Shown: positions 1 to 64,000 of the stretch, piece by piece
Layout: each line of letters starts with the position of its first letter
Numbering within the stretch: position 1 is the first letter of the stretch
DNA from: a virus
Reading direction: 5' to 3' (one strand)
Length of the DNA: 64,000 nt
IMG/VR virus record: IMGVR_UViG_3300042445_001604
Coordinates: 19,367 to 83,366 of that record
Notes under the pieces: generated by a model
The model's database searches: none
The model's input: the letters and a program-made list of their open reading frames with translations, nothing else
What the model was told of the DNA's origin: nothing
Made by a program: the position numbers and the translations under genes

Positions 1-1721
1 AGAATTCGACCCATTTGCCCAAAAAACTCTAGCATCGGCTTGACGTTCTCATTGACCGCTGCAAAGTAGTCTTTGAGGCCAGAACCGTTGACCCCGTCAC
101 GCAAATCATTGGCTGCACGGAGGCCGTCCGTGAGCCAGACAACCATCTCTCGGCCCGGAGAACCGTCCCCAAGGTTGGCTCCAATAATCTGACCAATTAG
201 TCGGAATACTTCACCAAAGTACGCACCAAATTCGGCAGCAGCGTCTCCAGCAGTTTGGAAAAACTGAGCGAGACTTCCATCCTTGTCTAGGTCTTTGAGA
301 TAGTTGTTGAAGTTCTCAAAACCCTCCACAATCCAGTTGACAAATCGCTCCGCAACAGGAGCAGCCGCGTTCATTAGGCGGATAAAAATTTGCGTCAAAA
401 GACCAAATGCTTCAGCCAATGGCCCAAGAAGTCTTGCTGAGTTTTCAAAGAATATACTAATAAGTTCTATTCCTTCAGCAGACGCCAAGAAATCAGCAAC
501 TCGCACTGCAGCAACTCCCAAGGCACCGCCAATTTTTGCCAGACCGTCTCCAATAGTTGGCAAGACCTTTGTAGCAAAAGTATTAATGGCACCGCTCAGT
601 AGGGGCAAGAATGCAGCAGCCACCTGCTCTTGTACTGCCTCAAATAGTGGCTTAAGTTTGAAGACTTCTTTAACAAACTCTTTTTGAGACTTAGTGAGAC
701 CCTCAAATGGGTCAGCCCCGCCCCCTGCTGTAGCGCTCTTGCGAGCCTCAGCAAGTGCTCGCTCTGCCTCGAGTTGTGCGCGGAGCCCATCACGGACTGT
801 GCGGGCAAGGTCTGCTTCTGCTTCAGCCAATTCACGGCGAGCATCGATGACATCTTGAGTTCCCTCGACGCCACTCTCTACGTACCGCTCTTGCTCGGCA
901 GCAATGTCTGCGTTGGCATCTAGCGCCTGACGATACTGCAGTTCTGCTTGGGCGAACGCAAGTTCTGCCTCACGGCGGATACGCGAGTTTGGCGGGAGGT
1001 CCTGCACGCGGGCGAGTTCTTCTCTAGCCCGTTCAAGGTCAAGCGCTGCGCCACGCTCAGCGAGGGCTGCACGCTCGGCTTCAAAACCTAGTTGCTGGAG
1101 TTCTTCTCGACCAGCCTCGAGTGCGTCATTTAGATTGAGTTGTGCGTCGGTAATTCGGTTGTTAGCATTGATAATTGATTCATTGTTTTGCTCGATGACC
1201 TGCGCAAGACGTTCCTGTGCTCGGCGGATTGCGTCAGTTGCCTTGGCAGCGCCACCACCACCCTTGCCCATTGCGCCAAGGGCCTGCATTACCCCACCTA
1301 GGGCAATCTTGGCAGACAGCATTGCCAGTCCCATTGCACTCAGTACGTTACCAAGAACAATCAGAGACGAACCAGCAGCACCAGCAGCGCCCACAATAGA
1401 CACCAGAGACCCGATGAAGGCAGAGATTGCCCCCACTAGACCAGAAATCATTGGACCCAAAACAAAACCTGTCTTGGTCAGTTTCTGCCACGTCTCCCGA
1501 GCACGTTCCGCTTCAGGATACATTTTTCTAAGACCGTCAGCCAATTTACCGACAGAGTTGTTGGCACCAGACTTGTTGAATCCCTGAGAGAACCTCTCTC
1601 CCAGATTCTTACCAGCCCGGCTCCCGATAGCATCAAGTCCGCCGAATCCGTCGCTAATATCCTTACGCACTTTATTTGTTATAGCACGTACTATAATGCT
1701 GGCTTCGCCTACAACAGCCAC
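1..1721 (-). CDS. tape measure protein, N-terminal part (runs off the window)
   Basis: Open minus-strand frame from GTG at 1721 (MAVVGEASIIVRAIT...), Ala/Gly-rich with a coiled-coil stretch; directly downstream of the tail assembly chaperones. Confidence 0.85.
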   Translation of the reverse strand, partial: MAVVGEASIIVRAITNKVRKDISDGFGGLDAIGSRAGKNLGERFSQGFNKSGANNSVGKLADGLRKMYPEAERARETWQKLTKTGFVLGPMISGLVGAISAFIGSLVSIVGAAGAAGSSLIVLGNVLSAMGLAMLSAKIALGGVMQALGAMGKGGGGAAKATDAIRRAQERLAQVIEQNNESIINANNRITDAQLNLNDALEAGREELQQLGFEAERAALAERGAALDLERAREELARVQDLPPNSRIRREAELAFAQAELQYRQALDANADIAAEQERYVESGVEGTQDVIDARRELAEAEADLARTVRDGLRAQLEAERALAEARKSATAGGGADPFEGLTKSQKEFVKEVFKLKPLFEAVQEQVAAAFLPLLSGAINTFATKVLPTIGDGLAKIGGALGVAAVRVADFLASAEGIELISIFFENSARLLGPLAEAFGLLTQIFIRLMNAAAPVAERFVNWIVEGFENFNNYLKDLDKDGSLAQFFQTAGDAAAEFGAYFGEVFRLIGQIIGANLGDGSPGREMVVWLTDGLRAANDLRDGVNGSGLKDYFAAVNENVKPMLEFFGQMGRI

Positions 1722-1734
1722 GACAACTACCCTT

Positions 1735-2199
1735 CTATCCTAGGGGTGCGTCAAGAACCCCGCCAAAGGGTTTAGGACTGCTTGGGTCGAAGTCGGTCGG
1801 GGGAACGTAGCCCTTTGTGGGAGGCTTGAGCGGGTCAACAGGAGTTAGGTCTTCGAACGGCTCATCCAGTGAGTCTGCTCCAGAGATGCCACCAGAGTAT
1901 GAACCACTGGCACCAGAACTTTGTGCTACTCGAAAATACCTGTACGAACGACCGTACATGTCGGAGTACATCTTTTTTCGGAATCCTTCGCGCGTCTGAA
2001 GATGCTCTTGGCTCACGAAAACAGAGTCTTCTTCGAAGATGTAGTGGATAACGTCTAGCATATCGCTGTACTCCATCTCCTTCAAATTTAGTCCGTGTAT
2101 GAGGGCTTTACCGTTGACGTAAGGCCAGAGGTCAATTGCCCAAGTTAAGAGGCCTCTGGCTGCTGTTCCGGGCGTGACGAATACTCTCCCATGAGCCAC
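1735..2199 (-). CDS. tail assembly chaperone, second (probably frameshift-accessed) ORF
   Basis: Overlaps the end of 2145..2486 in the -1 frame and precedes the TMP: lambda G/GT-type arrangement. Confidence 0.7.
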   Translation of the reverse strand: MAHGRVFVTPGTAARGLLTWAIDLWPYVNGKALIHGLNLKEMEYSDMLDVIHYIFEEDSVFVSQEHLQTREGFRKKMYSDMYGRSYRYFRVAQSSGASGSYSGGISGADSLDEPFEDLTPVDPLKPPTKGYVPPTDFDPSSPKPFGGVLDAPLG

Positions 2200-2486
2200 C
2201 CAACAATTTCGCTGAGGGTCTCGACTGTGACGACGCGGTCAGGGTCATTTGTTAGTTCTTCGAATCGGTCAAAACTTTCCTTTACAAGGACGTTCTGAAA
2301 GAACTCGTTAATCATCTTTGCAGCAGCAGCAGGGTCATCGCTTGATGCGTCAACAGCCATGTTGAGCATTGCCTTGCCTTGAAGTTGAGGACGGCACTGA
2401 AACTCTTCTCCGTGAATACGGAACGCAATCGGCTCATCGCTGTTGAGTCCAGTTCCCTTGCCAAAATCTTTAAATCGAGCGACCAT
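2145..2486 (-). CDS. tail assembly chaperone
   Basis: 113 aa, acidic, AAGGAG RBS, position upstream of the TMP. Confidence 0.75.
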   Translation of the reverse strand: MVARFKDFGKGTGLNSDEPIAFRIHGEEFQCRPQLQGKAMLNMAVDASSDDPAAAAKMINEFFQNVLVKESFDRFEELTNDPDRVVTVETLSEIVGWLMGEYSSRPEQQPEAS

Positions 2487-2559
2487 TGTTTTGTCTCCTT
2501 GTTGTATTCGTTAAATGTGACTTACGTCTTGTATACATTCTACCCCATAAAGCATTCAA

Positions 2560-2964
2560 CTATCCCCTAAAGTGGATGAGTTGAGCACTAAGATACGGGT
2601 TAGGTTTTGTTCCTGGGTGCATCACAGAGTTTCTAAAAATAACAACTCCGCGTTGCTGGAAGCGAAGGGCCTTACCTTCGTTTGGCACAATTATGTGGGG
2701 CCGAGTTCCTTGATGATGCATGAGGGCGTGGGGGGCACTGGCTTTTAGACCAGCGTACTGACCAGTAGCATTTCTCAAGTGATACCAAGAAATACTTTTT
2801 TGTAGTCTACCCGTGCGGACACCAACCATCCGCCTAGCACCAGTAAGCGCTGGGATTCTTTTACTTTCTATGTGTCTCCACAGACCACCATTTGGCTTGT
2901 TAAGTTCTACCTCAACATTTCTTGCTATAGCGCTGGTATTTATGTTGAGCGACACGCTAAACAT
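2560..2964 (-). CDS. HK97 gp10-like neck/tail completion protein
   Basis: TGRLQKSI and HQGT...HPGTKPNPYL motifs typical of this family. Confidence 0.7.
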   Translation of the reverse strand: MFSVSLNINTSAIARNVEVELNKPNGGLWRHIESKRIPALTGARRMVGVRTGRLQKSISWYHLRNATGQYAGLKASAPHALMHHQGTRPHIIVPNEGKALRFQQRGVVIFRNSVMHPGTKPNPYLSAQLIHFRG

Positions 2965-3473
2965 TAGGGGACCGCCATTGTTATTTCAAGAGTTGATGTT
3001 TGGAATCCGCCCTCAGGGCCCTCAGCAGCGAGAGTGGCAATGACGCCAAGCCCGTAACCTGTCTCGTCCCAGACATCGAGGTCGTTGATGGACTGCATCA
3101 GAACCCAAGAATCGACAGCGGCGATTTCAGATGACGCCGAGATAGAATCTCCTGTCGGAGCGCGACCATTTACCCCAACTGTGGGGACCTCTCGTGAAAT
3201 AGAGATGCTTAGGGTCGCACTACGTGGGTTGTTGCATCGACGTGGCTCAGTTGCTTGGTCCCCAGGGGAGCCCAAGTACATCTGAAGAAAAGAAACAACA
3301 AGTTGCTCACAGTCAATTGCAGGCTGTCCAATCATCCAGTATTGACGCTTCGGGAGTGGCACACCGTATGATTCAAACACAGTAACGACTCGAGCGAGGA
3401 CGGCATCCAACATAACCTTCAGGTCAAGAGCGCCCTCGTCGATGTCATAGTCTCCGAGTTTGACGTAAGACAT
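2964..3473 (-). CDS. putative tail terminator / head-tail joining protein
   Basis: 169 aa, located in the neck gene cluster. Confidence 0.55.
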   Translation of the reverse strand: MSYVKLGDYDIDEGALDLKVMLDAVLARVVTVFESYGVPLPKRQYWMIGQPAIDCEQLVVSFLQMYLGSPGDQATEPRRCNNPRSATLSISISREVPTVGVNGRAPTGDSISASSEIAAVDSWVLMQSINDLDVWDETGYGLGVIATLAAEGPEGGFQTSTLEITMAVP

Positions 3474-3475
3474 TA

Positions 3476-3634
3476 TTACGCCTCGTCTGCTACCTCAACC
3501 TCGGCCTCAACGACCTCGGCTACGGGTTCAAAAAATCGCGGAGCAACCTTCTCAGGTGCAAACCTTTGGGGTGCAACAGGAGTGGCGGGTTTTGCGTTGG
3601 GCATGTCACCAGAGGTGAAGTTTGTCATAGCCAT
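3476..3634 (-). CDS. small acidic hypothetical protein (52 aa)
   Basis: ATG at 3634 with AGGAAA RBS; fills the gap between flanking genes; below the ORF-track cutoff. Confidence 0.6.
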   Translation of the reverse strand: MAMTNFTSGDMPNAKPATPVAPQRFAPEKVAPRFFEPVAEVVEAEVEVADEA

Positions 3635-3648
3635 GTGTTTTTCCTAAC

Positions 3649-4713
3649 TTATGAAAGTGAAATCTGGAGGTTTCCAGAAGCCAATGATACTAGTGTACCG
3701 TTCTTCTCTGCATACAAGTCCCATACGCCTGGGTCTACTGCACGCAAGACGTTATAGGCGTCTACGTAGTTGATAGTCACCCCAATTGTCTGAGCACCAG
3801 TGTTGAGAACCACCTGAGAAGAGGGGATATTCGCTGAAACAGTTTCACTCCAGTTATAGACAGTGACGCTCAGGGTCCAACCCGCTTCAGAGAGCAGAAA
3901 TGCCCCACCGACGCTTGCAAGCGGGAGTGTGACAGAGTCAGAACCACCTGCAGGAATCTCGAGGTCGAGCGATGACGTGGCGAATTTTAAGGGCTTCGGA
4001 TTGTACCGACGACCCCTTGGAACGTCTACAGAGAAGACTCGTGACCGCTGAGAGGCCTTTGCGGGGTTGGCAGTCTTGAGGAACAAATCGACCTCGTAGA
4101 CACCAGTTTTGATGTCATCAATGAAGTCTTGGGAATCCAAGAGGGTGTACGAAACTCCCTGACGAGAGATTGATGTAACGCGTCGGGGCAGAGCACAATC
4201 CTCATCGCCAGCCCAGAGTTTCGCGAACTCACGAGCCAACGTCCGCGCAGCCATACGACCAGCAACGGGCGGGGGAGTTCCGTACGAGTATGTAATTTCT
4301 ACGTTGTAAGGGTTCCACAGCGTTGCGTTGTAGAACTGAATCGTAGAGTTGTCAACAAGGACATAGTCACTGGGAGAAATAACGGTTCCGTTGTCGAGAC
4401 GAACAGTGTGAATTTCCGTCACAGGGCGGGCACGAAGTCGAATACGCGCCTCAGGCGACGTCCACTCCTGTGCGTAAAGCATGACATTTCGAACCTCGCC
4501 CTTGTACAGCGTGGCAATGTTGGTCTTAGTCGAAAGGCCTGGAAGAGTTCCAATAGTGTTTCGGATGTAGCGTTCAGTAGTCGTCCCAGTACCAAAGTAC
4601 TTACGACCAGACATTGCCCACAACAGGTACGACGCAACTCGGCATGCCTCTTCGGCATACTCAGAGTTAGACATGTCGCCAAGTTCACTTGGCTGAACCC
4701 ATAATGCGGTCAT
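3649..4713 (-). CDS. head-to-tail adaptor with C-terminal extension
   Basis: ASYLLWAMSGR...YSYGTPPP...RVTSISRQGVS pattern of actinophage adaptors; synteny. Confidence 0.7.
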   Translation of the reverse strand: MTALWVQPSELGDMSNSEYAEEACRVASYLLWAMSGRKYFGTGTTTERYIRNTIGTLPGLSTKTNIATLYKGEVRNVMLYAQEWTSPEARIRLRARPVTEIHTVRLDNGTVISPSDYVLVDNSTIQFYNATLWNPYNVEITYSYGTPPPVAGRMAARTLAREFAKLWAGDEDCALPRRVTSISRQGVSYTLLDSQDFIDDIKTGVYEVDLFLKTANPAKASQRSRVFSVDVPRGRRYNPKPLKFATSSLDLEIPAGGSDSVTLPLASVGGAFLLSEAGWTLSVTVYNWSETVSANIPSSQVVLNTGAQTIGVTINYVDAYNVLRAVDPGVWDLYAEKNGTLVSLASGNLQISLS

Positions 4714-4738
4714 GCTACATCCTGTCTATAAAGTGAAC

Positions 4739-4776
4739 GGTGGTGCGCCCATGAGAAGTCCCACAGACGCACCACC
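4739..4776 (-). terminator. stem-loop downstream of major tail gene
   Basis: GGTGGTGCG...CGCACCACC inverted repeat. Confidence 0.5.
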
Positions 4777-4788
4777 TTGGAGGTCCGA

Positions 4789-5856
4789 TTAGGAGGTCGG
4801 GTCTTCCACGGAGTTGATGATGTAATCGATGGGGTTGTCAGCGTTGTACTCGAGGTTACCGGGTACGTTGAAGTCATCGTTGAGGTTGACATCGTCCGCG
4901 TCAGGCAATGCGAGCGTTGCGACCTCGACGTACTGACGTGCAGCGGCAGCCAGACCAGAAGCAGGCGCGTTCGAGGAGATTATGCTTCCCGAACGAGCGA
5001 AACTGAAGGTGTCGGTGGTTACCTGAGTGATGGTCTGAACACCATTGAGGGCAGCGTTGCAACCAGAAACGGTAACAACCTGTCCAACCTTGAATCCGTG
5101 TGCAGCAGAGGTGAGCGTACCCAAAATCGCGGTTGCAGCCTCGTTAGAGACAGTTTTCGTCGAAGCATCGTACCACTGGTAGAAGCCCTTGACTCCAGTA
5201 GGTGCCCAGTCCGAACGAGCGTACGAATAGGGGCGCTCTGAAGCAACAGGGAATTCCCAGCGTCCGTCGAGTCCGTCTCCGAACAACGAGTTTCCGAGTC
5301 CGTAGCCTTCGAAGGTGTTGGCGAGCATGCCGTTTTCGATAACACGGTCACCCGACTGACGCATCTTGACGTACGGGAAGACCCAGTGGAAGTAGGGGTT
5401 GTCCTCGTCCTTCTTGCCACCCTTGATGGCGAACGACCAAGCCTCAATGGCAACACCGTTACCAGCAGGGTCGTCTCCAACGCCGGGCGAAGCCCAACCA
5501 ATCGAGAGGGTCGAAGCAGCCGAGTTGGCAAGCGACGAACCGTAGTTCTTGCGGAGCAAGAGACCACCCGAGAGAAGGTTGGTGAGTTCGGGGTCGGGCT
5601 CACAGATGGCGAGTTCCATCGTGATTCGCTTGAGTGTGTCAGGGGCCTTGTAAGAAACACAGATGGCTCCATTAGCGCTCTTTTCCGTCATCTCGTCGCC
5701 CTCTTCATATTCGGGGGTAAACGAGAGACGCATGAATGCCGAGGTGACATACGAGTCACCAGGGTTGTTCAGCAGTGCACCAGTCGAGTCAAGGCGGGTA
5801 ACGCGAATTGACACACCCTGAATGCTGGCTGCATATTCCTGAGTTGCAGTAGCCAT
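4789..5856 (-). CDS. major tail protein
   Basis: IRVTRLD...EEGDEMTEKSANGAICV...ELAICEPDP motifs, strong codon bias, AAGGAG RBS. Confidence 0.8.
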   Translation of the reverse strand: MATATQEYAASIQGVSIRVTRLDSTGALLNNPGDSYVTSAFMRLSFTPEYEEGDEMTEKSANGAICVSYKAPDTLKRITMELAICEPDPELTNLLSGGLLLRKNYGSSLANSAASTLSIGWASPGVGDDPAGNGVAIEAWSFAIKGGKKDEDNPYFHWVFPYVKMRQSGDRVIENGMLANTFEGYGLGNSLFGDGLDGRWEFPVASERPYSYARSDWAPTGVKGFYQWYDASTKTVSNEAATAILGTLTSAAHGFKVGQVVTVSGCNAALNGVQTITQVTTDTFSFARSGSIISSNAPASGLAAAARQYVEVATLALPDADDVNLNDDFNVPGNLEYNADNPIDYIINSVEDPTS

Positions 5857-5882
5857 TTAGACTATCTCCTTAGTTGTTGTGG

Positions 5883-6980
5883 TTATGCCGTCAGGTCTAC
5901 CCGGACAGCGAGGTGTATTGAGGTGTCAAAGTAAACCGCTGCGGGGCGGATTGCCTTTAGTCTCATGTCATTCTGGTTACCTGCCACGTCATAAGCCTGT
6001 GACAAGTTATCGTTGACGACATCAACATCACCAAGATAAGTCTTGACAGTGCCAGTGGCGTACATCCATTTGCTGTCGTCATCGCCCATCATCTGGATAA
6101 ATCCAGTGACCGACTCTGACGAAGCGTTAGTGAGACCCGAAATTGTGATGGTTACCGTGTCGGCGTCGATTCTGGTTACAACAGAAGTTCCGACAAGGTC
6201 ATCCTCAGAAATGTTTGCCCCAGTAACACTAAACTTCACTACATCACCGTTGACAAGTCCGTGAGCACTCGCGGTGTTGATTGTGAGGGTGTTGCCACCT
6301 GTGATAGCAGCCGTGGAGGTGGCAATGCGCGGTCCATCTCCCGAGTATCCACTACCAACAATGACAGGAGTTCCGCCCATTGTCTGGAGGTGGTCCTTGT
6401 CTTTGTTGTGGAACAGCATGTTTGAGTTGCTCGACAAGAGTGCCATGACGTCGCGCGTCATGTGGATGATTCCCTGCTCTCCACCGTGTGAAGTAGTTGC
6501 AATCGTGTGCTCTAGAAGTGCCAGTGCCCGCTTTGGCGAAAGCGCTGTACCTGAGTTGAGAACCGAAGCAGTGGAGCCGATAAGTGCTTTGTTGTCCTCA
6601 GACTGAGCGATACGAACATCGCCGTTCCACAACTCGCGCTCCATTGCTTTTTGAGTAACGCCCTCTAATTGACGCTTGAGACGAGCAATTCGGTCAAGTC
6701 CTAAAAATCCAAGTCCAGAGCGAACTTCGTCGATTTCGATGAAGAACGGCTTGATTTCGTCGTAATAGTTGACAGTGGCATTGTTTACAAGAACATAACT
6801 ATTGGTGTCTGTGTCGTCCCAGTTAGTGAGGGTGTCAACAGTTGTTTCATATTCCTGAGAAAATCCTCTAATCCAGCGGTCTTCGTCAGCCGAGTTTTCG
6901 GGCTTGACGACAGCAAGCAAACCAAAAGCGGAGGGCACGATAGCGGGTGCCTCTACAACGCCATTATTTGGGAAAGCCAT
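5883..6980 (-). CDS. minor capsid / head decoration protein
   Basis: Immediately after the major capsid; ALALLE...GIIH...GTPVIVGSGY...WMYATG motif pattern. Confidence 0.6.
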   Translation of the reverse strand: MAFPNNGVVEAPAIVPSAFGLLAVVKPENSADEDRWIRGFSQEYETTVDTLTNWDDTDTNSYVLVNNATVNYYDEIKPFFIEIDEVRSGLGFLGLDRIARLKRQLEGVTQKAMERELWNGDVRIAQSEDNKALIGSTASVLNSGTALSPKRALALLEHTIATTSHGGEQGIIHMTRDVMALLSSNSNMLFHNKDKDHLQTMGGTPVIVGSGYSGDGPRIATSTAAITGGNTLTINTASAHGLVNGDVVKFSVTGANISEDDLVGTSVVTRIDADTVTITISGLTNASSESVTGFIQMMGDDDSKWMYATGTVKTYLGDVDVVNDNLSQAYDVAGNQNDMRLKAIRPAAVYFDTSIHLAVRVDLTA

Positions 6981-7016
6981 GTGATGAATCCTTAAAGTTT
7001 AGGTTTTGTCCTGTAG

Positions 7017-7048
7017 CAGGGGTGACCTCCGAAGAGGCCACCCCCGCT
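7017..7048 (-). terminator. stem-loop after major capsid gene
   Basis: GGGGTG-CCTC-CGAA-GAGG-CACCCC inverted repeat. Confidence 0.55.
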
Positions 7049-7067
7049 GACGAGGGTTATCGAACTA

Positions 7068-8987
7068 TTAGAGTTCGATGGTTGCTGCTGCGGTTCCACC
7101 AGTGGTGTCGCGGAGGGCTGCTGCCGCACCGTTGACGCTGATGGTCGAGGTGATGGCGAGAGACTCGACACCAACCTTTGCGACGCCTTCGAAGGTTTCA
7201 ACGAACATCTTGTAGTCGTTGGTTCCGACGAGGGTCGAGTCGCGGATGATACCGAGGTCCAGCGTTCCACCGTCGAGGAACAAGAAGGTTCCTTCGGCGA
7301 ACAGGTACCACGTGAACGAGTTTGCGAACCCAGTGAGTGCTGCTGCACCCTGCGAGGCGTAAACACCGAGGTCGAGCGACGGAATCAGGTCGATGTTTGC
7401 CTGAGCGACGAAACCGTCGATTTCAGAGTTCGAGATTCCGAGGTTCGAGTCACCGGGCATGTTCAGGATGAGGTCAGCCGACATAGCGTCGTAAACCCAT
7501 GCAGGAACAATTGCCTTCAACTGAGTGTCAGCCGCGATGCGGTGACGCGAACGGTATCCTGCTGCTGCACGGCGCAACTGAACGAGGAAGTCGCGACCAA
7601 AACCGATGAGGTTGGTGGTCGTAACAGCCGTCGAAGCGGTTCCGATTGCGGAGGTGAGGTTCTGCTCAGCCTCACGTGCGTGCTGGATGAGTCCGAGTTC
7701 GTTGTGACGAGCAAGGAGTTCCGGGTACGCACGAGTGAACAGGTTACCGAACTGCATCTGGAGGGTCACAGCGTCAGTGTTAGCCGTGGTCTCCGTAGCA
7801 GCCGAAACCGTGAGGCTCGCCTTGGTGTCGCTTGACGGAGTGATGTCCGTCGCGTTGCTCCAGATTCCAACCGCGTTCGCGTAAGACGAAAGCACGGGCG
7901 GAACGACGAAGCGGATACCGCCACGGTCTGCCTGGAAACGGGGGAGAGCGTCACGCACGGGGCGGACGTTCGTACCGAGACCAAAGACGTCGTACTTCAC
8001 CTGGAAAGGCGTAGCGTGTCCACCCGATGCAACGAGTGCTTCGGCTCCGACGACGTTCTGAATCTTGGCGAGGTTGGCTTCGGCGTCTGTGGTCAGAACG
8101 CGGTCTTCCGGGTAAGACGTTGAGAACGATGCCACGATGTGCTGTTCTCCGTCTCCTCCATTAACGCGACGGAGGGTGTGGAGACGCTTCTCCATTGCCT
8201 CGGCTACGCCGTGGAGGTCTTTGATGGTGCTGCCAGCCGTGTAACCGGGGATGTCAGCGCCAGCCGTGATTGCCACGGATGCGAACGCAACTTCCTCGGC
8301 GACGGGACGACGGTCAGCGGGAGCCTCGAAGGCACCTTCTGCTGCGGCGGTCACTGTTGCCTCTTCCTGCGCCTCTTCGGACGCAATTTCTTGGGGGGTT
8401 TCTTGAATTGATGCTTCTGCTTCTGCAGGAGCGTCTTCGGCTTCTCCGTCTTCAGGGTCTGCTGAAGCGACAACAGCGTCATCCGCTGCCTCTACTTCTG
8501 CTTCTCCATCTTCGGGGTCACCAGAGTTTGATGCTTCGGCGAGTTCGTCAACTTCGACCGACGCTTCGGCTACTGCCTCTTCGTCAACCGATGCCTCGGA
8601 CTCGTCCTCTGCCTCAATGGAAGTCTCGTCGACCGAATACTTGGTCATCTCGTCTTCCTTTGCTTCGTCAGCCATCGGAGCCTTTTCGGCATCCTCGGCT
8701 TCCTCTGCTGGCACAACTTCTTCGCTAGGCATGTCTTCACCCTTGACGCGCATTGCAGCCTCGGCTGCTTGCTGGGTGAGTTCTACTGCCATCGTCTCAC
8801 GACGTGTCATTTCGCCACGAACCGTGTCGAGCATGTCTGCGAGTTCAGTCATGGCAGCAACATTGTCCGAAGTCTGCTCTTCCGATGCATACCTGTCGAA
8901 CTCAGCGACCATGTTGTCTGCCAGTTCGGTGATTGCTTCATCACCGAGTTCTGCCAGTTGGTCTAACTGTGATTTGATGCTGTCCAC
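7068..8987 (-). CDS. major capsid protein with N-terminal acidic scaffold domain
   Basis: 639 aa; helical plus very acidic N-terminus, then LVASGG...PVRDALPRFQADRGGI...LDGGTLDLGIIRDSTL capsid motifs; strong codon bias. Confidence 0.85.
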   Translation of the reverse strand: MDSIKSQLDQLAELGDEAITELADNMVAEFDRYASEEQTSDNVAAMTELADMLDTVRGEMTRRETMAVELTQQAAEAAMRVKGEDMPSEEVVPAEEAEDAEKAPMADEAKEDEMTKYSVDETSIEAEDESEASVDEEAVAEASVEVDELAEASNSGDPEDGEAEVEAADDAVVASADPEDGEAEDAPAEAEASIQETPQEIASEEAQEEATVTAAAEGAFEAPADRRPVAEEVAFASVAITAGADIPGYTAGSTIKDLHGVAEAMEKRLHTLRRVNGGDGEQHIVASFSTSYPEDRVLTTDAEANLAKIQNVVGAEALVASGGHATPFQVKYDVFGLGTNVRPVRDALPRFQADRGGIRFVVPPVLSSYANAVGIWSNATDITPSSDTKASLTVSAATETTANTDAVTLQMQFGNLFTRAYPELLARHNELGLIQHAREAEQNLTSAIGTASTAVTTTNLIGFGRDFLVQLRRAAAGYRSRHRIAADTQLKAIVPAWVYDAMSADLILNMPGDSNLGISNSEIDGFVAQANIDLIPSLDLGVYASQGAAALTGFANSFTWYLFAEGTFLFLDGGTLDLGIIRDSTLVGTNDYKMFVETFEGVAKVGVESLAITSTISVNGAAAALRDTTGGTAAATIEL

Positions 8988-9109
8988 TGTACCTCCTCTA
9001 GGCCAGTTGGGGTATTGAATACCAATACCTTATGGATAGTCTGAGGTAAAGGGACTGGCACAAATAGATTATGCAAGGCACTCCACCCAGAGTCTATATT
9101 ACACTACTT

Positions 9110-12100
9110 TTAGGTCAACAATCGCAGAAGTCGGTTGAATTGAGACGAAACTTCCCCTTGGTTGTACACGTCACTTCCTGACATGAAACCTCGGAGTTCC
9201 TTCGTTGCAATGTCGGCTTCTTCTTTGCCAATCTTGTCCTCGACACGAGTGATGAGGTCTTTTGCAAGACTCTTCAACGTGGCGGGGAGGTCGCTAAATC
9301 GCACTTTGGTCGCTTGGTTCTCAAACGGAAGTGGAAGGTTAGCAATCGTCCTACCCAACTCAGTAGTTGTGGCACGAACATTTTCAACCGACTTGGCGTT
9401 GAGTGCGCCAGAGTCGAGCCTGTCGATAGTGTTGATGAGGTCAGACGCGGACTTGACAGCCCCCGCATAGTTACCAACATTACCGATAAGATTTTCTGCT
9501 TCTGCAATCTTGTCAATGACATCTTGGTTACCAGAAGTACCAAGGTCCTGCCTCAACCGAGCAAGCACGAGACGGAATCGACCCTGAACGTCGCGAGGCT
9601 GAGTCTTACCGGGAACATACTTCCCGTCCTCACCCATTGGAGTGCCCTCTACCTCGACGTTGACTTCACCGCTAGGTGCAACAATCTCTTGTCCTTCGGC
9701 GGGAGCCTTTGCTTCGTTCTGAGGAGCCTGAGTTTGCGGTGCAGGAGCGGGCGTAGGCTGGTCAACTTCAGAAATTGCACGGTCAATAGCCTGTCCTGGA
9801 ACAGGAACAACCTTCTTCACCAACTTCTCAAGTTCAGCATCGACGGACGAAGCGAAAGCCTCAAACTCCTCGTTGCTTAGTTCAAGCGGGAGTTGCGAGG
9901 TCGCAATCCCGCTAGATGCTTTTTTTGGGTCGGTCTCCGAAACTGCTCCGAGATTATCAAACTCCGCGAGTTTCTCCCGCATTCGGTCCAAGTCAGCAGA
10001 CGCAGTCATTGCCTTCTTAATCCATGTCTCAGGAATGAGGTCTGGCTTCTTGAGGGAGCGTGCACGCTTGATGATGTGCTTCTTGACCTCACCGCGCTCA
10101 GAGTCCTTAGCGCGACCGAATGCCTTGATGGCGTTCTTCAGGTCACCCTCGTTACGAATCGGGTACGCACCATCAGGAAGGGCTTCACCCTTCTTGGCGA
10201 GATTCTTTCGCTGCGCGGGCGAGAACTCAGCAAACTGCATGACAGCGTCGAAAGACTCGACGAGTTCGTCAGTGGATTCAACACTGGCAACAATTGCTTC
10301 GAGAACACCACTCTTGTTGAGGTCTGCGAATACGGTCTCGTACACCATGTAGGCGTCCTGACCATCTTGGTACTCGTGACCCTCAGAGTAAGCCTCTTCG
10401 TAGTGAGGAGCAATAGCAACCATCAACTGCCACTGCCATCTCTGGTGGGCTTCAATACGCCCCGCAATAAGGTCGGCAAGACCCTGCTGGTTGCTCGAGT
10501 TGGCAACGTCAAAAGCCATCTTCATCTTGTCGATGATGATGCCGTTTCCAATGCTGAGGTCGTAGGACATGGTCTGGCACATGGCGTCCTTGAGAGGACG
10601 GTTTTCAATGTCAGTGTTGTTGGCAAAGTCTTCGATGTCGAACGGAGCAACGTGACCAAGAACCCGAATTCCTTCGGCAATGGGGTCCGCAGACGCGCTA
10701 ACATCTTCGTAAATCTTTCCAAAGAGACGGTGGTACTCAGGGAAGTTTGCACCCTCGACATTCCAGTGGTGTCCCTGAGCGCGGTGTGCAAAAGCGACGA
10801 CATCTGCAAGCAAGTCCTTGAGGGTGTCAGCAAGTGCAATGTTTCCGTGCGAGTAAGAGTTGCTTTCGCTTTCCTGAACATATGAATAGTTGAACTCTGC
10901 ACCCTTGACGCGAGCAGTCAGTTCCGAAATCTTGTCCGAAAGAGTCAACTTCTCCAACTTAGCGATACGCGAGTTGAGGTCCGCCATTGGGTCAGCCTTC
11001 ATACGAGCGAGAGTGGCCGCACCCGCCGCTACCAATGCGGTAACCTGACCCGACGCAACCATAGCGCGGGCAATGGGGAATCCGGGGACGTTAACTTGGC
11101 AGACAGCAACGAGTTCAAGTGAACCACCGATAGGACGCCAGTCACCAGACGGTGCCGAAGCACGGAGGGTGCGGATTTGCTCAGGCTGAACTCCGGGGCG
11201 AAGTGCTCCAGCAACCCAAATTCCAAATCGGTCCTCACCAGCGTGAACGTCAGCAACGGCGCTCGCGGTGTCGTCGTAGTGCTTGACTGCGTCAGCAGCA
11301 CTTGCATAGAGAGAAGCGTGTCCACCAGCAAGCGTCAACTGTCCCACAGGAATATCTGCACCTTCAGCGGTACGGCAAACACCAGTGTGAAAGTAGCCAT
11401 ACTTGCTCTTGCTACGCGGGGGCTTTACACCGTTCGAGAGACCGATGTGACTAGTTGACCACGAAGCAATGTGCCCAAAGACACGTCCCTCATCATCAAC
11501 AGTAAGTGGGGTTGCCTTGCCAAGTTTCGGGTCCGTGAACCAGTCCTTGGGAGGCGAAACGGGGATAGCACTCGCAACAAGACCGCACGCCATGATGGCT
11601 GCAGCATCTTGTGGGTCTACCTCATCGGTGTAAATACCGTCTTGCATGATTTGCTCCTCTGGGGCGAATTCGTCCCCGTTGTCTGGCATGTAAATTTTGC
11701 ACTCTTGGAATGCAGGCTTTGGTACTATTGTAACAGCCATTACACGTGCCTTATTTATGTTGATACGGCTCTTCTTGATTTTTTTCTTGCCACTATCTTT
11801 AGCAGCGGCTTCTTTGTCTTCATCTTCTTCCGCCTCGAAGCGGTCCATGTCCGCTGAGACGCCACTGATGAATCCGTTACGGACGAGGCGTTCTGCTTCG
11901 CGCCCATATGCTCCAGTGTCGAACACACCGAAGGCATTTCCAATACCGCCCTCTACGCGTTCCATGTGGTCAATACGACCGACAACTACTGAGCCGTCGT
12001 GACCGTCACCAGTCTTGTACTGCCACAAAAGCGGAAGTGGGAGTTCGCGAAGTTCAATAGCACCCTTCGTGAACATACGTCCGTCTCCAGACTCCATTCC

Positions 12101-15100
12101 CTCAGGGATTACGAGAGGAATGTAGAAGCGTGCGCCCCCACTCATTTGACCGCCAGCAACAAGCGTGCTTGCCTCACCCTTTGACGACTTAGGGTGGCTT
12201 GCAGGAAGCAGGTCGTTGTCAGTCGTGTACTTCTTGTTCTTGGGCGAACCAGACTTGAGAAGGTGCAGGTAGGCGTTGACACGGGCCATTGCCCACGAGT
12301 TGCGGTTCTGGTCGGGGCGGTGGCTGGTCGAGAATGCTCCAGCACCACGGCGATAAACTGCCTTAAGAGTGGTGATGCTGGTCTTACGTCCAGTGTCAGC
12401 CTTCTTGTTGTGCTCCGTGACCTTCTTGCTGAGCGACTTCTCGATGGCGTCGGTGAAAGTTACACCCTTACCAGTGCCAGCAGAGCCCTTTTTGTTCTTG
12501 TCGGAACCCTTGATGCGGTCCTTCTTGGGGGCTGGCTTTGAGCCTGCAGTAGCAGTAACTCCCATGCTCTTATAGACCTTGGCCTTGATGGTCATTTCCC
12601 CACCTATGCGACGCGCAACTGAGCGGTGGTGTCCATCGATAATCTCAGGCTCTCCGTCTTCGTCAATCCAAACCTTGATTGGCTTGTCTGAGTTGAGAAC
12701 TTCTTCTACTCGCCTCATGTTAACCGTGCTCTGAGTAGGAACAAGGTCAGACAACGCAATCTCGTCTTCGTAGTCTTCCTCGGCCTCGTCGGCGTAGTCT
12801 TTGACACTTTCTGGGAGGTCATAAGCAGGCTTAGCAAAGAACTCATCGACACCGACATTTACGTCATCGCCAACCTGATAAGTTGCACCTGCTGTAATAG
12901 GTCCACCAACAGCCCATGCGTTGCAGGTACGTGAGGCGGCGCACTTGAAGTCGAGTGCTTCGCAATAGCCGAGTTCTGCCTGAGAGATTGCAGCGTCTGC
13001 ATCAATCTCCTGAGACCCGCCCTGCTCAATACCCGTGGAGATGCAGTCCAGCATTTGCGGAGTGCGAATAAAGAAGACGCAGTTACCGCAGACGCTCTTT
13101 TTTGCTTCTTCCGAAGAAGTCTTCCACTTGTCTGCTTTTTCCTGCCAGAAGTCATCATTCGGCTCCATCGGGTTGAGGGGGCCGTAACCGACGTTATCAA
13201 TAGCGTTCTGACGGTTCTTGAGGTTGAGTTCAATGTTCTGCGTGGCAGGAGGACATGTTTCCCCGTCGACTGCTGCAGTCAAAGGCATGTCCTCGAGGAG
13301 GAGGTCGGTCTCAGGGCTGTACCCAAGGTCAGTGTTGGTCCGACCAGCAATAAAGTTCACCTTGTCGATGGCATCCTGACGACGAGCGCTGAGAACCATC
13401 AGAGTGTTGATTTCATCCGAATCACGGAGAACATCAGCACTGAACATACGACCGTCGACCTCTTGGTACGAAAGTTCGCGGTTACGCTTGTCTCCGGGCC
13501 ACATGCCGTTCATTTCCTTGTGACGGAGAGCACAGTAACCCTTTGAGCGAGCACCGAGATATTTCTTGAGGTTGCGGACACAGCGAGTCCAGTCACCAGG
13601 AGTTCCCCAGCGAATCTTAAGACCACCCTTGCCGACAGTCCAGTACTTGCGAAGTTCTTCAGCATTGCCCTTGTTACGGTCAAGACCGCCCGCTGCTACC
13701 AGAGCCGAGAAGTCATACTTCTCACCAAGAAGAACTGCAACAGCAAAGTCGAGGCTGTAACCAGATGCGGTAACAGGTACTTCTTCCTTTGCACTCTCGC
13801 CAGTCTCCTGCGACATGTCAACCTGCTTGAGAACGTCGTTGAGGACGGTCTCGTCAAGCGGAACAACGGGGGGAGGTGTAGCCGAGTTGAGGTCAGAAAG
13901 AGTCTGCACATCCTTAACCCACGCTCCCTGCTGACGAGTCCACACCATTGGAGCAGTCGACTTCGAATTCTCAGGAATAAGAACCGACAACTGCATAACA
14001 GCACGGGGGTCATCAGGAGAGACAATAGCCATATAGATAGGCTGAACATCCGTGGTTTCGGGAGTGAGTTCTACGGCTTGGTCACCAGCAGAAGTAATCG
14101 GGTTGTACCAGATTGAACCATTTCCGCCAGAAGCCCTGTCCTGCTTCTTCAGCCAGTTCTTAAGAAGTGGGTGCTTATAGGCGTCAACAGAAAGTTTCTG
14201 TCCAGCAGCCTTCTCCAACTTCCGACCAGCAGGGCCGACGTCAGTAGAACTTGACGGAGTACGAGAATCTACTGGAGCAGTTGGAGCATAGTCCCTGAAC
14301 TGTGCACGCTGAGAAGAAACCCACGAAGGCCAATCAGCGAGCATGTTATGCAAGTCAGCAGGAGTAAGTGCAGGAAGAGTCCCTGGCAGTTGAGCAATCG
14401 GTCGCCCCATCGGGGTACGAGGCTCGCCAACAATTCCAGAAAGGTCAAGCGGGTTGTACGTGTCGGGAAGAGGAGTGGGAGTAGTTGGGTAGACGTCCTG
14501 TCGTGGTTCGCGCACCTGTTGTCCAGCAACTCGAACAGTGCTTCCGTCGTCAAGTTTGACATTGACAGTTCCAGTGGCACGGTCTGTGCTGGTGATGTTT
14601 CCCTGCTTGGAGTTATCTCCGCCCACGGCAACGCGGTCACCAGTCTTTGCAAACTGCCCCGAAGCGTTACGAACCTGACTTTGAGCAGCCTTGGCGCGTT
14701 CTTCGGGAGTGTACTCGGCATTAGCCTTAGTGGTGTCACCAGCAGCAGTCATCGCAAGGTTGACAATGTTCCAGTCAATCTCGGGAAGAGCGTCCATCGC
14801 CATACGGGCTTCTTCTTCGCCATCGTCAAGGTCTTCGACGGAAACAGTGCGGAACGGGTCCTCTTGGAAAAGAGCAGCAATGGTGATTGCAGATTCTGGG
14901 TCAATTGTGACGTGAGTCTTCTCGACATAGTCGTCTGCCCCGTCAAGGTCAGTGTCACGAGCCCAAATATCTGCGTGCATGCTACCGAGGTCATCCCACG
15001 AGCCGTTGTCCCACACGTAGACGTTTCCGTCATCGTCAATCTTGTAGAGACGGTCGATTCCCGAGCCGTCAAGACGGACACGAGCAATAAAGTCAGGGGC

Positions 15101-15760
15101 GTACACATCGTCACGACCGAAGTCGTTGATGTCGCCAACATACTGGTCGTTGTACGCCTGTGCGTCAGGGACAGCCTCGTATGTGGGAAGTGTGTAGCCG
15201 TCAGCAGTAATCGCCTTCTTATTTTCAGACTCGACAATTGCGGACGCCCAACGCTGACCAGCGTCGCCACCCCACAGAGCCCATGCGATACGTCCGTTCG
15301 AGGGGAAGCCGTCTTCCTTCGGGCTCCAGCCCTTACCCTTCTTGTCAACTTCGTGACGAGGGAAATACTTAGCAATGTGACGAACCTTCTCGAGGCCAAT
15401 CTGTCCACCCTTAGCAAGAGTGCGAGCAGAGTTGAGGCCAACAGGCGTCCCACCACGGTTATTCTTCTTGCGCCATTCAAGAGCCTTCTTGGCTTCAGAC
15501 TGGACGCCAGACGGGATAGTGTACTTGCGACCTGATGACGCTATAACACCAATATCCAACATAGAGAGAGACGCTTCAGCAAGTTCTACCGCCGAATCGG
15601 GAACTGGAATGTCGTGCTCAGAAATGCTCCAAGATTGTTCTGAAGACAACACATCAGTGCGCCCAGTCTTGAGGACCATGTTCAGAGCAGGGTCAATGAT
15701 GGCACCATTGCGCTCATCAGCGAAGAAAAGAAGGCTTCCGTTGCTTCCTACGTATTCCAC
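9110..15760 (-). CDS. multidomain prohead/capsid maturation protease polyprotein (Cys-rich, ParB-like, protease, Dps/ferritin-like, DUF6582-like domains)
   Basis: 2216 aa upstream of the MCP; GDGRMF..LPLPLLWQ..HDGSVVVGRID..SGVSAD protease motif; IIDGHHR; HHWNVEGANFPEYHRLF; ALPDGAYPIRN. Confidence 0.8.
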   Translation of the reverse strand: MEYVGSNGSLLFFADERNGAIIDPALNMVLKTGRTDVLSSEQSWSISEHDIPVPDSAVELAEASLSMLDIGVIASSGRKYTIPSGVQSEAKKALEWRKKNNRGGTPVGLNSARTLAKGGQIGLEKVRHIAKYFPRHEVDKKGKGWSPKEDGFPSNGRIAWALWGGDAGQRWASAIVESENKKAITADGYTLPTYEAVPDAQAYNDQYVGDINDFGRDDVYAPDFIARVRLDGSGIDRLYKIDDDGNVYVWDNGSWDDLGSMHADIWARDTDLDGADDYVEKTHVTIDPESAITIAALFQEDPFRTVSVEDLDDGEEEARMAMDALPEIDWNIVNLAMTAAGDTTKANAEYTPEERAKAAQSQVRNASGQFAKTGDRVAVGGDNSKQGNITSTDRATGTVNVKLDDGSTVRVAGQQVREPRQDVYPTTPTPLPDTYNPLDLSGIVGEPRTPMGRPIAQLPGTLPALTPADLHNMLADWPSWVSSQRAQFRDYAPTAPVDSRTPSSSTDVGPAGRKLEKAAGQKLSVDAYKHPLLKNWLKKQDRASGGNGSIWYNPITSAGDQAVELTPETTDVQPIYMAIVSPDDPRAVMQLSVLIPENSKSTAPMVWTRQQGAWVKDVQTLSDLNSATPPPVVPLDETVLNDVLKQVDMSQETGESAKEEVPVTASGYSLDFAVAVLLGEKYDFSALVAAGGLDRNKGNAEELRKYWTVGKGGLKIRWGTPGDWTRCVRNLKKYLGARSKGYCALRHKEMNGMWPGDKRNRELSYQEVDGRMFSADVLRDSDEINTLMVLSARRQDAIDKVNFIAGRTNTDLGYSPETDLLLEDMPLTAAVDGETCPPATQNIELNLKNRQNAIDNVGYGPLNPMEPNDDFWQEKADKWKTSSEEAKKSVCGNCVFFIRTPQMLDCISTGIEQGGSQEIDADAAISQAELGYCEALDFKCAASRTCNAWAVGGPITAGATYQVGDDVNVGVDEFFAKPAYDLPESVKDYADEAEEDYEDEIALSDLVPTQSTVNMRRVEEVLNSDKPIKVWIDEDGEPEIIDGHHRSVARRIGGEMTIKAKVYKSMGVTATAGSKPAPKKDRIKGSDKNKKGSAGTGKGVTFTDAIEKSLSKKVTEHNKKADTGRKTSITTLKAVYRRGAGAFSTSHRPDQNRNSWAMARVNAYLHLLKSGSPKNKKYTTDNDLLPASHPKSSKGEASTLVAGGQMSGGARFYIPLVIPEGMESGDGRMFTKGAIELRELPLPLLWQYKTGDGHDGSVVVGRIDHMERVEGGIGNAFGVFDTGAYGREAERLVRNGFISGVSADMDRFEAEEDEDKEAAAKDSGKKKIKKSRININKARVMAVTIVPKPAFQECKIYMPDNGDEFAPEEQIMQDGIYTDEVDPQDAAAIMACGLVASAIPVSPPKDWFTDPKLGKATPLTVDDEGRVFGHIASWSTSHIGLSNGVKPPRSKSKYGYFHTGVCRTAEGADIPVGQLTLAGGHASLYASAADAVKHYDDTASAVADVHAGEDRFGIWVAGALRPGVQPEQIRTLRASAPSGDWRPIGGSLELVAVCQVNVPGFPIARAMVASGQVTALVAAGAATLARMKADPMADLNSRIAKLEKLTLSDKISELTARVKGAEFNYSYVQESESNSYSHGNIALADTLKDLLADVVAFAHRAQGHHWNVEGANFPEYHRLFGKIYEDVSASADPIAEGIRVLGHVAPFDIEDFANNTDIENRPLKDAMCQTMSYDLSIGNGIIIDKMKMAFDVANSSNQQGLADLIAGRIEAHQRWQWQLMVAIAPHYEEAYSEGHEYQDGQDAYMVYETVFADLNKSGVLEAIVASVESTDELVESFDAVMQFAEFSPAQRKNLAKKGEALPDGAYPIRNEGDLKNAIKAFGRAKDSERGEVKKHIIKRARSLKKPDLIPETWIKKAMTASADLDRMREKLAEFDNLGAVSETDPKKASSGIATSQLPLELSNEEFEAFASSVDAELEKLVKKVVPVPGQAIDRAISEVDQPTPAPAPQTQAPQNEAKAPAEGQEIVAPSGEVNVEVEGTPMGEDGKYVPGKTQPRDVQGRFRLVLARLRQDLGTSGNQDVIDKIAEAENLIGNVGNYAGAVKSASDLINTIDRLDSGALNAKSVENVRATTTELGRTIANLPLPFENQATKVRFSDLPATLKSLAKDLITRVEDKIGKEEADIATKELRGFMSGSDVYNQGEVSSQFNRLLRLLT

Positions 15761-15766
15761 GATGAC

Positions 15767-16402
15767 CTACTCTACGGGGGTTACGTAGTCGGAAATTTCC
15801 TCAGCCGTGAGGTTCTTCTGGTCAAACATGTTGACCAGTTCCTCTGCGGTTTCAGGGTTCACCATGTGTGGTGTAGTCAAGTCAAAAGAGGAGTCACCTG
15901 GAGAAATAGCAAGCCAAACACCACCGACGCGCTTGTAGTTGCCAAACTCATTCATATACATGAGTCCGACGACATTGTCGTCATCATTCGTGAGGGCGTA
16001 GAACTGCTCTCCGCCGTCTTTGAAATAGTTAGCCATTGACTGTTCTCTTTCTTCCTTGGTGAGGTGGTTCTCTGGACTAATCAGAGCCTTGACGGCCTGA
16101 ACAGGCAACGAGATACCGTATTGTGATAAAGCAATCCCATCTTCTTCGAAGACAGGACGAATAGTGTAGTCACCCTCAGAAGTTGAGAATGACATCTTTT
16201 CTATGATACTACGCTCTGCGAAAGTAGGACTCTCGAATACGAGGTCTTCTCCGTCAGGAATAGCGACAGCAATGTCAGAAGTACCCGACGGAACATATGC
16301 GTAAAGAATCGGAGTTGCTTTTCCGTCGTCAGACTTACCAAGCATTCCGATGCTTGGATAGACGAGGCGTCCTTCAGGGCGCTGAGCCACCGTGTTCTCC
16401 AT
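15767..16402 (-). CDS. hypothetical virion-module protein (211 aa)
   Basis: Long ORF in operon context. Confidence 0.7.
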   Translation of the reverse strand: MENTVAQRPEGRLVYPSIGMLGKSDDGKATPILYAYVPSGTSDIAVAIPDGEDLVFESPTFAERSIIEKMSFSTSEGDYTIRPVFEEDGIALSQYGISLPVQAVKALISPENHLTKEEREQSMANYFKDGGEQFYALTNDDDNVVGLMYMNEFGNYKRVGGVWLAISPGDSSFDLTTPHMVNPETAEELVNMFDQKNLTAEEISDYVTPVE

Positions 16403-16424
16403 TCGCTACAAGTACTCTTTTATT

Positions 16425-16799
16425 CTACCGTACTATTTCATCGCCGTCATCGACCAAATCGGGTTCTTCCCCAAGTCCCATCTGCTCAAGAGTGGGAACT
16501 TCTCCGTTGTAGACAACGTCAGAGTCCTCGAACAAAACTGAGATAGCCCACACCAAGGTGTAGATATCTTGAGTTGTTGCGGGAAGGAAGGGACCTTCAG
16601 GGGCCGCACTGATAGTAGTTCGGTCAGGAGCAGCGTAGTAGATGAACTTATCGAGCGCATCAATAGTATCCTGAACTGTCTCGCCCTCCTTGGGGATAAG
16701 CGATTCGGCTTTGGGGTCCCATGTAAAAGTATTACCGTCGACAGTAATATCTACTGGCTCGGTATATTCTTTTTCTAGGTCTTCGTTTTCAATGTCCAT
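16425..16799 (-). CDS. acidic hypothetical protein (124 aa), candidate partner/immunity protein of the upstream HExxH protein
   Basis: ORF directly downstream of the 2249-aa gene; TATAAT just before the ATG. Confidence 0.65.
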   Translation of the reverse strand: MDIENEDLEKEYTEPVDITVDGNTFTWDPKAESLIPKEGETVQDTIDALDKFIYYAAPDRTTISAAPEGPFLPATTQDIYTLVWAISVLFEDSDVVYNGEVPTLEQMGLGEEPDLVDDGDEIVR

Positions 16800-16823
16800 G
16801 ATTATAGGTTACACTCCATCTGC

Positions 16824-19800
16824 TTATCCGATTACGTCTGCACTGGGAATCTCAGTGGTCATGGACGAGTCCGTGTACCACTTGCCAGTTGCCATGTCAA
16901 AGAACAGGTCCTCTGCCATGTACTTCTTGTTCTCTGACTTTGAACCAAGACCTTGAGTCGGGCTCCAATCAGAGAGAAGAAGGAGAAGTCCCATACCGAA
17001 GTGCTTGACCTGCTCGTCGAACTGCTCTACGGGACGACCATAGGTTTTAGCGTTCTTGATTTCGTCAGTCATTTCCTTATCGGTGTACCACTTACCAGTT
17101 GACTCATTTTGGAAAAGCGCCGAGGAATTAGCAGCAAAGGCTCTTCCGTTATACTTGCTGGCGTACACAACCATTCCGTCTCCAACAGATGATTGCCCAT
17201 TGTGTCCAAAGATATCCTGCATAACCATCGTGGCAACTTCGGAGTACTTGTTGTTTGGCGAGAAGAAGTTCTCTGCGTCAGAAAACAGACCTCTTTCGCC
17301 GTACTGCTTGAGCAGGTAGTTAGACACAAAACCGTTTACTGTGTTAAATCCTTTTTCCTTACCGACACGGGTGCTACCAGTCGCACTTGCAAGTTGAGGC
17401 AAAACATCGCTTCCGTCCTTGTCCGTTGAGACAAGGCGGTCGTAGAGCCAAGCGTGCTCAAGTTGCGCCACGTTGGGGCTAACTTCTTGGATGACATGCC
17501 ACAACTCGTGAAGGAATACGTCAGTGTACGGATTTTCGTAGGCACTCTGGAACTGTATGCCTCCCTGTGAGCGACCGTGCTCTCTAGAGACGGCAATCTT
17601 GTAGTGTCCAGAGTACTTTCTCATGTTCCCTCGGCCCTTAGTCGGAGCGACCACTAGTTGCATCTTATTGTTCTGCATAATCTCTGCCAACTGAAGAAGA
17701 ATTGCTCGAGGAACTCGGTTAAAGGCTTCCTGGATTGCTTTGCCCATTTCGCCTCTCTCAGTAATAGAAGACCCACCGTATGAAGAGCGAATTCCAAGAG
17801 CAGACATTGACACATTGTCAAACTCGACTCCGAGTTCTTTCAGAGTGTCAACTGTTGCCTTGTCGTGGGCAATTTTACTGTCTTTGAAGAACTTCTTAAG
17901 TACCTCGCGGTGCGCTTCGAGTTGCTCTTTGGCTTTCTTCTTAGTGCGAAGCATTTCTTCTACTTTTTGTTTAATCTCGGGACTATTCGCCATTGCGTAG
18001 ATAAGAGCAGCGCCGTCTCTCGACCAAGGACTCAAGAGGTCACCAAAGTCTGGTGCATCTGATGTCAGCGTCTCTCCAAGCCCACGAATTTTTTTGTAGT
18101 CTACGTTGAAATTTTCATCGACGTATCCATCGCCAGCCATCTTCTTGATAATCAGTTGAATGTCTTCTTCGGTATAACCAAAGTTAGTGGCGTTTCCTAA
18201 ACTAAAACTAGATATCTCTTTGAGTCGGTCAGCCTCTTTCGTGATAGCGGCCTCTGCTTTTGAAACATCTTCGTAGGTTTCGATTCCTTGATAGCCACGC
18301 TGACGCAGTTCATCGACAACACGTTGCTGTGCAAGTCCCCATGCCTCGGAGCCAAACTCCATCATCTGGTCCTTGAGAGCACTAGCCTCTTCGGTAGGCT
18401 TCGTACCTTTGTAGGTCCTATTTGTACCAATCTTGACATCCGCAGGGTTACTGTTTGCAGGGAGTCTCTTTCTATCATCCTGCTTGAGGCCATATGAGCC
18501 TAAGTTCATAGTGGATGCTGTTTGAGCCACTCTGCCCGCCAGTGAGTTATCACCAGCGGATTTGGTAGTCTCTTCAGTTCCGTCAGTCTGCGAAGCAACA
18601 ATAGCCGCTGCGTCGGCAAGTCCGCCCAGTACCTGAGCGGCGTCGGGGTTTCCGTTGCGCTCTTCCTCTTCCGCGACAACACGAGCAAGTTCAGCCGCTT
18701 GGTCAATAGGCTTTGCAGGGGTGCGGTCAGGCGAGTTACGGAGTTCCTGAATAATGTCAGCAACTTCCTCCCTCGAGTAGACACCTGACATGTCCTTGCC
18801 ATCCATGACACCGAGGTAATAGTTCATCAAACCTGAGTTGCCACTTACGCTGGCATCCTTGGTTGCGAGAAGTTCAAGAATCTCGTTCAACTGTGCAGGC
18901 GTTGCACTATTTTCAGGGTACTCAGGGTAAATCAAAACTGGAATTGTCTCGTTCGGTGTGGATACCGTGTACGCAGCATTCTCAACCGTATATGTTCCAT
19001 CGGTCTGGCGAACAGCAACCGTGTTCTGGACAAGCAACCCATCAGAACTAACTTGGACAGGTGCAATAACAGGGGCGACTGTCAACGTCAAATCTTCAGT
19101 GAACAGCGAAATAAAATCGCCAGGAACTACTTCAGAAGGTCGCTTTTGTACTGTCTCTCCCGCTACGCCAAGAGGCTTCTCAGGAATAACAGTTCCGTCA
19201 GGAAGAACAAGGTCAGAGTTCTCGTCTCGCTGGGCGGTCTGACGCTCAGGCTTGACTGCAGGCGCGAGGGGTGGAAGAGGTTGAGGAAGCAACTCTTGGG
19301 CATCGATACCATCAGCATCTGTGCCGTATCCAGCGCGGGGGTCAGTGTACCCATCCTTATACTTCACTCGCTCGGAGCCATCAGTACCAGTAGCGGTCTC
19401 AATCAAACGGTTGTTACGAGTAGTGGTGATTTGGAATCGTCCATCCTCCCACTGAACCATGATGTAGTCCGTGTAGCGGTAACCACCATTAGCGTCGACA
19501 TATCCAAGACGCTTGACAACCTTACCGCGACGCCTAATGTCGACCTTGAAACTAGGAACATAATCAACGGTATCGCCAACCTCCAGCGGAGTCCGCTGGT
19601 CAAACGAGATGCCCTCGCCATGAGAGTCAAGAGCCTGCTGATTTGAAATTTGAGCGTCATAGGCCGACGCAACTGCGTATAGGTAGTCAATGTCAATTCC
19701 AAGGTTTAAATCCTTGAACATTGCACCCTCGTTTAGACGCTTAACAGCCTTCCCCATCCACACATCATCGTGGCGGTACTTTCCGAGGTAGCGGAAGATT

Positions 19801-22800
19801 TCGCGCATAACCAAGTCACTCGCACGGTTGACTTCCTGAGTCGACGACGGTGATGCACCGAGGAGTCCAAGAACGCTTGCCGTCGTGTTGCGGTCAAGTT
19901 GGAGGTCCTTAGAGTGAGTGTAGTACCCAAGGTCTTCGTCAAACTCATCCGTCTTCATACGAATCTTGGTGGCACCAGACCTAAACCAAGCAACAGGCCC
20001 ACCAGTCTTGAAGAACGAGTGGTGGAACTTAGTCATCTCACGGCGGTAAGTGCGGAATGCTCCCAAAGCCGACTGGTTCATACGACCAGCACGAGAAGAC
20101 TGAACTTTGCCAGTCTTAGTGTTCGTGATGCGGACATAGGTGTAGTAGTACTCGTTGGGAGTCTTTGTGACGACTACCTCAAACTTATACTTAGTTCCCT
20201 TGTCCTTACCAGACTTAGATGTGTACTCGTGAGTCTCGGTGACAAGTTCGTCTTCAGAGCGACGCTCCGAGTTCGGGAAGAGTTCCTGCATCTTGTCCAA
20301 GACGTCAAAGACGACACCCTCCTTCTGAAGTTTGAGCATCTTCTTGAGGTCACCATAAGTGATGTGACGCCAGCGAGAAACCTCAGCAGCATCTTCTGGC
20401 GACAAGGCATCGTCTTGCGGGGTATTGAACGAGAAAGCATTCTTAGCCTCATCGATTAGGTCTCCAGAGTCATCGTACCCAAAGCCGTCGGTGATGTAGA
20501 TAAGTTCGTCTTTATCGACGTTACTGCCACGTTCCATGTAGCGAATCATTTCGCTGGAGTCTTTACCCTTGTTGAGACGCTTGTTGTTCAGAGGCTTAGA
20601 GGTGTCGTACCACTTGCCGTCCTCGTCAAGAATAAACTCCTGCATGACACCAAACTCATCCAAGAAACGAATGTGGTTGTACTCAGATGAACCCGAAATG
20701 ATAACATCACGCCAGTCACTGCGATAGCCAGTCTCGAGGTCTACAACATCTTCGCCCATCTCGTCGGCGATTTTCTTCTTCGCGTCATCGTTGCCCTTGA
20801 ACCCATCATCGACGGAGTCCATGTCAACACCCTTGTCAACAAGGCGCTTGCGGAAGTCAGCAAGAGGAATTTCGACAATGCTAGAACCAAGAGCCTCGGG
20901 CGAACCAAAGTTCTCCAGTGAAACTACGACGTTCTCTCGACCATTCTGGATGGCTTCAGTGTAGAGGTCAACAAGTTCTTCTTGGCTAGTACCCGCAACG
21001 AATGCGCTCAGTGCTTCCTCGGCGGTAGCAGGCTTGGCGTTGTCAGTTCCCTCACGGGTAACGTCAGGGTTCTGAGCGCGGTAAGCGTTGAGAGCGTCTA
21101 CGTTAGAAGTGTTGCCGTTCTTTGCGTCCAACTGACCAGCAATGAAGAGGTCAGTGTCAAAACCACGGCTCGACAGAGCAACAACCAAAACGCGAGTCGA
21201 GTAGTTTTTGCCACCAATGATGACAGACTTCTTGCCATTCTTGATTGCATCAGCGAGAGCGTCCTGCAAGTCGGTTTCGGAAACCCCGTCAAGGCTCTTC
21301 GCACGGCGAAGTTCAGTGGCTGAAGGGAGAGAGTTGAGGTTGTATGAACCCAGCATTAGTTCGGGAGCAGGAGCAATCTCCGTGACCGTCTCAGCGGGAG
21401 TCTTCTGTTGGTTGATTTGAGACTGAATCTCGTTGCGGATGCCATCAATGCTTCCGCCGTCATAGACGCCCGCGTAGTAGTACTCCTTGCCATTCTCGTC
21501 GACGAACGAGATTGACCACTTGAGACCGCCATCCTCTCCATCAAGGGCATCAAAAATTTGCACAGAGTATTGGACATTTCCGTTTTCCCAGACGTTGTCG
21601 GGGTAGTTGAGAAGTTCATCAAGACGGTCCATGTGGACATCTTCGAGAAGTTGCTCAGGAGACGTTACATTTGCTTCGGGCTCTTCGGGAGAGGCGTCAG
21701 CATCAATCTCACCCTGCAGTTGGTCACGAACCAAATCGCGGGCAGTGAGACCCTTGTCGCGGTCACCCATACCAATGAACATGCCATCAGAAGTTAGCGG
21801 GAAACTAAGGTTGTACTCTTTCAGGTTGCCTTCAGAGTCTGTGTACTCAATACCAATGTTGATGGTATCGCCCTCGTCAGCATCCTCAATGACATAAGCA
21901 GAAACTCGGACGTTCCCAAACGTGGCACTATTCTCAAAACCCTGCTCAGCAAAAAGGGCGATAGTGTCAAAAATGTCGCCTTCGAGAAGTTGGTTGGGGT
22001 CAGTAATGCCCTCTCCGCCATCTTCAGGTGCGGGGGTTGTGGGAGGTGTGGGGGGCTGATTGTCGCCACCGTCACTATCCGAGAGAGAGCGGATTTCCGC
22101 GATGGCATCGTCCATCTCATCCTTGGGGAAGTAGCGAGCCGAGTTATCTCCGTCGAGAATAGACTGGTACAACTTATCGCGGACAAGGCCAACAGGAAGG
22201 TCGCCGTTCTCGTTAACGAGTTTTGCGCGAAGCAGGTCAGCAATTTCTTGAGTCTGCTCGACAGTTCCATTGCCTTCGGGGCTAGGCTCTGCTGACGGGT
22301 TGTCAAAATGCTGTTCGTTGGTCTGCGTGTTCTTCCATGCGTGCAACTGACGAACAAAGTTTGCCTTACCCATACGGTTTCCAGGCAGAAGTTGCTGAGC
22401 ATCAATTTCAGTCCCGAGGGGAAGGTCATTCAGGATGTTGCGCGAAACGCGGTTTCCGTCTGCGTCGCGGAAGGTGACGTCTCCTTCAAGACCGAAGGGG
22501 TTCTCGCTAGTCGGAGCAGGGGTAACTACCTCTTCTACAACGGGAGTCTCGGTGGGGGGAGTTACTTCTTCTGTGGCAGGAATCTCTGCAACAGGAGCGG
22601 TAGCCTCAGCCTTGCTGGGGTCACGGATAAAGTCAGGATTCTCGAACTGGTCCTCGTGCTCGTCAATGCGGAGTTCCCACTCGTCGCTAACGAGGTCGTA
22701 GCGAGCGCGAGTGGCTTCATCCATACCTGAAGTCCTGCCACCGAAGACGCGCTCAAACTGAGCAACCTCTTTACCGAGGTCTTTGTTCGACATACCAGCA

Positions 22801-23573
22801 GGGTCAGCCTTAGGGGCCTCGGGAGTTGCGTCGGTCGGAAGTGTGGCTACAGGGGCTTTGTTAGCGAGGTCGCGTGCACGAGAGAGTTGTGCATCCGTCA
22901 TAGTCTCTCTGTCAAAATCTGTGGGGACATAGTCCTTACGCGTCATGTCAATAGCGTGGACAGCCTTCATCGCCTCGCCAAGGTCATCTACCGACTGGAC
23001 AGTGTTCTGGGGGTCGATGTTGTCGACTACGTCATATCCGCCAAATTCGTTCGGCTCAATCGTGATGTCGCCATCCTCAGAGATGAACGCACCATCAATG
23101 TCAGGGTGCTCCATAAAGTCTGGCGGAATTTCCTGAAACTCGAGGTCTTCAATGTTGGGGAAGTTGCCAAAAGAACTTGGGTTCTTAAGGTCAATGCCCT
23201 TACTGGCAAGATAATCTCCCGGCAAAACAGCCTGGACACTGGACGACTTAGTGCCCATGTCCGAAGCAAGATTAACTGGGTAACGATAGAAACCTTCGGG
23301 CACACTGCCGTCTTCGGAATTGACATGGAACCAACCCATGTTCTCGCCACGGTCAGAACCACCAACAAAGCGCGAGAACGTAGCAACAGGAATACCATTC
23401 TGGCGCATGACAAGTCGCATGAGACCAAACATGAAAGCAAACTTGCCCTCGTCATCACGACGCTGAAGACGGGCACGAGCCGAACGAGCAGCGAACGAGT
23501 TACCACCCGAATACGCGCTCGCAAGGATTGCGTTCAAGCGGGCGGTGAGGTCTGTGTTATCGCGGTTGTCCAT
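16824..23573 (-). CDS. large virion-associated protein with C-terminal HExxH zinc-metallopeptidase-like domain
   Basis: 2249 aa between portal and protease; VFLHELWHVIQE...SEVATM motif; N-terminal RRDDEGKF motif. Confidence 0.75.
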   Translation of the reverse strand: MDNRDNTDLTARLNAILASAYSGGNSFAARSARARLQRRDDEGKFAFMFGLMRLVMRQNGIPVATFSRFVGGSDRGENMGWFHVNSEDGSVPEGFYRYPVNLASDMGTKSSSVQAVLPGDYLASKGIDLKNPSSFGNFPNIEDLEFQEIPPDFMEHPDIDGAFISEDGDITIEPNEFGGYDVVDNIDPQNTVQSVDDLGEAMKAVHAIDMTRKDYVPTDFDRETMTDAQLSRARDLANKAPVATLPTDATPEAPKADPAGMSNKDLGKEVAQFERVFGGRTSGMDEATRARYDLVSDEWELRIDEHEDQFENPDFIRDPSKAEATAPVAEIPATEEVTPPTETPVVEEVVTPAPTSENPFGLEGDVTFRDADGNRVSRNILNDLPLGTEIDAQQLLPGNRMGKANFVRQLHAWKNTQTNEQHFDNPSAEPSPEGNGTVEQTQEIADLLRAKLVNENGDLPVGLVRDKLYQSILDGDNSARYFPKDEMDDAIAEIRSLSDSDGGDNQPPTPPTTPAPEDGGEGITDPNQLLEGDIFDTIALFAEQGFENSATFGNVRVSAYVIEDADEGDTINIGIEYTDSEGNLKEYNLSFPLTSDGMFIGMGDRDKGLTARDLVRDQLQGEIDADASPEEPEANVTSPEQLLEDVHMDRLDELLNYPDNVWENGNVQYSVQIFDALDGEDGGLKWSISFVDENGKEYYYAGVYDGGSIDGIRNEIQSQINQQKTPAETVTEIAPAPELMLGSYNLNSLPSATELRRAKSLDGVSETDLQDALADAIKNGKKSVIIGGKNYSTRVLVVALSSRGFDTDLFIAGQLDAKNGNTSNVDALNAYRAQNPDVTREGTDNAKPATAEEALSAFVAGTSQEELVDLYTEAIQNGRENVVVSLENFGSPEALGSSIVEIPLADFRKRLVDKGVDMDSVDDGFKGNDDAKKKIADEMGEDVVDLETGYRSDWRDVIISGSSEYNHIRFLDEFGVMQEFILDEDGKWYDTSKPLNNKRLNKGKDSSEMIRYMERGSNVDKDELIYITDGFGYDDSGDLIDEAKNAFSFNTPQDDALSPEDAAEVSRWRHITYGDLKKMLKLQKEGVVFDVLDKMQELFPNSERRSEDELVTETHEYTSKSGKDKGTKYKFEVVVTKTPNEYYYTYVRITNTKTGKVQSSRAGRMNQSALGAFRTYRREMTKFHHSFFKTGGPVAWFRSGATKIRMKTDEFDEDLGYYTHSKDLQLDRNTTASVLGLLGASPSSTQEVNRASDLVMREIFRYLGKYRHDDVWMGKAVKRLNEGAMFKDLNLGIDIDYLYAVASAYDAQISNQQALDSHGEGISFDQRTPLEVGDTVDYVPSFKVDIRRRGKVVKRLGYVDANGGYRYTDYIMVQWEDGRFQITTTRNNRLIETATGTDGSERVKYKDGYTDPRAGYGTDADGIDAQELLPQPLPPLAPAVKPERQTAQRDENSDLVLPDGTVIPEKPLGVAGETVQKRPSEVVPGDFISLFTEDLTLTVAPVIAPVQVSSDGLLVQNTVAVRQTDGTYTVENAAYTVSTPNETIPVLIYPEYPENSATPAQLNEILELLATKDASVSGNSGLMNYYLGVMDGKDMSGVYSREEVADIIQELRNSPDRTPAKPIDQAAELARVVAEEEERNGNPDAAQVLGGLADAAAIVASQTDGTEETTKSAGDNSLAGRVAQTASTMNLGSYGLKQDDRKRLPANSNPADVKIGTNRTYKGTKPTEEASALKDQMMEFGSEAWGLAQQRVVDELRQRGYQGIETYEDVSKAEAAITKEADRLKEISSFSLGNATNFGYTEEDIQLIIKKMAGDGYVDENFNVDYKKIRGLGETLTSDAPDFGDLLSPWSRDGAALIYAMANSPEIKQKVEEMLRTKKKAKEQLEAHREVLKKFFKDSKIAHDKATVDTLKELGVEFDNVSMSALGIRSSYGGSSITERGEMGKAIQEAFNRVPRAILLQLAEIMQNNKMQLVVAPTKGRGNMRKYSGHYKIAVSREHGRSQGGIQFQSAYENPYTDVFLHELWHVIQEVSPNVAQLEHAWLYDRLVSTDKDGSDVLPQLASATGSTRVGKEKGFNTVNGFVSNYLLKQYGERGLFSDAENFFSPNNKYSEVATMVMQDIFGHNGQSSVGDGMVVYASKYNGRAFAANSSALFQNESTGKWYTDKEMTDEIKNAKTYGRPVEQFDEQVKHFGMGLLLLLSDWSPTQGLGSKSENKKYMAEDLFFDMATGKWYTDSSMTTEIPSADVIG

Positions 23574-23632
23574 GTTTTCTTTCTCCGTGAGTGGTAAGTC
23601 TAAATCTCTGGATAGTATATCAGTTAGAGTTG

Positions 23633-24157
23633 TTATACGATGCGGGCAAGTACGTCAGGAGCGCTGGCTCGGAGACGCACTACGGCGAACTTGTATTCGG
23701 CAGAAGCAGGGTCGTTAGCAAGAACCGACGCAACCAAAGCCTTGGTTTGGGGATTGGCATTGAGGGTTCCAGCCTCCCAAGCAGCACGTTCTTCGACATA
23801 TGCCGACGCCGTCAGGGCCTCGTCAGTGTTCGGAAGAAGGGGGTGCCCGAGGGGGAGCAGGTCAATGTGGGGAGTAGTCGCATTGTTCTGGGTAGCCACG
23901 GACAAGAAGTTCTCAACTGCTCGGATAATGCCGAAAGTAGCCGACTTTTTGTCCTGCCCAACGCGAGCGTTGTTCTCGCGGATAACAACCTCGCGGACGG
24001 CATACGGCAAAACGTGACGGGCAGGAGCAACCTGCGAGTTGGCGCTGGCAGTAAGGGCGAGTGCGTACTCAGTGAGAGACGGGGTACGACCCAAAGAAAT
24101 GCGCTTAAGTTGTACGGGCCCGTTGTCAATAAGAGCGTTCAGGTCATCTTCATACAT
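23633..24157 (-). CDS. hypothetical head-module protein (174 aa)
   Basis: ORF in operon; contains DLLPLGHPL, similar to DLLPASHPK in the 2216-aa protein. Confidence 0.7.
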   Translation of the reverse strand: MYEDDLNALIDNGPVQLKRISLGRTPSLTEYALALTASANSQVAPARHVLPYAVREVVIRENNARVGQDKKSATFGIIRAVENFLSVATQNNATTPHIDLLPLGHPLLPNTDEALTASAYVEERAAWEAGTLNANPQTKALVASVLANDPASAEYKFAVVRLRASAPDVLARIV

Positions 24158-24159
24158 AG

Positions 24160-24657
24160 TTAGTTACCCTTCTTGGGGAGCAGGTCGGCATCATGTGCGC
24201 TGTACAGGTCGACAGCGAGTGAGCGGGTGCGCTCAAATGGGTTGTCGTTCTCGCGGACGGCGCGGAGCCATGTCGCACGGAACGCGGGAATGACCTCAAA
24301 GCCAAGACCAGCGTAAGCAGTGATAGCAAAGATAGCATGCTCAGGGGTCACATAAAAAGACTCATCTTTGACGGTGATGTTCGTCCCAGCAGACACAGCA
24401 CCAGCAGTAAGAGTCTGCAAGTCCATGTCCTCGTTACTGCGGGACTTGAGGTGGTCGAGAACACGAGTCATCGCCGTCTCGTGAATCGAGAGCGAGTCAG
24501 AGCCCTTGCTCGACGCAGCGCCTCGGTAGTAGACGGTCTTGAGTTCCGACAGCGAGCAGTCGCGGGCATAGTCGCCAGCCTTACTACGACGGGCAAGAGA
24601 GACGAGTTCTTCCTCGGTGGTCGAAGAAAAATGAAGTCGGCGTGATGGTATTGACAT
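24160..24657 (-). CDS. hypothetical head-module protein (165 aa)
   Basis: TAATG overlap with portal; LKTVYYRGA...AMTRV motif. Confidence 0.7.
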   Translation of the reverse strand: MSIPSRRLHFSSTTEEELVSLARRSKAGDYARDCSLSELKTVYYRGAASSKGSDSLSIHETAMTRVLDHLKSRSNEDMDLQTLTAGAVSAGTNITVKDESFYVTPEHAIFAITAYAGLGFEVIPAFRATWLRAVRENDNPFERTRSLAVDLYSAHDADLLPKKGN

Positions 24658-26339
24658 TACTGTGGCTCCGCTAATGGAATAGGTGGTGCGTCGGTCGGGG
24701 GTGCTGCAGACGGGGTAATAGGTTCGGGGGTGGGCTCAGGCGCAGGAGTTGCCTCTTCGGCAGGAGCAGGAGTTGCCTCCCCGCCAGCGAGGGCATCTGC
24801 AATCTCGGGCGTAATCGGTGCAGGCGAGTTAGCCTGCTGTGAGGCGCGGGCTGCTTGGAACAACTCAGGGGCAATCGTGTTGAGCAGAGCCTCAGAAAGT
24901 TCAGGCGTAATGGCTCCACGCTGGAACAAAAGGCGCAAGGCGATTTCCGTAGGCTCAGGAGCATCAGCATCCGAGAAGCCGTGAGTACGACGCCACGTGT
25001 CCAAGGAGATTGCCATTTTCTCGAACCCAGAGTCAGCATCAGCAGCGCGGTCATTGCGAGTTGAGATGGCGCTGGGGTCAAACCAGACGACAATGCGCTG
25101 AACATCTGCTTCCTCGTAGCCGATGGACTTCAGATACGGACGAAGATAAACGACAGTCAGAGCATCGGAGATGAGGAGGAGAAGGGGTTCGATGTGCGCC
25201 TTGTAGAGACTCTCATCAATCTGTACGGCGTTCGAGTAGCGGACGTTGGCAAGGCCAGTGACAATGTCTTTGGGGACATCGAGTCCCTGAAGGATGCGCT
25301 CGAGAACACGGTCAGCACGCTGAGCAAGAGCAGGGTCGAAAGAACGCTCAAATTTAAATTGCTTGATTTTATCGCCAAGTTCAGCAGGTCCTCGAATAAT
25401 CAGTGGTACAACGGCGGAAGCGGATGATTCGTCGCTGATGGGGGTCGTCATCGCGTCGATGAGTTGGTCTTCGAACTCATCCTCGGCAGACTCAGGAGTG
25501 TTGACGATATCGTCAGCGGGGTCGAACGGGTAGTCGGGGTCGGCTGCTGCGGAAGTAGACAGTCCGTCAGGAAGATAGAGAGCACCAGCGTTGAGACGCG
25601 AGCGAGCCGTAGCGCGGAAGGTACGGTTCAGAAGGAGGAGTTCATCGCAGAGGTCGAGCAGACCCTTAAGGCTGGACTCGGCGTCCTCCGAGTAACGGGG
25701 GTGGCTACGCCAGATGCGACCAACGAACGCAGTGTTCGGAAGTTTGATAACGCCCTTCTTGCTGGCGTTTGACGAAGCAGCCTGTGCGAGGTCTGCACGA
25801 GGAACGATGGTGACGTTACCCCGCTGGTCGACGGTAAGTTCGTCAGTCGAACGGATATCCCAACTTTCAGGAAGACCAGTTCCAATAAGTTCGGGACGCT
25901 GAACGAGGTAGCACTCACCCGTGACGTTGAGGTTGAGGGCAGCGTCGCGGAGAAGTCCCGCCTGTCCGCCGTATGCGGAGTTGAGACGCTCAAGTGCACG
26001 CTCGGCAGCGCTGGAAAGTTGTGGCTCAACGGTGCTGGAGTTCCTGATGGGGACAGGAGCCTCGGCGGGGTCGTCGATTACAGCAGTGTAAAGACGAACA
26101 CGAGAGACAACAGAAGCGACGAGGTTGAATGCATATTTGATTTCGCCGATGGCGTCGTAATACTCCCACGCCTCGCCCTGCCACTTGTTAGCATAGGCAG
26201 AACGGCGGTCCCGAAACTGCTCCATTTCCCTCTTGTCATCGATGCGAAGAGTAGATGCAGCAGCGGTAAGCGGTCGCGGAATAGAGTACAAAGGGGTGAT
26301 TGTAGGGATGAACCCCTCACCCTTACGGAATACAGCCAT
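24657..26339 (-). CDS. portal protein
   Basis: 560 aa; WQGEAWEYYDAIGE, LNLNVTGECYL, ARSRLNAGALYLP, SAVVPLII motifs of actinophage portals. Confidence 0.85.
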   Translation of the reverse strand: MAVFRKGEGFIPTITPLYSIPRPLTAAASTLRIDDKREMEQFRDRRSAYANKWQGEAWEYYDAIGEIKYAFNLVASVVSRVRLYTAVIDDPAEAPVPIRNSSTVEPQLSSAAERALERLNSAYGGQAGLLRDAALNLNVTGECYLVQRPELIGTGLPESWDIRSTDELTVDQRGNVTIVPRADLAQAASSNASKKGVIKLPNTAFVGRIWRSHPRYSEDAESSLKGLLDLCDELLLLNRTFRATARSRLNAGALYLPDGLSTSAAADPDYPFDPADDIVNTPESAEDEFEDQLIDAMTTPISDESSASAVVPLIIRGPAELGDKIKQFKFERSFDPALAQRADRVLERILQGLDVPKDIVTGLANVRYSNAVQIDESLYKAHIEPLLLLISDALTVVYLRPYLKSIGYEEADVQRIVVWFDPSAISTRNDRAADADSGFEKMAISLDTWRRTHGFSDADAPEPTEIALRLLFQRGAITPELSEALLNTIAPELFQAARASQQANSPAPITPEIADALAGGEATPAPAEEATPAPEPTPEPITPSAAPPTDAPPIPLAEPQ

Positions 26340-26354
26340 TGAACCGCTTTCGTC

Positions 26355-26645
26355 TTAGTTGTCGAGTTTTGCGCTGATGTAGCCAGTGACGGCAGATAGT
26401 GCAAGCACGCACGCGACAGGTAAAGTTACCGTTGGTACTATTGTATAGCATATAAATATGAATGTTCCCGCGTACATGCTCAAACAGTAGTAGCAGGTGA
26501 ACAGATAGCCGAACTGGGTGCTCGGTGAGACCTTCGAGAAGAACCAGTTTCGGGGTGCGTCGAGTAGACGGTCTTCGATGAGAAGTCGACAAATTCGGTA
26601 AGTCGCCAGCGCAAGAATGACGAACTCAAACAGTGAGGGAATCAT
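26355..26645 (-). CDS. DUF1360-like membrane protein
   Basis: LALATYRICRLLIED...YLFTCYYCLSMY; start taken at ATG 26645. Confidence 0.75.
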   Translation of the reverse strand: MIPSLFEFVILALATYRICRLLIEDRLLDAPRNWFFSKVSPSTQFGYLFTCYYCLSMYAGTFIFICYTIVPTVTLPVACVLALSAVTGYISAKLDN

Positions 26646-26979
26646 ACGGCCTCCAAGTTCGAAGTCGTGAACCACAACCACACGAGTTGTCCTTGCGGAA
26701 AGAAAAACGCTTCCCTTGAACCGTCGTGACAGTGTAGTCGTCACCCTTGGTTGCAGAGCCGTGGAATGTGGTGGGGCTGATTTCCTCTTTGAAGACGAGA
26801 GACGGCCCGTGCGGAGAGTCTTGAGCAATAAGAATGTGCGTATCAGTGACGACGATGCGAACAGAATTCATACGGCGGACGGACGGATGATTCGGGGTCG
26901 AGTTCGAGGTGATGGGCTCTCGATAGTCCGAACCAGCAAGAACAAACAAGGCGGGAAAAACGTCGCACTTTACTTTCAT
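26626..26979 (-). CDS. hypothetical protein with C-terminal CGCGS motif
   Basis: ATGA overlap with the upstream gene. Confidence 0.65.
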   Translation of the reverse strand: MKVKCDVFPALFVLAGSDYREPITSNSTPNHPSVRRMNSVRIVVTDTHILIAQDSPHGPSLVFKEEISPTTFHGSATKGDDYTVTTVQGKRFSFRKDNSCGCGSRLRTWRPYDSLTV

Positions 26980-27491
26980 TTGGCTACCTTACCAAGACGC
27001 TTCGCCATTGCGCGATAAGTGACGCCAGTCGCGTCGGCGAGTTCCTGAACCGTCACACCGTCGGCGTGGAGTTCTTTAGTCAGGTCAGTCAGCCAGAGGT
27101 TAGCAAGACGCGCTGGATGGTTGGGAGACATCTTTGAACGGAAAGTCTTAGCGTGCGGGCCGAGTGTCTGTAGTTTGTCGCGGTCCTCCTCAGAGATACC
27201 TGGCGAAACGGGACGCTTGGGGATGTACGTCTCGGGAGTCACGAGGGTCGGCGACGGAGGAGTATGTTCAAGGACGTCGGGACGGCTGTAAAGATGAGCC
27301 CGCTCGACCCACGTACGGACGGTCGAACGGGGACGAGGATGCGGGAGGGCTTCCCCGATGGAGCGGAGGGGCCAACCTGCCTGATAGAGGACGAGGCAAC
27401 GTACATCTATATCGCGTTGGTCCTTGAGGGTACGCAGGAACTCCACCTCTGGGAGGGGGATAGATTGTCCTCTGGCTGGCCTGCGAGTCAT
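26976..27491 (-). CDS. double helix-turn-helix DNA-binding protein
   Basis: AGWPLRSIGEAL...RSTVRTWV and GVTVQELADATGVTYRAMAKRL; leaderless TATACT-N6-ATG. Confidence 0.75.
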   Translation of the reverse strand: MTRRPARGQSIPLPEVEFLRTLKDQRDIDVRCLVLYQAGWPLRSIGEALPHPRPRSTVRTWVERAHLYSRPDVLEHTPPSPTLVTPETYIPKRPVSPGISEEDRDKLQTLGPHAKTFRSKMSPNHPARLANLWLTDLTKELHADGVTVQELADATGVTYRAMAKRLGKVAK

Positions 27492-27689
27492 TGTTTTAGT
27501 ATACACCGGGACTAGTTATGTACTGTGGAGAAGTTGTAGTACCTTAAGGAATTTTGGATTTGACCCCGGAGTAGGCACCGGGGGGTCCGGGCCTGCAGCC
27601 CAATTGGTTTCCTAAAAAAGTGGCCGCCTATGCCAACACCAACGCAATTCCAAAACGCAATTCGCAACGCGAAAAAAATAATTATTCAC

Positions 27690-28290
27690 GCGAATTACTG
27701 ACAGCCAGCCAGCGATTACACTCACGCGACTAGCCAGCCAGCCCACTAGGCAGACAGCCCACTAGCCAACGCCTAGTGACAGCCAGCCCACCAGCCAGCG
27801 AGACAGAGTAGCCCACGACAGCCAGCCCATTACAGCCCATTACAGCCCACTAGACAGCCAGCCAGCCCACGACAGCCCACTAGCCCACGACAGCCCGTCA
27901 CAGCCCCGCCTAGCCCCGTTTACGACCGCCAGCCACGACAGCCCACGACAGCCCCAGAATAGGCACACCGCACGATTACGATAGCCAGCCACGACAGCCC
28001 GCCTACGCCTACGACCGACAGCCCCAGCCACCCGCCAGCCACCCGCTACCGTCACGCGACAGCCAGCCCACGACAGCCAGCCCCAACGCTCTCGCAACGC
28101 TCACGCGATAATGACAACGACAGCCCGACCACCACGACAGACAGACCACGCGACCGACCGACACAGATACAGACAGACCACCCACGACCACCAGACAGAC
28201 CGCGCAAAAACTTACCCGCACCCGCGCCGATACCCGCGCCCGACAGCCAGCCCGCGCCCGCACGGCAAGGCGCGACACGCCCGAGATAAA
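27690..28290. repeat. non-coding low-complexity repeat tract (CAGCC / GACAGCCCAC units), candidate terminus or origin region
   Basis: Dozens of imperfect CAGCC(A/C) units, strongly C/A-rich on the + strand, no credible ORF. Confidence 0.8.
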
Positions 28291-28376
28291 AAATAGTTTG
28301 TAATGTCAGCGGTATGGTGTATGTTAGGTACTACCGAGTTAGTCAACCGACATACTCACCAAACAAAGGAAACAAA

Positions 28377-28673
28377 ATGACGAACACCACCGTCCTCAAC
28401 GCCGAAGCCCAGCGGGCAGTATCGGCACTCGAAACCGCCCGCAAGATGGTTGCCGAAGCCAAGCGTATCGAAGACGCGGCAAAGGCAGTCCTCAACGAAG
28501 CACTCACCGAAGCCAACGCAACGCACGGCACGGACAGCAACGGCACGGTTCTCGTGGAGCGCGTGACCAGCACGAACACCTCGTTCGACCGCAAGACCCT
28601 CGAAGCGCTTTACAAGGAAGCATTCGACGCCACCATTCGCGTTACGACCTACACCAAACTCGTCACCAAGTAA
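28377..28673 (+). CDS. small coiled-coil protein, paralog of 39583..39870 and 42101..42394
   Basis: AAAGGA RBS, upstream promoter, downstream hairpin 28681-28702. Confidence 0.85.
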   Translation: MTNTTVLNAEAQRAVSALETARKMVAEAKRIEDAAKAVLNEALTEANATHGTDSNGTVLVERVTSTNTSFDRKTLEALYKEAFDATIRVTTYTKLVTK

Positions 28674-28990
28674 CGCCACCGCCCGCCCCGCAAGGGGCGG
28701 GCAACCCCAAGCCCACACCGCCACGACCTAGCCCCGAAGCCCCCCGCCAGCCCACCAGCCAGCGGGGGGTTTCGCGTTGCCCGCCCCAGCCACCGACACC
28801 AGCCCGCCACGACACCGCGCACACCGACCGCGTACGCCCGCGCACCGCGCACCGCGCCCCGCCACGCGCCCGCCACGCGCCCACGCCCGCCGACCCCGAA
28901 ACGCGCCCGACCGACCGCGCACACACCCGCGCCCCAAAGTATATGTTTTTTGAGCGACCGCGCCCACCACCCGCGCAACCACCGCGCTAC

Positions 28991-29019
28991 TTGCGAATGT
29001 CCGCGCTATGGTGTAGACT
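28991..29019 (+). promoter_or_regulatory. sigma-A-type early promoter
   Basis: TTGCGA-N17-TAGACT. Confidence 0.7.
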
Positions 29020-29061
29020 GATTACATCAGCAAGACACCACGAACAAAGGACACAAACAAA

Positions 29062-29235
29062 ATGAGCACCACCCCCACCTACACCGTCTGGTCAAGCGGA
29101 ACTCTCGCGCAGACCAACGCGGAAACCGAAGTTTACTTTTTCCGTTTCGATTGGGTGAATGTCTGGGCGACCAACGCAGACACCGCTAGGGCAATTGTTC
29201 TCCAACTTATGGAAGACGAATTCGCAAAGCGCTAA
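29062..29235 (+). CDS. hypothetical protein (57 aa), paralog of 38616..38792
   Basis: MSTTPTYTVWS...FFRFDWVNVWAT; AAAGGA RBS; terminator follows. Confidence 0.8.
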   Translation: MSTTPTYTVWSSGTLAQTNAETEVYFFRFDWVNVWATNADTARAIVLQLMEDEFAKR

Positions 29236-29377
29236 CGCGCCACGCGGGCGGGCGGGGAAACCCGCCCGCTTTCGCGTACCCGCCCACGACACGCCCGACA
29301 CTCTCACCGCTTGACTTTTGTTTGATACCGTGATAGACTTGCGATAGCAAGTCACCACAACGAAAGGACAAACCAGA

Positions 29378-29509
29378 ATGAACGTCATTCTCACCGCCAC
29401 CTACACGGACGGCACAGTCGAAACATTCACCACCAAGCGCGGACAGCACTACCGCCTAGTCCAAGCACTACGCAACGCGGGCGCGACCGTCACGGGCGTA
29501 CTCGCCTAG
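29378..29509 (+). CDS. hypothetical protein (43 aa)
   Basis: TTGACT..TAGACT promoter, ACGAAAGGA RBS, hairpin+T terminator 29524-29553. Confidence 0.75.
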   Translation: MNVILTATYTDGTVETFTTKRGQHYRLVQALRNAGATVTGVLA

Positions 29510-29640
29510 CACACGCACCACGCAACGCCCGCCGAGAGATTGGCGGGCGTTTTGCGTTTCCCGTCCGCGCACCCGTGCCCGCCGACCACGCTCAAAAAAG
29601 GTGTACTTTCCCCGCGCCCACCCGCCGACGTCGTGGATAC

Positions 29641-29669
29641 TTGACAAACGCCCGCGCTACTGGTATGAT
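29641..29669 (+). promoter_or_regulatory. sigma-A-type early promoter
   Basis: TTGACA-N17-TATGAT. Confidence 0.8.
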
Positions 29670-29704
29670 GATGTCATCAGCAACACCAAACAAGGAGATA
29701 CAAA

Positions 29705-29902
29705 ATGACCAGCACCCCCGCCACCGTTCTCGGTTCGGTTATGATTACCGCCGTCCTCGCGAACGGTATGCCCGTGAAAATGGTTCAGCACGTCGGTAAC
29801 GAAAACGTGCTTGACGACTACCGCGAGATGTACGCTACTCTCGTCGCGCTTGGCAAGTACCAGAGCGCCACCGTCGAAGCATACGGCTACCGCAACGCCT
29901 AA
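29705..29902 (+). CDS. hypothetical protein (65 aa)
   Basis: AAGGAG RBS, promoter and terminator. Confidence 0.8.
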   Translation: MTSTPATVLGSVMITAVLANGMPVKMVQHVGNENVLDDYREMYATLVALGKYQSATVEAYGYRNA

Positions 29903-30048
29903 CACGCGCCACACGAACGCCCCGCCGAAACGCGGGGCGTTCGCTTTTGTCCGCGACACGCCAACACCGTAAGCACTTGCGAATGTCTGCCGTCTATGGT
30001 ATACTAAAAGTAAGAAGCAACACCACACCAAACAAAGGACAAAACGAA

Positions 30049-30186
30049 ATGACCACCGTCACCGCCAACTTTGGAAACCGCACCGAGAGCGTAGACGTCC
30101 CCGACGCCTACATTGACGACGTGATTGACGACTACTTTGCGAATGGCGCGATTACCGTCACGACCAACAGCGACGCACTCGTCTAA
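30049..30186 (+). CDS. hypothetical acidic protein (45 aa)
   Basis: TTGCGA-N17-TATACT promoter, AAAGGA RBS, terminator. Confidence 0.8.
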   Translation: MTTVTANFGNRTESVDVPDAYIDDVIDDYFANGAITVTTNSDALV

Positions 30187-30393
30187 CGCCCGCCAGCGAC
30201 GCCCCCGCCGAAACGCGGGGGCGTTGTCGTTTGCGCTCATCGCGACCGCGCAACACCCGCGCCCCGCGTTGCTCAAAAAACATATACTTTTGCCCGCGCA
30301 CCGCGAGCGCCCCGCGACACGATAAAACGGTACGACTTGCGAAAATAAATAATCCCTGGTAGAGTGGTGGTACACCACGACGAAAGGAACACA

Positions 30394-30666
30394 ATGACAA
30401 ACGCCGAACTAAAACGAGAAATTCGCACGGAACTCAAACGCGCTGGCGAATGGGTATCCAAAAGTTCTACCACCGCAGTACGCAGTTTTCACAACGCAAC
30501 TAGCGGGTGGAACATTAGCGAGTTTGCTGGGAATGTCCAACTCAACTATGTTCGAAACGGAATGGGCGCGACAACGCAGGACGACTTGGCGCGAGCGTTT
30601 GCTATTCTCGCAAACGCTGGGCTAGGCGTAGAGATTAGGGACAACCGAGTGTTTGTGTCCGCATAA
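30394..30666 (+). CDS. hypothetical protein (90 aa)
   Basis: TTGCGA-N17-TAGAGT promoter, ACGACGAAAGGA RBS. Confidence 0.8.
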   Translation: MTNAELKREIRTELKRAGEWVSKSSTTAVRSFHNATSGWNISEFAGNVQLNYVRNGMGATTQDDLARAFAILANAGLGVEIRDNRVFVSA

Positions 30667-30874
30667 GCAATCGTCAAACCGAGCGGGCGGGGAGAAATCC
30701 CCGTCCGTTTTCTTTTTGCGTAACCGCGCACCCCCCGCGCCCGCCGACCACGCTCAAAAAAGGTATACTTTTTCGACCCCGCCCCACCGCGACCGTCACG
30801 ATTAGGTTGTGTCGGCAGTAGATGATATACTTGACACAACGCGGGAAACCGCCTAACCAAAGGACACAAACGAA

Positions 30875-31168
30875 ATGACCACCACATACCCCACACGCGT
30901 AATGGACACCCCTACGCTTCTCAACCAAATCGGGCAGATGAACTTCCTAGCCATCTCTGGCGGGCGTATTGCCTACGACAACAACAACGGCGTTATCTTG
31001 CCCGTATCGAACGGCTACATTGTCCGTATCGTCCTCGCTGGAAACGACACCTACCGAGTAACGCGCGAATACAAGCGTGGCACTTACACCGTCAAGCGCG
31101 AGTGGACAGATGTTTACTGTGACGAAATCGGGGAAATCGCGTATCTCGCTTCTTGCTTCCGCGACTAA
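30875..31168 (+). CDS. hypothetical protein (97 aa)
   Basis: AAAGGA RBS; terminator 31181-31208. Confidence 0.8.
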   Translation: MTTTYPTRVMDTPTLLNQIGQMNFLAISGGRIAYDNNNGVILPVSNGYIVRIVLAGNDTYRVTREYKRGTYTVKREWTDVYCDEIGEIAYLASCFRD

Positions 31169-31260
31169 AAATCAAAACGCAAACGCCCGCGCTAACCACG
31201 CGGGCGTTCTGCTTTTACCCGCGCAACCGCGAGCGCCGAAAGTATATGTTTTTTGAGTGA

Positions 31261-32670
31261 CTACCGCGAGCCGAAAATACGCCCGCCCGTACGCCCACCG
31301 CGTCCGAGCGTAATGCGCCGTCCCGCGACAGACTTAGCCGTAATGTTCCCGCCCAAAAACCCAGCGGGTGGTTTGATGAGCAACGCCGTGAGCGCGTGAA
31401 CGAGCGCGTCCACGCGGTCTGGGGATTTTCCCTCGCCCGGTATCCACGACGTCATTTGACTTTCTAGTTCCGCGAGAAACCCTATGTGATGTACGCGCCC
31501 TTGTTCGTAGGCGAGCGTAATCGGTTCTGCCCTCAACGCTTTTCCGTACTTCGAGTGAACTTCCAACACTTGGATTGTCGGGTCGATTGTTTGGATTGCG
31601 TTACGCACTAACGCCCCACCTTGATTGACTTCTGCGACGACGGGGCAACCCCACTTGCGAGCCATTGCCACAACCCGTTCTGCCCACACCGTAGGCGAGC
31701 CAAGCACCGAAGCGTCCTCAATTACCCACGATTGACGTTTGTATAGGTCGCGTTCACCCGTGCTTGCGACGACGACGATACCGCACTCATCACGGGGATT
31801 TTCAGCAACCGACGGGTCTACGCCGATTACGCGCAACGGTACTGATGACGGCATACCGTTTTGACGATTGTTTTCGATTAGTTCGTCCGTCCACAACGCG
31901 CCCTCAACCGCGTCCAACATTTCACCGTAAAGTTCTTGACGGGCTAACCGCGTACCTTCGTAAACGCCCGTGATTGCGTCTATGTATGATGACGACAAGT
32001 TGCCCGCGTTATCCATTGTTGAGCCACGCGATACCCAGATTTTTCCTGTCTTGTCCGCTTCGCCCAACAAGTCATATAAAAGTTTTACGCGCTTCGGCGT
32101 TGTTGTTGCCAAGATTTGTGGATTGCTTCCGAGTCGAGTAGCGACGCGCAAGTTATCCCACGACGACATTCCCGCTGCGTCTGGCGTCTGACGCCACGCT
32201 GCAACTTCGTCTGCCCACGAGTAGTTTGCTTGGACACCACGCAAGGAGTCTGGTTCATCTGCCGTGCCGAGCAACGCGACGTTTCCGTTTGGCCAGGTCA
32301 GACGGCGCTTCGACGGTTCATACAACGGCATCTCCGACGGCGGGGATACACTCATAATTCCCGAATCGCCCTCAACCAAAACGTCACGCACGTCCGCTGC
32401 GGTACGAGCAACTAAAAGGAAACGCAACTTTCCCTCTGATGTTACTCGCGCTTTTTCGCGTACCCATTCAGCAGCCGAGCGCGTCTTACCCGCGCCACGT
32501 CCTGCGAGAAACAAACCAACATTCCACGACGAATCTTTCGGCGGGATTTGTTCGGGTCGTCCCCAAAAGTCCCACGCCCATAGTAAGTTGTCTGGGTCTA
32601 TGCCCGCCATTGCTTCGGCGCGTTCTGCTTCGGGGAGTGCCGCTACGATTTGCGCGAGTGATTGTGCCAT
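31261..32670 (-). CDS. terL: terminase large subunit
   Basis: Walker A AGRGAGKT, Walker B WADE, TTTP coupling motif, RNase H-like VIGVDPS and SPDRVDA. Confidence 0.95.
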   Translation of the reverse strand: MAQSLAQIVAALPEAERAEAMAGIDPDNLLWAWDFWGRPEQIPPKDSSWNVGLFLAGRGAGKTRSAAEWVREKARVTSEGKLRFLLVARTAADVRDVLVEGDSGIMSVSPPSEMPLYEPSKRRLTWPNGNVALLGTADEPDSLRGVQANYSWADEVAAWRQTPDAAGMSSWDNLRVATRLGSNPQILATTTPKRVKLLYDLLGEADKTGKIWVSRGSTMDNAGNLSSSYIDAITGVYEGTRLARQELYGEMLDAVEGALWTDELIENNRQNGMPSSVPLRVIGVDPSVAENPRDECGIVVVASTGERDLYKRQSWVIEDASVLGSPTVWAERVVAMARKWGCPVVAEVNQGGALVRNAIQTIDPTIQVLEVHSKYGKALRAEPITLAYEQGRVHHIGFLAELESQMTSWIPGEGKSPDRVDALVHALTALLIKPPAGFLGGNITAKSVAGRRITLGRGGRTGGRIFGSR

Positions 32671-32767
32671 TTACTCATCATACCACTCAAAAAACCTATA
32701 CTTCTGGCAACCGCCTGCCGAGCAAAAGAAAAACCCCCCGCCCGTAGGCGAGGGGCTGGGGGAAGAC

Positions 32768-32935
32768 TTAGTAGTCTTCGCGCGGGTCGTACCCGCCTGC
32801 CCCACGCGCCACATTGTGGCACGGAAGACAGCGTTCCACGGGGTCGCCCGCGTGGAAGAACAGCACGGGGGAAAAGTCCCCGCATGCCTCGCACTCGCGC
32901 TCGCGAGTGAAGGGGTTTTCGTCAAGGTCGAACAC
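32768..32935 (-). CDS. small Zn-ribbon protein (CxxC...CxxC)
   Basis: GTG after CGAAAGGA; TTGACT..TAGTCT promoter. Confidence 0.7.
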   Translation of the reverse strand: MFDLDENPFTRERECEACGDFSPVLFFHAGDPVERCLPCHNVARGAGGYDPREDY

Positions 32936-33109
32936 GAGAAAATCCTTTCGGTTGGTGGAACACCAGACTAACACACATCACACACAAAGTCAAGTCCCGA
33001 CGCACCGCGTAGCCCCCCGCGCTGAAAGTATATGTTTTTTGAGTAGCCACCCCGAAGTCCGCCCCAAAAGGAAAACCCCCCGCTTCCGCGAGGGGCTTCC
33101 GTGTCCGCG

Positions 33110-33361
33110 TTACCGCGAGCGACGAGCGTAGCGAGGGGCGCGATAAGTTACCGCGTTCCAAGCGAACAGAATTACCGAGATGGTCAGCGCACCGATTGCT
33201 TCTGCGAGCGCCATACCGCCGACATAGAACTCAAAACTTTCGCCGTACTTGATTGCGTCGGTGATGAGAATGAGCGAGATAAATCCCGCAACGCCCAGAA
33301 AGAAAAGGGCGACGCCCGCGCGTACTTTCCGCGCGGAGTTGGTGTTGGTGGTGTTTGTCAT
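33110..33361 (-). CDS. small two-TM membrane protein (leaderless)
   Basis: TTGACA-N18-TATACT-N6-ATG; two hydrophobic segments. Confidence 0.8.
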   Translation of the reverse strand: MTNTTNTNSARKVRAGVALFFLGVAGFISLILITDAIKYGESFEFYVGGMALAEAIGALTISVILFAWNAVTYRAPRYARRSR

Positions 33362-33365
33362 AGGA

Positions 33366-33557
33366 CTAGTATATCACTTTGTCCAGCGCAATGTCAAATG
33401 GTTCGAAGCCGAGCGCGTTGCCAATTTCGATACCGTTTGTGCGAGCGTAAATGCGAGCATTCACGAGCGAGTTCGACGTGATTTTCACCGTGTCGTATTC
33501 GAGTGCCGTCACGCCGAGCGCTTCGAACTCGAATGTGTATGCGTTGTTATTTGTCAT
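33366..33557 (-). CDS. hypothetical protein (63 aa, leaderless)
   Basis: TTGACA-N17-TATAGT-N6-ATG. Confidence 0.75.
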   Translation of the reverse strand: MTNNNAYTFEFEALGVTALEYDTVKITSNSLVNARIYARTNGIEIGNALGFEPFDIALDKVIY

Positions 33558-33714
33558 ACACCCACTATACCAAGTAACGTAGCGTTTGTCAAGTCGCAAG
33601 ATGAGCGTGTCGCCAACCCCCGCCCGCTACTCAAAAAACATATACTTTCCCCGACGCCCGTCGCAGGAAACACGGAAGCCCCCCACCCAAAGGTGAGGGG
33701 CTTCTTTGCGAGGA

Positions 33715-33819
33715 CTACTCGCCGTAGTAGCCGTAGTCCTCGTCCGTGCCAAACCCCGCGCTGGCGAGCGCGTCGGCGTCCGCCCAAGCGTCGTCGCCGT
33801 CGTAGTCGTCAAAGTCCAT
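33715..33819 (-). CDS. 34-aa highly acidic peptide (MDFDDYDGDDAWADADALASAGFGTDEDYGYYGE)
   Basis: ACGACGAAAGG RBS, TTGACT..TAGACT promoter, terminator 33677-33703. Confidence 0.8.
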   Translation of the reverse strand: MDFDDYDGDDAWADADALASAGFGTDEDYGYYGE

Positions 33820-33993
33820 TGTCCCCCCCTTTCGTCGTTGCCACCAGTCTACCCCATAGCACCGACAAAGTCAAGCAACGACACACCGAGCGAGGCTCAT
33901 CACCCGCGCACGGAAAGTACACCTTTTTTGAGCCACGCCCCGCGCACAGCAAAACGCCCGCCGTTTCCAGCGGGCGCTTGCGAGAGGCGGGCG

Positions 33994-34446
33994 TTACACC
34001 CGCGAGGCGCACACCGGGCCGATACCCGCGCTAACCGACTTCGGGTCGGTGAGGAACGCGCTACACACACAGCAGATACCCGTTTCCACGCCCCACGCTT
34101 TCGCTTCGTCAAGGGTCATACGGTCGTCAGCGGTGATGAGGCGCATTGCGCCCTGCTCGAAAACGAACGTGTTGTTCGCCCAGTCGAGTTTCTTGGCGTA
34201 GAGGCGTCCGCTCTCACGCGAACGCTGAATGCGGTAAATGTCGCCGTTTGCGAGGCGGTACATTCCGAGTTCGAGTTCGACGAACGAAACCCGCGAGGCG
34301 GGCTTGGGCATTGCGAGCAAAAACTCAATGAGTTCGCTCGCTTCGCGGACGGTCAAGCCAGCCGACTTGCGCTCGGCAAGGTCGTACTCGCGCTCACTCG
34401 CGAGCGAGGTGAGGAACGAAATTTGCTTGGGAGTTGCGGGGTTCAT
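33994..34446 (-). CDS. DUF6011-like Zn-binding protein
   Basis: C-terminal GICCVCSAFLTDPKSVSAGIGPVC; N-terminal PATPKQISFL helix module. Confidence 0.8.
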   Translation of the reverse strand: MNPATPKQISFLTSLASEREYDLAERKSAGLTVREASELIEFLLAMPKPASRVSFVELELGMYRLANGDIYRIQRSRESGRLYAKKLDWANNTFVFEQGAMRLITADDRMTLDEAKAWGVETGICCVCSAFLTDPKSVSAGIGPVCASRV

Positions 34447-34647
34447 CTTGTGTCCTTTCGGTGGTGGGTGCTTCGTGCTTCCAGTCTAACACACACCTAC
34501 GACAAACGCAAGTCACGACACACATTCGGCGTTTCCGCGAGCGCCGACGGCGCACCCGCGCTCGCCCCGCGCGAAAGTATATGTTTTTTGAGCCAGCGGG
34601 GAAAAGAAAAACCCCCGCGCAAGGAGAATACGCGGGGGGCTTTCTTT

Positions 34648-34758
34648 TTAGAGTTGGATACGCTCTCCCGTGATGATGTTCACCACGACCGCACCCGGCC
34701 CGAACGCTGCTTCCATTTCGTAGCGTTCCTCGTCAGAGATTTCGCGCTTGTCGCTCAT
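34648..34758 (-). CDS. hypothetical peptide (36 aa)
   Basis: TTGACA..TAGACT promoter, GAAAGGGA RBS, terminator. Confidence 0.7.
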   Translation of the reverse strand: MSDKREISDEERYEMEAAFGPGAVVVNIITGERIQL

Positions 34759-34945
34759 TTCTCGTCCCTTTCTCTTTTGATTTGTTATCACTAGTCTACA
34801 CTATCTGTTTTGATTTGTCAAGTCAGACCGCACATTGTCTTTGTCAATGTATAAAGTGTGTCGCGCTAGATTTTTAGTACTGTTAGTGATACAATGCTAG
34901 ACCGCAAAAAGAAAACCCCCGCATAGCGGGGGCTTCTTTGTCAGG

Positions 34946-35473
34946 TTATGACTTTGATTTCAGCACTTGGTATGAGCCACCGTCGCCGTTCAGTTGGGGC
35001 ATATACCCGTACCGAGCCAGACGGAAACGGATACTCGCGGGCGTTACGCCCAACCGCTTTGCCAGACGATAAATTGTCACGCCCTCGACCGTCCGAGCGT
35101 GGTTGAGTAGTCGTGAAAACTCCTCGCCCTCTGCCCGAAACGCGGGAGATTTTCCGCGCACTTGGGAAGCGAGTGGACGCAATTCACGCAACCGCGCAAG
35201 TGTGTCCGCGTTCGGCTCGGTGTAAACGGGCTTCATCTTTTCGGCAACGACGGGCGGAAGCGGGATTTCGTCGAACACAATTCCAACGGTGTTTACCGTC
35301 GCAATTTGTCGTACTCGTTCCCGCGTAATTCCCGTTGCTTCGGATATGGACTGTAATGTCCAACCCGCGTTTCGTAGTGCTGTGATGTAATCGTTTCGTT
35401 CGTTGATACCTAGCGTTGTGAACTTTTCGTGGACTTCGCTAGGCAAGGTTAGGTTTGTTTTGCGAAACCGCAT
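34946..35473 (-). CDS. double helix-turn-helix DNA-binding protein (paralog of 26976..27491)
   Basis: AGWTLQSISEATGITRERVRQI and GVTIYRLAKRLGVTPASIRFRL. Confidence 0.8.
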   Translation of the reverse strand: MRFRKTNLTLPSEVHEKFTTLGINERNDYITALRNAGWTLQSISEATGITRERVRQIATVNTVGIVFDEIPLPPVVAEKMKPVYTEPNADTLARLRELRPLASQVRGKSPAFRAEGEEFSRLLNHARTVEGVTIYRLAKRLGVTPASIRFRLARYGYMPQLNGDGGSYQVLKSKS

Positions 35474-35587
35474 TGCTTGTGTCCTTTCGTTGATTATTAG
35501 TATTGACTTCACTAGCCTAACACGACCAAATAAAAAAGTCAAGCCCGCCACGCGCAACCGCACGACGGACTTGACTTTTGTTAGAGA

Positions 35588-36013
35588 CTATGCTAGAATT
35601 AGTTTGACTGTCCTGTCCCCAGCGAAAAGGGATTTTAGAAACTCTGCGTCGATTTCTCCGTCGCCCAACTTCTTATCGGCACGATACGCTTTCACCGCGT
35701 TGAGTGTCAATGCTTCGTAATAACCGGGCTTTGCTTGACGGACAATTTCGTAGCCCAAGTCAAACAAACGACGCTGAACTTGCCAAACCGACATTGACGT
35801 TTTGCTTTTTTTGTTCTCGAAAATAATGTTGCGCTCTAAAACTTCGACAAGTTCCGACGGCGCACTTTCCGCAGGACTTGTGACAGCAATTTCCTCGGCG
35901 GGTGTCGGCGCGATTTCTTCCTCGACTACCGCGAACATTTTGTCTTCGTCGGAAAGTACATCTTTTTTGAGTGACGACGGCGTGGTCGGCACGGGAGTTT
36001 TCTCATCTGACAT
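35588..36013 (-). CDS. peptidoglycan-binding-domain protein
   Basis: SVWQVQRRLFDLGY...GYYEALTLNAVKAYRADKKL..GEID (PG_binding_1-like). Confidence 0.7.
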   Translation of the reverse strand: MSDEKTPVPTTPSSLKKDVLSDEDKMFAVVEEEIAPTPAEEIAVTSPAESAPSELVEVLERNIIFENKKSKTSMSVWQVQRRLFDLGYEIVRQAKPGYYEALTLNAVKAYRADKKLGDGEIDAEFLKSLFAGDRTVKLILA

Positions 36014-36015
36014 TG

Positions 36016-36186
36016 TTATTCCTTTTGTGAGAGTACGGAGAGAGTAATGCTTCCAAGTCCCAAGACAACCGCAAGTCCCGTCATTGACGGAATAAAGATT
36101 GCTGTGGAGATGGCGACGACAATCAAGACAACCGAAATTACGGAAAGCCACGAGATGTCGCGGAGAATGATAAGTAGTCTGTTCAT
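36016..36186 (-). CDS. small two-TM membrane protein
   Basis: Hydrophobic 56 aa; TACGAT-N6-ATG leaderless start. Confidence 0.7.
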   Translation of the reverse strand: MNRLLIILRDISWLSVISVVLIVVAISTAIFIPSMTGLAVVLGLGSITLSVLSQKE

Positions 36187-36229
36187 TCTGCTATCGTACC
36201 ACAATTACTTTGTGTAACAACGGCGCGTG

Positions 36230-36424
36230 TTACTCGTCGCGCAAAGCACGGCGCAACTTTGCCCCGCGTGTCCGCGCTCGGCGTTCACCCGCGTTGGCGT
36301 GTGTTCCTGCGCCGTTCCCGCGAGAACGCTCAACGATTACGGCGTTGAGTTCACGCGCGTGGGCGTTGCGAACAGACAAGTTCGCCATACCCAAGACGGG
36401 CTTTTGCTTTTTGTTCTTTGCCAT
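36230..36424 (-). CDS. small basic protein (64 aa)
   Basis: TTGACA..TATACT promoter, GAAAGGA RBS. Confidence 0.75.
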   Translation of the reverse strand: MAKNKKQKPVLGMANLSVRNAHARELNAVIVERSRGNGAGTHANAGERRARTRGAKLRRALRDE

Positions 36425-36518
36425 TTCGTTTCCTTTCTCGTGGCGTAGTTACAGTATACCATTTGGCTACTGCGTTGTCAAGTAAGAAAGGGGCGAGATT
36501 TCTCTCGCCCCCGACTTG

Positions 36519-36614
36519 TTAGTCATTCCAAGCGTGGCCCGGAAACGCTTGCTTCATTTCGCGTTCCCAGCAAGGGAAGCACTTTCCCTCGTCGTTGTGT
36601 TCGCAGTTCGTCAT
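36519..36614 (-). CDS. 31-aa Cys/His peptide (MTNCEHNDEGKCFPCW...)
   Basis: TTGACA..TAGACT promoter, ACGAAAGGA RBS, terminator. Confidence 0.7.
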   Translation of the reverse strand: MTNCEHNDEGKCFPCWEREMKQAFPGHAWND

Positions 36615-36727
36615 TGCGTGTCCTTTCGTTGTGGTGTACCACCAGTCTACTACATACCTACGACATTGTCAAGTACCGACGGCGCACCCGCGCTGGGGGA
36701 AAGTATATGTTTTTTGAGTACGGCGCG

Positions 36728-36894
36728 AAAAAAGAAACGCGAGAGATTTTTCTCCCGCGTTCCGATTTGTCAAGTTTAGGGTGAGCATTTGTTTCGAGCA
36801 GACGCACATACTCAGGTGCGGAGAGCCGTCTGTTATGTTGCTAAACTGTTCGGCTCTCTTACAGTTTAGGGTGGTAGCCCACACTTTGGCTACA
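36728..36894 (-). ncRNA. putative structured non-coding RNA (~165 nt, two predicted pseudoknots)
   Basis: TTGACA-N17-TAGTAT promoter (36928-36900), no RBS or ORF (begins ATG-TAG), several complementary segments, intrinsic terminator 36728-36763. Confidence 0.7.
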
Positions 36895-36929
36895 TCTAAA
36901 TACTAGCACACGGCAATCCAAATGTCAAG

Positions 36930-37217
36930 TTAGGACATTGGTGGTGTCGTCGTCAAGTCGTAGTTTCGGAAACGGACTTCGTGCGCGAACAACATCACTT
37001 CGGGATTTACGGTGGAGATAGTCGCAATCTCAACTATGTCGCCCTGAACCATATGCTTCACGACTTCCCGTGACAACGCTCGTGCTGGCGCGACAAAAAA
37101 CTTCCGCCCCTTTTCGTCCGCCATAAAGAATGAACCGACGAACCCAATGGTCATTGGATTTCGTAGCACTCGCCCCGCGAGTATGCTGGTCTTTTGGTCT
37201 GCTGAGTATTTTGCCAT
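36930..37217 (-). CDS. hypothetical protein (95 aa, leaderless)
   Basis: TTGACA-N17-TACCGT-N6-ATG. Confidence 0.7.
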   Translation of the reverse strand: MAKYSADQKTSILAGRVLRNPMTIGFVGSFFMADEKGRKFFVAPARALSREVVKHMVQGDIVEIATISTVNPEVMLFAHEVRFRNYDLTTTPPMS

Positions 37218-37336
37218 ACCCCGACGGTACAACATCACCCGCGCATTGTCAAGCCCCGCGTTACTCAAAAAAACTATACTTTTGATTTCCCGGCCAAAAA
37301 AGAAACGGGGGACTTTCGCCCCCCGCCCTTTCCTTT

Positions 37337-37552
37337 TTACTCGTCGATTTCGATACCGTTAGCGACGGCGATTTCGTTGAGCCACGCGAGCGCGTCCTGC
37401 CGAGCGCGAAGTCCTCGTCCGAAGTCCTCGCCCGTAAGACGCTTGACGACCGAGAGTGCGGGTTCACGGGTGAGCGTCATACGCGACGTGTCCCACGTCT
37501 TGATTTCGATTTTGAGTGCTTGGCGCATTAGCACCAATTGGATTTCGTTCAT
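37337..37552 (-). CDS. hypothetical protein (71 aa)
   Basis: TTGACA..TATACT promoter, ACGACGAAAGGA RBS. Confidence 0.8.
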   Translation of the reverse strand: MNEIQLVLMRQALKIEIKTWDTSRMTLTREPALSVVKRLTGEDFGRGLRARQDALAWLNEIAVANGIEIDE

Positions 37553-37744
37553 TTCACTTCCTTTCGTCGTGGTGTCTTGCTTTGTAGTTTCAGTATACAC
37601 CCCACCACCGACATTGTCAAGTCCTGACGAAAAAATCTTTTCTGACATAATCCCAAAAATCCAAAAGTATACCTTTTTTGAGCAACTGCCGACCGCGCAC
37701 GGGAAACCCGCCCGCGCTCTCGCGTGGGCGGGCGACCGCGCCGA

Positions 37745-37978
37745 TTAGGAGAGAGCGTCTGCTCGCTCGTGGAAAATCTCGGAGTGTGCGTCCATTGACT
37801 TCTTGATAATGGCGTCCACCGTGGCGATAACCGTCTGGACTTCGTCCTCGGAGAGCGTACGGTACTGGGCGGTGAACAGCGCGTTCATCATAGCCGACCG
37901 CGCGTCCGAAGCGCCGAAACCGTGCCCGAGAGCGTACATCATATTCCCGTGGCGGATAGTGTTGTCGAGAGTGTTCAT
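37745..37978 (-). CDS. hypothetical protein (77 aa)
   Basis: Promoter, AAAGGA RBS, terminator. Confidence 0.8.
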   Translation of the reverse strand: MNTLDNTIRHGNMMYALGHGFGASDARSAMMNALFTAQYRTLSEDEVQTVIATVDAIIKKSMDAHSEIFHERADALS

Positions 37979-38089
37979 TTTGTGTCCTTTGTTTGTGGTG
38001 ACTTGATACTCTCATCTTACCGGGCACCTACGACATTGTCAAGTCCATAGCCAAAAGAAAAAGCGGGGACATTTCTGCCCCCGCTAGTC

Positions 38090-38416
38090 CTAGCCCGCGT
38101 AGTTCACGCCGTAGTGCGCGTGGACGGCGTCGGGGAAACGGTTGTCCCGTAGGTACTGCTGACCGTCCGTCGTGAGCGTCACGTCAAGATACTGACCGCA
38201 ATCGCACGCCGTCGGGGAGTCGGACTCGATTTCTCCGAAGTGGTCGGAGTGAGCGTAAGCACCGCTCTCGTGTTCCGCCGTGAACGACGGGTACTCGAAG
38301 TGGAGTCCGTTTTCGGTGGCGTACTCGCGAGCGCATTTCTCGCACGCGATGGCGATGAAGTCGCCCGCCCCGTCACCGATTACCCACGGTTCCGTGATGA
38401 AAAGAATGTTGTCCAT
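38090..38416 (-). CDS. hypothetical Cys-containing protein (108 aa)
   Basis: CEKC...CDCG; AAAGGGGA RBS. Confidence 0.75.
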   Translation of the reverse strand: MDNILFITEPWVIGDGAGDFIAIACEKCAREYATENGLHFEYPSFTAEHESGAYAHSDHFGEIESDSPTACDCGQYLDVTLTTDGQQYLRDNRFPDAVHAHYGVNYAG

Positions 38417-38615
38417 TCTGTTCCCCTTTTCTTTGTAGTTATCAAGTCCAGCAATTGCTGGTAGTAACCACTTTACACTAGTTCGACCAAAAGCGCAATA
38501 CCAAAAATTCTCGGGCGTGTCACCCGCGCACCTACCGCGCACAAAAGTACACCTTTTTTGAGCGCACCGCGATAGGCGGGCGGGGCTTGCGCCCGCACCC
38601 GCCCGACCGCCCGCG

Positions 38616-38792
38616 TTAGCGGGTGACGGTCGCGCTGTCCAGCAATCGGCGAACAATCGCTTCAGCGGTGTCGCCGTCCGTTGCCCAGACGTCAACCCAG
38701 CCGAAACGGAAAAAGCGCAATGACGACATAGCGTCAATCTGCGCGATAGTGTTGTTCGACCAGATGACATATTCGGGAATGGTGTTGTCCAT
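38616..38792 (-). CDS. hypothetical protein (58 aa), paralog of 29062..29235
   Basis: YVIWS...FFRFGWVDVWAT. Confidence 0.8.
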   Translation of the reverse strand: MDNTIPEYVIWSNNTIAQIDAMSSLRFFRFGWVDVWATDGDTAEAIVRRLLDSATVTR

Positions 38793-38918
38793 TTTGTGTC
38801 CTTTGTTTGTGGTGACTTGCTTACAGTATGAGTATACCGCGTGTGTTTGTGTTTGTCAAGTTGTGGGGAGAGAGTGCGGGCGGGGAGATTATTCTCACCC
38901 GCCCGCGTAGCCACCACG

Positions 38919-39134
38919 CTACATCTTGATTGCGTAGACCTTCGTCTGACGCGCGTACCGAATAAGCGCAACCTTTACGCCTAGTTCGATTGAGTCCGAC
39001 TTGTTCGTCGCTTGTCCGTGTCCTGCCAGACCTTGTACGATAAAGTCCTTGTCCTCGTCCCAAGCCTTCTGAACTTCTGCTTGTGACTTGTAGTCGCGCC
39101 CGTAGGCGGGGACTAGATTTATTGTCGTGAACAT
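38919..39134 (-). CDS. hypothetical protein (71 aa)
   Basis: LVPAYGRDYKS motif; promoter and RBS. Confidence 0.8.
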   Translation of the reverse strand: MFTTINLVPAYGRDYKSQAEVQKAWDEDKDFIVQGLAGHGQATNKSDSIELGVKVALIRYARQTKVYAIKM

Positions 39135-39209
39135 TATGTTCCCTTCGTCGTGTGGTGTTTGGTATTTAGTTGTAGGTACAGTCTAGCGCATACTGCTCGA
39201 CTTGTCAAG

Positions 39210-39356
39210 TCAAGCGGGGAGTAAGTCCTCGAACGGGACGACCGCAAAATACGACTTGTCCCAATAGACCAGAGCCGTACCTGCGCTCGCGTCCTCAACT
39301 ACTTCTCCTACTGCCGTGAACGGGACGAGTCCCGTGTCGCCTATGTAGATGACCAT
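39210..39356 (-). CDS. hypothetical protein (48 aa)
   Basis: TTGACT..TAGAGT promoter, ACGACGAAGGGA RBS. Confidence 0.7.
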   Translation of the reverse strand: MVIYIGDTGLVPFTAVGEVVEDASAGTALVYWDKSYFAVVPFEDLLPA

Positions 39357-39582
39357 TGTGTTTCCCTTCGTCGTGTGGTGTGACTTGCTACTGCCACTCT
39401 ACTCTGACCGCAATCAAAAGTCAAGCGTCGCTGACGCGGGCGTGTCGTCACCGCGCACCGCGCTCGCTCAAAAAACCTATACTTTTGGACGGCGCAAGAG
39501 AATCCCCCGCGCGGACAAAGGGGAAACAAAACCGCGCGGGGGAAGTTTGGGGAGAGGGGACTTTCGTCCCCCCTCGGACGGC

Positions 39583-39870
39583 TTACGCCGTGACGAGAAC
39601 CGTGAAGTTCGTCGTCTTGGCGAGCGCGTTGTAAAGGTCGGCGTCGGCGTCCTTGAGGTCGCTTGCGCTGACGGTGACGCGCGTGCGCTCGCTCACCTTG
39701 AGGACGGTGACGCCCGCGAGGGTCGCAACCGTGGCGTCGCCGAGAATCTGGCGGATACGCGCCTCGGCGTCCTTCTTGGCGTTCTCCGCGTCGCGGATAA
39801 CCGCCTTGGCGTCCTCGAAGTCCTTGAGGGCTTTTGCGCCCTCGAGGTCGAGGGAGATGGTGTTCGTCAT
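39583..39870 (-). CDS. small coiled-coil protein, paralog family with 28377 and 42101
   Basis: Strong codon bias; C-terminal FTVLVTA identical to 42101..42394. Confidence 0.85.
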   Translation of the reverse strand: MTNTISLDLEGAKALKDFEDAKAVIRDAENAKKDAEARIRQILGDATVATLAGVTVLKVSERTRVTVSASDLKDADADLYNALAKTTNFTVLVTA

Positions 39871-40037
39871 TGTGGTAGTGCCTTTCGTTTGAGGGAGAGC
39901 CAATCTCGCCCTGTGATATCAGTATACATACGACCACGGACATTGTCAAGTCGAAACGCAAAAAACTTTTTTTATTTTTGACTTGACTTTGTCCGAGGAC
40001 TATGATACACTTATGGAACAACGACGAAAGGGAAAAA

Positions 40038-40145
40038 ATGAATTGCTCAACCTGCGAGAAGTCGCTCGAAACCGAAAACCACGAGCCTTGCGCTAATCTC
40101 CGATTTGCGCTCGCCATTCTCCAAGTTCCACTCCCCCGACGATAA
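40038..40145 (+). CDS. 35-aa Cys/His peptide, lone plus-strand cassette
   Basis: TTGACT-N17-TACACT promoter, ACGACGAAAGGGA RBS; MNCSTCEKSLETENHEPC... Confidence 0.65.
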   Translation: MNCSTCEKSLETENHEPCANLRFALAILQVPLPRR

Positions 40146-40295
40146 GGACGGCGCGAGCGGGCGGGCTTCGGCTCGCTCGCTTTCCCGCGCCCGCGCTCGG
40201 CGCGACAAAAGTACACCTTTTTTGAGCGAGTGCCCGCGCCCGCGAGCGGAAACGCGAAACGCCCGCACCTTTCGGCACGGGCGTCGCGTCGTCGG

Positions 40296-40481
40296 CTACT
40301 GAACGAACCAAGTCCCGACTTTGTTGCCATTCTCGTCCCGCGTCGTCCCGCCGATAATCGTCGAGCCGGGCGTGATGGAGAAATTGGCGACGGACTCCGC
40401 GACGCGCCGAATGGCGTCCGCGAGGTCGTGCTCGTCTTTCATTGCGTCATTCCCGAGGGAGATGGTGAGTTCGAACTTCAT
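40296..40481 (-). CDS. hypothetical protein (61 aa)
   Basis: MKFELTISLGNDA...RDENGNKVGTW; conserved RBS. Confidence 0.8.
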   Translation of the reverse strand: MKFELTISLGNDAMKDEHDLADAIRRVAESVANFSITPGSTIIGGTTRDENGNKVGTWFVQ

Positions 40482-40570
40482 TGTCTTACCTTTCGTCGTT
40501 GTGGTGTGTTGCTGTCTAACCATTGTAACACAGAGCGCGGACAAACACAAGTCTGCCCGCGCTCGGTGTG

Positions 40571-40768
40571 TCAAACGTCAGTCGAGTAGTCGAAAGACTG
40601 TTCGTGCGCTACGCCACAGTAGATACATTCCTCAACCGACGCGAGAGCGAATCCGCGCGGAAAGTATGTGTGAAGTGCGACCTGCGGGAAATAGTCATTC
40701 TCGTCCTCGGCGCACGCGCTAAAGATGAATTCCATTTCGTCTTGGTGAAGTGGCTCGTTGTTGTCCAT
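40571..40768 (-). CDS. hypothetical protein (65 aa)
   Basis: TTGCGA..TAGAGT promoter, conserved RBS. Confidence 0.75.
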   Translation of the reverse strand: MDNNEPLHQDEMEFIFSACAEDENDYFPQVALHTYFPRGFALASVEECIYCGVAHEQSFDYSTDV

Positions 40769-40962
40769 TGTGTTGCCTTTCGTCGTTGTGGTGTAGTACC
40801 ACTCTACCAGGGACTACCGACATTCGCAAGTCTGCCGAGCGTCGGCGCGTCGCCCCGCGCCCGCCAGCGGGCGAAAGTATACCTTTTTTGAGCGGGTGTC
40901 GGCGCGTGGCGGGCGACGGCGCGAGAAACGCGAGCGCGAGTTTCCCCGCGCCCGCGCGTCCC

Positions 40963-41379
40963 CTATTCCGCGTCCTCGTTGTTCGCGTCGAGCGTGAAAG
41001 TGAATACTCCCGTGCCCGTCGGCTCGTCGTGCGACCACCGCACGGCAGTCAGCGCAGTCCCGTCGAAACGGTATTCGATACGGTATTCCCCGTTGATAGT
41101 CATAGCCGAGTGAATATCCCGCGCCGATACCGACGCCCAGCCCGCGCGTCGTTGCCAGCCCATTCCCGTACCGTCAATACGGATAGTCGTCGCGTCGTCC
41201 GCGCCGATTACCGCGAGCCACGGCTTGTAGGCGTTCTCGATGAAGTCGTCCCACGCCGTGTCGTAGCACCCGAAACACTCCGTGCCGTCTGACGGGCGAA
41301 ACTCGCCAGTTTCCTCGTCGTAAATTTCACACTCGCACTCTGTGGTGAGTGTGACTGTGGTGAGCGTTGTTTCAGTCAT
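40963..41379 (-). CDS. hypothetical protein (138 aa)
   Basis: Conserved RBS; MGWQRRAG and SHDEPTG motifs. Confidence 0.8.
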   Translation of the reverse strand: MTETTLTTVTLTTECECEIYDEETGEFRPSDGTECFGCYDTAWDDFIENAYKPWLAVIGADDATTIRIDGTGMGWQRRAGWASVSARDIHSAMTINGEYRIEYRFDGTALTAVRWSHDEPTGTGVFTFTLDANNEDAE

Positions 41380-41432
41380 TCTGTCTTTCCTTTCGTCGTG
41401 TGGTGGTGCGTTGTCTTGCCAGTATAGCACAA

Positions 41433-41642
41433 TTACTTTCCGAGCGCAAGTCGCGCGTCCAATTTTGTTTCGATTAGTTTCAGCGTGAGAGCGTCCGCGC
41501 GTCCAGCGTCCGCGTAGGCGTATCCGCGTGAAGTGTCGTGCGCTTGGTGGATTACCGCACGATAAGTCCCGCCGACCTTGCCGAGATAGCGAACAACATA
41601 GTCCGCGCCCCTGTATGAGATAGTGACTTTGTGGTGTTTCAT
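41433..41642 (-). CDS. hypothetical protein (69 aa)
   Basis: ACAACGAAAGGA RBS. Confidence 0.7.
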   Translation of the reverse strand: MKHHKVTISYRGADYVVRYLGKVGGTYRAVIHQAHDTSRGYAYADAGRADALTLKLIETKLDARLALGK

Positions 41643-41814
41643 TGTCTTTCCTTTCGTTGTGTCTTGCGTGTATCTCCATTGTAGCGACGACCACGGACAC
41701 GAAACTAAATTGCCCGCGCGTCGTCCCGCGCGTCCCGCGCCACTCAAAAAACCTATACTTTCACCGCGCACGGCAGAAGCCCCACCCTTTCGGGTGAGGC
41801 GACCGCGCGAGGCG

Positions 41815-41994
41815 TTAGACCAGCGTCTGTGGCGCGACCGAGAAGTTCTCGATAAGGAATTCGTAGGCGCGAGCGCGACCCTCTGACCACTCTGCCATTA
41901 CGACCATACCGAGTTCCGCGTACCGCGCGGATTTGGTGCGGTTATCCTCTGCCATTTCTTTCAGAAGTGATAGGGGTACGGAGACCATTTCCAT
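41815..41994 (-). CDS. hypothetical protein (59 aa)
   Basis: TTGACA..TAGACT promoter, conserved RBS, terminator. Confidence 0.75.
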   Translation of the reverse strand: MEMVSVPLSLLKEMAEDNRTKSARYAELGMVVMAEWSEGRARAYEFLIENFSVAPQTLV

Positions 41995-42100
41995 TGTGTA
42001 TCCTTTCGTCGTGGTGTCGTTCATAAGTTCAGTCTAGCGCATTGTCCGCGCGTTGTCAAGTTGGGGAGAGAGGGCGCGTTTCCGCGCCCCCTCTGACCGC

Positions 42101-42394
42101 TTACGCGGTGACGAGGACGGTGAAGTCCGTGACCTTTGCGAGGCGGTTGTAGAGTGCTTCGTCCGCTTCTTTGACCGCGCTGGCGGTAATCGAAACGCGT
42201 GTCCGTGCGCTTACGCGAACGGCGGTGATGCCCGCAATCGTGCCAGCGGTAGCCGTGCCGAGAGCCTCGCGGATAACTGCTTCCGCTTCGGTCTTGACTG
42301 CTTCCGCTTCGCGGATAACGCGCTTCGCTTCCTCGAAGCGGTGGAGTGCGCTGACCGCTTCTAGGTCGAACGCGACGGTGGTCGTGGTGTCCAT
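42101..42394 (-). CDS. small coiled-coil protein, paralog family with 28377 and 39583
   Basis: High similarity to 39583..39870. Confidence 0.85.
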   Translation of the reverse strand: MDTTTTVAFDLEAVSALHRFEEAKRVIREAEAVKTEAEAVIREALGTATAGTIAGITAVRVSARTRVSITASAVKEADEALYNRLAKVTDFTVLVTA

Positions 42395-42642
42395 TCTGTA
42401 TTTCCTTTCGTTGAGGGAGAGCCAATCTCGCCCTATGTCATTGAGTTTAGCGTATGTCGTTTTGTTTGTCAAGTCCATTCGCAAACTTTCTTTATTGAGT
42501 TATGTCGAAAGTCTATCCGCGACCACGGACACGAAACTCGACCGCGCACGGCGACGGCGAAAAGTATACCTTTTTTGAGCGACCGCACGGCGCGGAAAAC
42601 GACGAACGCCCTGCCCTTTCGAGCAGAGCGTCCGCGCGTTGG

Positions 42643-42993
42643 TTAGGAGAGCGGTGCGCCAGCGTAGAGCAAGTCCGCGACCAATTCCGCGACCTGCTCG
42701 TCAGTCAGACCGAGAGTTTCGCCGTCGTCGTCCGCGCCACCCGTGATGATAGCGTTTCCGACGATTACATCTACCGCGCCGAACGCCGATACGAATAACC
42801 GAGTTGCGAGAACATTCGGCGCAAGTCCGTCGAGTTTCCCTTCCTCGTTTACCCAGAGCGTCAGACCGCTCGGAAGCGATACCGCTTCAATCATTCCGCC
42901 GACCGCACGAGAGAGCGTCGCGTATGACACAAACTCGTCCGTGTCCTGCTCGACCTCGACAGTGCTGTCGGTGGTCAGTACTACTGCTTTCAC
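42643..42993 (-). CDS. DUF3846-like protein
   Basis: LSRAVGGMIEAV...LWVNEEGKLDGLAPNVLAT...IVGNAIITG. Confidence 0.8.
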   Translation of the reverse strand: MKAVVLTTDSTVEVEQDTDEFVSYATLSRAVGGMIEAVSLPSGLTLWVNEEGKLDGLAPNVLATRLFVSAFGAVDVIVGNAIITGGADDDGETLGLTDEQVAELVADLLYAGAPLS

Positions 42994-43163
42994 TTTGTTT
43001 CCTTTCGTCGTGTGTTTGTCCTGCCCTATCAGTATAGCGACTATCTCGCCACTTGTCAAGTCTGACCGCACGATAGTTTTGCGGGCGCGTCGCCACTCAA
43101 AAAACCTATACTTTCGAGCGACGAAAAAAGGACGGGCGCTTTCGCGCCCGCCCCCGTCACCCG

Positions 43164-43301
43164 TTAGAGAAACTCAATCGGGTCGCGGTCCTCGAAAATA
43201 TCTTCGAGTTCCGAGAGCGAAAACCCGTCAGAGTTTTCCCAGAAGTCCGAGAGTGCTTCGCGGATACGGTCGCCCTGCTCGTCGGTCGTGTGCTTGTCCA
43301 T
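43164..43301 (-). CDS. 45-aa acidic peptide
   Basis: Conserved RBS; MDKHTTDEQ...ELEDIFEDRDPIEFL. Confidence 0.7.
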   Translation of the reverse strand: MDKHTTDEQGDRIREALSDFWENSDGFSLSELEDIFEDRDPIEFL

Positions 43302-43343
43302 TGTGTCACCGTCCTTTCGTCGTGTCGTGGTGTACTACCCACC

Positions 43344-43616
43344 TTACACTATGACGGTCGGTCTGTCAAGTTCACCCGTCAAGTGGTCGAGTTCGGTCAT
43401 CACCACGCCAGCACGGGCGAGTATCTGCCCGACGGTCACACCTAACGCGCTCGCCACCCGTTCGAGTAGTTCGCTGGACATTTCCTTTTTTCCGTGCTCG
43501 ACGTTGTTCAGGTGTCCGACGGCAACGTGAGCGAGCGACGCCACCGTTACTCCGTAGAGTTGTTGCTCGGTTCGCATTTCGCGTATCGTGTACCCGACGG
43601 CTTCTCTCATCAGCAT
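43344..43616 (-). CDS. XRE-family HTH regulator, ClgR-like
   Basis: MLMREAVGYTIREMR...HLNNVEHGKKEMSSELLERVASALGV resembles actinobacterial ClgR. Confidence 0.75.
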   Translation of the reverse strand: MLMREAVGYTIREMRTEQQLYGVTVASLAHVAVGHLNNVEHGKKEMSSELLERVASALGVTVGQILARAGVVMTELDHLTGELDRPTVIV

Positions 43617-43620
43617 ACGG

Positions 43621-43917
43621 TTACAATACCACGCGGTCGAGTGCGTCGTCGAAGAAGTCCTCGGCGAGTCCTGAGAAGGCGCTCGCCGTTGTGCTGAAAG
43701 AGTAGACGGCTCGGTCGGTCGAGTCGAGTACGCACTTGGCGAGTACCGCGCTTCGCGCAATCGCGTCGGGCAGACTGGCGTACCATTCGTCCCACGCGTT
43801 CACCACGCCGTCGTCCCACGCCAAACGGTAGCCGTTCTCACCGTCGTCGAGTTCGGTAATCGTCACCCGCGCGTCGTCCACGGGGAAGTCAATCAGAAGT
43901 TGCTCGTCGTATCCCAT
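43621..43917 (-). CDS. hypothetical acidic protein (98 aa)
   Basis: TAATG-coupled to the upstream gene. Confidence 0.75.
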   Translation of the reverse strand: MGYDEQLLIDFPVDDARVTITELDDGENGYRLAWDDGVVNAWDEWYASLPDAIARSAVLAKCVLDSTDRAVYSFSTTASAFSGLAEDFFDDALDRVVL

Positions 43918-44330
43918 TACTCGCCGTCCTTCCAAAGGTCGCCGTCCGCGCCGTAATGTTTCCAAAGCACCTCGGCTTGGGCAATCGCTTCGTCGAGTTC
44001 GTGAAAGACTTCGTTCAGGTCTTGGTCGCCGTCCTTGCGAGAGCAAACCTCAAACCACGGGTTGTTGTCCCAAATGAAGTAGTCCTCGCCCTTGTCCGCG
44101 AACGCTTGGAGTTCCGCGTCCGTGTTGATACCGAAGTCCCGCAGGTCGTCGGTGTACCGCACGACCGAGTATTCGTCGTCAGTTGATTTGCGAATGTTGA
44201 TTCGCATTTCACCATTCCGCGCGACATAGAAGCGCGGGTCGGGGAGAGTGCTGTCTTGCCAAACGATTTCGTAGTCGCTCGACCAAGTGTAGAAGCAAGC
44301 GTCTTGCTCGTACTGCTTGACTTCACTCAT
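43917..44330 (-). CDS. hypothetical acidic protein (137 aa)
   Basis: TAATG-coupled; WDNNPWFE motif. Confidence 0.8.
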   Translation of the reverse strand: MSEVKQYEQDACFYTWSSDYEIVWQDSTLPDPRFYVARNGEMRINIRKSTDDEYSVVRYTDDLRDFGINTDAELQAFADKGEDYFIWDNNPWFEVCSRKDGDQDLNEVFHELDEAIAQAEVLWKHYGADGDLWKDGE

Positions 44331-44467
44331 TAGTCCACCTCGCAGAAGTGGTTTGCCATTGAGATTTCGAGTTCCTCGGAAGTCGCGCCCTTGTCGTCCT
44401 TGCCACAGTTGTCGCAAGTCACCGCGTAGGTCACGCCCTCTGTCGGAGTGTGTGGGTTTAGTTCCAT
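44330..44467 (-). CDS. small CxxC..HxC protein (45 aa)
   Basis: Conserved RBS. Confidence 0.7.
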   Translation of the reverse strand: MELNPHTPTEGVTYAVTCDNCGKDDKGATSEELEISMANHFCEVD

Positions 44468-44546
44468 TGTGTTTCCTTTCGTCGTTTGTTTTTCCATTGT
44501 AGCAGGAAAGGGGACGGGACGCAAATCGCGCCCCGCCCCGCGTGTC

Positions 44547-44984
44547 TTACACGAACATCATTGAGGTTACGAGCGTGTCCTCTTTGTGGTCGTTGTGGTA
44601 CGAGGTCGTGGACTTCGAGAAGTCAACCTCGATACACCGCGCGTCAGTCAAGTTCCACTCCCACGCAATCCCGTAGCGGGTCAGCGCGGAGATGACGAGT
44701 TCGCCGTACACGGAGAGAGTTCCGTCGTCCGCGACCAAGCCGTCGTGGTTGAAGAAAACGGTACGCGCTTCGTGGTAGTCGTTTCCCGACTTGTGGTAAG
44801 CGTCGTCGCCCGAGATGTTCACGGACTGTCCCTGACCGCCGAACGACCAAATCGTGGCGGGGTTGGTGTGCTCACCGAGGTCGGCGCACGAACGGCAACA
44901 CGATACGACATTTCGTCGAACGCGAACGCCACCTGCGCGGAGTTCCTTGCTGAACTGCTTGACTCGAGTTTCGAGGTTTTCCAT
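44547..44984 (-). CDS. hypothetical protein with CCxxC motif (145 aa)
   Basis: TTGACA..TACAAT promoter, conserved RBS. Confidence 0.8.
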   Translation of the reverse strand: MENLETRVKQFSKELRAGGVRVRRNVVSCCRSCADLGEHTNPATIWSFGGQGQSVNISGDDAYHKSGNDYHEARTVFFNHDGLVADDGTLSVYGELVISALTRYGIAWEWNLTDARCIEVDFSKSTTSYHNDHKEDTLVTSMMFV

Positions 44985-45071
44985 TTTGTTTCCTTTCGTC
45001 GTGTGTCTTGCTGTTCTTTTATTGTAGCACAGGTGACGGACATTTGTCAAGTCCGCCACCCGCGCGTGTCG

Positions 45072-45236
45072 CTAGACGATTTCGTCCGCGTAGTCAATCG
45101 TGAACTCTCCACCAACCGCGTCGAACTCGTCCATTGACATTCCACGAGCAATCTCAATCGCTTCGTCTGGGTCGTTGGCTTCGACAGTTGTGTTGTAGTT
45201 CACAATCCGCGTTGCTGTGATTTCGTACTTTGCCAT
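45072..45236 (-). CDS. DpnD/PcfM-like small protein (54 aa)
   Basis: MAKYEITATR...VEANDPDEAIEIAR pattern; promoter and RBS. Confidence 0.7.
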   Translation of the reverse strand: MAKYEITATRIVNYNTTVEANDPDEAIEIARGMSMDEFDAVGGEFTIDYADEIV

Positions 45237-45386
45237 TGTGGCTTCCTTTCGTCGTTGTAGTCAGTATAGCAGTTATCCCCGACAAGTCAAATTCATTTTG
45301 CTCGGCGCGTCGTGGTCGAAAAAGTATACCTTTTTTGAGCGAGGCGCGAACGGGCGAAGCGGGCTTCCGCCCGCCCCGCGCGTTGG

Positions 45387-45746
45387 CTATCGGTTCATCT
45401 CGAAAGACGGGTCGCACTTGTAGCAGTACGCTTCGTACCCGTCGCGGTCAATCGGCTTCCCGCAGTCGTCGCAGAGGATACCAGCGGTGAACGGTTCTAC
45501 CGCGCTTTTCATCTGGACGGCTTCCACCCAGTCGGCTTCGACGGTCTGCTCGGAGAAGCACGACGGGCAGAGAAGTCGTCCGTCGTCGGTCAGCGTTTGC
45601 TCGCCAAAGAAGTTCGCGCAGTCCACGCAGTCAAAGATGAATACGAGGTTCTTGCGCTCGCCGTCTTTAAGTTCGGTCTGGTACTGAAACCAGTCCGTGT
45701 CGCAGGTCACGCAGTCGAAGTTGTTCCAGTCGTGTTGGTGTGTCAT
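45387..45746 (-). CDS. multi-CxxC Zn-finger protein (119 aa)
   Basis: Five CxxC pairs; conserved RBS. Confidence 0.8.
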   Translation of the reverse strand: MTHQHDWNNFDCVTCDTDWFQYQTELKDGERKNLVFIFDCVDCANFFGEQTLTDDGRLLCPSCFSEQTVEADWVEAVQMKSAVEPFTAGILCDDCGKPIDRDGYEAYCYKCDPSFEMNR

Positions 45747-45836
45747 TGTGCTTCCTTTCGTCGTGTGTTTGTGTTGCTATCTCTCTATCATAGCCACGAG
45801 AGGCGAGGTTGTCAAGTCCTCGCCCCTCGCGTGTCG

Positions 45837-46205
45837 CTATGCCCAGACGATAGTTGCGTTCTGAACGCCGTCCTTTGTGAACCGCCACATCTCGCCGTCC
45901 TCGCCACGGAACGACATTGCGCTATCGCCTATCGCGTGACGGAGAATGGTGTGGAGAAACACTTCGGTAATCGTGTGCCACTTGCTGTCGAAAGCGTTGA
46001 GAACGAACTCGTCGCTGTCGTACATAAAGTCGAACCCCCTCGCCAATACTTCCTGTTCGAGGTCAGTCGGAATGTCCACCGACCACATAGCCATTTCCGA
46101 GTTGTTGTGCTCCTCGTATGTCTTGGCGAGGTCGGCAAGTACCGCTTCTTTTTGGTCGGTGGGGATAATGATGTTCCCCTCGTGATGAACTGCGTAGTAA
46201 CCCAT
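45837..46205 (-). CDS. hypothetical protein (122 aa)
   Basis: FRGEDGEMWRF motif; conserved RBS. Confidence 0.8.
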   Translation of the reverse strand: MGYYAVHHEGNIIIPTDQKEAVLADLAKTYEEHNNSEMAMWSVDIPTDLEQEVLARGFDFMYDSDEFVLNAFDSKWHTITEVFLHTILRHAIGDSAMSFRGEDGEMWRFTKDGVQNATIVWA

Positions 46206-46291
46206 TGTGTATCCTTTCGTCGTTTGTTTGGTGCTGTCTGACTATGGTAGCACGATTGGGCGCGGAAGTCAAACTCCCACGCCCCACCGTG

Positions 46292-46828
46292 TTATCCGTC
46301 CTCGCCCAGAGCCTCGTCGCGCAAGCGAATGTGCTCGGCTAGGTCGTCGGGGTCAATGTCGGTTGTGTACCCACACTCGTCGCACGATACCGTTTCGGCT
46401 TCGAGGTTCACCGTGCCCATAGTTCCCTCGTGCTGGCAGGTGACGGTGAGAGGCGGGTTGAGGTATCGGTTCGCAATGGCGCTCGCCGTACCAGCGCGTT
46501 GCTCGTCGGTTGCGTTCTCGACCTCTGCCCAGTCCTCGTCCGTCCACTCGCTCGTGTCAATGACTTCGAGGTTTTGTGCCGTGCCGAATGAACCGTCGGT
46601 GGCGAAATAGGTGCTCGCCCGTTCGGGTATGAGAAGGTGTCCCAGTTTCGCGCTGACGCGACTATCGAACTCGTCCTCGCCGTCACCGTCGGGGCGTACC
46701 CACTCCTCGCTGTCGTTGTCCCACCACGACGCCGTGCCAATGCGTGACATTAGCAGTTCGTCGTCCACCCAGAAGTTGCCGTTCTCGGTGTCGTAAAAGA
46801 CCGTGAAGTAAATCTGCTTGCTCGCCAT
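46292..46828 (-). CDS. acidic hypothetical protein (178 aa)
   Basis: AGGAGA RBS; operon with two upstream small genes. Confidence 0.8.
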   Translation of the reverse strand: MASKQIYFTVFYDTENGNFWVDDELLMSRIGTASWWDNDSEEWVRPDGDGEDEFDSRVSAKLGHLLIPERASTYFATDGSFGTAQNLEVIDTSEWTDEDWAEVENATDEQRAGTASAIANRYLNPPLTVTCQHEGTMGTVNLEAETVSCDECGYTTDIDPDDLAEHIRLRDEALGEDG

Positions 46829-46830
46829 TG

Positions 46831-47007
46831 TTACTTCTCCTCTGCTTTGTATTCGTCAAGGAAACGGAGAACGAAAAGGTATGCTTCCTCTGCGCCCTTT
46901 GCGTATGAGTAGTCAAGACCGTCGCCGTCAAGGTCGGTGTCCTGTTGTTCCGTAGCAAAGATATCTGCTTGTCGCGTGAGAAAGTCACGCAGTTCTTGTT
47001 CATTCAT
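46831..47007 (-). CDS. hypothetical protein (58 aa)
   Basis: MNEQELRDFL...; fills the operon gap, GAAGGA RBS. Confidence 0.7.
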   Translation of the reverse strand: MNEQELRDFLTRQADIFATEQQDTDLDGDGLDYSYAKGAEEAYLFVLRFLDEYKAEEK

Positions 47008-47009
47008 TG

Positions 47010-47156
47010 TTACTGTCCTTCCGTGAGTTGGTTGTAGATGTTCTCGAACGCCTCGCGCGCAAACTGGTCGGGGTCGTTCTCGTCGAGGAACTGACCAATA
47101 AAGCCAGTCAGAATGTCCGCGTGGATTTCGGGGACGGTGATGTTGATGTTATTCAT
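47010..47156 (-). CDS. hypothetical protein (48 aa)
   Basis: TTGACA..TATGAT promoter, conserved RBS. Confidence 0.75.
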   Translation of the reverse strand: MNNINITVPEIHADILTGFIGQFLDENDPDQFAREAFENIYNQLTEGQ

Positions 47157-47236
47157 TTGCTTTCCTTTCGTCGTTTGGATAGTTCTATCATAGCGAACGC
47201 GAGGGCGAATGTCAAGTCCGCCCCCGCGTGTTGCCA

Positions 47237-47560
47237 TTAGGTCAAGTCGGACTTGGTGCTGTACGCCCACATAGCGCCGACCTGTGCTTCCAAGAAGTCA
47301 CGCGCCAAACTCTCAATCGCGTCACGGAAGTCGGCAAGCCCATTGTTTGCCCACGCGCCCCACACAGTAATGCTGTCGTTGTCAATAGCGTCTGCGAGCG
47401 TGTAGTAGTCCTTTTCCAGCACCTCGTCAATGCGCTCGTGGATAGCGTCCCAGCCAGCGGACGGGTCGCTGAACAACTGACCAAGAGCGTAGCCCTGTGA
47501 AAGTTCCGTGTAGAAACTCTGCTGTTCAGGTGTGAGTGTGTTCCAGAAATCGTAATTCAT
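47237..47560 (-). CDS. hypothetical protein (107 aa)
   Basis: TTGACT..TATTAT promoter, conserved RBS. Confidence 0.8.
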   Translation of the reverse strand: MNYDFWNTLTPEQQSFYTELSQGYALGQLFSDPSAGWDAIHERIDEVLEKDYYTLADAIDNDSITVWGAWANNGLADFRDAIESLARDFLEAQVGAMWAYSTKSDLT

Positions 47561-47637
47561 TTTGTATCCTTTCGTCGTTTGTGTTTTTATAATAGCAGGT
47601 TTGGGTGGCGAAGTCAAATCCTCGCCACCCGCGCCTG

Positions 47638-48123
47638 TTACCAACTTGCTTGATACTCGAAGTCCCAGCCCTCTAACTTGGGGTTGGAGAGGATTTTTCC
47701 GAGAGCCTCGCGGGTCTGCTCCAAGTCCTTCCAGTACCACTCGTCAATCTCTGTCGAGCCGAAGAAGAACCCACCCTGCGGAGGCAGGAGGTCGGGGTCG
47801 CGCTCTGTGAGAGTTTCGTGAACCAAGTCGCGCAGTTCCACCAACTTCTCGCGGGACACCCACATTGGTCGGCAGTCGTCCTCGCCGTCCGCGCAGTTGT
47901 CCACGAACCACTGGTGAACCGAGTTCACCTTGCGCCAGTAGGCAATCGTAACTTCGACACTCCCAAACGGAACTTCGTCCCGAATGTCAGAGAGTTCCAG
48001 TCCAGCGAACTCCAACAGTTTGGCGAACTCTGGGTTCTCCTCCTGATAGAACTCGCCATTGCGTTGTCCATAGTTTTTCCCCGAAACGCCTTTGGAGGCT
48101 CGGAGGTATTGGTCTAGTCCCAC
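47638..48123 (-). CDS. conserved phage hypothetical protein (MGLDQYL...YWRK.N..H.WF...YQASW family)
   Basis: Characteristic motifs; conserved RBS. Confidence 0.85.
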   Translation of the reverse strand: MGLDQYLRASKGVSGKNYGQRNGEFYQEENPEFAKLLEFAGLELSDIRDEVPFGSVEVTIAYWRKVNSVHQWFVDNCADGEDDCRPMWVSREKLVELRDLVHETLTERDPDLLPPQGGFFFGSTEIDEWYWKDLEQTREALGKILSNPKLEGWDFEYQASW

Positions 48124-48211
48124 TTCATTTCCTTTCGTCGTTTGTTGTTGGTGCGGAGTGCTACCGCATTAGTTTTACAATAGCACCCCGCGTTGGGAAT
48201 GTCAAGTCCGA

Positions 48212-48487
48212 TTACTCGAACTTGTCACCCTCGATTTCCGTGTGTTCCCGAACAAGGTAAAAATCGTGTTCCTCGTTCTTGGGGTCGAACGCGCGTTGGA
48301 ACTCTGCTTCATCTTGGAAGTAGAACCAAATGCGCTGGTCGAAGTCCTCGTCCTCTACCATTTTCTCGTAGAGGTCGGGGTCGTTGAGAATGACAACTTG
48401 TGCCATTGTGTCACCGGGAATGTAGCCCGAAGCGGGATTGACTTCATCTCGCCATTCGTAGTCCACCCAAGTTACTCGTTCAGACAT
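48212..48487 (-). CDS. hypothetical acidic protein (91 aa)
   Basis: Promoter and conserved RBS. Confidence 0.8.
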   Translation of the reverse strand: MSERVTWVDYEWRDEVNPASGYIPGDTMAQVVILNDPDLYEKMVEDEDFDQRIWFYFQDEAEFQRAFDPKNEEHDFYLVREHTEIEGDKFE

Positions 48488-48573
48488 TGTGTTTCCTTTC
48501 GTCGTGTTTGTCATAGTGCCATTGTAGCAACAATGCGGGGAGAAGTCAAATCCAACTTCTCCCCGCGTGTCGC

Positions 48574-48987
48574 CTAGTAGGTTGCGGGCGTGATGTTGTC
48601 GCCCAAGAACGAGAAGTGCTCAACGAAATCGTTGATACTGATGAACCTGCCCTCGCCCTTGTTGTTGTAGGCAGTTGCCTCACCATTCAGGTAGCGATAC
48701 TTCTCCGAACCAATGTTGAGAATGACAGCCACCCAGCCATCTGCGAGGTGCTTCTGAAAGAACTCCCCCCACTCGACTTCGGGTTCGTCTGTATCGTCGT
48801 CCGCGCTCCACGCGAACCAGTCAATTCCGTCGCCGTCCTCGTTGTCCATAAATCCGAACAGCGTCTGTCCGTCGTCAGTCTTGCTTCGGAGGAGTTCGAC
48901 ATTGCACTTCGCAATGTCCGCGAGGAATGCTTCCTCGTCCTTGACGGCGAAGTAGTTAGTTCGCCCCTGTGCAATGTAATTTGCCAT
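48574..48987 (-). CDS. hypothetical protein (137 aa; RTNYF.VKD...GSEKYRYL family)
   Basis: TTGACA..TATATT promoter, conserved RBS. Confidence 0.85.
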   Translation of the reverse strand: MANYIAQGRTNYFAVKDEEAFLADIAKCNVELLRSKTDDGQTLFGFMDNEDGDGIDWFAWSADDDTDEPEVEWGEFFQKHLADGWVAVILNIGSEKYRYLNGEATAYNNKGEGRFISINDFVEHFSFLGDNITPATY

Positions 48988-49162
48988 TGCGTTTCCTTTC
49001 GTCGTTTGTCAGTGGTATTCAGTTGTAGAACCAATATAGCAAATATATCTCTGCTTGTCAACTTGTGTCCGCGAGCGCCGTACTCAAAAAACATACACTT
49101 TTGCAAAAAAGTGGCGGGACTCCCGCAATGGGAATCCCGCCGAGCCACGACGAAATGGCAAG

Positions 49163-49204
49163 TGGTGCTGAGGGAATCGAACCCTCCTACGCTCCAAGAG
49201 CACC
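49163..49204 (-). other. tRNA-like minihelix (acceptor stem + T-arm only)
   Basis: GGTGCT-N12-GAGGG-TTCGATT-CCCTC-AGCACC-A; no room for D and anticodon arms. Confidence 0.5.
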
Positions 49205-49212
49205 TGTGTCCG

Positions 49213-49470
49213 TTAGGCGAACAATTCCTGTCGAGCGGTTGGGTCTACGGGCTTTCCGTAGTTTCCGAGGAATCCGAATCCTGCTCCGTTTCCCTCCTCG
49301 TCTTTCGAGAGAATGAGGTAGGTACCGTCGGTGAACTCGACAACCACGCCGATTTCTCCTGCGTACCACATCATCTCGTCGAGTTCTCGGTTGCTCATTG
49401 AGCGAATCGAGGCGACGGTCTTTCCAACCAGTGAACCGAACTCGCGGTCCACGTATCCTTGCTTGTCCAT
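49213..49470 (-). CDS. hypothetical protein (85 aa; SKDEEGNGAG motif)
   Basis: TTGACA..TATGCT promoter, conserved RBS. Confidence 0.8.
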   Translation of the reverse strand: MDKQGYVDREFGSLVGKTVASIRSMSNRELDEMMWYAGEIGVVVEFTDGTYLILSKDEEGNGAGFGFLGNYGKPVDPTARQELFA

Positions 49471-49555
49471 CTTTTTCCTTTCGTCGTGCGTCGTTGTTGA
49501 TAGCATAGGGGCTGGCCCTCCGTTTGTCAAATCGACTCGCGGAGGGCGCTCGCCG

Positions 49556-49753
49556 TTACGCTACGGTGACCCAATCCATCGTGACGGAGAGGAGGTTGTC
49601 GTAGTCCGCCGACATTGCTTCGGTGCGGTACTTCGAGATTTCCTCTGCGGGCACGCCGTTGTTCTTGAGTGCTTTCTGGACGGACGCGATGATACCGAAT
49701 GCGTTCCCATCCTTGCCCGTCAACTGGACGGTGATGTTGTCGTACTTTGCCAT
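49556..49753 (-). CDS. conserved phage small protein (LTG.DGNAF.I family)
   Basis: VQLTGKDGNAFGII...AMSADYDNLL. Confidence 0.8.
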   Translation of the reverse strand: MAKYDNITVQLTGKDGNAFGIIASVQKALKNNGVPAEEISKYRTEAMSADYDNLLSVTMDWVTVA

Positions 49754-49754
49754 G

Positions 49755-49859
49755 CTATTTCCTTTCGTCCTCGGGTTCCCGTACAGTCACGGTTCCCGTT
49801 TCGATATCGATGTGGGTCACGGTGATACCCATGCTCAGTGCGAAGTCGGTCATGTTCAT
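49755..49859 (-). CDS. hypothetical peptide (34 aa)
   Basis: Same GACGAAAGGAAATAGCATG start context as the downstream gene. Confidence 0.55.
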   Translation of the reverse strand: MNMTDFALSMGITVTHIDIETGTVTVREPEDERK

Positions 49860-49918
49860 GCTATTTCCTTTCGTCGATTTGTCTTGCTCTGCCAGTATAG
49901 CGGTTTACCCTACCGTTG

Positions 49919-50215
49919 TCAAATCGAACTTCTCGGCTTCTTGAGGAGTCCCGATGCGCGTGCGGAATCAACCCTCTTTTTGATTGTGGTTCGCGGAACA
50001 TTGAAGTGCTCGGCGAGGACTTTGTCGGTGTGGTAAACCCCGAACCTATGAGCCATCAAGTACAGGTCGGTCACTTCCTCTTTCTTGGTTCTGTATGTCT
50101 GGGCTGGTCGGTTGTTGAGGTAGTGAATGAACAAGTCCTTTCGGGCTTGCGCCGTCAACATCTCGCGTGTGGAGGAGTCCTCGAGAATGAGTTCTACGAG
50201 TTTCGCTTTGTTCAT
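49919..50215 (-). CDS. HTH-like protein (98 aa)
   Basis: LAEHFNVPRTTIKKRVDSARASGLL. Confidence 0.7.
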   Translation of the reverse strand: MNKAKLVELILEDSSTREMLTAQARKDLFIHYLNNRPAQTYRTKKEEVTDLYLMAHRFGVYHTDKVLAEHFNVPRTTIKKRVDSARASGLLKKPRSSI

Positions 50216-50221
50216 CGTCGG

Positions 50222-50380
50222 TCACCCCACCTGCATCAGTGCGTCGCAGAGTCCACAGTCGTAGGAGTCACCCACGCCACCGTTGTCCTTCTCGAACGTG
50301 ACGTGCACCCACCGTTCAATCGGGTGGGCACAGTCAACGTCGTCGGGGAGGAGGAGCGTACGGCGCTCGCCGTTACTCAT
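50222..50380 (-). CDS. small Cys/His protein (52 aa)
   Basis: CAHP...CGLC; overlaps the upstream stop. Confidence 0.6.
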   Translation of the reverse strand: MSNGERRTLLLPDDVDCAHPIERWVHVTFEKDNGGVGDSYDCGLCDALMQVG

Positions 50381-50690
50381 CGTCGAACCCCTGAGGAATC
50401 AGGTTGAGGAATCCCTCGTTTGGGTCGCCGTCTACGGTGTGAACCGCGTGGACGAATCGGAGTCCGCACGATTCCTCGTACCACTCCTGCACCTGCTCGA
50501 GCATGGCGTATGCATCCATATCGCTCGCCGAGATGAGGGGGTCGTAACCGTACTCCGCCATCTGCGCCATCTGAGCGTCGTCCATCAGGATGTAGATTTT
50601 GTGGCATCCGTCGAACGCGATACCGCGTGCGTCGCAGAGTGCTGACTCTACTGCACCCCAGCCAGTCTGGCCCTTGAGTTTCAGTTCCAT
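50373..50690 (-). CDS. hypothetical protein (105 aa; IAFDGCHKIY...SCGLRF family)
   Basis: TTGACA..TATACT promoter, conserved RBS. Confidence 0.85.
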   Translation of the reverse strand: MELKLKGQTGWGAVESALCDARGIAFDGCHKIYILMDDAQMAQMAEYGYDPLISASDMDAYAMLEQVQEWYEESCGLRFVHAVHTVDGDPNEGFLNLIPQGFDDE

Positions 50691-50834
50691 TTTGTTTCCT
50701 TTCGTCGGTTTGTCATTTGGTCTTGCTCCATCAGTATAGCGACTATGTCATACCGTGTCAAGTCCATTCGGAAAAAAGAATCCGACCCACTGGCGACAAG
50801 AGTTTAGGACGACAAGACCAGTGGGTCGGAAGTG

Positions 50835-52637
50835 TTACTGGGCGTTCACCCTCGAGAGTGCTCGGATGGCTGCTTGCCCAATCAGGTCGGTTGCCTTGGT
50901 CACGTCCATCTCCTCGACCACGACGAGTTCGGCGGAGGTTCCAGCGCAGATATGCTTGGCTCCAGTTCCGTAGTATCCGTAGTTCGCGCTCTCGGTCAGC
51001 CACACAACACCCACGCCGTTGTCGGTCATACGCTTGACCCACTCCTTGGCTTTCGGGGTTTCGTTGTCGGTGTAGATACCGTCAGACACGACGACCATAA
51101 GCCTCGCCCCTGAACCGCCAGTGAGGTTCATCGCTCCGTTCAGAGCGCTCGCCGCCTCGTTGAACTTCTCGGTTCCATCGGGTGCGGTGTAGACGGCTAC
51201 CTCGGAGAGGTGCTGGCCGGGCTTGAGCGTAGCGAACACACTCTCGCCGTAGTAGACCATCGCTGCTCGCCCTTGAATCCGTCGGACTGCCTCGGAGAGT
51301 ACCCACGCCGTGGAGGCCATCGGTTCCATCGCTCCGCTCATTGAGCCAGAGATATCCACCATGACACCGACCTTGAGTGTCGGGTCGTCCGTGTGCTTGC
51401 GGATGGTGCGACGCCACGGCTCAACGGTAGCGTGCACGCCATTCTCTTTCATGGCTCGGTTCTGAATCAGCGCTCGAGTGCGGAGGCGACCGGGAGGCGT
51501 GACTGCCGTACCGCGAATCTCAACGCGGTCACGGTACTTCGCTTTGTCGAGGAGGCCACCCAACTTCACAGCGGCGGTGCGCTCAGCGGAGTTCGGCGCT
51601 CGCCGTTCGCGGAGTTTCGAGGAGGTCTTGCCACCGACACCGGGTCCAGTCGTGGAGAACGTCTTGTCCGCGCTCGTCTTGTCGCGTGCCTCGGACTTGG
51701 CGCTCGCCGAACGTGCCTCGACCTGCTCCTTGTATTCCTCGGTGGTCTGCTGGTCGTCGAGTTCGTCTGACACCGCGATGGCAGTGTTGCCCTCGTCCTC
51801 TTTCATGGCGTCAATAATGCCCTGAACGATTTCGTCATAGCGTGAGCCTTTACCGCCCTCGCCCTCGCCCGAACCATCCTCGTCCTCGTCACCCTCTTGC
51901 TTGTGCTTGAGAATGAGAGCCTCCCACTGGCGAGCCAGTTCGTAGGCCTGCTCAGTTTCGTGTGAGGCGAGCAACTGGAACTGGAGCCAGACCTCGCGGA
52001 ACTCCTGAATGACGTCCTCGGAGAGAGCCTCAATGAGTGCCTCGCGATAGGTGCTCGCGTCTGCCTCGTCGAGTACGCCAGCGTCAACGCGAGCGAGAAT
52101 CAGACCCATCGACTGAGCGAGGAATCGAATCGTGGAGCCCTCGAAGTTCTCAGCCTGCACGTCACCAATCGCAATCCCGATGGCGGAGGCGCGGAGGAAG
52201 TTCTTGAAGTGTGGGAACGTGTCGACACCGAGGCGTTCGATACGACCCTCCTCGAGGAGGTGAAGTGCCTTGTACTCGTTCAGGGTCAGAGTGTCGAGTG
52301 CCTTTTGCAAATCCCACTTCGTGAACCGCGCGTGCATGGCCTCGTGGAAAATCGCGCCAGTGGCAATCGGGTATGAGAACTGGGTTCGGCGCTTGCGGAT
52401 ATCGCCGACCATCTCGGGCGTAGCCAGAGGGCCGAACGCAATCTTGGTATTGACTTCAACCTCGGCGCGGATGGGGTCGAACAGCGCTGCTACGCCTTGG
52501 TCCATCGAGGCACTGCTGTCCACGTAGGCAACAATGTCTGAGCGCCCTGCCCACTCGTTGGCGAGTTGTCCAGTCCATGCGCTCATGGGGAGCCACTCGG
52601 GCTCGTTGTTCCTTGAGAGTTCTGATGTTAAGTGCAT
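50835..52637 (-). CDS. vWA-domain protein with N-terminal HExxH domain (MoxR partner)
   Basis: FHEAMH; MIDAS DISGS; VVVSDG. Confidence 0.9.
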   Translation of the reverse strand: MHLTSELSRNNEPEWLPMSAWTGQLANEWAGRSDIVAYVDSSASMDQGVAALFDPIRAEVEVNTKIAFGPLATPEMVGDIRKRRTQFSYPIATGAIFHEAMHARFTKWDLQKALDTLTLNEYKALHLLEEGRIERLGVDTFPHFKNFLRASAIGIAIGDVQAENFEGSTIRFLAQSMGLILARVDAGVLDEADASTYREALIEALSEDVIQEFREVWLQFQLLASHETEQAYELARQWEALILKHKQEGDEDEDGSGEGEGGKGSRYDEIVQGIIDAMKEDEGNTAIAVSDELDDQQTTEEYKEQVEARSASAKSEARDKTSADKTFSTTGPGVGGKTSSKLRERRAPNSAERTAAVKLGGLLDKAKYRDRVEIRGTAVTPPGRLRTRALIQNRAMKENGVHATVEPWRRTIRKHTDDPTLKVGVMVDISGSMSGAMEPMASTAWVLSEAVRRIQGRAAMVYYGESVFATLKPGQHLSEVAVYTAPDGTEKFNEAASALNGAMNLTGGSGARLMVVVSDGIYTDNETPKAKEWVKRMTDNGVGVVWLTESANYGYYGTGAKHICAGTSAELVVVEEMDVTKATDLIGQAAIRALSRVNAQ

Positions 52638-52726
52638 TGTGTTACTCCTGTCGTTTGTCGTTTGTTGTCCTAATACAGAGTGTAGCACCCCTGCCAACCT
52701 GTGTCAAGTCAGCAGGGGTGCGTGTC

Positions 52727-53791
52727 TCAAATCTTGGCTGGGAGCACTGCCTCACCAAGAACGCGCTGGAGCACCTCGGCGACCAGCGGACGGTCCATCT
52801 CGGGAGCGGACGCCATCAGGTTCGCTACTGCGAAACTCGTGCCGAACGACTTCTCGAGGTCACGGAACGCGAGGAGTTCGCGGAACTGAGGAGCCCACAT
52901 GGCCTCACCAGTCACGACCTTTTTCGCGAGGTTCTGCGCTGCGGTGACAATCATCGCAGGCACACCCAACTTCTTGGCGAGCGCCCAGTCAGTTGTCATC
53001 TCGACCTGAATCCCGAAACGCGAGAGGAGTGCCTCGGAGAGGCGAACACCAGGTGCGTTGGGGTTGGTCGCGCCGACAACGTAGAATCCATCGACTGCCT
53101 TGACAACTCCGCGCTCGGGGTTCGCAGTGACTGCGTACTCCTTGCGACCATCCATCAGACCATAGACGATGGACATGACCTTGGGGTCAATCAGACCGAC
53201 CTCGTCAATGAGGAGAGGCTTACCCTCCATCGCTGCTTTGAGGAGAGGTCCATCCTCCCAACGGAATCCCGAGCCAGTGTCGACATAGGAGCCAACGAGG
53301 TCAGCGACCTCAGTGTCACCCGAACCGAGAATGGTGTAGAGGTCGTCACCGAACGCAGCCTCGACGAGTGCAGTCTTGCCACAGCCGGGTGCGCCATAGA
53401 ACAGTGAGTACTGTCCGAGGTCACGAGCCTTGCGGAGAACTGCAACGTCAGTGTGCTCACCCCAAGGGCGTGAGTAGTAAAGGTCGCCATTCGGGCGAGC
53501 GTACGAAGTTTCGCTCTCGCCGATAGTGACGGAAGTTGCAGTCATGGGCTTGCGCTCTTTCGTAGTTCCAGTCGAGCGACCACGAGCAGTGGTAGCCGAA
53601 GTGCGGAATGGGGCAAGGAACTCGCGAGCCTCCGAGGAGTACCCAGTTGCGAGAGCAGTGGTGAGAATGAGAGCAGTGTTGCGCTGACTTCCCTCCATAC
53701 CTATTGTAGCGTCAATCGAACTGTCCGAGAGGAGATTGAGGCCCTTTTCAGATATCGACATTGCCAGTTTGATGTTGTCGTAGTTTGTCAT
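52727..53791 (-). CDS. MoxR-family (CbbQ/NirQ/NorQ-like) AAA+ ATPase
   Basis: GAPGCGKT, WEDGPL, LLIDE, ATNP, ALLSRF. Confidence 0.9.
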   Translation of the reverse strand: MTNYDNIKLAMSISEKGLNLLSDSSIDATIGMEGSQRNTALILTTALATGYSSEAREFLAPFRTSATTARGRSTGTTKERKPMTATSVTIGESETSYARPNGDLYYSRPWGEHTDVAVLRKARDLGQYSLFYGAPGCGKTALVEAAFGDDLYTILGSGDTEVADLVGSYVDTGSGFRWEDGPLLKAAMEGKPLLIDEVGLIDPKVMSIVYGLMDGRKEYAVTANPERGVVKAVDGFYVVGATNPNAPGVRLSEALLSRFGIQVEMTTDWALAKKLGVPAMIVTAAQNLAKKVVTGEAMWAPQFRELLAFRDLEKSFGTSFAVANLMASAPEMDRPLVAEVLQRVLGEAVLPAKI

Positions 53792-53805
53792 TGTGGTGTC
53801 CTTTC

Positions 53806-54333
53806 TCAGATACCGATTGATTTGTAAGTTCCAGCGGAGGCAGGAACAGTGGTGACTGCAGGTGCAGGCCATTCGTATGCGTGCTCAGGGTAGCCAGCCT
53901 CAAGGCGTGCTCGCTGAATTCGGCGGAGGAGTGCTTGAGGTGCCTTGCCAGCGAATGCCTCGATGGCGTCTGCCTCAGTGAGGTCCGCGAGGACCAGAGG
54001 AACTGCTCGGACGTTATTGCTTGCAACCGCGTCCTCGAAGTGCTTGAGGAGCGCGAAGTAGCCCATTGCCTTGGAGGCCATGTCCATCACACCATTGATG
54101 GTGGTGACGTCCACGTCCGCAGGGGTGTGAGGTCCGCGATAGATACGCCACTGCTTACGAGGCGAGTGGTTTGCAATCCATCGCTGAACGAGAAGTGGTC
54201 GTGACCACTCGTCGGCGACCTTGATAGCAGGAATGAGAATCTGCTGTTTGGTCCACGCGTTGTCCTTGTACTCGAGGAGCACTGCAGTTGCGAGCGCCTC
54301 CCGAGCCTTGGCGATTTCGGATGGGTGTGTCAT
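53806..54333 (-). CDS. hypothetical protein (175 aa)
   Basis: Conserved RBS; co-transcribed with the AAA+ gene. Confidence 0.8.
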   Translation of the reverse strand: MTHPSEIAKAREALATAVLLEYKDNAWTKQQILIPAIKVADEWSRPLLVQRWIANHSPRKQWRIYRGPHTPADVDVTTINGVMDMASKAMGYFALLKHFEDAVASNNVRAVPLVLADLTEADAIEAFAGKAPQALLRRIQRARLEAGYPEHAYEWPAPAVTTVPASAGTYKSIGI

Positions 54334-54429
54334 GTTGTTTCCTTTCGTTGTTTGTCGTTGGTGTTGCTTGTAAATAAAAGGTAGCACAGAACTTTCGATA
54401 ATGCAAATCCATATGGGAAGTCGGCGTGT

Positions 54430-54648
54430 CTATCTTTCCTTGAAGTTCAAGAGCGGTGTGATGCAGAGTCCACATACATGCTGAAGTTCATCTGCCTCAT
54501 TCAGGATAGTAGCGTACGGATAATATAATGTCAAGTTGCATGTGGCGCATCGGTCTTCAAGGACATCGGGCTGTTCGAGTCCACCGTTCATATACATCTG
54601 ACGCTCGTGAGGTTCACGAACGTAGAAGAGTTCAAAAGTTTCTATCAT
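54430..54648 (-). CDS. small Zn-binding protein (72 aa)
   Basis: CxxC...CxxC. Confidence 0.6.
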   Translation of the reverse strand: MIETFELFYVREPHERQMYMNGGLEQPDVLEDRCATCNLTLYYPYATILNEADELQHVCGLCITPLLNFKER

Positions 54649-54712
54649 ACGTAGAACTTACCATATAAAAAGAAAGGGACCCCCGTTGAGAGGGTCCCGT
54701 TCTTGTGCTCGG

Positions 54713-54964
54713 TTAGATGAGGTCGTTGTACGTCTTCGTCAAGTGGAAGTGCGAGGGGTCGACATCGCATCGGTAGATGCGGATGTACTTCGTACTCAGT
54801 TGTCCCACCAGACTCTTCCGTGCTGCGGACTCGGAAAGGAACAGGGCTTTACCCGTTCCCTCGCATCTCGGGTTTGCACCCGGTGATGACTTCTCCAACC
54901 ACGCACCAGCAGGAAGGGCAGGCCCGCGCTTACGACCGTGACGACGTTTCTTATTACTTGGCAT
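54713..54964 (-). CDS. small basic protein (83 aa)
   Basis: CEGTGK...IYRCD....HFHLT motif. Confidence 0.7.
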   Translation of the reverse strand: MPSNKKRRHGRKRGPALPAGAWLEKSSPGANPRCEGTGKALFLSESAARKSLVGQLSTKYIRIYRCDVDPSHFHLTKTYNDLI

Positions 54965-55421
54965 CGCTCGCCGTTGCCCTTCGTCGAGCGTAACGCTTCA
55001 CGTTATCAACCAACTCGTCTTGTGACTTCAGAGCCTTGCCCTCTTCGTACTTTGTTACGTAGTCTTCAGGTGTTGATGCGGTGTAGAGCCCAAGAAGGGT
55101 TTCGTCCCTCTTTGCTCGCCGTCGGTCTGCCATGCGAATCTTTCCCTCAAGAGTTTTGATTTCCTTCTCAAGGTCGCGAGTCCCCATCGTAAGTCTAAGA
55201 ATCTCGCGGTTCAGATTGCTGTTGGCACCCTTCATCATTTCGTAATCGATGAGGTACTGCTCGTCGACCCTCGGTTTGAGCGGGGGTTGTCCAAAGGGGT
55301 TGGCAAGTGCCCACTGTCCCCCGCCTCGTTTGTGTCCGAGGTAGTAGGCCAGCGTGTGCGATGAGACAAAGAGTCCCACCACGGTGAAGATGATTCCAGT
55401 CCATCCAACTATTTCTACCAT
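54954..55421 (-). CDS. membrane-anchored coiled-coil protein
   Basis: N-terminal TM segment; ACGAAAGGA RBS. Confidence 0.75.
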   Translation of the reverse strand: MVEIVGWTGIIFTVVGLFVSSHTLAYYLGHKRGGGQWALANPFGQPPLKPRVDEQYLIDYEMMKGANSNLNREILRLTMGTRDLEKEIKTLEGKIRMADRRRAKRDETLLGLYTASTPEDYVTKYEEGKALKSQDELVDNVKRYARRRATASDAK

Positions 55422-55469
55422 GTCAGCGTCCTTTCGTTTTGTGTTGACGGGGACACGATAGCACGCCGT

Positions 55470-56225
55470 TTAGCGGATGTCAAATAGTTGGTCTAATGAC
55501 GGTGAGTCGGGCTGGCCCGTTGCTTGGGGACCGTAACCGATGTGCCGCTGCCACTTCGCATATGCGCTTCGAGTGTGAGCATCAAAAACTCCCCTTCGAG
55601 CATCACGAAGGCCAACCTTTATTGAAAGTTGAATTTGAATCTCGGCTACTTCACTGAACGATTGGTTAGTAAGAGATGCGTTGACTTTGGCGATGTACTC
55701 AGATGCACGGTCAGGAGTATATGTGAAGTTGAGTTTCATGTCGGTGCTGCGTGCTTTGTGCGCTGGACGGGCGAAGGCAAGAACATCCGTTATATAACGA
55801 ACACGCTCATAGACTCCGTCTTTATCGCGGGAACCACGAGGCAGGCCAGAGTCGGTTTGCGCTTCGACCGCTTTGAAGGAACGGTTCAACTTCCAATTTG
55901 TTGTGTCGGTGATGAGCCCAACATGTGGTTGTCCCAGTGTGTCCTCGGTTGGGAATGCGTAGAAGACGACATCCCCCTTCTTCGGTTTGCGGAAGAGTCG
56001 GTTGCGTTGTACGAAGTACGAAAGTGCGGAAGGCGTATATGCGAAGGAGGGGACATCAAGGCTCGCCGTTGAATCGAGGAAGACGACGTCGAGGAAGGAA
56101 CCAGCCCATGTCTGGTTTGGCAGGCCGACTCGGTTACCGTAGACGGAGTTACGGTTGGACTGCGCGACGTACCCGATGTGACGGCTCGCCGTCTCAACGG
56201 TTAGGTGTCGGTCGCGTTTAGTCAT
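55470..56225 (-). CDS. CHAP-like domain + peptidoglycan-binding domain protein, catalytic Cys apparently replaced
   Basis: HIGY...WAGSF...PKKGDVVFY...HVGLI...VEAQT; C-terminal GVFDAHTRSAYAKWQ. Confidence 0.7.
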   Translation of the reverse strand: MTKRDRHLTVETASRHIGYVAQSNRNSVYGNRVGLPNQTWAGSFLDVVFLDSTASLDVPSFAYTPSALSYFVQRNRLFRKPKKGDVVFYAFPTEDTLGQPHVGLITDTTNWKLNRSFKAVEAQTDSGLPRGSRDKDGVYERVRYITDVLAFARPAHKARSTDMKLNFTYTPDRASEYIAKVNASLTNQSFSEVAEIQIQLSIKVGLRDARRGVFDAHTRSAYAKWQRHIGYGPQATGQPDSPSLDQLFDIR

Positions 56226-56409
56226 GGGAGTTCTTAATCATAATGCGAAGTGACATCAGAATATGTTCGGCTTGGAAGGCGATGCGTGTTGACTCGGTTA
56301 GTTGTTCACGGTTCTGTGAGTTTGTTATAGCACGTTGGCACGCCGTTAGATGCTCGTGGGCCAAGAGCACGATGTCGTGGATGTTGAGGTTGGTATCTAA
56401 GTTGTTCAT
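56218..56409 (-). CDS. hypothetical protein (63 aa)
   Basis: ATGA-coupled between neighbours. Confidence 0.7.
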   Translation of the reverse strand: MNNLDTNLNIHDIVLLAHEHLTACQRAITNSQNREQLTESTRIAFQAEHILMSLRIMIKNSHD

Positions 56410-57317
56410 GGACGGTCATCTTCCTGTACGACTTCCGCCGCAACTATGTTCGAATCCTCGGGGGAAGGCTCGCCGTCTTCGTCGTCCTCTACCCTCGCCG
56501 TTGTCTCGAGAATCTCAAGAGAACGAGCACCCTCGGCTAGTTTACGTAGACGGTCTGCAATGAGGATGGCTGCGGAGGCAGGGTCAGCGGTTAGGTTCGC
56601 ATCAATTTCAAAACCAGCACGCACGCCTGCACGGTCTAAGATTTCGGTGGCTGCTTTCAGACGGACCTGCTCGGAGTCAGCAGAGTCGAGAAGATACTCT
56701 ATAACATCGGCTGCGGTTACCGCTGCTTGCTGAATACGGTCGCGAGCCCGTTGAACAGACACGCCCGCAGCCATGTTCCTCGTACCGAGGTGGATACGAC
56801 ACAGGCCCGCATCGGTTGTACGGCCCGCTGACCACAGAAGGCAACGGTTACCGTCAGCCTTCACAGCGGTACAACGGCTGGGAGGGTTTTCAATCTTCGG
56901 TTTGGGATTGGTCTGAGGGTTATCTTGATACTTGACAAACTTACGAGTGGAGGCCAGCACCCACGCAGGTACGAGGTTGTCGGCTTCCTTCTCGGCAACC
57001 AAGTCCCAACCACTGAGGTAGTCGGAGTTGAAGTTCTTGGGGTCAACCAAGATAGGGGCACGGTCAAGGGCAGCCTGTTCGGCACGAGCGGACTGCATCT
57101 CCGAAGAGATAACTTCTATATTGCTAGAGAGGCTACCGTCGGAGTTGTAGACCTGACGCCACGCCATCTTGTGCTTCCGAAGAATCTTACGGTTCTCCGC
57201 AGTATCGAGACAGACGCCACGGTCAACTTCTTCGATATCAAAAGTTGATAGGTCGGGACGCAAGTTTATCGGCGTATCGACTTCGGGTAGGTCTGGCTGT
57301 TCGTCTATGTTAGACAT
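56406..57317 (-). CDS. probable terminase small subunit-like protein
   Basis: RCTA..ADGNRC...LCRIHLG Zn module plus SEQVRLKAATEILDRAG helical motif, recalled from actinophage TerS-like proteins. Confidence 0.6.
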   Translation of the reverse strand: MSNIDEQPDLPEVDTPINLRPDLSTFDIEEVDRGVCLDTAENRKILRKHKMAWRQVYNSDGSLSSNIEVISSEMQSARAEQAALDRAPILVDPKNFNSDYLSGWDLVAEKEADNLVPAWVLASTRKFVKYQDNPQTNPKPKIENPPSRCTAVKADGNRCLLWSAGRTTDAGLCRIHLGTRNMAAGVSVQRARDRIQQAAVTAADVIEYLLDSADSEQVRLKAATEILDRAGVRAGFEIDANLTADPASAAILIADRLRKLAEGARSLEILETTARVEDDEDGEPSPEDSNIVAAEVVQEDDRP

Positions 57318-57473
57318 TGTTTGTTAGAACTTCCAATCGGGGCTGAAAAGTTTTTTTGCGCCTGGTGAACGACCGGGCAGGCTTTTTGCCATGTTTATAT
57401 AAGACTGATGATAGCACGTAATTACCAACATACGACAAAACCCCATCCGAAGATGGGGCTTGTCGGTTAGCGA

Positions 57474-57578
57474 CTAGGGCGCTATTGGTACGTAGATACT
57501 GCCAATCCAGCCGAGCAGTGCCCAGAATCCGCAGTACAGCAAAATTGCTACGGTTATGCCTTCGAGTATCTTATCCAT
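57474..57578 (-). CDS. 34-aa single-TM peptide
   Basis: Overlaps the M23 stop; hydrophobic; terminator follows. Confidence 0.5.
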   Translation of the reverse strand: MDKILEGITVAILLYCGFWALLGWIGSIYVPIAP

Positions 57579-58188
57579 CGAATCTCTTGACCTTGTTTGC
57601 TTTGAGCCACTTCTCGGGGTCAATGGCGTAGCCGTCGACGTATACCCCGAAGTGGAGGTGGTAGGCGGTTGTCGTGCCCGTTAGTCCGACCTTGCCAATC
57701 TTCTGCCCCGGTATTACGCTGTCTCCGACCTTGACGGTTTGAGAGCCTCGAATGAGGTGAGCATAGACGGTTTGAATTCCGCCCAAGTCGGGGTGACTAA
57801 TTAGCACGATGGAGCCGAGGCCACCACCATTGTCTGCTACTTCAATAACCGTTCCGTTGAATACGGCGCGGACGGTTGAACCCTTGGGCTGGAGGAAGTC
57901 AATACCTTGGTGGTTTGTCGAACATGCGTTACACGCCTTTGCTCGGTAACCAAAGTCTGACGACATTGTTTCAAATCCTGCGTCGACTGGATAGACAATC
58001 CACGTTGGTGCAAATTCTTCTTTCACAATCGGTTCTTGCCTAACGTCTTTTGCTGTCACTCTTTGAACTTGGTCCATCTCTTCAAGCATCTCCGCGTTTG
58101 CGGGTGTCGCCATCAATAGGGTTTGTAGTGTTATGAAACTCATCGCCACTACCGCGCTGTAAATTCGCTTTCTCGCACGTGCATTCAC
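57571..58188 (-). CDS. secreted M23-family peptidase
   Basis: HQGID, YAHL, HLHF motifs; signal peptide ending PANA; GTG start after GGAAAGG. Confidence 0.9.
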   Translation of the reverse strand: MNARARKRIYSAVVAMSFITLQTLLMATPANAEMLEEMDQVQRVTAKDVRQEPIVKEEFAPTWIVYPVDAGFETMSSDFGYRAKACNACSTNHQGIDFLQPKGSTVRAVFNGTVIEVADNGGGLGSIVLISHPDLGGIQTVYAHLIRGSQTVKVGDSVIPGQKIGKVGLTGTTTAYHLHFGVYVDGYAIDPEKWLKANKVKRFDG

Positions 58189-58363
58189 ACTGATACACCT
58201 TTCCGTTGTCCGCAGAGAGGTCACCTCGACAAGTCAAATGATAGCCAGTCATACACCAGCCACACAAATAAGTATTTACGTTTGCCGAGATAGCCTTCCC
58301 GCTATCCGTTTCCGTTGGAGTGACTTCAGTTGAAGTCGTCGTCTTTTGCTTCTGCGTTGTCAT
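58082..58363 (-). CDS. possible small Cys-rich protein overlapping the M23 start
   Basis: CGWC..G.H..C...CECTC; overlaps both neighbours. Confidence 0.4.
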   Translation of the reverse strand: MTTQKQKTTTSTEVTPTETDSGKAISANVNTYLCGWCMTGYHLTCRGDLSADNGKVYQCECTCEKANLQRGSGDEFHNTTNPIDGDTRKRGDA

Positions 58364-58700
58364 TTGACCCGTCTTCTTTTGAGTGCATGGACTTTGCCAT
58401 CCACTGGTCTAGGGCATCTCCCAACTCCTTGAAAGTAAGTTGTTCGATTTCATCAATCTTGCGCGGGTCCATCTGGGCAAGTTTGAAAAGTTTTAGAGTC
58501 TTGAACATTTGTGCAGGACCCTCTGTTGCGAATACCGATACTACACGGGAGCCCGGCATGTCCTTGATGGATACTACTGTGCCTGAAAAGGCTTTCGTAT
58601 CAATCTCCACGAACTGCATCGCATCCTCCGCATATAACTCGGTTGTGTCCGTAGTCGGACTCGAGGGAGTCTTTTCCCCCTCTTGCTTGCGTTCTACCAC
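58326..58700 (-). CDS. hypothetical protein (124 aa)
   Basis: TTGACA promoter and ACGAAAGGA RBS embedded in the upstream gene. Confidence 0.7.
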   Translation of the reverse strand: MVERKQEGEKTPSSPTTDTTELYAEDAMQFVEIDTKAFSGTVVSIKDMPGSRVVSVFATEGPAQMFKTLKLFKLAQMDPRKIDEIEQLTFKELGDALDQWMAKSMHSKEDGSNDNAEAKDDDFN

Positions 58701-59058
58701 TATACATCCTTTCGTCATTATCTAGGGCTACAGAATATACCCGCCCTGATACCTTGTCAAGTTGAGCACCGCACAACTCGCATTCATCTATCAATAATAC
58801 CACTTTTGCCCCAGATTCTAGGGCTTTTTGGCATGCTCCCTCGAGTGCGTGGGGATAGTCGGCACCTCTTGAAGTCCACTTAAAATACTGGAATTTGTCT
58901 GTCCAAACAACTGCTCTGGCTTCTCCTCCTGCACACTTACAGGGGTACTTTTTGACCGTTGTGAAGTCGATACACCGTGAGTATTCTGTGCCAATCAACT
59001 CGTGTTTGCCTAGTGAGTGCCCGCACGCACAGATTTCGTTGTTTGAACCTTTAGCCAC
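58600..59058 (-). CDS. Zn-finger protein, tandem paralog of 59051..59533
   Basis: CxCGHS..H...CxC...HAL...CxxCG...N..CxGC shared pattern. Confidence 0.7.
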   Translation of the reverse strand: MAKGSNNEICACGHSLGKHELIGTEYSRCIDFTTVKKYPCKCAGGEARAVVWTDKFQYFKWTSRGADYPHALEGACQKALESGAKVVLLIDECELCGAQLDKVSGRVYSVALDNDERMYSGRTQARGGKDSLESDYGHNRVICGGCDAVRGD

Positions 59059-59533
59059 CGAGACATCCCGCGCACAGCATTGCGTTGTATTGACTTGGTC
59101 GGTCTACTTGTATGCCGTTTGCCTCGAGTGCTACGGGGTGAATGTTTTCTCCAGTCCCGCACTTCCAACAGACTTTTCCTGCATCGAGCCATTCGACTGC
59201 GAATCCAGATGCCAATGACTCTGCCACTCCCAGCCACAGTGCGTGTAACTTTCCACCACCTACGGTCTTGCGTGTGAACTTGCGTGCGTTCTCTGCTACT
59301 AACACGGGAACAAAACTCTTGCACGGACATGCCATTCGTGAGGGTCGGCAATCTCCGTATCCTGCTTCTGCTGTCAGTCTGCGTGCACTATCTCGAGATA
59401 ACTCTGCGTGTGCTCCTGCGGAGTGTCCACAAATACACACTCTCTTGTCACGGGCTGAACTTCCTCCGCGCTGGTCTGCCTGTTCCAAAATTGCCTTCGC
59501 CTCTTCGGGCGTCAGGTCAAAAATGCTGTTCAT
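59051..59533 (-). CDS. Zn-finger protein (leaderless)
   Basis: CICGHS...CPCK...HAL...CWKCG...CAGC. Confidence 0.75.
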   Translation of the reverse strand: MNSIFDLTPEEAKAILEQADQRGGSSARDKRVCICGHSAGAHAELSRDSARRLTAEAGYGDCRPSRMACPCKSFVPVLVAENARKFTRKTVGGGKLHALWLGVAESLASGFAVEWLDAGKVCWKCGTGENIHPVALEANGIQVDRPSQYNAMLCAGCLGG

Positions 59534-59700
59534 ACAAAAACCATACCACACCCAGCCCCTAAAATCAAAATGAAACCCAAGTTAGATATGATTACAGTTT
59601 CCAATTCATTACTAACTTATTTCCCGCCATGTAGGCAATTTATTCCCTGGGCGGGGTGTTAGTTTTCTAGTTAGTAATGTATTGGATTTGGTAATCACCG

Positions 59701-59738
59701 TTCATATTATTCATATTTATTCATATTTATTCATATCC
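59701..59738. repeat. AT-rich tandem repeat, four TTCATAT units
   Basis: ttcatattattcatatttattcatatttattcatatcc within an AT-rich intergenic stretch. Confidence 0.7.
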
Positions 59739-59863
59739 GTCCGTACTGAACCAAGTACCAGTACCTCATCAAATCACTCATCCACACCCCTGAATATAGA
59801 AAGTTGGCCCCCCGGATTTCTCCAGAGGACCAACATGGTATTCATTTATTCAGTTACAAAGTT

Positions 59864-59968
59864 TTACTTCGACTTCGATTTCATGTTCATAGCAACTATC
59901 ATTGCCGTAATAAACGAAAACGAAATTCCAGCAAAGAGACCTACCAAGAACGACATGATGTCAAACAT
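59864..59968 (-). CDS. 34-aa single-TM peptide
   Basis: MFDIMSFLVGLFAG...; AGGAGGTG RBS. Confidence 0.6.
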   Translation of the reverse strand: MFDIMSFLVGLFAGISFSFITAMIVAMNMKSKSK

Positions 59969-60251
59969 CTACATCACCTCCTGACGTATTTCCGAATCCG
60001 AAAGTACCCGGTAGGCGCTCTTCGGTTGACCGCTCCATCAAATACTTGAGCCATGCACTGTGTGCTGAGACCATGTTGGAGCCGTTGACAATCTCTGACA
60101 AGGCAACATCTCCAGCCTCACGCTCAATGGTAATCCAAACGCCATTACCGCCTGCAGTAGGCGTAAGAGAGTAGACTTCTTTCTCTCCGACACGTCCTAA
60201 AAGAACTACGTCGTAGCCCTCAAACTTACCGCCCATGCCCAAATCACTCAT
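59961..60251 (-). CDS. hypothetical protein (96 aa)
   Basis: Coupled ORF. Confidence 0.65.
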   Translation of the reverse strand: MSDLGMGGKFEGYDVVLLGRVGEKEVYSLTPTAGGNGVWITIEREAGDVALSEIVNGSNMVSAHSAWLKYLMERSTEERLPGTFGFGNTSGGDVDV

Positions 60252-60507
60252 TTTTTGCTCCGTTTCCTTCTTCTTCTGCCAATTCCTTGTAAAAACTGAG
60301 CATATTGGTGGTCATTTCCATCTGATAGAGCATTCCGCACTCTCCGTAGACACGTTCATACAACTTATCAAGTTCACGGGCCATCTTGAATAGAAGACTG
60401 CCATCACTTTCCCCAGTGCCAAAACGGTGACGTTCCCTTGCGATTTGATACGCGCTTTCCACGAGTGCCGCCACGCGCTCTTTCTCGGTAAGTCCGAACT
60501 CTTTCAT
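60244..60507 (-). CDS. hypothetical protein (87 aa)
   Basis: GAGGA RBS. Confidence 0.65.
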   Translation of the reverse strand: MKEFGLTEKERVAALVESAYQIARERHRFGTGESDGSLLFKMARELDKLYERVYGECGMLYQMEMTTNMLSFYKELAEEEGNGAKNE

Positions 60508-60766
60508 GCACTGTCCTCACGTCGATGCCCTCAAACAATCCAACAACTACAGCAGGGGCTTTGGCTCCCGTAGCCTGTACAAATGCGTACCGTTCTACAG
60601 TATCAGCAAACAATCCGCGCCCGTTATGAGCCCCTAAGTGCGCTACAGCGGTGTCTACGTCCATTTTCCAGCCCGAATTAGAGCCAACTACCGCTGGAAC
60701 ACCAGCAGATACCCGTCGAAGGACCCCAATAATGTCTCCAAGGAGCGAATCAACCCGCGTTTCCAT
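60404..60766 (-). CDS. possible HTH-like protein
   Basis: GGAGAG RBS; GIDVRTVHERVRTYRER resembles the HTH in 49919..50215. Confidence 0.5.
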   Translation of the reverse strand: METRVDSLLGDIIGVLRRVSAGVPAVVGSNSGWKMDVDTAVAHLGAHNGRGLFADTVERYAFVQATGAKAPAVVVGLFEGIDVRTVHERVRTYRERARGGTRGKRVSNRKGTSPFWHWGK

Positions 60767-60968
60767 CTCTCCGCCGTAGGAAAACTCTATCCGACCAAGC
60801 ACGGAAACACCGCCTAAACCACCCTCGGTTGCCCACATTTCGGCTATTCCACCGAAATCCGTAAGTTTTTGATTTCTTACGGTAATAAAAATATCGCCAA
60901 CCCAGTACTGTAAAATCAAGGGTTTTCGCCCCTGTACGTAAGTTTTTGATTTCTTGGGGACACTATTT

Positions 60969-61571
60969 TTAGTCTTCTGAGTCGTTTTTAGCCGTTTTGA
61001 AGACCTTGATAGCGATTTTATCGGAGGCAATTGCCAAGAGAACGGGTGCGCCACCAGAGATAACGGCACCAATAATCAACTGCAACTGGTCAGTGGCCGT
61101 CGTCACAACAAAAGTGTGGGCTACGTTGGCAAAGGTCGACACAAGAGTAAATGCGCCAATCGCCAACCATGTTCCCCAGACCTTTTCACCACGTTCACGT
61201 TCAATGAACAAGGACAAGGTGAATGCAATAATTGCCACGTCGAGCATCAGTGGCACAGCAAACTGCAAAGTCGGGTTTGGTCCGACTGCCCACTCGGCTG
61301 CTTCGTAGATACCAAAGAAGGATACGTAGAAGGATGACGCAGCCATTGTGGCAATCAGCACCAGCAGGAGGGATAGCACAAACTGGTTGTCAGCATGGAA
61401 TCTCTTGGCGCGTTTACGGTTAGTAGACGGCTTTGAGGGGAATACTGCCTGAATCGGCGTCTCGATACCAGGAATCACATTGGCGGTTCCTGTTACAGGA
61501 GCAGGCGGTGCGGGAGGAATCCATGCACCGTCTGGGGCAAAGGTAAGTTCATTTCGGTATTCATCTGTCAT
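60969..61571 (-). CDS. DUF2637-like membrane protein
   Basis: Four TM segments; SFFGIYEAA...AVPLMLD motif; leaderless TAGAAT-N6-ATG. Confidence 0.75.
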   Translation of the reverse strand: MTDEYRNELTFAPDGAWIPPAPPAPVTGTANVIPGIETPIQAVFPSKPSTNRKRAKRFHADNQFVLSLLLVLIATMAASSFYVSFFGIYEAAEWAVGPNPTLQFAVPLMLDVAIIAFTLSLFIERERGEKVWGTWLAIGAFTLVSTFANVAHTFVVTTATDQLQLIIGAVISGGAPVLLAIASDKIAIKVFKTAKNDSED

Positions 61572-61622
61572 GCCTACATTCTAGCACCTGCATATCCACC
61601 GTGCAAGTGGTACAATGCAAAT

Positions 61623-61793
61623 ATGGTTTCCTACTGCTCGAATCCCAACTGCGAAGTGCACAACGAGGACCTGTTCCGTCCTCTAGAAGTGGCACCTCTT
61701 ATTAGTTGTTGCCTGTTTATCGCCATCGGCCTCGTCATATTCGTCGCCTCCGTCGTCGGCTCGGTCATTTTCCTTATCAACACAAAGGGATAG
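61623..61793 (+). CDS. small membrane protein (56 aa, leaderless)
   Basis: TACAAT-N7-ATG; C-terminal hydrophobic helix. Confidence 0.6.
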   Translation: MVSYCSNPNCEVHNEDLFRPLEVAPLISCCLFIAIGLVIFVASVVGSVIFLINTKG

Positions 61794-61801
61794 CCACACA
61801 C

Positions 61802-61936
61802 ATGAACATGAATAGGCAATACGCCCTAGCCCTCCTGTCAGCAATTCCCTGCACGGTTCCCAAGGAGCAATGGGCTCTCATTCACGCACTCCTATATATA
61901 GGTGACCAATTGGAAAAATCTGACAACCCGACTTGA
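61802..61936 (+). CDS. 44-aa protein, paralog of 61995..62132
   Basis: ALLYIGDQ motif. Confidence 0.65.
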   Translation: MNMNRQYALALLSAIPCTVPKEQWALIHALLYIGDQLEKSDNPT

Positions 61937-61994
61937 CAAAGATATTTCCACACGCTATTCTCTCTACAACGACACACAACCGAAAGGAAATACC

Positions 61995-62132
61995 GTGCCA
62001 GATAGCAGAAACAAAGAAGGGGCCTTGCGACTTATCTCAGGCTCTACCACCAGCACCGACACCCAAGCGATTGTTTTGGCTCTCCTATATATAGGTGACC
62101 AAATTGAACTCAATGGGCTCAGGGGCGAGTAG
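61995..62132 (+). CDS. 45-aa protein, paralog of 61802..61936
   Basis: TTGACA..TATTCT promoter, CGAAAGGA RBS, ALLYIGDQ. Confidence 0.7.
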   Translation: MPDSRNKEGALRLISGSTTSTDTQAIVLALLYIGDQIELNGLRGE

Positions 62133-62214
62133 CCCAACCCGATTTGACAAATACAATAGCAAGCGCTATCGTATAGATATAACGACAAACACTAACCCGA
62201 AAGGACACAAAACA

Positions 62215-62706
62215 ATGGCTCGTAGATTGACGCCGTTCCAACTAACACTCACCGCAGAGTACGCACCCAAAATGCGCCCCCTGCTCGCTCTTGCCACCAG
62301 GGCATACGGAGCACGCTCCACTATCAGCCCCGCACATGAGGCTTCCCGCGAATACACTCGACTTCTTGTTGAGTTCACCGAAAAGGGTGGTTCGCTTCTC
62401 AACCTCGCAAAGGAACTGAATGTTCAGTATTCGGGAATGCGTCGTCGCGTTATGGCGAACCCGCTCCCCGACCTTACTCGTGGTGCTCCCTCACGTCACA
62501 TCTCGGAGGATGTGTATGACGAGGCGGTTGAACTTATCCGCCTCGCTAAGGAGCACACTCCTAAGGCGTATCACCTTGCTCTGAAGAAGGCGTATGACGA
62601 TGGTCTTAGCCTTTTCCACATCGCACAGCGACTTGGCATGTCGAGCGCTAACCCGCTTTACTTTGGTGTGAACCGTGTCCGTCTCAACGAGGGTGAGGGT
62701 AAGTAA
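62215..62706 (+). CDS. double helix-turn-helix DNA-binding protein
   Basis: GGSLLNLAKELNVQYSGMRRRV and GLSLFHIAQRLGM; related to 26976 and 34946. Confidence 0.8.
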   Translation: MARRLTPFQLTLTAEYAPKMRPLLALATRAYGARSTISPAHEASREYTRLLVEFTEKGGSLLNLAKELNVQYSGMRRRVMANPLPDLTRGAPSRHISEDVYDEAVELIRLAKEHTPKAYHLALKKAYDDGLSLFHIAQRLGMSSANPLYFGVNRVRLNEGEGK

Positions 62707-62708
62707 CC

Positions 62709-63065
62709 ATGAGCGAACAAGCACCCCTCTTTCCAGTCTATAAGGTCATGGTGTCTTTTCCTATGCGGGTAGTAGACAACTTTGCATCCTACACTGACGA
62801 CAGTGCCACTGCCAAGAAATTGTTGGACTGTGCCAAAGCGTTTATGTCAAGAGAAGACAAAGAAGACTACATCCGCAAGAACATCACTTTTGAGTTTCTT
62901 GATGATGAAGAGACACCGACCGATGAAGAGTTGGATGACAGCGTCCTCATGTCAGCAGACTATCTTGAGTTCCTCAAGACGATGATGGATAACGGACTTA
63001 TGCCTCTGCCCCCCGGCTATACTCCCAACTCCACCCCCAAGAAAAACAAAAAGAAGAAGAAGTAG
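62709..63065 (+). CDS. hypothetical protein (118 aa)
   Basis: Coupled ORF with basic tail. Confidence 0.75.
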   Translation: MSEQAPLFPVYKVMVSFPMRVVDNFASYTDDSATAKKLLDCAKAFMSREDKEDYIRKNITFEFLDDEETPTDEELDDSVLMSADYLEFLKTMMDNGLMPLPPGYTPNSTPKKNKKKKK

Positions 63066-63067
63066 TC

Positions 63068-63271
63068 ATGGGCGTTCAAGCACCTATCGACCCACCCAAC
63101 GAGGGTGGCTACCAAGATGGAGAGTGGGAGTGCCCCGACTGCGGGAACTTCACGGCTACCAGCGAGTGGGTGGAGATGGCTGGTCGCAACCACGCAATCA
63201 TTACCACCATCTGCAACGTCTGCGAGTACCAGAAGACTGACGAAGACTACTCGTACGGATACGACGGATGA
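63068..63271 (+). CDS. small Zn-ribbon protein
   Basis: CPDC...CNVC. Confidence 0.7.
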   Translation: MGVQAPIDPPNEGGYQDGEWECPDCGNFTATSEWVEMAGRNHAIITTICNVCEYQKTDEDYSYGYDG

Positions 63272-63501
63272 TTCGGCGCATATTCACCGAGGAGGAAGTA
63301 TTCGACCTCGAACTCAAGGCTCATGGTCAAGTTCAGTACGACCTTGGGCTTAGCGCCGAGCGTCTGCACATCATTGCCCTGCTTGAGGAGTACTTTGACT
63401 TGACTCGTTTCTCTGTCGAAGTTGAAGGTGCATCGGAGAACAAAGAGTGGGACGCTGGCTTTCAATCAGCAATTGCACTTATCAAGGGAGAGAACAAATG
63501 A
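63268..63501 (+). CDS. ERxRII-family small protein
   Basis: AERLHIIALL...IALIKGENK. Confidence 0.75.
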   Translation: MIRRIFTEEEVFDLELKAHGQVQYDLGLSAERLHIIALLEEYFDLTRFSVEVEGASENKEWDAGFQSAIALIKGENK

Positions 63502-63665
63502 TATCTAAGTCACTCACTCCCCTCCGCCAGAAGGATATACGGACGGGCGCAGAGCAGGAGCGTAAGCGCATCCTCGCATACCTAGAAAAACTGTACGACG
63601 ACGAGTATGGGAGAACCCTGACGCTCGGCAAAGTTATTTGGCTTATCAAGGAAGAGAACAAATGA
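63498..63665 (+). CDS. ERxRII-family small protein
   Basis: QERKRILAYL...IWLIKEENK; ATGA overlap. Confidence 0.75.
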   Translation: MISKSLTPLRQKDIRTGAEQERKRILAYLEKLYDDEYGRTLTLGKVIWLIKEENK

Positions 63666-63907
63666 TTAAGTTTGAACACAACATGCTGGTCTTGAACAAT
63701 TCATTCTCGCAAGAGGATGTTGAACAAATCAACGACTACGCAGATTACGTTCGCAGTCAAGAGCGCGAGCGCATCATCGCACTAATCGAATCCAAGGATG
63801 AATGGCACTATGCGTTTTCAGACGTCTCTGATGTTATTGCGCTTATCAAGGGAGAGGGCAACTGGGCGGAGTCCGTTCAGGAGATGAAGAAGGATTGGCC
63901 CGAATGA
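63662..63907 (+). CDS. ERxRII-family small protein
   Basis: QERERIIALI...IALIKGE. Confidence 0.75.
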   Translation: MIKFEHNMLVLNNSFSQEDVEQINDYADYVRSQERERIIALIESKDEWHYAFSDVSDVIALIKGEGNWAESVQEMKKDWPE

Positions 63908-64000
63908 GTGAGTTTACTAACGAGGGTTTTAACATTGGCTATCTGACAGGCAAACTGTCTGAGCGTGAACGCATCCTCGAACTACTCAAAGAGGAGTTCG
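63904..64000 (+). CDS. ERxRII-family small protein (truncated by window end)
   Basis: MSEFTNEGF...SERERILELL. Confidence 0.65.
   Translation, partial: MSEFTNEGFNIGYLTGKLSERERILELLKEEF

Follow-up and report, generated by a model that had tools for sequence, protein, structure and literature searches.

Positions 28290–50800 of the window (the whole 64,000-nucleotide stretch of viral DNA analysed) hold a hyperplastic small-gene region on both strands, in which gene calls and a promoter/leader scan delineate ~57 small ORFs (57 by gene calls, 25–178 aa) plus TerL (469 aa) in ~41 transcription units. We consider it likely, as one joint explanation, that a large uncultured freshwater phage of the DSL-LC01 group, with an actinobacterial host, carries this array as its hyperplastic accessory region, and that the array consists of independent early-gene units turned over by recombination in their repeated signals, much like the PeSL (promoter-early stem-loop) cassettes of T4-type phages.

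The portal of the phage shares 69% identity with that of DSL-LC01 and 60–66% with those of large Microbacterium phages, and portal, head and TerL are akin to their actinophage counterparts (large Microbacterium, Arthrobacter and Gordonia phages). The phage sequence is present in lake-water metagenomes, and IMG/VR contains 145 TerL relatives. The contig spans 83 kb, with about half of the genome absent from it. On one side, the array is flanked by the terminase–portal–head module, and on the other by a conserved AAA-ATPase/VWA pair that anchors its far edge: a VWA (CoxE/CobT-like) protein (50835–52637, minus strand) and an AAA_5 ATPase (52727–53791, minus strand), both recognized in PHROGs and Pfam searches. 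DSL-LC01 is syntenic with the phage, including this VWA/AAA_5 edge, and two closer relatives, G001 and G002, are colinear with the window at 80–92% nucleotide identity.

Small genes with their own signals

The small ORFs are real genes under purifying selection: relative to G002, pooled pN/pS is 0.34 over 42 ORFs, with values below 0.55 for 41 of them. Most products have no Pfam family, and almost all are ORFans. Gene calls confirmed the strand layout described in an earlier, sequence-only reading, namely a plus block of seven genes (28377–31168), a lone plus gene (40038–40145) and the remainder on the minus strand. The block comprises single-gene cassettes of 43–98 aa, all seven with leader and hairpin terminator and six with a detected promoter; four of these genes are common to G002, one to G001 and none to more distant relatives. 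The lone cassette encodes a 35-aa CxxC...HxxC protein conserved in G002, has its own promoter and leader, and lies back to back with the promoter of 39583–39870. The sequence scan also revealed a cassette without an ORF (36733–36928, minus strand), in which promoter and terminator are present and ~160 nt fold at −51.8 kcal/mol; its slot is occupied in G002 by a different, coding cassette.

Sigma-70-type promoter matches number 21 at 28–40 kb (4.6 ± 2.0 expected from shuffled sequence) and 18 at 40–52 kb (3.7 ± 2.0 expected), nearly all on the gene strand and well above chance, as would befit the host-type, promoter-driven region originally proposed. Predicted promoters of their own (TTGNNN-N16-18-TANNNT, 26–53 nt before the ATG) precede 41 of the 57 genes, often in the form ACTTGACA or ACTTGCGA with an ATGTC extension added. 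The Shine-Dalgarno leader (ACGAC)GAAAGGA is shared across 43 genes, and the leaderless starts noted previously were found in three (TerL, 33366–33557 and 36016–36186). T-tract terminators are likewise abundant at 28–40 kb (36 versus 17.4 expected), and sigma-A-type promoters are also enriched 5′ of TerL in the nearest relatives. Most small genes are predicted to be independent units of a near-consensus host sigma-A promoter, a shared leader and a GC hairpin. The description of the array as ~50 self-contained cassettes holds for the majority of the 57 ORFs, but not for ~16 genes without their own promoter, which lie in six operons of two to four genes.

Small genes dominate, but the array also encloses TerL, a tandem-HTH protein conserved across the clade, and a putative peptidoglycan-binding protein. 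TerL (31261–32670, minus strand; Pfam Terminase_6N/6C, PHROGs) has an extended −10 (TGGTATGAT), with the start 6 nt later. The tandem-HTH protein (34946–35473, minus strand; 175 aa), characterized by domain and homology searches, carries a sigma-70 region-4.2-like helix (TRERVRQI) in the first of its two HTH domains, and has homologues at 53 related loci, mostly directly upstream of TerL. TerL and this TerS-position HTH protein, inside the array, are conserved and probably non-early, which counts against the explanation given above. The third protein (35588–36013, minus strand; 141 aa) gives a weak peptidoglycan-binding domain match, below the Pfam cut-off, and its homologue adjoins TerL in DSL-LC01. 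Domain searches also identified an XRE/Cro-type HTH protein (43344–43617, minus strand; ~90 aa counting an upstream ATG) as the final gene of a four-gene operon. Paralogous cassettes are scattered kilobases apart, as reported before, but amount to only two pairs, 29062/38616 (mutually inverted) and 39583/42101, both with a similar 5′ leader within the pair.

Compact and expanded spacers

Although most units share the proposed grammar of promoter, leader and hairpin, their spacers fall into three kinds rather than one. Compact composite spacers of 77–90 nt, all on the minus strand, were located by a hairpin scan at 44468–44546, 44985–45071, 45747–45836, 46206–46291, 47157–47236, 47561–47637, 48124–48211, 48488–48573 and 49471–49555, with one more at 40482–40570. 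They run from a short conserved box (GACACGCG) through a GC hairpin, −10 and leader to the ATG, and in at least nine of them the loop or 3′ arm of the hairpin contains the next −35 hexamer, and once the −10. The ten hairpins have folding z-scores of −3.5 to −8.0, and their stems are kept in G002, with four compensatory and ten one-sided changes versus four breaks among 150 pairs scored. Their strength as terminators is uncertain because U-tracts are missing.

Expanded spacers of ~140–390 nt (within 28674–45386, plus strand; sequence scan) consist of a hairpin with T-tract, GC-rich DNA with the word HCCGCGC, a 19-bp site, further GC-rich DNA and the promoter. HCCGCGC is strand-polar, occurring 84 times on the plus strand at 27–46 kb irrespective of gene direction, and it fills the same expanded spacers as the 19-bp site. 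G+C content is at least 50% in 38 of 48 array spacers and 67–71% in three.

A 19-bp site confined to the array

The 19-bp site, CTCAAAAAA-NN-TRTACTTT (RCTCAAAAAA-NN-TRTACTTTY as the 19–21-bp consensus), occurs in 23 copies against 0.05 expected, all at 28.9–49.1 kb, 22 of them intergenic, and in both orientations; the rest of the 83-kb contig has zero copies. In a motif scan, copies start at 28936−, 29591+, 30272+, 30753+, 31239−, 32686+, 33025−, 33630+, 33914−, 34574−, 35953−, 36700−, 37264+, 37664−, 38544−, 39467+, 40208−, 40874−, 41743+, 42561−, 43096+, 45321− and 49083+ (span 28936–49101). Of the 20 gene-upstream copies scored, 18 lie 47–97 nt past the upstream stop codon, and of the 14 with a detectable promoter, 12 lie 21–46 nt ahead of the −35. 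Its placement between a terminator and the next −35, as first described, stands for ~20 expanded spacers, but at TerL, which is flanked by an inverted pair of sites, one copy takes the expected place of the −35 itself and the other lies 3 bp past the stop codon.

The site is confined to three relatives. At orthologous positions in G002 the core is invariant while the flanks diverge, and in G001 the second arm has changed in concert in 17 of 17 copies (12 TACATT and 5 TACACT). These features suggest that the 19–21-bp element is most likely a binding site for a sequence-specific phage or host protein that would modulate nearby promoters. The two-HTH protein at 34946–35473, examined as a candidate binder, has HTHs that are invariant in relatives with and without the site, and shows no co-variation with it.

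Cassette turnover among relatives

At least ten whole-cassette gains, losses or replacements separate the window from its two close relatives, and relatives whose TerL is 72–81% identical share only ~10 of the 57 small genes, with the anchor genes kept. This modular and evolutionarily fluid character is as the sequence-only reading anticipated. Its proposal that the cassettes are possibly shuffled was borne out by alignment as regards content, but the cassettes shared with G001 and G002 retain both order and orientation; G001 has a homologous cassette at a different slot.

Junction resolution rests on only three sufficiently close genomes, several replacements have ambiguous edges, and eight junctions were resolved. 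All eight are direct repeats within regulatory DNA between ORFs: in terminators (29287, 32711/32723 and 37331), in a −35 box (36475), in a −10 region (28.8–29.0 kb) or in the leader (40789, 44325 and 49751, the last with 20 identical bases). Breakpoints had been predicted at spacers or at 19-bp sites; the former part of this prediction agrees with the alignments, whereas none of the resolved indel junctions is a pair of 19-bp sites.

Alternative explanations

In an integron- or invertase-like arrangement, the 19-bp sites would be recombinase targets for excising, inserting or flipping cassettes, the role suggested when the array was likened to integrons with recombination sites of their own. 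Like an integron array, the region strings together small gene units that look individually mobile, with copies of one site interspersed. These sites are numerous and intergenic, occur in both orientations and consist of two arms on either side of a variable dinucleotide, with a first arm that may resemble the A-tract half-site of Hin/Gin invertases. Moreover, one copy has reversed its orientation at an unchanged position in G002, the inverted pair brackets TerL, and, among complete relatives, both DSL-LC01 and a 135-kb record have a gene for a serine recombinase of ~250 aa. However, those relatives lack the site, and the window, in which no recombinase had been seen, belongs to an 83-kb contig that, like G002 and G003, has no tyrosine or serine recombinase; PF00589 is also absent from the complete 135-kb relative and from DSL-LC01. 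The junction repeats lie off the site, no segment between inverted sites is flipped in G001 or G002, the arms have no inverted-repeat relationship, and there is no attC-like imperfect palindrome. The cassettes also have their own promoters and the site occurs in both orientations, unlike in integrons. The integron analogy is not supported, and we regard a recombinase target as very improbable.

A second promoter class, in which the site would be a middle or late promoter that host RNA polymerase recognizes with the help of a phage factor, is somewhat less improbable, but still unlikely. It predicts tandem promoters before early genes and a sole promoter for some; TATACT, the second arm, conforms to TANNNT, gene 37337–37648 has a copy 16 nt ahead of its start codon and otherwise lacks a promoter, and a partly similar repeat in DSL-LC01, always gene-oriented and 25–45 nt before the Shine-Dalgarno, is clearly a promoter. 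Against this, of the 20 gene-upstream copies scored, 11 point towards the downstream gene and 9 face away, copies lie anywhere from 15 to 211 nt from the next gene, and 5 of 23 copies carry TGTACT, with G in place of the essential A at position 2 of the −10. Neither a TG extension nor a −35 accompanies the site, and no phage sigma factor was found in the complete relatives. Least credible of all is that the array is an ordinary series of small phage genes transcribed in long operons, and that its apparent promoters and hairpins are chance products of a GC-rich sequence. Numerous small genes without known function do commonly precede the terminase in actinophage genomes (Pumpernickel genes 1–74), but the Pumpernickel genes abut tightly, whereas spacers of 77–390 nt part most genes here; promoter matches on the gene strand reach four to five times the shuffled expectation, hairpins combine z-scores of −3.5 to −8 with compensatory changes, and indel junctions coincide with promoter, terminator and leader elements.

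Relation to known systems

In the early or host-takeover regions of SPO1, T5 and T4, small early genes are numerous and are served by several strong promoters of host type and by terminators; no sequence relationship between these regions and the array was found, and function and timing here are only predicted. The closest analogue appears to be the PeSL system of T4-type phages (defined, with its mechanism, in Arbiol et al. 2010, PMC2839356, and Comeau et al. 2014, PMC4122927), a likeness in mechanism and not descent. Both have dozens of repeated composites of strong host-type promoter and GC stem-loop before small ORFan genes, clustered in a variable stretch with conserved modules on either side, and in both, close relatives differ by indels and replacements with junctions inside the units; the overlap of the compact-unit stem-loop with the −35 or −10 also recalls PeSL subclasses. 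By contrast, the phage lineage is unrelated, with an actinobacterial host and no T4-like myovirus, sequence 5′ of the −35 is GC-rich where PeSLs have an AT-rich tract, the long conserved leader also serves as a crossover point, and ~20 spacers are enlarged by the strand-polar GC-rich word and the 19-bp site that PeSLs lack. Demonstrated promoter and terminator activity and excised mini-circles also belong to the PeSL description; in the present array promoters, terminators and monocistronic transcripts are predictions, no RNA run was found to contain the phage, and the metagenome contigs that align with it are too fragmented to reveal joints.

The 19-bp site itself resembles the operators/stoperators of Cluster A mycobacteriophages, which are bound by the L5 gp71-type repressor (PMC9283540, PMC6550527), in comprising more than 20 asymmetric actinophage sites in promoters or short intergenic gaps, in changing with lineage, and in a bipartite asymmetry that would suit a monomer bearing two DNA-binding domains. 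Stoperators, however, are 13-mers whose orientation follows transcription direction and matters for function (PMC9283540, PMC6550527), whereas the present sites are 19–21 bp long, in both orientations, outside predicted transcribed DNA and within one 20-kb region. Neither a repressor of this kind nor an integrase (PF00589) was identified in the 83-kb contig, from which about half of the genome is missing; the only two-HTH protein is that at 34946–35473. Cluster O mycobacteriophages carry more than 30 copies of an invariant 17-bp dyad repeat whose function is unknown. Some of these copies are intergenic, their variable centre shows a bias that follows the direction of transcription, and direct copies flank one gene indel (PMC4351075). 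That repeat is a perfect palindrome and genome-wide, whereas the present site is asymmetric, regional and does not flank the indels, and only 8–9 SigA promoters are predicted in Cluster O, against ~40 here (PMC4351075).

Proposed mode of array evolution

In the explanation that we favour, host RNA polymerase would read the units immediately on infection, and their hairpins would insulate them from one another; given the host-type promoters, the region is predicted to be probably early. The regulatory parts recur some 40 times, so that homologous recombination could take place between the copies, within one genome or between co-infecting relatives, and would delete, insert, duplicate or replace a gene along with its signals, as has been proposed for the PeSL cassettes of T4-type phages (PMC2839356, PMC4122927). 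Recombination between repeated signals would thus allow the gene content of the array to turn over fast while its order is conserved.

The phage and its relatives

The window spans bases 19367-83366 of its source record, which is 83,366 bp long and is estimated to be 49% complete (CheckV). The type of phage was recognized from its structural genes on the minus strand, including those for the major head protein (7068-8987) and the portal (24657-26339). The portal shares 69% identity with its counterpart in DSL-LC01, a metagenome-assembled Actinomycetia phage (129 kb, Dishui Lake), 60-66% with those of the Microbacterium phages Pumpernickel, Cece and Big4 (186-194 kb) and 48% with those of the Arthrobacter phages Racecar and Atuin. 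IMG/VR holds 145 relatives of the large terminase (TerL), and the sequence is present in lake-water metagenomes of many studies; a search of sequencing runs found none of it in RNA runs. The layout of DSL-LC01 agrees with that of the window, with an AAA ATPase, a VWA/CobT-like protein, about 38 small genes, TerL, a few genes and the portal, a region that the paper on this phage does not discuss (PMC10611076). A megablast search of GenBank phages with the whole region gave no matches, ARAGORN found no tRNA and no Rfam family matched within 27-52 kb at E ≤ 0.1.

Two giant ORFs in the virion module, both on the minus strand, encode 2216 aa (9110-15760) and 2249 aa (16824-23573); the former has MuF/portal-like, protease-like and DNA-binding PHROG matches, and the latter no Pfam match. 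An 885-bp non-coding tract (27492-28376) lies between the virion genes and the plus-strand block; it is composed of short repeats rich in C and A (units CAGCC / GACAGCCCAC) and could be an origin, a pac region or a genome end. A relative, L095, also has a non-coding repeat-rich tract between TerL and the portal, with a different repeat unit.

Gene content of the array

Genes were called from codon usage and Shine-Dalgarno sequences and then corrected by eye. Between 28.3 and 50.8 kb, the array comprises TerL and 57 ORFs of 25-178 aa. Relative to orthologues in the nearby relative G002, pN/pS is below 0.55 in 41 of 42 ORFs (pooled value, 0.34), and these ORFs can therefore be regarded as real genes. 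The sole exception is a miscall; the true gene at this locus is a plus-strand ORF of 35 aa (40038-40145), which the sequence-only reading had right. Nearly all products are ORFans, the exceptions being a two-HTH protein (34946-35473, minus strand), a DUF6011 protein, a DUF3846 protein, an XRE-type HTH protein (43344 to about 43617), a zinc-ribbon protein and, with a weak match under Pfam's cut-off, a peptidoglycan-binding domain protein (35588-36013). Only two pairs of paralogues were found, 29062/38616 (in opposite orientation) and 39583/42101, and the leaders are similar between the members of each pair.

The first HTH of the 175-aa two-HTH protein contains TRERVRQI, the recognition helix with which sigma-70 region 4.2 reads the -35 box. 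Homologues of the protein occur at 53 related loci, mostly immediately upstream of TerL, which is the position of a small terminase; in the lineage of the window, six small genes have been inserted between the two. Its AlphaFold model (pLDDT 86) has no significant overall fold match in the PDB, and the weak top matches are sigma factors. The protein could be a small terminase or a competitor for -35 boxes.

A minus-strand cassette at 36733-36928 has a promoter and a terminator but no ORF; it comprises about 160 nt, with a predicted folding energy of -51.8 kcal/mol. At 49100-49215 (minus strand), directly after the stop of the gene at 49213-49470 and before a strong terminator and a copy of the 19-bp repeat described below, lies a tRNA-like minihelix consisting of an acceptor stem and a T-arm with GGTTCGATTCC, without D or anticodon arm. 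Neither ARAGORN nor Rfam returned anything for it, and about 150 bp at this position are 100% identical to G002, compared with about 87% in the neighbourhood.

Promoters, leaders and spacers

Matches to the consensus promoter lie on the gene strand and are four to five times as frequent as in shuffled sequence (21 versus 4.6 expected at 28-40 kb; 18 versus 3.7 at 40-52 kb). An own promoter of the form TTGNNN-N16-18-TANNNT stands 26-53 nt ahead of the start in 41 genes, and about 16 genes without one lie in six operons of two to four genes (for example, 44467 to 43344 and 47156 to 46292). The leader (ACGAC)GAAAGGA, followed after 4-11 nt by ATG, precedes 43 genes; three are leaderless.

The spacers are of three kinds. 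Compact spacers (77-90 nt, mostly at 44.4-49.6 kb) run from the stop through a short conserved box, a GC hairpin, the -10 element and the leader to the ATG, with the -35 hexamer (once, the -10 instead) of the promoter that follows lying within the loop or 3' arm of the hairpin. Ten such hairpins have z-scores of -3.5 to -8.0, and their stems are kept in G002, with four compensatory and ten one-sided changes versus four breaks over 150 scored pairs. In the second kind, a hairpin with a T-tract is followed by a promoter within 7-20 nt. Expanded spacers, about 20 in number and located at 28.7-45.4 kb, have a hairpin and T-tract, GC-rich DNA, a 19-bp site, again GC-rich DNA and then the promoter.

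Sigma-A-type promoters are piled up upstream of TerL in the nearest relatives and in G003 (11-17 per 10 kb versus about 0 downstream), and other branches of the clade have other repeated promoter types. DSL-LC01 has its own repeat of the ATTCTAAAGATGTTATAAT type, with 16 copies at 10795-29305. Since every copy is gene-oriented and lies 25-45 nt ahead of a shared ACGACGAAAGGA leader, this repeat is a family of extended -10 promoters without a -35 box. The leader is kept across the clade, and the promoter type varies with lineage.

Whole cassettes are gained, lost and replaced

The nearest relatives are the IMG/VR contigs G001, G002 and G003 (TerL identity 97%, 96% and 81%, respectively). G001 and G002 are 80-92% identical to the window at the nucleotide level and colinear with it on a single strand throughout, yet at least ten whole-cassette differences (gain, loss or replacement) separate them from it. 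Wherever the edges can be resolved, the genome with the extra DNA carries at both junctions a direct repeat formed by regulatory sequence: terminator hairpins that resemble each other (29287, 32711/32723 and 37331), a -35 box with its surroundings (36475), a -10 region (28.8-29.0 kb) or the leader (49751, with 20 identical bases; 40789; 44325). None of the resolved junctions lies between two 19-bp sites. The ORF-less cassette at 36.7-36.9 kb is swapped for a coding cassette in G002, with its edges at the terminator and the next -35 box, and the homologue of the cassette at 32768-32935 occupies a different slot in G001. Relatives with a TerL of 72-81% identity retain the anchor genes, but of the 57 small genes just about 10 have detectable homologues there. 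The sequence-only reading had suggested a modular, possibly shuffled library, to be checked in relatives for variable content, order and orientation with breakpoints at spacers or 19-bp sites. In these alignments content varies by whole cassettes, order is colinear, and no resolved breakpoint falls at paired 19-bp sites.

Logan contigs from four lake metagenomes, compared over 31.0-50.9 kb, gave no population-level evidence on cassette order; these contigs are short, at 3-8x depth, and the few apparent joints, with sides under 30 nt, are repeat artefacts. Within an 838-bp insertion of G002 at window position 37331, a run of about 25 A adjoins a 19-bp site (record 3300032303_001548, about 38.0 kb); it is possibly an artefact of assembly, possibly a true homopolymer.

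A bipartite site and a polar word in the expanded spacers

The 19-bp site has the consensus RCTCAAAAAA-NN-TRTACTTTY; every CTCAAAAAA in the window, 23 in total, is a copy of it, and the 45 kb occupied by structural genes have none. Beyond the window, the site occurs only in G002 (22 copies) and G001, and was not found in DSL-LC01, Pumpernickel, G003 or the other 77 TerL-related loci. In 18 of 20 scored copies upstream of genes, the site starts 47-97 nt past the upstream stop, and in 12 of 14 copies with a detectable promoter it ends 21-46 nt short of the -35 box; this positioning places it in DNA predicted not to be transcribed. Both orientations occur, and the copy at 45321 is flipped in place in G002. 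The leaderless TerL promoter, with its extended -10, has the site where a -35 box would stand. The site is the sole upstream element of an ORFan at 37337-37648, whose sequence is unusually divergent in G001 and which has no informative relatives in the ESM Atlas. Orthologous copies keep the core, with substitutions and indels in the flanks. In G001 the second arm is changed in all 17 copies, to TACATT in 12 and TACACT in 5, a concerted change that points to either co-evolution with a partner or homogenization.

The same spacers contain the word HCCGCGC, with 84 occurrences on the plus strand at 27-46 kb (for CCGCGC at 25-45 kb, the plus:minus ratio is 81:14). It never has G directly ahead, its strand bias is equal in blocks of plus-strand and minus-strand genes, and it is confined to spacers of the array, the rest of the contig being nearly devoid of it. 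The word is shared with G002, the closest relative examined, and is absent from G003 and DSL-LC01.

The 19-bp site best fits a putative sequence-specific protein-binding site. Its use as a sigma-A -10 element is weakened by the TGTACT variants found in five copies; no phage sigma factor was found in the complete relatives, which do have WhiB-like genes. Short inverted repeats around the site are inconsistent across copies. The site is bipartite and asymmetric, the centres of its arms being separated by about one helical turn, and this form recalls the monomeric two-domain repressors that bind stoperators (PMC9283540); stoperators, unlike the site, are orientation-dependent. By analogy with an L5-type two-domain repressor, the two-HTH protein at 34946-35473 was considered as the binder of the putative protein-binding site. 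This role was rejected on two grounds: the helices of both HTHs do not differ among the window, G001 and G002 and hardly vary in relatives without the site, and the usual place of the gene is immediately upstream of TerL.

Discussion

In T4-type phages, promoter-early stem-loops (PeSLs) fuse strong sigma-70-like promoters to stem-loops in several registers and are concentrated in hyperplastic regions before ORFans, and recombination between units explains the indels of close relatives (PMC2839356; PMC4122927). By analogy, the small-gene array is PeSL-like: its fusions of promoter and stem-loop, its hyperplastic region before ORFans and its indels all fit this description. It differs in belonging to a phage lineage unrelated to the T4 type, in GC-rich rather than AT-rich upstream DNA, in the leader as an additional crossover point and in the expanded spacers. 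The proposed modular, shuffled library is thus supported in the PeSL sense, by whole-cassette indels with junctions in repeated regulatory elements. The likeness to integron arrays fails, as no tyrosine recombinase is present in the contig or the complete relatives, the cassettes have their own promoters, and the 19-bp site is non-palindromic and of mixed orientation. Two genomes, DSL-LC01 and a complete relative of 135 kb, encode a serine recombinase of about 250 aa, but both lack the site. A role of the site as a dedicated recombination site is likewise not supported, with no resolved junction at paired copies.

The array itself follows a known principle with variations. The 19-bp site and HCCGCGC both occur only in DNA predicted not to be transcribed, from terminator to next promoter. 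The expanded spacers might form a separate, lineage-specific layer over the PeSL-like array with a genome-level role rather than one in the expression of single genes, a reading that we regard as tentative and rather doubtful. Under such a reading, the sites could be some 20 operators for one global switch protein, which would also gate the terminase promoter. Alternatively, HCCGCGC could, as a conjecture, be a Chi-like or other polar signal; beside a genome end, and together with a protein-binding site, it would either protect the region or stimulate its recombination and so speed up cassette exchange.

As signals, both the 19-bp site and the polar GC word are clearly defined and statistically solid; given the concerted change of the site in the sister lineage, comparing its variants with protein variants could reveal its partner. 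The analysis also maps some 40 predicted actinobacterial sigma-A promoters, with leaders and terminators, which are usable as a set of testable parts and show where new genes enter such genomes. The PeSL principle, in which accessory genes are both expressed and shuffled by means of repeated promoter-terminator units, is extended from T4-type phages of Gram-negative bacteria to abundant uncultured actinophages of lakes, with junctions located at base level in three natural relatives.

Follow-up and report, generated by a model that had tools for sequence, protein, structure and literature searches.

The early arrays of lytic phages are crowded with small host-takeover genes, and to our knowledge little is known about how these arrays are kept in order. 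The window analysed here, 64,000 nucleotides corresponding to contig positions 19367-83366, comes from an uncultured freshwater actinobacterial phage with about two dozen small early genes, in whose long gaps a 19-base word recurs in either orientation. The exact pattern CTCAAAAAA-NN-TRTACTTT has 21 matches, against 0.00 expected from shuffled sequence. Allowing up to two mismatches gives 23 copies against 0.03 expected from shuffles, and the added pair (32686 and 49083, both plus strand) carries one mismatch each. Ten copies lie on the plus strand and 13 on the minus strand, and together they span window positions 28,936-49,101, the early array.

28936..28954, minus strand: site with core CA, opposed to the plus-strand gene 29062-29235, whose -35 is 36 nt away
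29591..29609, plus strand: site with core GG (GGTGTACTTT), co-oriented, -35 located 31 nt downstream
30272..30290, plus strand: site with core CA, co-oriented
30753..30771, plus strand: site with core GG, co-oriented, in a segment replaced in relative G001
31239..31257, minus strand: site with core CA at a convergent boundary, 3 nt beyond the terL stop
32686..32704, plus strand: site with core CC and one mismatch (ends TTC), opposed, adjoining the extended -10 (TGGTATGAT) of leaderless terL
33025..33043, minus strand: site with core CA, co-oriented, within a 343-bp site, promoter, gene and terminator cassette missing from G001
33630..33648, plus strand: site with core CA, opposed
33914..33932, minus strand: site with core GG (GGTGTACTTT), co-oriented
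34574..34592, minus strand: site with core CA, co-oriented; the G003 ortholog has CC, the sole exception to the core rule
35953..35971, minus strand: site with core GA (GATGTACTTT) in ORF 35588-36013; the G002 version is GGTACACTTT, with two residues altered
36700..36718, minus strand: site with core CA, co-oriented
37264..37282, plus strand: site with core AC, opposed, the next -35 just 11 nt away
37664..37682, minus strand: site with core GG, co-oriented
38544..38562, minus strand: site with core GG, co-oriented; the same spacer of G002 has a flipped site with core CC
39467..39485, plus strand: site with core CC, opposed
40208..40226, minus strand: site with core GG (GGTGTACTTT), co-oriented
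40874..40892, minus strand: site with core GG, co-oriented; CA in G001
41743..41761, plus strand: site with core CC, opposed
42561..42579, minus strand: site with core GG, co-oriented
43096..43114, plus strand: site with core CC, opposed; a terminator T-run ends 9 nt before it
45321..45339, minus strand: site with core GG, co-oriented; the G001 ortholog is flipped in place (plus strand, core CC)
49083..49101, plus strand: site with core CA, opposed; its right arm, TACACTTT, is of the G002/G003 type

The preliminary description had counted 22 near-identical repeats (10 forward, 12 reverse); the repeats are real, with chance expectation near zero, and our recount adds one on the minus strand. 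Its confinement of the motif to 28.9-49.1 kb, at falling density, also holds: a search of the whole 83,366-bp contig returned no further copies even at three mismatches, and density drops rightwards, with 22 sites within 28.9-45.4 kb and one at 49.1 kb. The left arm, described as invariant, is identical in 23/23 copies, and the right arm is nearly so, with position 13 divided between A (18) and G (5), a single deviant copy at position 14 and another at position 19. With the flanking R (purine at -1 in 23/23) and Y (pyrimidine at +1 in 22/23), the motif covers about 22 bp. The central dinucleotide is GG in 9 copies, CA in 8-9, CC in 4, AC in 1 and GA in 1; the four classes listed earlier (CA, GG, CC, AC) are thus joined by GA, found at one site. 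The statement that all copies are intergenic applies to every site except that at 35953, which lies 42-60 nt inside ORF 35588-36013.

Within the spacers, the terminator of one early cassette is followed by the site and then by the TTGACA-N17-TAnnnT promoter of the next, in a stretch predicted to be untranscribed. Each of the 22 site-bearing spacers contains exactly one site, 47-97 nt beyond the stop codon and, upstream of the promoter, 85-130 nt from the start codon. Spacers that lack a site are shorter by about 100 nt (median 94 nt, against 194.5 nt with a site). Roughly half of the promoter-bearing spacers, mostly in 45-52 kb, have no site, indicating that a promoter can do without one. The next -35, previously placed at a distance varying from ~11 to >60 bp, indeed lies 11 to 88 bp away (median ~36); this spread shows no helical phasing and is not what classical repression or activation would give. 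The spacers are also strand-polar, very GC-rich and rich in CCGCGC.

Conservation in relatives, on which the preliminary description had made its interpretation depend, is evident in three related metagenomic phages (G001, G002 and G003), which carry the site at matching places. Identity to G001 is 0.96 in the site and 0.80/0.78 in its flanks; for G002 the values are 0.83 and 0.60/0.60. The sites are conserved islands within diverged spacers, and by this comparison purifying selection appears to act on the site itself. Position 14 is T in 44/45 sites of this phage and G001 and C in 23/23 sites of G002 and G003, counts in which orthologous sites across the four genomes are non-independent samples and all four records are partial (13-49% complete; our own contig is linear and ~49%). 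The intragenic copy shares the position-14 change in G002, at the cost of two amino-acid changes. Orientation is labile at orthologous spacers while the arms stay intact: site 45321 is flipped in G001 and site 38544 in G002. What is observed directly on these genomes is where the site lies, how many copies it has, that it is conserved, that it changes in concert and that its orientation is labile. Three TerL relatives at greater distance (L360, five copies; L329, five; L297, nine; about zero expected in each) have analogous two-orientation bipartite A-tract sites with other arms in their early arrays, and the analogue patterns in related lineages read GCGTGGAAAA-N6-RCCCTTT, GGGTGAAAWA-N6-RCCCC and ACACGGAAAA-N4-GAAAAA. 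A further relative, DSL-LC01, has a GATTCT...AGAATC dyad at ~30 early promoters, which suggests that a conserved cis site per early cassette is a theme of the phage family.

Site orientation had been described as unrelated to gene direction. This is true of the arms (14 co-oriented, 8 opposed, 1 at the convergent terL boundary) and fails for the 2-bp core, which is tied to the direction in which genes are transcribed: 10/14 co-oriented and 0/7 opposed sites have G at position 10 (Fisher p=0.004). G there is confined to the former group, and CC is almost confined to the latter. One explanation is that the right arm (TATACT; TACAYT in relatives) is a -10 box, with CTCAAAAAA at -23 to -15 in place of the -35, recognised by host RNAP by itself or together with a phage factor; the sites would then form a second promoter class, sense where co-oriented and antisense where opposed. 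TATACT is the commonest -10 hexamer among the array's own promoters, GG plus TATACT fits their GnTAnnnT consensus, and G occupies -14 in ~75% of these real promoters and, among the sites, only in co-oriented ones. The terL site adjoins a leaderless extended -10 promoter, and in more distant relatives early promoters of the extended -10 type lack a -35 and are preceded by a conserved stretch that matches the site at 11/17 positions. We nevertheless regard this explanation as unlikely. Eight of the 23 sites face the preceding terminator rather than a gene, the would-be spacer is the most invariant part of the site, and a consensus promoter lies 11-88 nt downstream in most cases. None of the 32 sigma-70-type promoter-like matches uses a site, and the position 17 bp ahead of the right arm is GC-rich and lacks conservation. 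Five of our sites have G at position 13, giving TGTACT, which lacks the essential A at -11, and no one TANNNT register fits both our sites and the G002 variants, the usable register being site positions 14-19 in our TGTACTTT sites versus 12-17 in the TACATTTC sites of G002. The earlier exclusion of a promoter, a terminator and a polar stoperator is upheld, as no site has a -35 partner, none contains a hairpin and a third point away from genes. The scan for intrinsic terminators places hairpins upstream of the sites and not within them, folds of the site plus flanks are no better than those of shuffled sequence (z-scores -1.2 to +0.5), and Rfam covariance models gave no match at E<=0.1 in 27000-51000.

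The 19-mers may instead be conserved linkers for cassette shuffling, acting either as short shared homologies or as true recombination sites. Co-infecting relatives would swap, gain, lose or invert cassettes at them, as with PeSL in T4-like phages, where such shuffling is documented (PMC2839356). The 343-bp unit of site, promoter, gene and terminator (32705-33043) that is missing in G001 breaks at a site edge, several other indel edges relative to G001 come within 1-28 nt of a site, sites are inverted in place from one genome to another, and the array is highly mosaic, many of its genes being clade-specific ORFans. Against this, strictly scored mosaic junctions fall at 3/23 sites versus 2/36 promoters, suggesting that the sites are not special as breakpoints; the rearrangement junctions anticipated at the motif are no commoner there in genome-to-genome comparison. 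The outward-read arms, TTTTTTGAG and TATACTTT, agree at 3/8 positions and are not the inverted repeats of a recombinase crossover site, and left-left or right-right hybrid sites were not found. The flanks are both C-rich on the same strand and do not fold like an integron attC site, in no spacer has a 19-mer alone been gained or lost, and resolvase (PF00239) and tyrosine recombinase/integrase (PF00589) are absent from the four partial records (13-49%). The relative DSL-LC01 encodes a 'recombinase family protein'. If any identity of 19-22 bp can recombine, the exchange would be incidental and leave the invariance unexplained, and we consider shuffling improbable as the function of the site. Still less probable is a purely structural element or host nucleoid-protein site, that is, a bent, easily melted AT island (A6 plus phased T-tract) in very GC-rich spacers that absorbs supercoils between strongly transcribed cassettes or nucleates a host AT-binding protein such as Lsr2. 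A+T makes up 79-89% of the site, which sits between transcription units amid strand-polar, CCGCGC-rich spacers, and the A-tract is kept in all analogous sites of relatives. However, shape or AT content requires neither 17 invariant positions, an invariant CTC and a fixed purine at -1 nor a genome-wide T-to-C change, and the 45-52 kb spacers work without a site. The earlier candidacy of host Lsr2 finds no support for the same reason, as Lsr2-like binding to AT-rich DNA would not explain the 17 invariant positions or the concerted change. We give very little weight to a role at genome ends, in which the sites would serve as targets of the terminase small subunit (a double-HTH protein beside terL in relatives) or act in injection of first-entering DNA near the 27.7-kb repeat tract. 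The sites bracket terL, their density falls away from the C/A-rich tract at 27.7-28.3 kb, and a double-HTH gene lies directly upstream of terL in most relatives. Yet no known pac or cos region resembles 23 sites scattered over 20 kb in both orientations, the motif is missing in relatives with the same double-HTH protein, and the contig, linear and ~49% complete, does not define the physical genome ends.

Our leading interpretation, to which we assign a little less than an even chance, is that the 19-mer is a cis-acting docking site for a putative, co-evolving, probably phage-encoded, sequence-specific DNA-binding protein. This reading fits the conserved islands, the single site per spacer, the position-14 change, the in-place flips and the analogues in other lineages; of the two alternatives in the preliminary description, a recombination site or a binding site, the second is thus favored and the first gained nothing specific. 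Both the binding and its effect are inferred from these patterns. The putative reader would contact two successive major grooves (RCTC and T..A.T, ~11 bp apart) across the narrow A6 minor groove, with binding that works for a site in either orientation, and the bound protein would act on the array as a whole. It may insulate neighboring cassettes from read-through and supercoiling, or it may switch the host-RNAP early promoters off or on together. Because the right arm resembles the local -10 (GnTAnnnT), backward-facing sites would keep a non-promoter-like centre (CC). Only two recognisable DNA-binding proteins are encoded nearby (34946-35473 and 26976-27506), and both fail covariation tests. 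The double-HTH paralogs suggested earlier as binders find no support: they are present in ~56 relatives without the motif, their recognition helices are identical across genomes with differing sites, and their HTH signatures do not follow motif type. With the records at 13-49% completeness, the gene of the reader may lie outside the contigs, or the reader may be a host protein.

More speculatively, and in our view with a clear balance against it, the site and its analogues could be the cis half of a fast-changing, family-wide boundary system in freshwater actinophages. A putative reader, bound once per spacer in either orientation, would insulate dozens of autonomous promoter-gene-terminator micro-cassettes and switch them as a block, like a phage insulator, and the central dinucleotide would be tuned so that the site never fires backwards. 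The grammar of the array is in any case unusually clear, with a terminator, one invariant site and a promoter, and the same spacers mark where new ORFan genes are gained and lost. Given the different versions in sister lineages, site and putative reader would form a natural series of matched specificities, which could help to track down the protein and to ask whether boundary elements are at work in bacterial viruses.

The site differs from phage motifs described so far in three respects: it occurs either way and flips in evolution, it changes in concert genome-wide, and its centre follows transcription direction. In cluster A mycobacteriophages (L5, Bxb1), stoperators are located within transcription units, all facing the same way relative to transcription, and are polar roadblocks for the immunity repressor of temperate phages, so that one phage protein bound to them controls many transcription units at once. 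Both systems comprise many dispersed asymmetric 13-19 bp sites conserved across relatives, whereas the 19-mer is found outside transcription units in both orientations, and the available contigs (13-49% complete) yielded neither a repressor nor an integrase. The CIRs of the temperate Streptomyces phage phiC31 are 17-bp palindromes bound by a repressor. Like the 19-mer, they are highly conserved, dispersed intergenic sites of the early region near promoters and terminators, and a phage regulator reads them, as we propose here; the 19-mer, however, has no dyad symmetry.

The PeSL (promoter-early stem-loop) cassettes of T4-like phages form dense arrays of small ORFans, each gene with its own sigma-70-type early promoter and terminator (PMC2839356, PMC4122927). 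Both PeSLs and the 19-mer are conserved intergenic motifs marking a plastic region in which indels and replacements between close relatives fall at the motifs. Such an ORFan region with motif-bounded indels is present here, and the same is true of the spacers' promoters and terminators. PeSL is itself the promoter plus stem-loop, whereas the 19-mer is a third element between terminator and promoter, faces either way and varies far less than those two; any recombination at it would be hypothetical. Also comparable are the repeated intergenic motifs of Microbacterium phages, which include an 18-bp asymmetric motif in cluster EC, inverted repeats in EG and O, and SAS/ESAS in EF and K, with function not known (PMC7302621). 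These actinobacteriophage motifs of ~17-30 bp are likewise conserved within a cluster and occur, in 5-12 copies, in short intergenic regions, but all are in one orientation or palindromic and stand at a fixed 14-30 bp from the start codon (PMC7302621). The 19-mer, by contrast, is an asymmetric motif in 23 copies that face either way, at a distance of 85-130 nt from the start codon.

The window covers bases 19367-83366 of a linear virus contig of 83,366 bp that is about 49% complete by CheckV. A portal and a large terminase gene, given here in window coordinates, assign it to the siphoviruses of actinobacteria:

24657-26339, minus strand, portal
31261-32670, minus strand, large terminase (terL)

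Its closest named relative is DSL-LC01, a metagenome-assembled Actinomycetia phage (69-73% identity), followed by Microbacterium and Arthrobacter phages of ~190 kb; no GenBank phage gave a nucleotide match. Gene calls were anchored on a regular ribosome-binding site (AAGGA, 6 nt, ATG) and checked by third-codon-position substitution excess against the relative G001. They yield a rightward block of seven small genes (28377-31168) and a leftward block of ~45 genes, including terL, that extends from 52637 to 31261. All 38 promoters of the form TTGACA-N17-TAnnnT are directed with the genes, and a hairpin followed by a T-run terminates most array genes; the region is thus an array of self-contained early cassettes, predicted from this layout to use host RNA polymerase.

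Several other features of this region were observed. Three paralogous small coiled-coil proteins are encoded within the array at 28377-28673 (plus strand), 39583-39903 (minus) and 42101-42394 (minus), and one of them matches the C-terminal part of phrog_434, annotated as a RecE-like recombination exonuclease (E = 2.5e-10). An inverted block of 3.5 kb, made up of seven small genes and absent from DSL-LC01, lies between terL and the portal module. At 36728-36928 on the minus strand, a promoter (TTGACA-N17-TAGTAT, at 36928) is followed by ~165 nt with neither ribosome-binding site nor ORF and then by a terminator; this stretch has no match in Rfam.

The 19-bp site CTCAAAAAANNTRTACTTT occurs in 21 exact and two one-mismatch copies, where 0.00-0.03 would be expected. 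The preliminary description had reported 22 intergenic copies, 10 forward and 12 reverse; the repeat itself is borne out, with the tally now at 23 (10 plus, 13 minus), and 22 copies do lie in spacers, the exception (35953) being inside a gene. As that description also held, all copies fall within 28936-49101, and the rest of the contig contains no further site even at three or fewer mismatches. The left arm is identical in every copy, the motif is always preceded by a purine, and it is nearly always followed by a pyrimidine. Site-bearing spacers contain exactly one site each (22/22) and have a median length of 194.5 nt (n = 22) versus 94 nt for spacers without a site (n = 23), the added length being very GC-rich and strand-polar.

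Read in the sense of transcription, a stop codon is followed by the terminator, the site, the promoter, the ribosome-binding site, and the start codon. The site lies 47-97 nt from the stop codon, 11-88 nt from the -35 element (median ~36, with no helical phasing), and mostly 85-130 nt from the start codon. Fourteen copies point with local transcription, eight point against it, and one is located at the convergent terL boundary, which agrees with the earlier observation that the orientation of the site as a whole is unrelated to gene direction. At terL, which is seemingly leaderless (32670-32704), an extended -10 (TGGTATGAT) lies 6 nt upstream of the ATG, and the 19-mer stands at the -35 position of this promoter. 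Neither strand of the site folds better as single-stranded DNA than shuffled sequence, no Rfam family matches the site region, and a tRNA scan returned nothing.

The evidence throughout comes from comparing the sequences of four incomplete metagenomic genomes, in which orthologous sites are not independent. Among the matches listed for IMG/VR, metagenome contigs and GTDB genomes, the exact pattern recurs in multiple copies only in IMG/VR, in the record designated G001; all other listed matches are single chance occurrences in AT-rich genomes. A variant pattern is carried by two further IMG/VR records.

IMG/VR relatives that carry the site
G001, 3300032303_001548, ~87% nucleotide identity; same motif, 22 copies, same places
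G002, 3300028394_000214, terL 97% identical
G003, 3300028394_000360, more distant; same sample as G002

G002 and G003 keep the left arm but have TACAYTTY as the right arm. At position 14, these two genomes have C in 23/23 sites, against T in 44/45 sites of our contig and G001. Even the intragenic copy shares this type of change (GATGTACTTT to GGTACACTTT), with the protein altered. Identity to G001 is 0.96 within the site and ~0.79 in the 30-nt flanks, and identity to G002 is 0.83 and 0.60, respectively; several sites are kept within otherwise unalignable spacers. By these alignments the sites are islands of conservation, and the check for the motif in relatives that had been proposed earlier finds it in all three genomes. 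Some 75 further terL relatives (≤81% identity) have neither the motif nor the CCGCGC bias described below. The orthologs of the sites at 45321 and 38544 have the opposite orientation in G001 and G002, respectively.

Among the loci of terL relatives examined, three contain analogous motifs, each with ~0 copies expected by chance. These motifs lie between T-runs and TTGACA boxes, within the stretch of early genes (~10 kb) that is upstream of terL.

Analogous motifs in loci of terL relatives
L360 (terL 75%), GCGTGGAAAA-N6-RCCCTTT, 5 copies (3 plus, 2 minus)
L329, GGGTGAAAWA-N6-RCCCC, 5 copies (2 plus, 3 minus)
L297, ACACGGAAAA-N4-GAAAAA, 9 copies (8 plus, 1 minus)

All are built alike: a GC-containing arm is followed by an A-tract, then by a short variable stretch and a second arm. 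None of these motifs is present in DSL-LC01. Its early region (L051 22600-43320) has ~30 early promoters, running in one direction, that lie within a GATTCT...AGAATC dyad. Their shared sequence, (A)GATTCT-AAAG(A/T)TGTTATAAT-AGAATC, places an extended -10 inside an operator-like inverted repeat of 6 bp and is followed by a conserved leader, AACGACGAAAGGACAA. Taken together, the analogues and the dyad make a conserved cis site per early cassette look like a family trait whose sequence is lineage-specific. In L303, a terL relative with 59% G+C, GGACATGGAA has eight exact copies at 781-10906, or 11 when one mismatch is allowed, in both orientations and in some cases in or near coding sequence; it is only a candidate for kinship to elements of the 19-mer type.

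The core dinucleotide is tied to the direction of transcription. With site orientation assigned objectively from the adjacent promoter in all four genomes, co-oriented cores are GG (9), CA (12), CG (1) and CC (1), and opposed cores are CC (15), CA (5) and AC (1). In our contig, G is found at position 10 in 10/14 co-oriented versus 0/7 opposed sites (p = 0.004). When a site is flipped in place, the core stays on its strand, with GG on the sense strand either way. The sole exception to this rule among 44 scorable sites is the site at L439 1835 (G003), which is co-oriented with CC and is the ortholog of our site at 34574 (CA). The real promoters of the array have G at -14 in ~75% of cases and frequently use TATACT as the -10, so GG plus TATACT amounts to a complete local -10 region. 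This -10 likeness and the core rule would suit a promoter element, a reading we nevertheless consider unlikely given the opposed sites, the register shifts, and the invariance of the would-be "spacer". A -35 partner was found for none of the 23 sites. Moreover, five co-oriented sites carry TGTACT and cannot act as a -10, indicating that the site is conserved for a reason other than promoter activity. Plausibly, the promoter likeness of the right arm is a coincidence of sequence, and selection would stop backward-facing sites from firing.

Recombination, one of the functions originally put forward, also appears improbable. One entire cassette, site included, is missing from G001, and numerous indel borders fall close to sites, as would be expected of a recombination linker; however, the arms are asymmetric, there are no hybrid sites, and no recombinase was found in the four partial records. 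An initial impression of mosaic-junction enrichment at sites was lost in a stricter test with promoter controls, in which the junction rate was not raised (3/23 at sites versus 2/36 at control promoters). Quite unlikely is a structural AT island or Lsr2-type nucleation, and with it the earlier suggestion of host Lsr2 as the binder, because AT nucleation leaves the base-specific invariance and concerted change unexplained. A packaging or entry function is speculative and highly improbable. We also discarded a mobile micro-element (REP or MITE-like), as no spacer has gained or lost a 19-mer by itself and the strand of the GC-rich flanks stays the same upon a flip. Resemblances to IHF (WATCAANNNNTTR), the HspR HAIR box (ACTCAAG), dif, the UP element, and SigF/SigB -10 boxes, judged by eye, were likewise rejected, each covering no more than part of the motif.

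We tentatively favor a sequence-specific protein-binding site. This reading is suggested by invariance over about two helical turns, with two specific blocks ~11 bp apart across the A6 run, by the presence of one copy per spacer, outside transcription units and indifferent to orientation, and by the genome-wide concerted change and lineage-specific analogues. A reader that co-evolves with the site would probably be phage-encoded. Placement after the terminator and before the promoter suggests insulation or coordinated promoter control: the bound protein could insulate neighboring cassettes as a roadblock or topological barrier or, alternatively, could coordinate early promoters from upstream.

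Double-HTH paralogues had been proposed as binders; two are encoded here:

34946-35473, minus strand, Sigma70_r4 plus a second r4_2-like HTH
26976-27506, minus strand, match to HTH_23

In the first, the helix TRERVRQI has key residues identical to those of the -35-reading helix of sigma-70 region 4.2, and the structure model (pLDDT 86.5) gave weak sigma-like fold matches. Double-HTH genes flank terL in most relatives. Their proposed role as reader is not supported, since some 56 relatives that lack the motif have homologues, our contig, G001, and G002 share the same recognition helices though site type differs among them, and the HTH signatures do not follow motif type. The 34946-35473 protein could be a small terminase subunit or a competitor for the TTGACA boxes of early promoters. 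Searches of ~50 early proteins against Pfam or PHROGs returned no further DNA-binding domain, and the four partial records yielded no resolvase, tyrosine integrase, or sigma region 2. The reader may be a clade-specific ORFan, or its gene may lie on the half of the genome that the contig does not cover.

The array also has a strand-polar motif. HCCGCGC occurs 83 times on the plus strand and 13 times on the minus strand of 28600-49300 (~10 expected), mostly in spacers and with the same polarity whether the genes run rightward or leftward. The bias is limited to the 19-mer clade, including the loci L294 and L295 (GCGCGG 57-59 versus 10-12 in reversed loci). Speculatively, the motif is oriented as a Chi-like signal would be for an exonuclease that enters at the 27.7-kb side. 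At the transcription divergence point, tandem units such as CAGCCCACGA and ACGACAGACAGACCACC make up a C/A-rich tract (27700-28300 and 28780-28935), its plus strand nearly without G or T, preceded by an AT-rich stretch (27660-27700). This tract could serve as an origin or pac region or mark a genome end; DSL-LC01 lacks a comparable block between portal and terL.

Among known systems, the PeSL-rich hyperplastic regions of T4-like phages (PMC2839356) are similar to the entire array, although the site itself is not a promoter plus stem-loop. In kind, the site resembles the repeated intergenic motifs of actinobacteriophage clusters EC, EG, and EF (PMC7302621), but it lies at no fixed distance from the start codon. 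It is likewise akin to stoperators and to the phiC31 CIRs, differing in that it is not restricted to a single orientation and is not palindromic, respectively. Judged by its sequence and placement, the site is therefore related in kind to these elements and distinct from PeSLs, stoperators, phiC31 CIRs, and the EC/EG/EF motifs in the features that define each of them.

What the first reader, a model, noticed from the sequence alone, without database searches (positions are those of the whole stretch)
36728..36928. Cassette expressing a ~165-nt non-coding RNA with two predicted pseudoknots
Seen (minus strand): promoter TTGACA-N17-TAGTAT and an intrinsic terminator enclose no RBS or ORF. Pairings: GUAGCC/GGCUAC (36893-36888/36879-36874). 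CUAAACUGU/ACAGUUUAG (36869-36861/36849-36841), whose loop GAGAGCCG complements CGGCUCUC (36828-36821). That segment is bulged from a second stem CAGAC..GCAC/GUGC-GUCUG, whose loop UGAGUAU complements downstream AUGCUCA (36788-36782). An 11-nt direct repeat CACCCUAAACU flanks the folded core (36873-36863, 36783-36773). Inference: an early phage sRNA, for example a pseudoknotted type III antitoxin mimic, protein decoy or ribozyme. I do not recognise it as a known family.
Basis: partly seen in the sequence, partly recalled or inferred. Interest (0 to 1): 0.8.

Follow-up and report, generated by a model that had tools for sequence, protein, structure and literature searches.

The report
Orphan ORF-less small-RNA cassette in lake actinophage
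One slot in a lake phage's array of one-gene expression units holds a strong promoter and terminator around about 165 bases with no gene, so it probably makes a small non-coding RNA, but it has no relatives, its proposed pseudoknots are unproven and its function is unknown.

Summary
The promoter is at 36928-36900 and the terminator at 36763-36734. All five helices and the 11-nt direct repeat are there. Of about 33 promoter units in this early array, this is the only one with neither the conserved Shine-Dalgarno leader nor a leaderless ATG. The only ORFs run through the terminator and have no homologues. A discrete non-coding transcript of about 165 nt is therefore likely.

The structural claims are weaker.
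- A nested fold explains the RNA with three plain hairpins.
- The "pseudoknot" helices P2 and P3 have about zero probability in that model.
- Crossing helix pairs of this size occur at chance frequency genome-wide (3 seen, 1.9 expected).
- The core fold z-score (about -1.8) sits at the 26th percentile of the array.

No homologue was found in any collection searched. Three relatives that share the flanking gene carry protein genes in this slot. Lake metagenomes hold only near-identical copies, so covariation cannot be tested. No RNA data were available.

Verdict: a plausible orphan phage sRNA gene whose mechanism is open; transcribed recombination debris is a serious rival. The scan had noted this same stretch before, but nothing like it on other DNA.

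The parts
36900..36928 (-). Promoter: -35 TTGACA (36928-36923), 17-nt spacer with TG, -10 TAGTAT (36905-36900). The predicted start is near G36893.
   Evidence: The same promoter (TTGACA-N17-TAGTAT) follows the orthologous upstream gene in L003, where it drives a small protein gene. The start site is inferred, not observed.
36764..36893 (-). 130-nt non-coding cargo (RNA nt 1-130) with no Shine-Dalgarno leader, no leaderless ATG and no ORF that ends before the terminator.
   Evidence: ATG-TAG lies 4 nt after the -10. The cargo shows no likeness to the slot genes of relatives or to the rest of the genome.
36874..36893 (-). P1 hairpin GUAGCC-AAAGUGUG-GGCUAC (RNA nt 1-20).
   Evidence: Base-pair probability is about 0.9.
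36863..36873 (-). Direct repeat copy 1, CACCCUAAACU (RNA nt 21-31). It is largely single-stranded in the minimum-energy fold (nt 31 pairs in a short outer helix) and partly sequestered if P2 forms.
36841..36869 (-). P2: CUAAACUGU / ACAGUUUAG, a 9-bp hairpin with an 11-nt loop (RNA nt 25-53).
   Evidence: Its probability is about 0 in the nested ensemble, and forcing it costs 3.4 kcal/mol.
36821..36858 (-). GAGAGCCG (36858-36851) / CGGCUCUC (36828-36821), an 8-bp G+C-rich helix.
   Evidence: Base-pair probability is 0.98 to 1.0.
36799..36832 (-). P3: CAGACG/CGUCUG plus GCAC/GUGC (RNA nt 62-95). It overlaps the 3' strand of the previous helix by two bases.
   Evidence: Probability is 0.02 or less.
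36782..36814 (-). UGAGUAU (36814-36808) / AUGCUCA (36788-36782), 7 bp with one G-U pair.
   Evidence: Probability is 0.72 to 0.96. The only population variant seen, 36814 A>G on the + strand (U80C in the RNA), removes its terminal pair.
36773..36783 (-). Direct repeat copy 2, CACCCUAAACU (RNA nt 111-121). It runs straight into ACTTGACAAAT, which looks like a -35 element without a usable -10.
36724..36763 (-). Intrinsic terminator GGAACGCGGGAGA-AAAA-UCUCUCGCGUUUC followed by a U-run.
   Evidence: Hairpin energy is -20.7 kcal/mol.
36700..36718 (-). One copy of the array's 19-bp site CTCAAAAAACATATACTTT, in the spacer after the terminator. It is context, not part of the RNA.
   Evidence: families D4, D7, D9, D12. 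The spacer is nearly identical in L003, where it follows a protein-gene terminator.
36644..36672 (-). Next unit's own promoter, which drives a 31-aa Cys-rich peptide gene (36614-36519).
   Evidence: It shows that the downstream gene does not depend on read-through from the RNA unit.

Best explanation
The stretch is a self-contained early transcription unit of an uncultivated freshwater actinobacteriophage.

**How it is built**
- A host sigma-A/sigma-70-type promoter (36928-36900) starts transcription near 36893.
- A strong intrinsic terminator (36763-36734) stops it near 36727.
- The product is an RNA of about 165 nt that is not translated.
- The unit is the accessory 'cargo' of one slot in an array of interchangeable promoter-gene-terminator cassettes. 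In this phage lineage the cargo is an RNA instead of a small protein.

**Most likely fold and action**
- The best-supported fold is three plain hairpins: P1, GAGAGCCG/CGGCUCUC and UGAGUAU/AUGCUCA.
- This fold leaves the two copies of CACCCUAAACU largely single-stranded, one upstream and one downstream of the two inner hairpins.
- My preferred mechanism is that the RNA acts in trans through these two exposed copies. It would work as a two-site decoy or sponge for a host or phage RNA-binding factor, or as a two-seed antisense regulator.
- The alternative helices P2 and P3 may add pseudoknots or a second conformation.

**Shown:** the promoter, the terminator, the absence of any translatable ORF, the uniqueness of the unit within the array, the helices and the repeats.

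**Inferred:** that it is transcribed, that transcription is early, and that the RNA has a function at all.

**My odds**
- Discrete non-coding transcript: about 0.75.
- Selected RNA function: about 0.45 (this is the confidence figure given for this explanation).
- The specific two-site decoy or seed mechanism: about 0.2.
For: - The promoter and terminator match the array's other units.
- About 33 minus-strand promoters lie between 32.9 and 49.9 kb. Every real one is followed by the leader ACGAAAGGA-N6-8-ATG or by a leaderless ATG 6 nt after the -10. This unit has neither.
- The same scan of the closest relative G001 found no other ORF-less unit.
- The promoter is orthologous to one that drives a protein gene in L003, so it is probably active.
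- The 71-aa ORF through the terminator has no Shine-Dalgarno sequence, no homologue and no Pfam hit. It also overlaps a spacer that is non-coding in L003.
- The three hairpins have pair probabilities of 0.72 to 1.0.
- The co-occurrence of an 11-nt direct repeat and two helices of 8 bp or more is rare in random sequence, about 5e-5 per 130-mer.
- Near-identical copies are present in at least 11 lake-water runs dated 2019 to 2024. Only one variant was seen among the four runs laid.
Against: - No homologue exists anywhere, so there is no conservation or covariation evidence.
- Three relatives that share the flanking gene hold protein genes in this slot.
- Core fold stability is ordinary for this array, at the 26th percentile.
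- The crossing-helix topology is at chance level.
- The 3' part of the cargo carries a -35-like ACTTGACAAAT with no -10, which looks like a recombination scar.
- No convincing target was found in the phage. The best lead is one 14-nt complement, with a chance expectation of about 0.07.
Confidence: 0.45

Rival explanations
1. Transcribed debris. The array evolves by swapping cargo between conserved promoters, terminators and spacers. This slot would hold a non-functional leftover of such recombination or of gene decay. It is transcribed because its promoter and terminator are intact, but the RNA does nothing.
For: - Mosaic junctions are visible. Identity to L003 stops at the -10 and resumes at the terminator and spacer.
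- L092 and L093 carry yet another cargo. A run-X8 contig shares only the spacer.
- The cargo contains a -35-like ACTTGACAAAT without a -10, and ATG-TAG sits right after the -10.
- It is an orphan. Its fold stability is ordinary.
Against: - The cargo resembles neither the slot genes of relatives nor anything else in the genome, so no source for the 'debris' is visible.
- Its internal repeats are far denser than in random sequence.
- A strong promoter firing on junk would be costly in a compact array where every other unit carries a gene.
- The stretch is unchanged across lake samples from 2019 to 2024, although that may only reflect a young clone.
Confidence: 0.35
2. A cis-acting RNA element rather than a trans-acting sRNA. 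One form would be a conformational switch: ACAGUUUAG can pair with either copy of CUAAACU, and CGGCUCUCCGC can pair with the terminator's 5' strand. Another form would be a put-like antitermination signal. Either would set how much transcription reads through the terminator into the downstream units.
For: - Mutually exclusive helices exist: P2 against GAGAGCCG/CGGCUCUC, and a 7-bp alternative 47-53:115-121.
- The element sits in an array full of terminators.
- The segment UCUCCGC is partly complementary to GCGGGAGA in the terminator (read from the sequence).
Against: - The downstream gene has its own consensus promoter.
- The same spacer and promoter follow a protein-gene terminator in L003.
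- The candidate antiterminator, 7 bp with a bulge, is far weaker than the 13-bp terminator at -20.7 kcal/mol.
- No Rfam riboswitch or leader matches.
Confidence: 0.1
3. One reading: the RNA mimics a host type III antitoxin (pseudoknotted, cut at the flanking repeats by a ToxN-like toxin), or it is a self-cleaving ribozyme.
For: - An H-type pseudoknot (P2 with GAGAGCCG/CGGCUCUC; loops of 2, 1 and 12 nt) flanked by repeated single-stranded tails recalls ToxI units (PMC5086642).
- Phage PhiTE carries a pseudo-ToxI (PMC3475682, listed but not read; the details are from my own knowledge).
Against: - There is no tandem array. The two 11-nt copies are 90 nt apart, more than twice the repeat length of known antitoxins (from my own knowledge). 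There is no internal periodicity.
- No ToxN-like gene lies nearby.
- A scan of 185,579 species' genomes for paired copies of the 11-mer found only unrelated minisatellites.
- No ribozyme family reaches even E = 10.
Confidence: 0.04
4. It encodes a protein after all: the 71-aa GTG ORF 36884..36669 or the 49-aa ORF 36807..36658, translated through a leaky terminator.
For: Both frames are open. The two CACCCTAAACT copies are 90 nt apart, so they lie in the same frame.
Against: - There is no Shine-Dalgarno leader, in a genome where 23 or more genes share one.
- The ORFs cross a 13-bp terminator, the 19-bp site and the next promoter. These are conserved in L003 behind an unrelated gene that stops before them.
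- There is no homologue and no Pfam hit.
Confidence: 0.03

Closest known systems
Early, abundant non-coding RNAs of cluster A mycobacteriophages (L5, D29, StarStuff; PMC5712189)
   Same: They come from an actinobacteriophage and are driven by an early lytic promoter. The transcribed region has no conserved ORF, and the function is unknown.
   Different: Those RNAs come from a region of about 500 bp at the genome's right end (Pleft) or from an intergenic region. They are conserved among cluster A phages and were seen by RNA-seq and Northern blot. This one is a 165-nt promoter-to-terminator unit inside a cassette array, an orphan, and unobserved as RNA. It has no sequence likeness to any deposited phage.
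Type III antitoxin RNAs (ToxI, CptI, antiQ) and the phage PhiTE pseudo-ToxI mimic (PMC5086642, PMC3475682)
   Same: Both involve a small non-coding RNA followed by a Rho-independent terminator, a possible H-type pseudoknot with single-stranded tails, and a phage-borne copy as a counter-defence precedent.
   Different: This RNA has no tandem repeat array. Its repeat spacing is 90 nt, against about 34-45 nt in known antitoxins (from my own knowledge). No toxin gene is nearby. The host antitoxin it would mimic is unknown.
RNA anti-CRISPRs (Racr: solitary CRISPR-repeat units on phages; from my own knowledge, not checked in a paper here)
   Same: Both are stand-alone, promoter-driven small structured RNAs in a phage accessory region that act as decoys for host proteins.
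   Different: Racrs are recognised by likeness to a host CRISPR repeat. Here no CRISPR-like repeat was identified, and the 11-mer pair occurs in prokaryote genomes only in unrelated minisatellites.
Phage HK022 put RNAs (cis-acting antitermination stem-loops; from my own knowledge)
   Same: Both are structured RNAs transcribed directly from an early promoter, upstream of terminators.
   Different: The put elements are two stem-loops of about 70 nt in total that act on the transcribing polymerase and are not followed at once by a strong terminator. Nothing here could test such an activity.

Membership tests
Stand-alone small-RNA gene (promoter + intrinsic terminator, untranslated) | Own promoter of the host type | tested here: met
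   TTGACA-N17-TAGTAT with TG, 10 of 12 matches. An orthologous promoter drives a protein gene in L003.
Stand-alone small-RNA gene (promoter + intrinsic terminator, untranslated) | Rho-independent terminator that closes the unit | tested here: met
   13-bp stem, 4-nt loop and a U-run at 36763-36724.
Stand-alone small-RNA gene (promoter + intrinsic terminator, untranslated) | No translatable ORF inside the unit | tested here: met
   No Shine-Dalgarno leader and no leaderless ATG. The only ORFs cross the terminator. No homologue or domain.
Stand-alone small-RNA gene (promoter + intrinsic terminator, untranslated) | A discrete transcript is observed | not testable with these tools
   No RNA run holds the stretch.
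Stand-alone small-RNA gene (promoter + intrinsic terminator, untranslated) | Structure conserved with compensatory changes in homologues | tested here: inconclusive
   No homologue by blastn, DNA patterns or a covariance model in any collection. Population copies are near-identical, with one variant.
Type III toxin-antitoxin antitoxin RNA, or a phage mimic of one | Tandem array of direct nucleotide repeats (PMC5086642) | tested here: not met
   Tandem Repeats Finder finds none. There are only two 11-nt copies, 90 nt apart.
Type III toxin-antitoxin antitoxin RNA, or a phage mimic of one | ToxN/AbiQ/CptN-type endoribonuclease gene after the terminator (required for a TA locus, not for a mimic) | tested here: not met
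   The downstream gene is a 31-aa Cys-rich peptide with its own promoter. Neighbouring proteins have no such domain.
Type III toxin-antitoxin antitoxin RNA, or a phage mimic of one | Pseudoknotted fold of the unit | tested here: inconclusive
   The helices exist. However, the topology is at chance level and is not favoured in the nested ensemble. No pseudoknot-capable predictor or probing was available.
Type III toxin-antitoxin antitoxin RNA, or a phage mimic of one | Sequence likeness to the host's antitoxin | not testable with these tools
   The host is unknown. A GTDB scan for the paired 11-mer gave only unrelated minisatellites.
Any Rfam family (ribozymes, riboswitches, leaders, known sRNAs) | Covariance-model match | tested here: not met
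   Nothing on the minus strand of 36727-36893 even at E <= 10.
tRNA / tmRNA | Cloverleaf or tmRNA detected | tested here: not met
   ARAGORN finds 0 genes in the window.
Transcription attenuator or riboswitch leader | The terminator controls a downstream gene that has no promoter of its own | tested here: not met
   The downstream gene has a consensus promoter at 36672-36644. The same spacer and promoter follow a protein gene in L003.

The most novel reading that the evidence does not exclude
The RNA is the first member of a new class of structured phage counter-defence RNAs. A double-pseudoknotted core would display two identical single-stranded CACCCUAAACU arms and would trap or mis-assemble a host immune ribonucleoprotein or endoribonuclease in freshwater Actinobacteria. 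It would travel as a swappable cassette alongside small anti-host proteins.
Probability: 0.07. Interest if true: 0.8.

Novelty: new member of a known kind. Interest (0 to 1): 0.3.

Why it matters
If the RNA is real and functional, it would show that the interchangeable early cassettes of these abundant lake actinophages can carry RNA effectors as well as tiny proteins. It would also give a defined 165-nt candidate for an RNA-based host-takeover or anti-defence function, in a phage group with no experimental system. As things stand it is a single unreplicated sequence with no expression data. Its present value is as a well-delimited candidate for a metatranscriptome look-up or a heterologous test, not as a discovery.

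Tried and rejected
**Searches for homologues, all negative**
- blastn of 901 bases against deposited phages.
- tblastn of the upstream protein against the same phages.
- The phage's own genome.
- The closest relative G001.
- Fifty records of portal relatives by blastn.
- Thirty-three records by a covariance model built from the single sequence.
- Three IMG/VR pattern scans. Their hits were unrelated AT-rich phage coding sequence or tandem repeats.
- A metagenome scan anchored on the upstream protein. It found two more relatives, both with a protein gene in the slot.
- A scan of 185,579 species' genomes for paired copies of the 11-mer. All 21 hits are CTAAACT-type minisatellites in unrelated taxa.
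- A protein search with the 71-aa ORF.

**Expression**
- No RNA holder is listed among the sequencing runs. This says nothing about expression.

**Population variation**
- Four lake or sediment runs were laid. Their contigs are short and near-identical, with one variant, so there is nothing to use for covariation.

**Targets**
- k-mer complementarity to the phage genome gave one 14-mer, with a chance expectation of about 0.07.
- A duplex-energy scan gave scores no better than shuffled queries and odd structures. I do not rely on it (both hit the time limit).

**Decayed gene**
- Local alignment of the cargo to the slot genes of L003 and L092, and to the phage's own genome, scored no better than shuffles.

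**Considered and dropped on reading the sequence**
- MITE or transposon insertion with a target duplication: there are no terminal inverted repeats.
- Hammerhead core: the sequence is CUGAGUA, not CUGANGA, and there is no stem II.
- CRISPR-repeat mimic: no repeat-length identity.
- Replication origin or DNA unwinding element: the stretch is not AT-rich.
- Retron, omega RNA or guide RNA: no partner gene is nearby.

Full report
**Context**

The window is the right-hand 64 kb of an 83,366-base IMG/VR virus record, judged about 49% complete. Its portal protein is 60-69% identical to those of Actinomycetia phage DSL-LC01 and of the Microbacterium phages Pumpernickel and Cece. Weaker matches go to Arthrobacter and Gordonia phages. 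DSL-LC01 was assembled from a lake metagenome and is predicted to infect Actinomycetia (PMC10611076). The stretch itself occurs in many lake-water metagenome runs. The source is therefore an uncultivated freshwater actinobacteriophage. The host assignment is an inference.

**The array around the finding**

Between about 28 and 50 kb the genome is a chain of one-gene expression units. Region 35.5-38.5 kb alone has 10 sigma-70-type promoter matches against 1.3 expected. It also has 13 terminator-like hairpins against 4.1 expected.

Three repeated modules organise the array:
- The promoter, with extended consensus ACTTGACA-N17-TAnnnT.
- A stereotyped leader, CACGACGAAAGGAAAC-N-ATG, in 23 copies.
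- A 19-bp site, CTCAAAAAAnnTATACTTT, which occurs in both orientations.

I listed every minus-strand promoter from 32.9 to 49.9 kb. Each real one is followed either by that leader and an ORF or by a leaderless ATG six bases after the -10. A second, stricter scan of the whole genome agreed. The only promoter-to-terminator unit with no contained ORF is the one at 36928. The same scan found no such unit in the closest relative G001.

**Checking the observation**

- The promoter is at 36928-36900 and the terminator at 36763-36734.
- The 6-, 9-, 8- and 6-bp perfect helices are there.
- The 7-bp helix UGAGUAU/AUGCUCA, with one G-U pair, is there.
- The 11-mer CACCCTAAACT occurs exactly twice in the window.
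- I also found a 7-bp alternative pairing between ACAGUUUAG and the second copy of the repeat.
- The only ORFs on this strand are GTG-initiated frames of 71 and 49 aa. Both run through the terminator, the 19-bp site and the next promoter.
- The bases just after the -10 read TTAG-ATG-TAG, so there is no leaderless gene either.

**Is the structure more than chance?**

The answer is mixed.
- The whole transcript folds at -52.9 kcal/mol with z = -4.2. That figure is the terminator's doing.
- The 130-nt core gives z = -1.9, with 6 of 200 shuffles folding as well. The opposite strand gives z = -1.6.
- Against 260 windows of 130 nt on the same strand of the array, the core is ordinary. The background mean is z = -1.14, and 26% of windows score as low or lower.
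- In the nested ensemble, P1, GAGAGCCG/CGGCUCUC and UGAGUAU/AUGCUCA have pair probabilities of 0.72 to 1.0. P2 and P3 have 0.02 or less. A fold forced to contain P2 is only 3.4 kcal/mol worse.
The other two could be pseudoknot partners or an alternative conformation.
- The geometry of a P2 x GAGAGCCG/CGGCUCUC H-type pseudoknot (loops of 2, 1 and 12 nt) is tight but feasible. This judgement rests on general knowledge of pseudoknots, not on a test.
- Crossing pairs of perfect helices of 8 bp or more within 130 nt number 3 in the genome against 1.9 in Markov simulations. The topology alone carries no weight.
- What does exceed chance is the density of internal repeats. An 11-nt direct repeat plus two helices of 8 bp or more occurs in about 1 of 20,000 random 130-mers and at only three loci in the genome.

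**Relatives**

No homologue of the cargo was found. The searches are listed under Tried and rejected.

Three relatives share the upstream 112-aa gene at 76-77% identity.
- In L003 the same promoter, identical through TAGTAT, drives a Cys-rich peptide gene of about 38 aa with a Shine-Dalgarno sequence. Similarity resumes at the terminator. The 60-nt spacer with the 19-bp site, and the next -35, are almost identical to the window.
- L092 and L093 have a terminator, a different promoter and another protein gene there.

The slot is therefore a site of cargo exchange, and the RNA cargo is specific to this lineage. The cargo shows no likeness beyond shuffles to those slot genes or to anything else in its genome. 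It is not a recognisable decayed copy of them.

Lake metagenome contigs from four runs are near-identical. They show one change, 36814 A>G on the + strand, which is U80C in the RNA. It removes the terminal pair of UGAGUAU/AUGCUCA, in one contig of depth 3.5. No RNA run was available.

**Known families**

Rfam gives nothing on this strand even at E = 10, and ARAGORN finds nothing.

The review PMC5086642 defines a type III locus as a tandem repeat array, then a terminator, then a ToxN-like gene. Here there is no tandem array. The downstream gene is a 31-aa peptide with its own promoter, and no neighbour has a relevant domain. A phage-borne mimic would need only likeness to a host antitoxin. That cannot be tested without the host. 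The 90-nt spacing is more than twice the known repeat lengths (from my own knowledge).

**What I think it is**

The anatomy makes a discrete, untranslated RNA of about 165 nt likely; I put this at 0.75. Whether that RNA does anything is open.

In favour of function:
- It is the only geneless unit in a compact array.
- It has a consensus promoter.
- Its internal repeats are far denser than chance.
- In the best-supported fold, two identical 11-nt segments lie largely single-stranded, one upstream and one downstream of the two inner hairpins.

That layout suggests a two-site decoy or a two-seed regulator. I commit to this as the most likely mechanism, at about 0.2. Any RNA function gets about 0.45.

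Against function:
- It is an orphan.
- Its fold stability is ordinary.
- No target was found.
- The second repeat copy runs into ACTTGACAAAT, which matches the array's extended -35 consensus but has no usable -10. That is what a recombination scar would look like.

Transcribed debris gets about 0.35, a cis-acting switch about 0.1, and the antitoxin-mimic, ribozyme and coding readings a few percent each.

**Verdict**

This is a real and well-delimited ORF-less expression unit, and probably a small-RNA gene. Stand-alone phage sRNA genes are a known kind, and this one belongs to no known family. Interest is modest until a transcript or a homologue is found.

The scan had noted this same stretch once before (e1-6054152), but nothing similar on other DNA.

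Noticed in passing
window 28900-49100, e.g. 36700-36718, 37261-37281, 33627-33647: A 19-bp site, CTCAAAAAAnnTATACTTT, recurs more than 20 times in both orientations, mostly just after terminators. It contains a TATACT hexamer. It may be a binding site or a promoter for a phage factor.
   Followed up: partly
window 36413-49880 (23 copies): A stereotyped 5' leader, CACGACGAAAGGAAAC-N-ATG, is shared by most early genes. A global translational or RNA-level control could read it.
   Followed up: partly
window 37217-37268: The 112-aa ORF called from TTG 37268 probably starts at the leaderless ATG 37217, giving 95 aa. Its first 17 'residues' are the translation of the gene's own promoter (TTGACA 37252 ... 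TACCGT), which explains why they are 'conserved' in L003. Leaderless starts 6 nt after the -10 also occur at 33592 and 33397.
   Followed up: partly
window 61111-61124: RNA nt 7-20 (the P1 loop plus its 3' arm) is perfectly complementary over 14 nt to the minus-strand mRNA of ORF 60969-61571 (200 aa, unknown function). The site is also present in relative G001, which lacks the RNA. The chance expectation is about 0.07.
   Followed up: partly
window 34946-35473: A 175-aa protein has two sigma-70 region-4-like helix-turn-helix motifs (best Pfam E-value 8e-07). It is a candidate reader of the 19-bp site or a transcription factor for the array.
   Followed up: no
window 46038-46162; about 40815-40975; about 42225-42385: Other spots have unusual internal repeats. 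One is a crossing pair of 9- and 10-bp perfect helices inside a coding unit. Two loci combine direct repeats of 10-14 nt with two or more 8-bp helices.
   Followed up: no
window 27800-29000: A G+C-rich tract (0.62) has strong strand skew (GC skew -0.23, AT skew +0.32) and degenerate CAGCCAGCCCACGACAGCC-type repeats. It lies at the border between the structural genes and the array.
   Followed up: no
window 35571-35599 (+ strand) and G001 36489 (+): A plus-strand promoter-like site, TTGACT-N17-TAGAAT, is conserved in the relative. It points antisense into the gene for the protein with a peptidoglycan-binding domain. It overlaps a 20-bp hairpin (35578-35535) whose stem also contains the next unit's -35.
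   Followed up: no
window 39890-39925 and 42410-42445: Two units share a 5'-UTR hairpin, GGGCGAGAUUGGCUCUCCC. The GAGA/UCUC theme also recurs in many terminators and in the RNA's GAGAGCCG/CGGCUCUC helix.
   Followed up: no
window 9110-15760 and 16824-23573: Two giant minus-strand ORFs of 2216 and 2249 aa. The first carries PHROG matches annotated portal protein, head maturation protease and virion structural protein in its middle third. The second matches no PHROG family.
   Followed up: no
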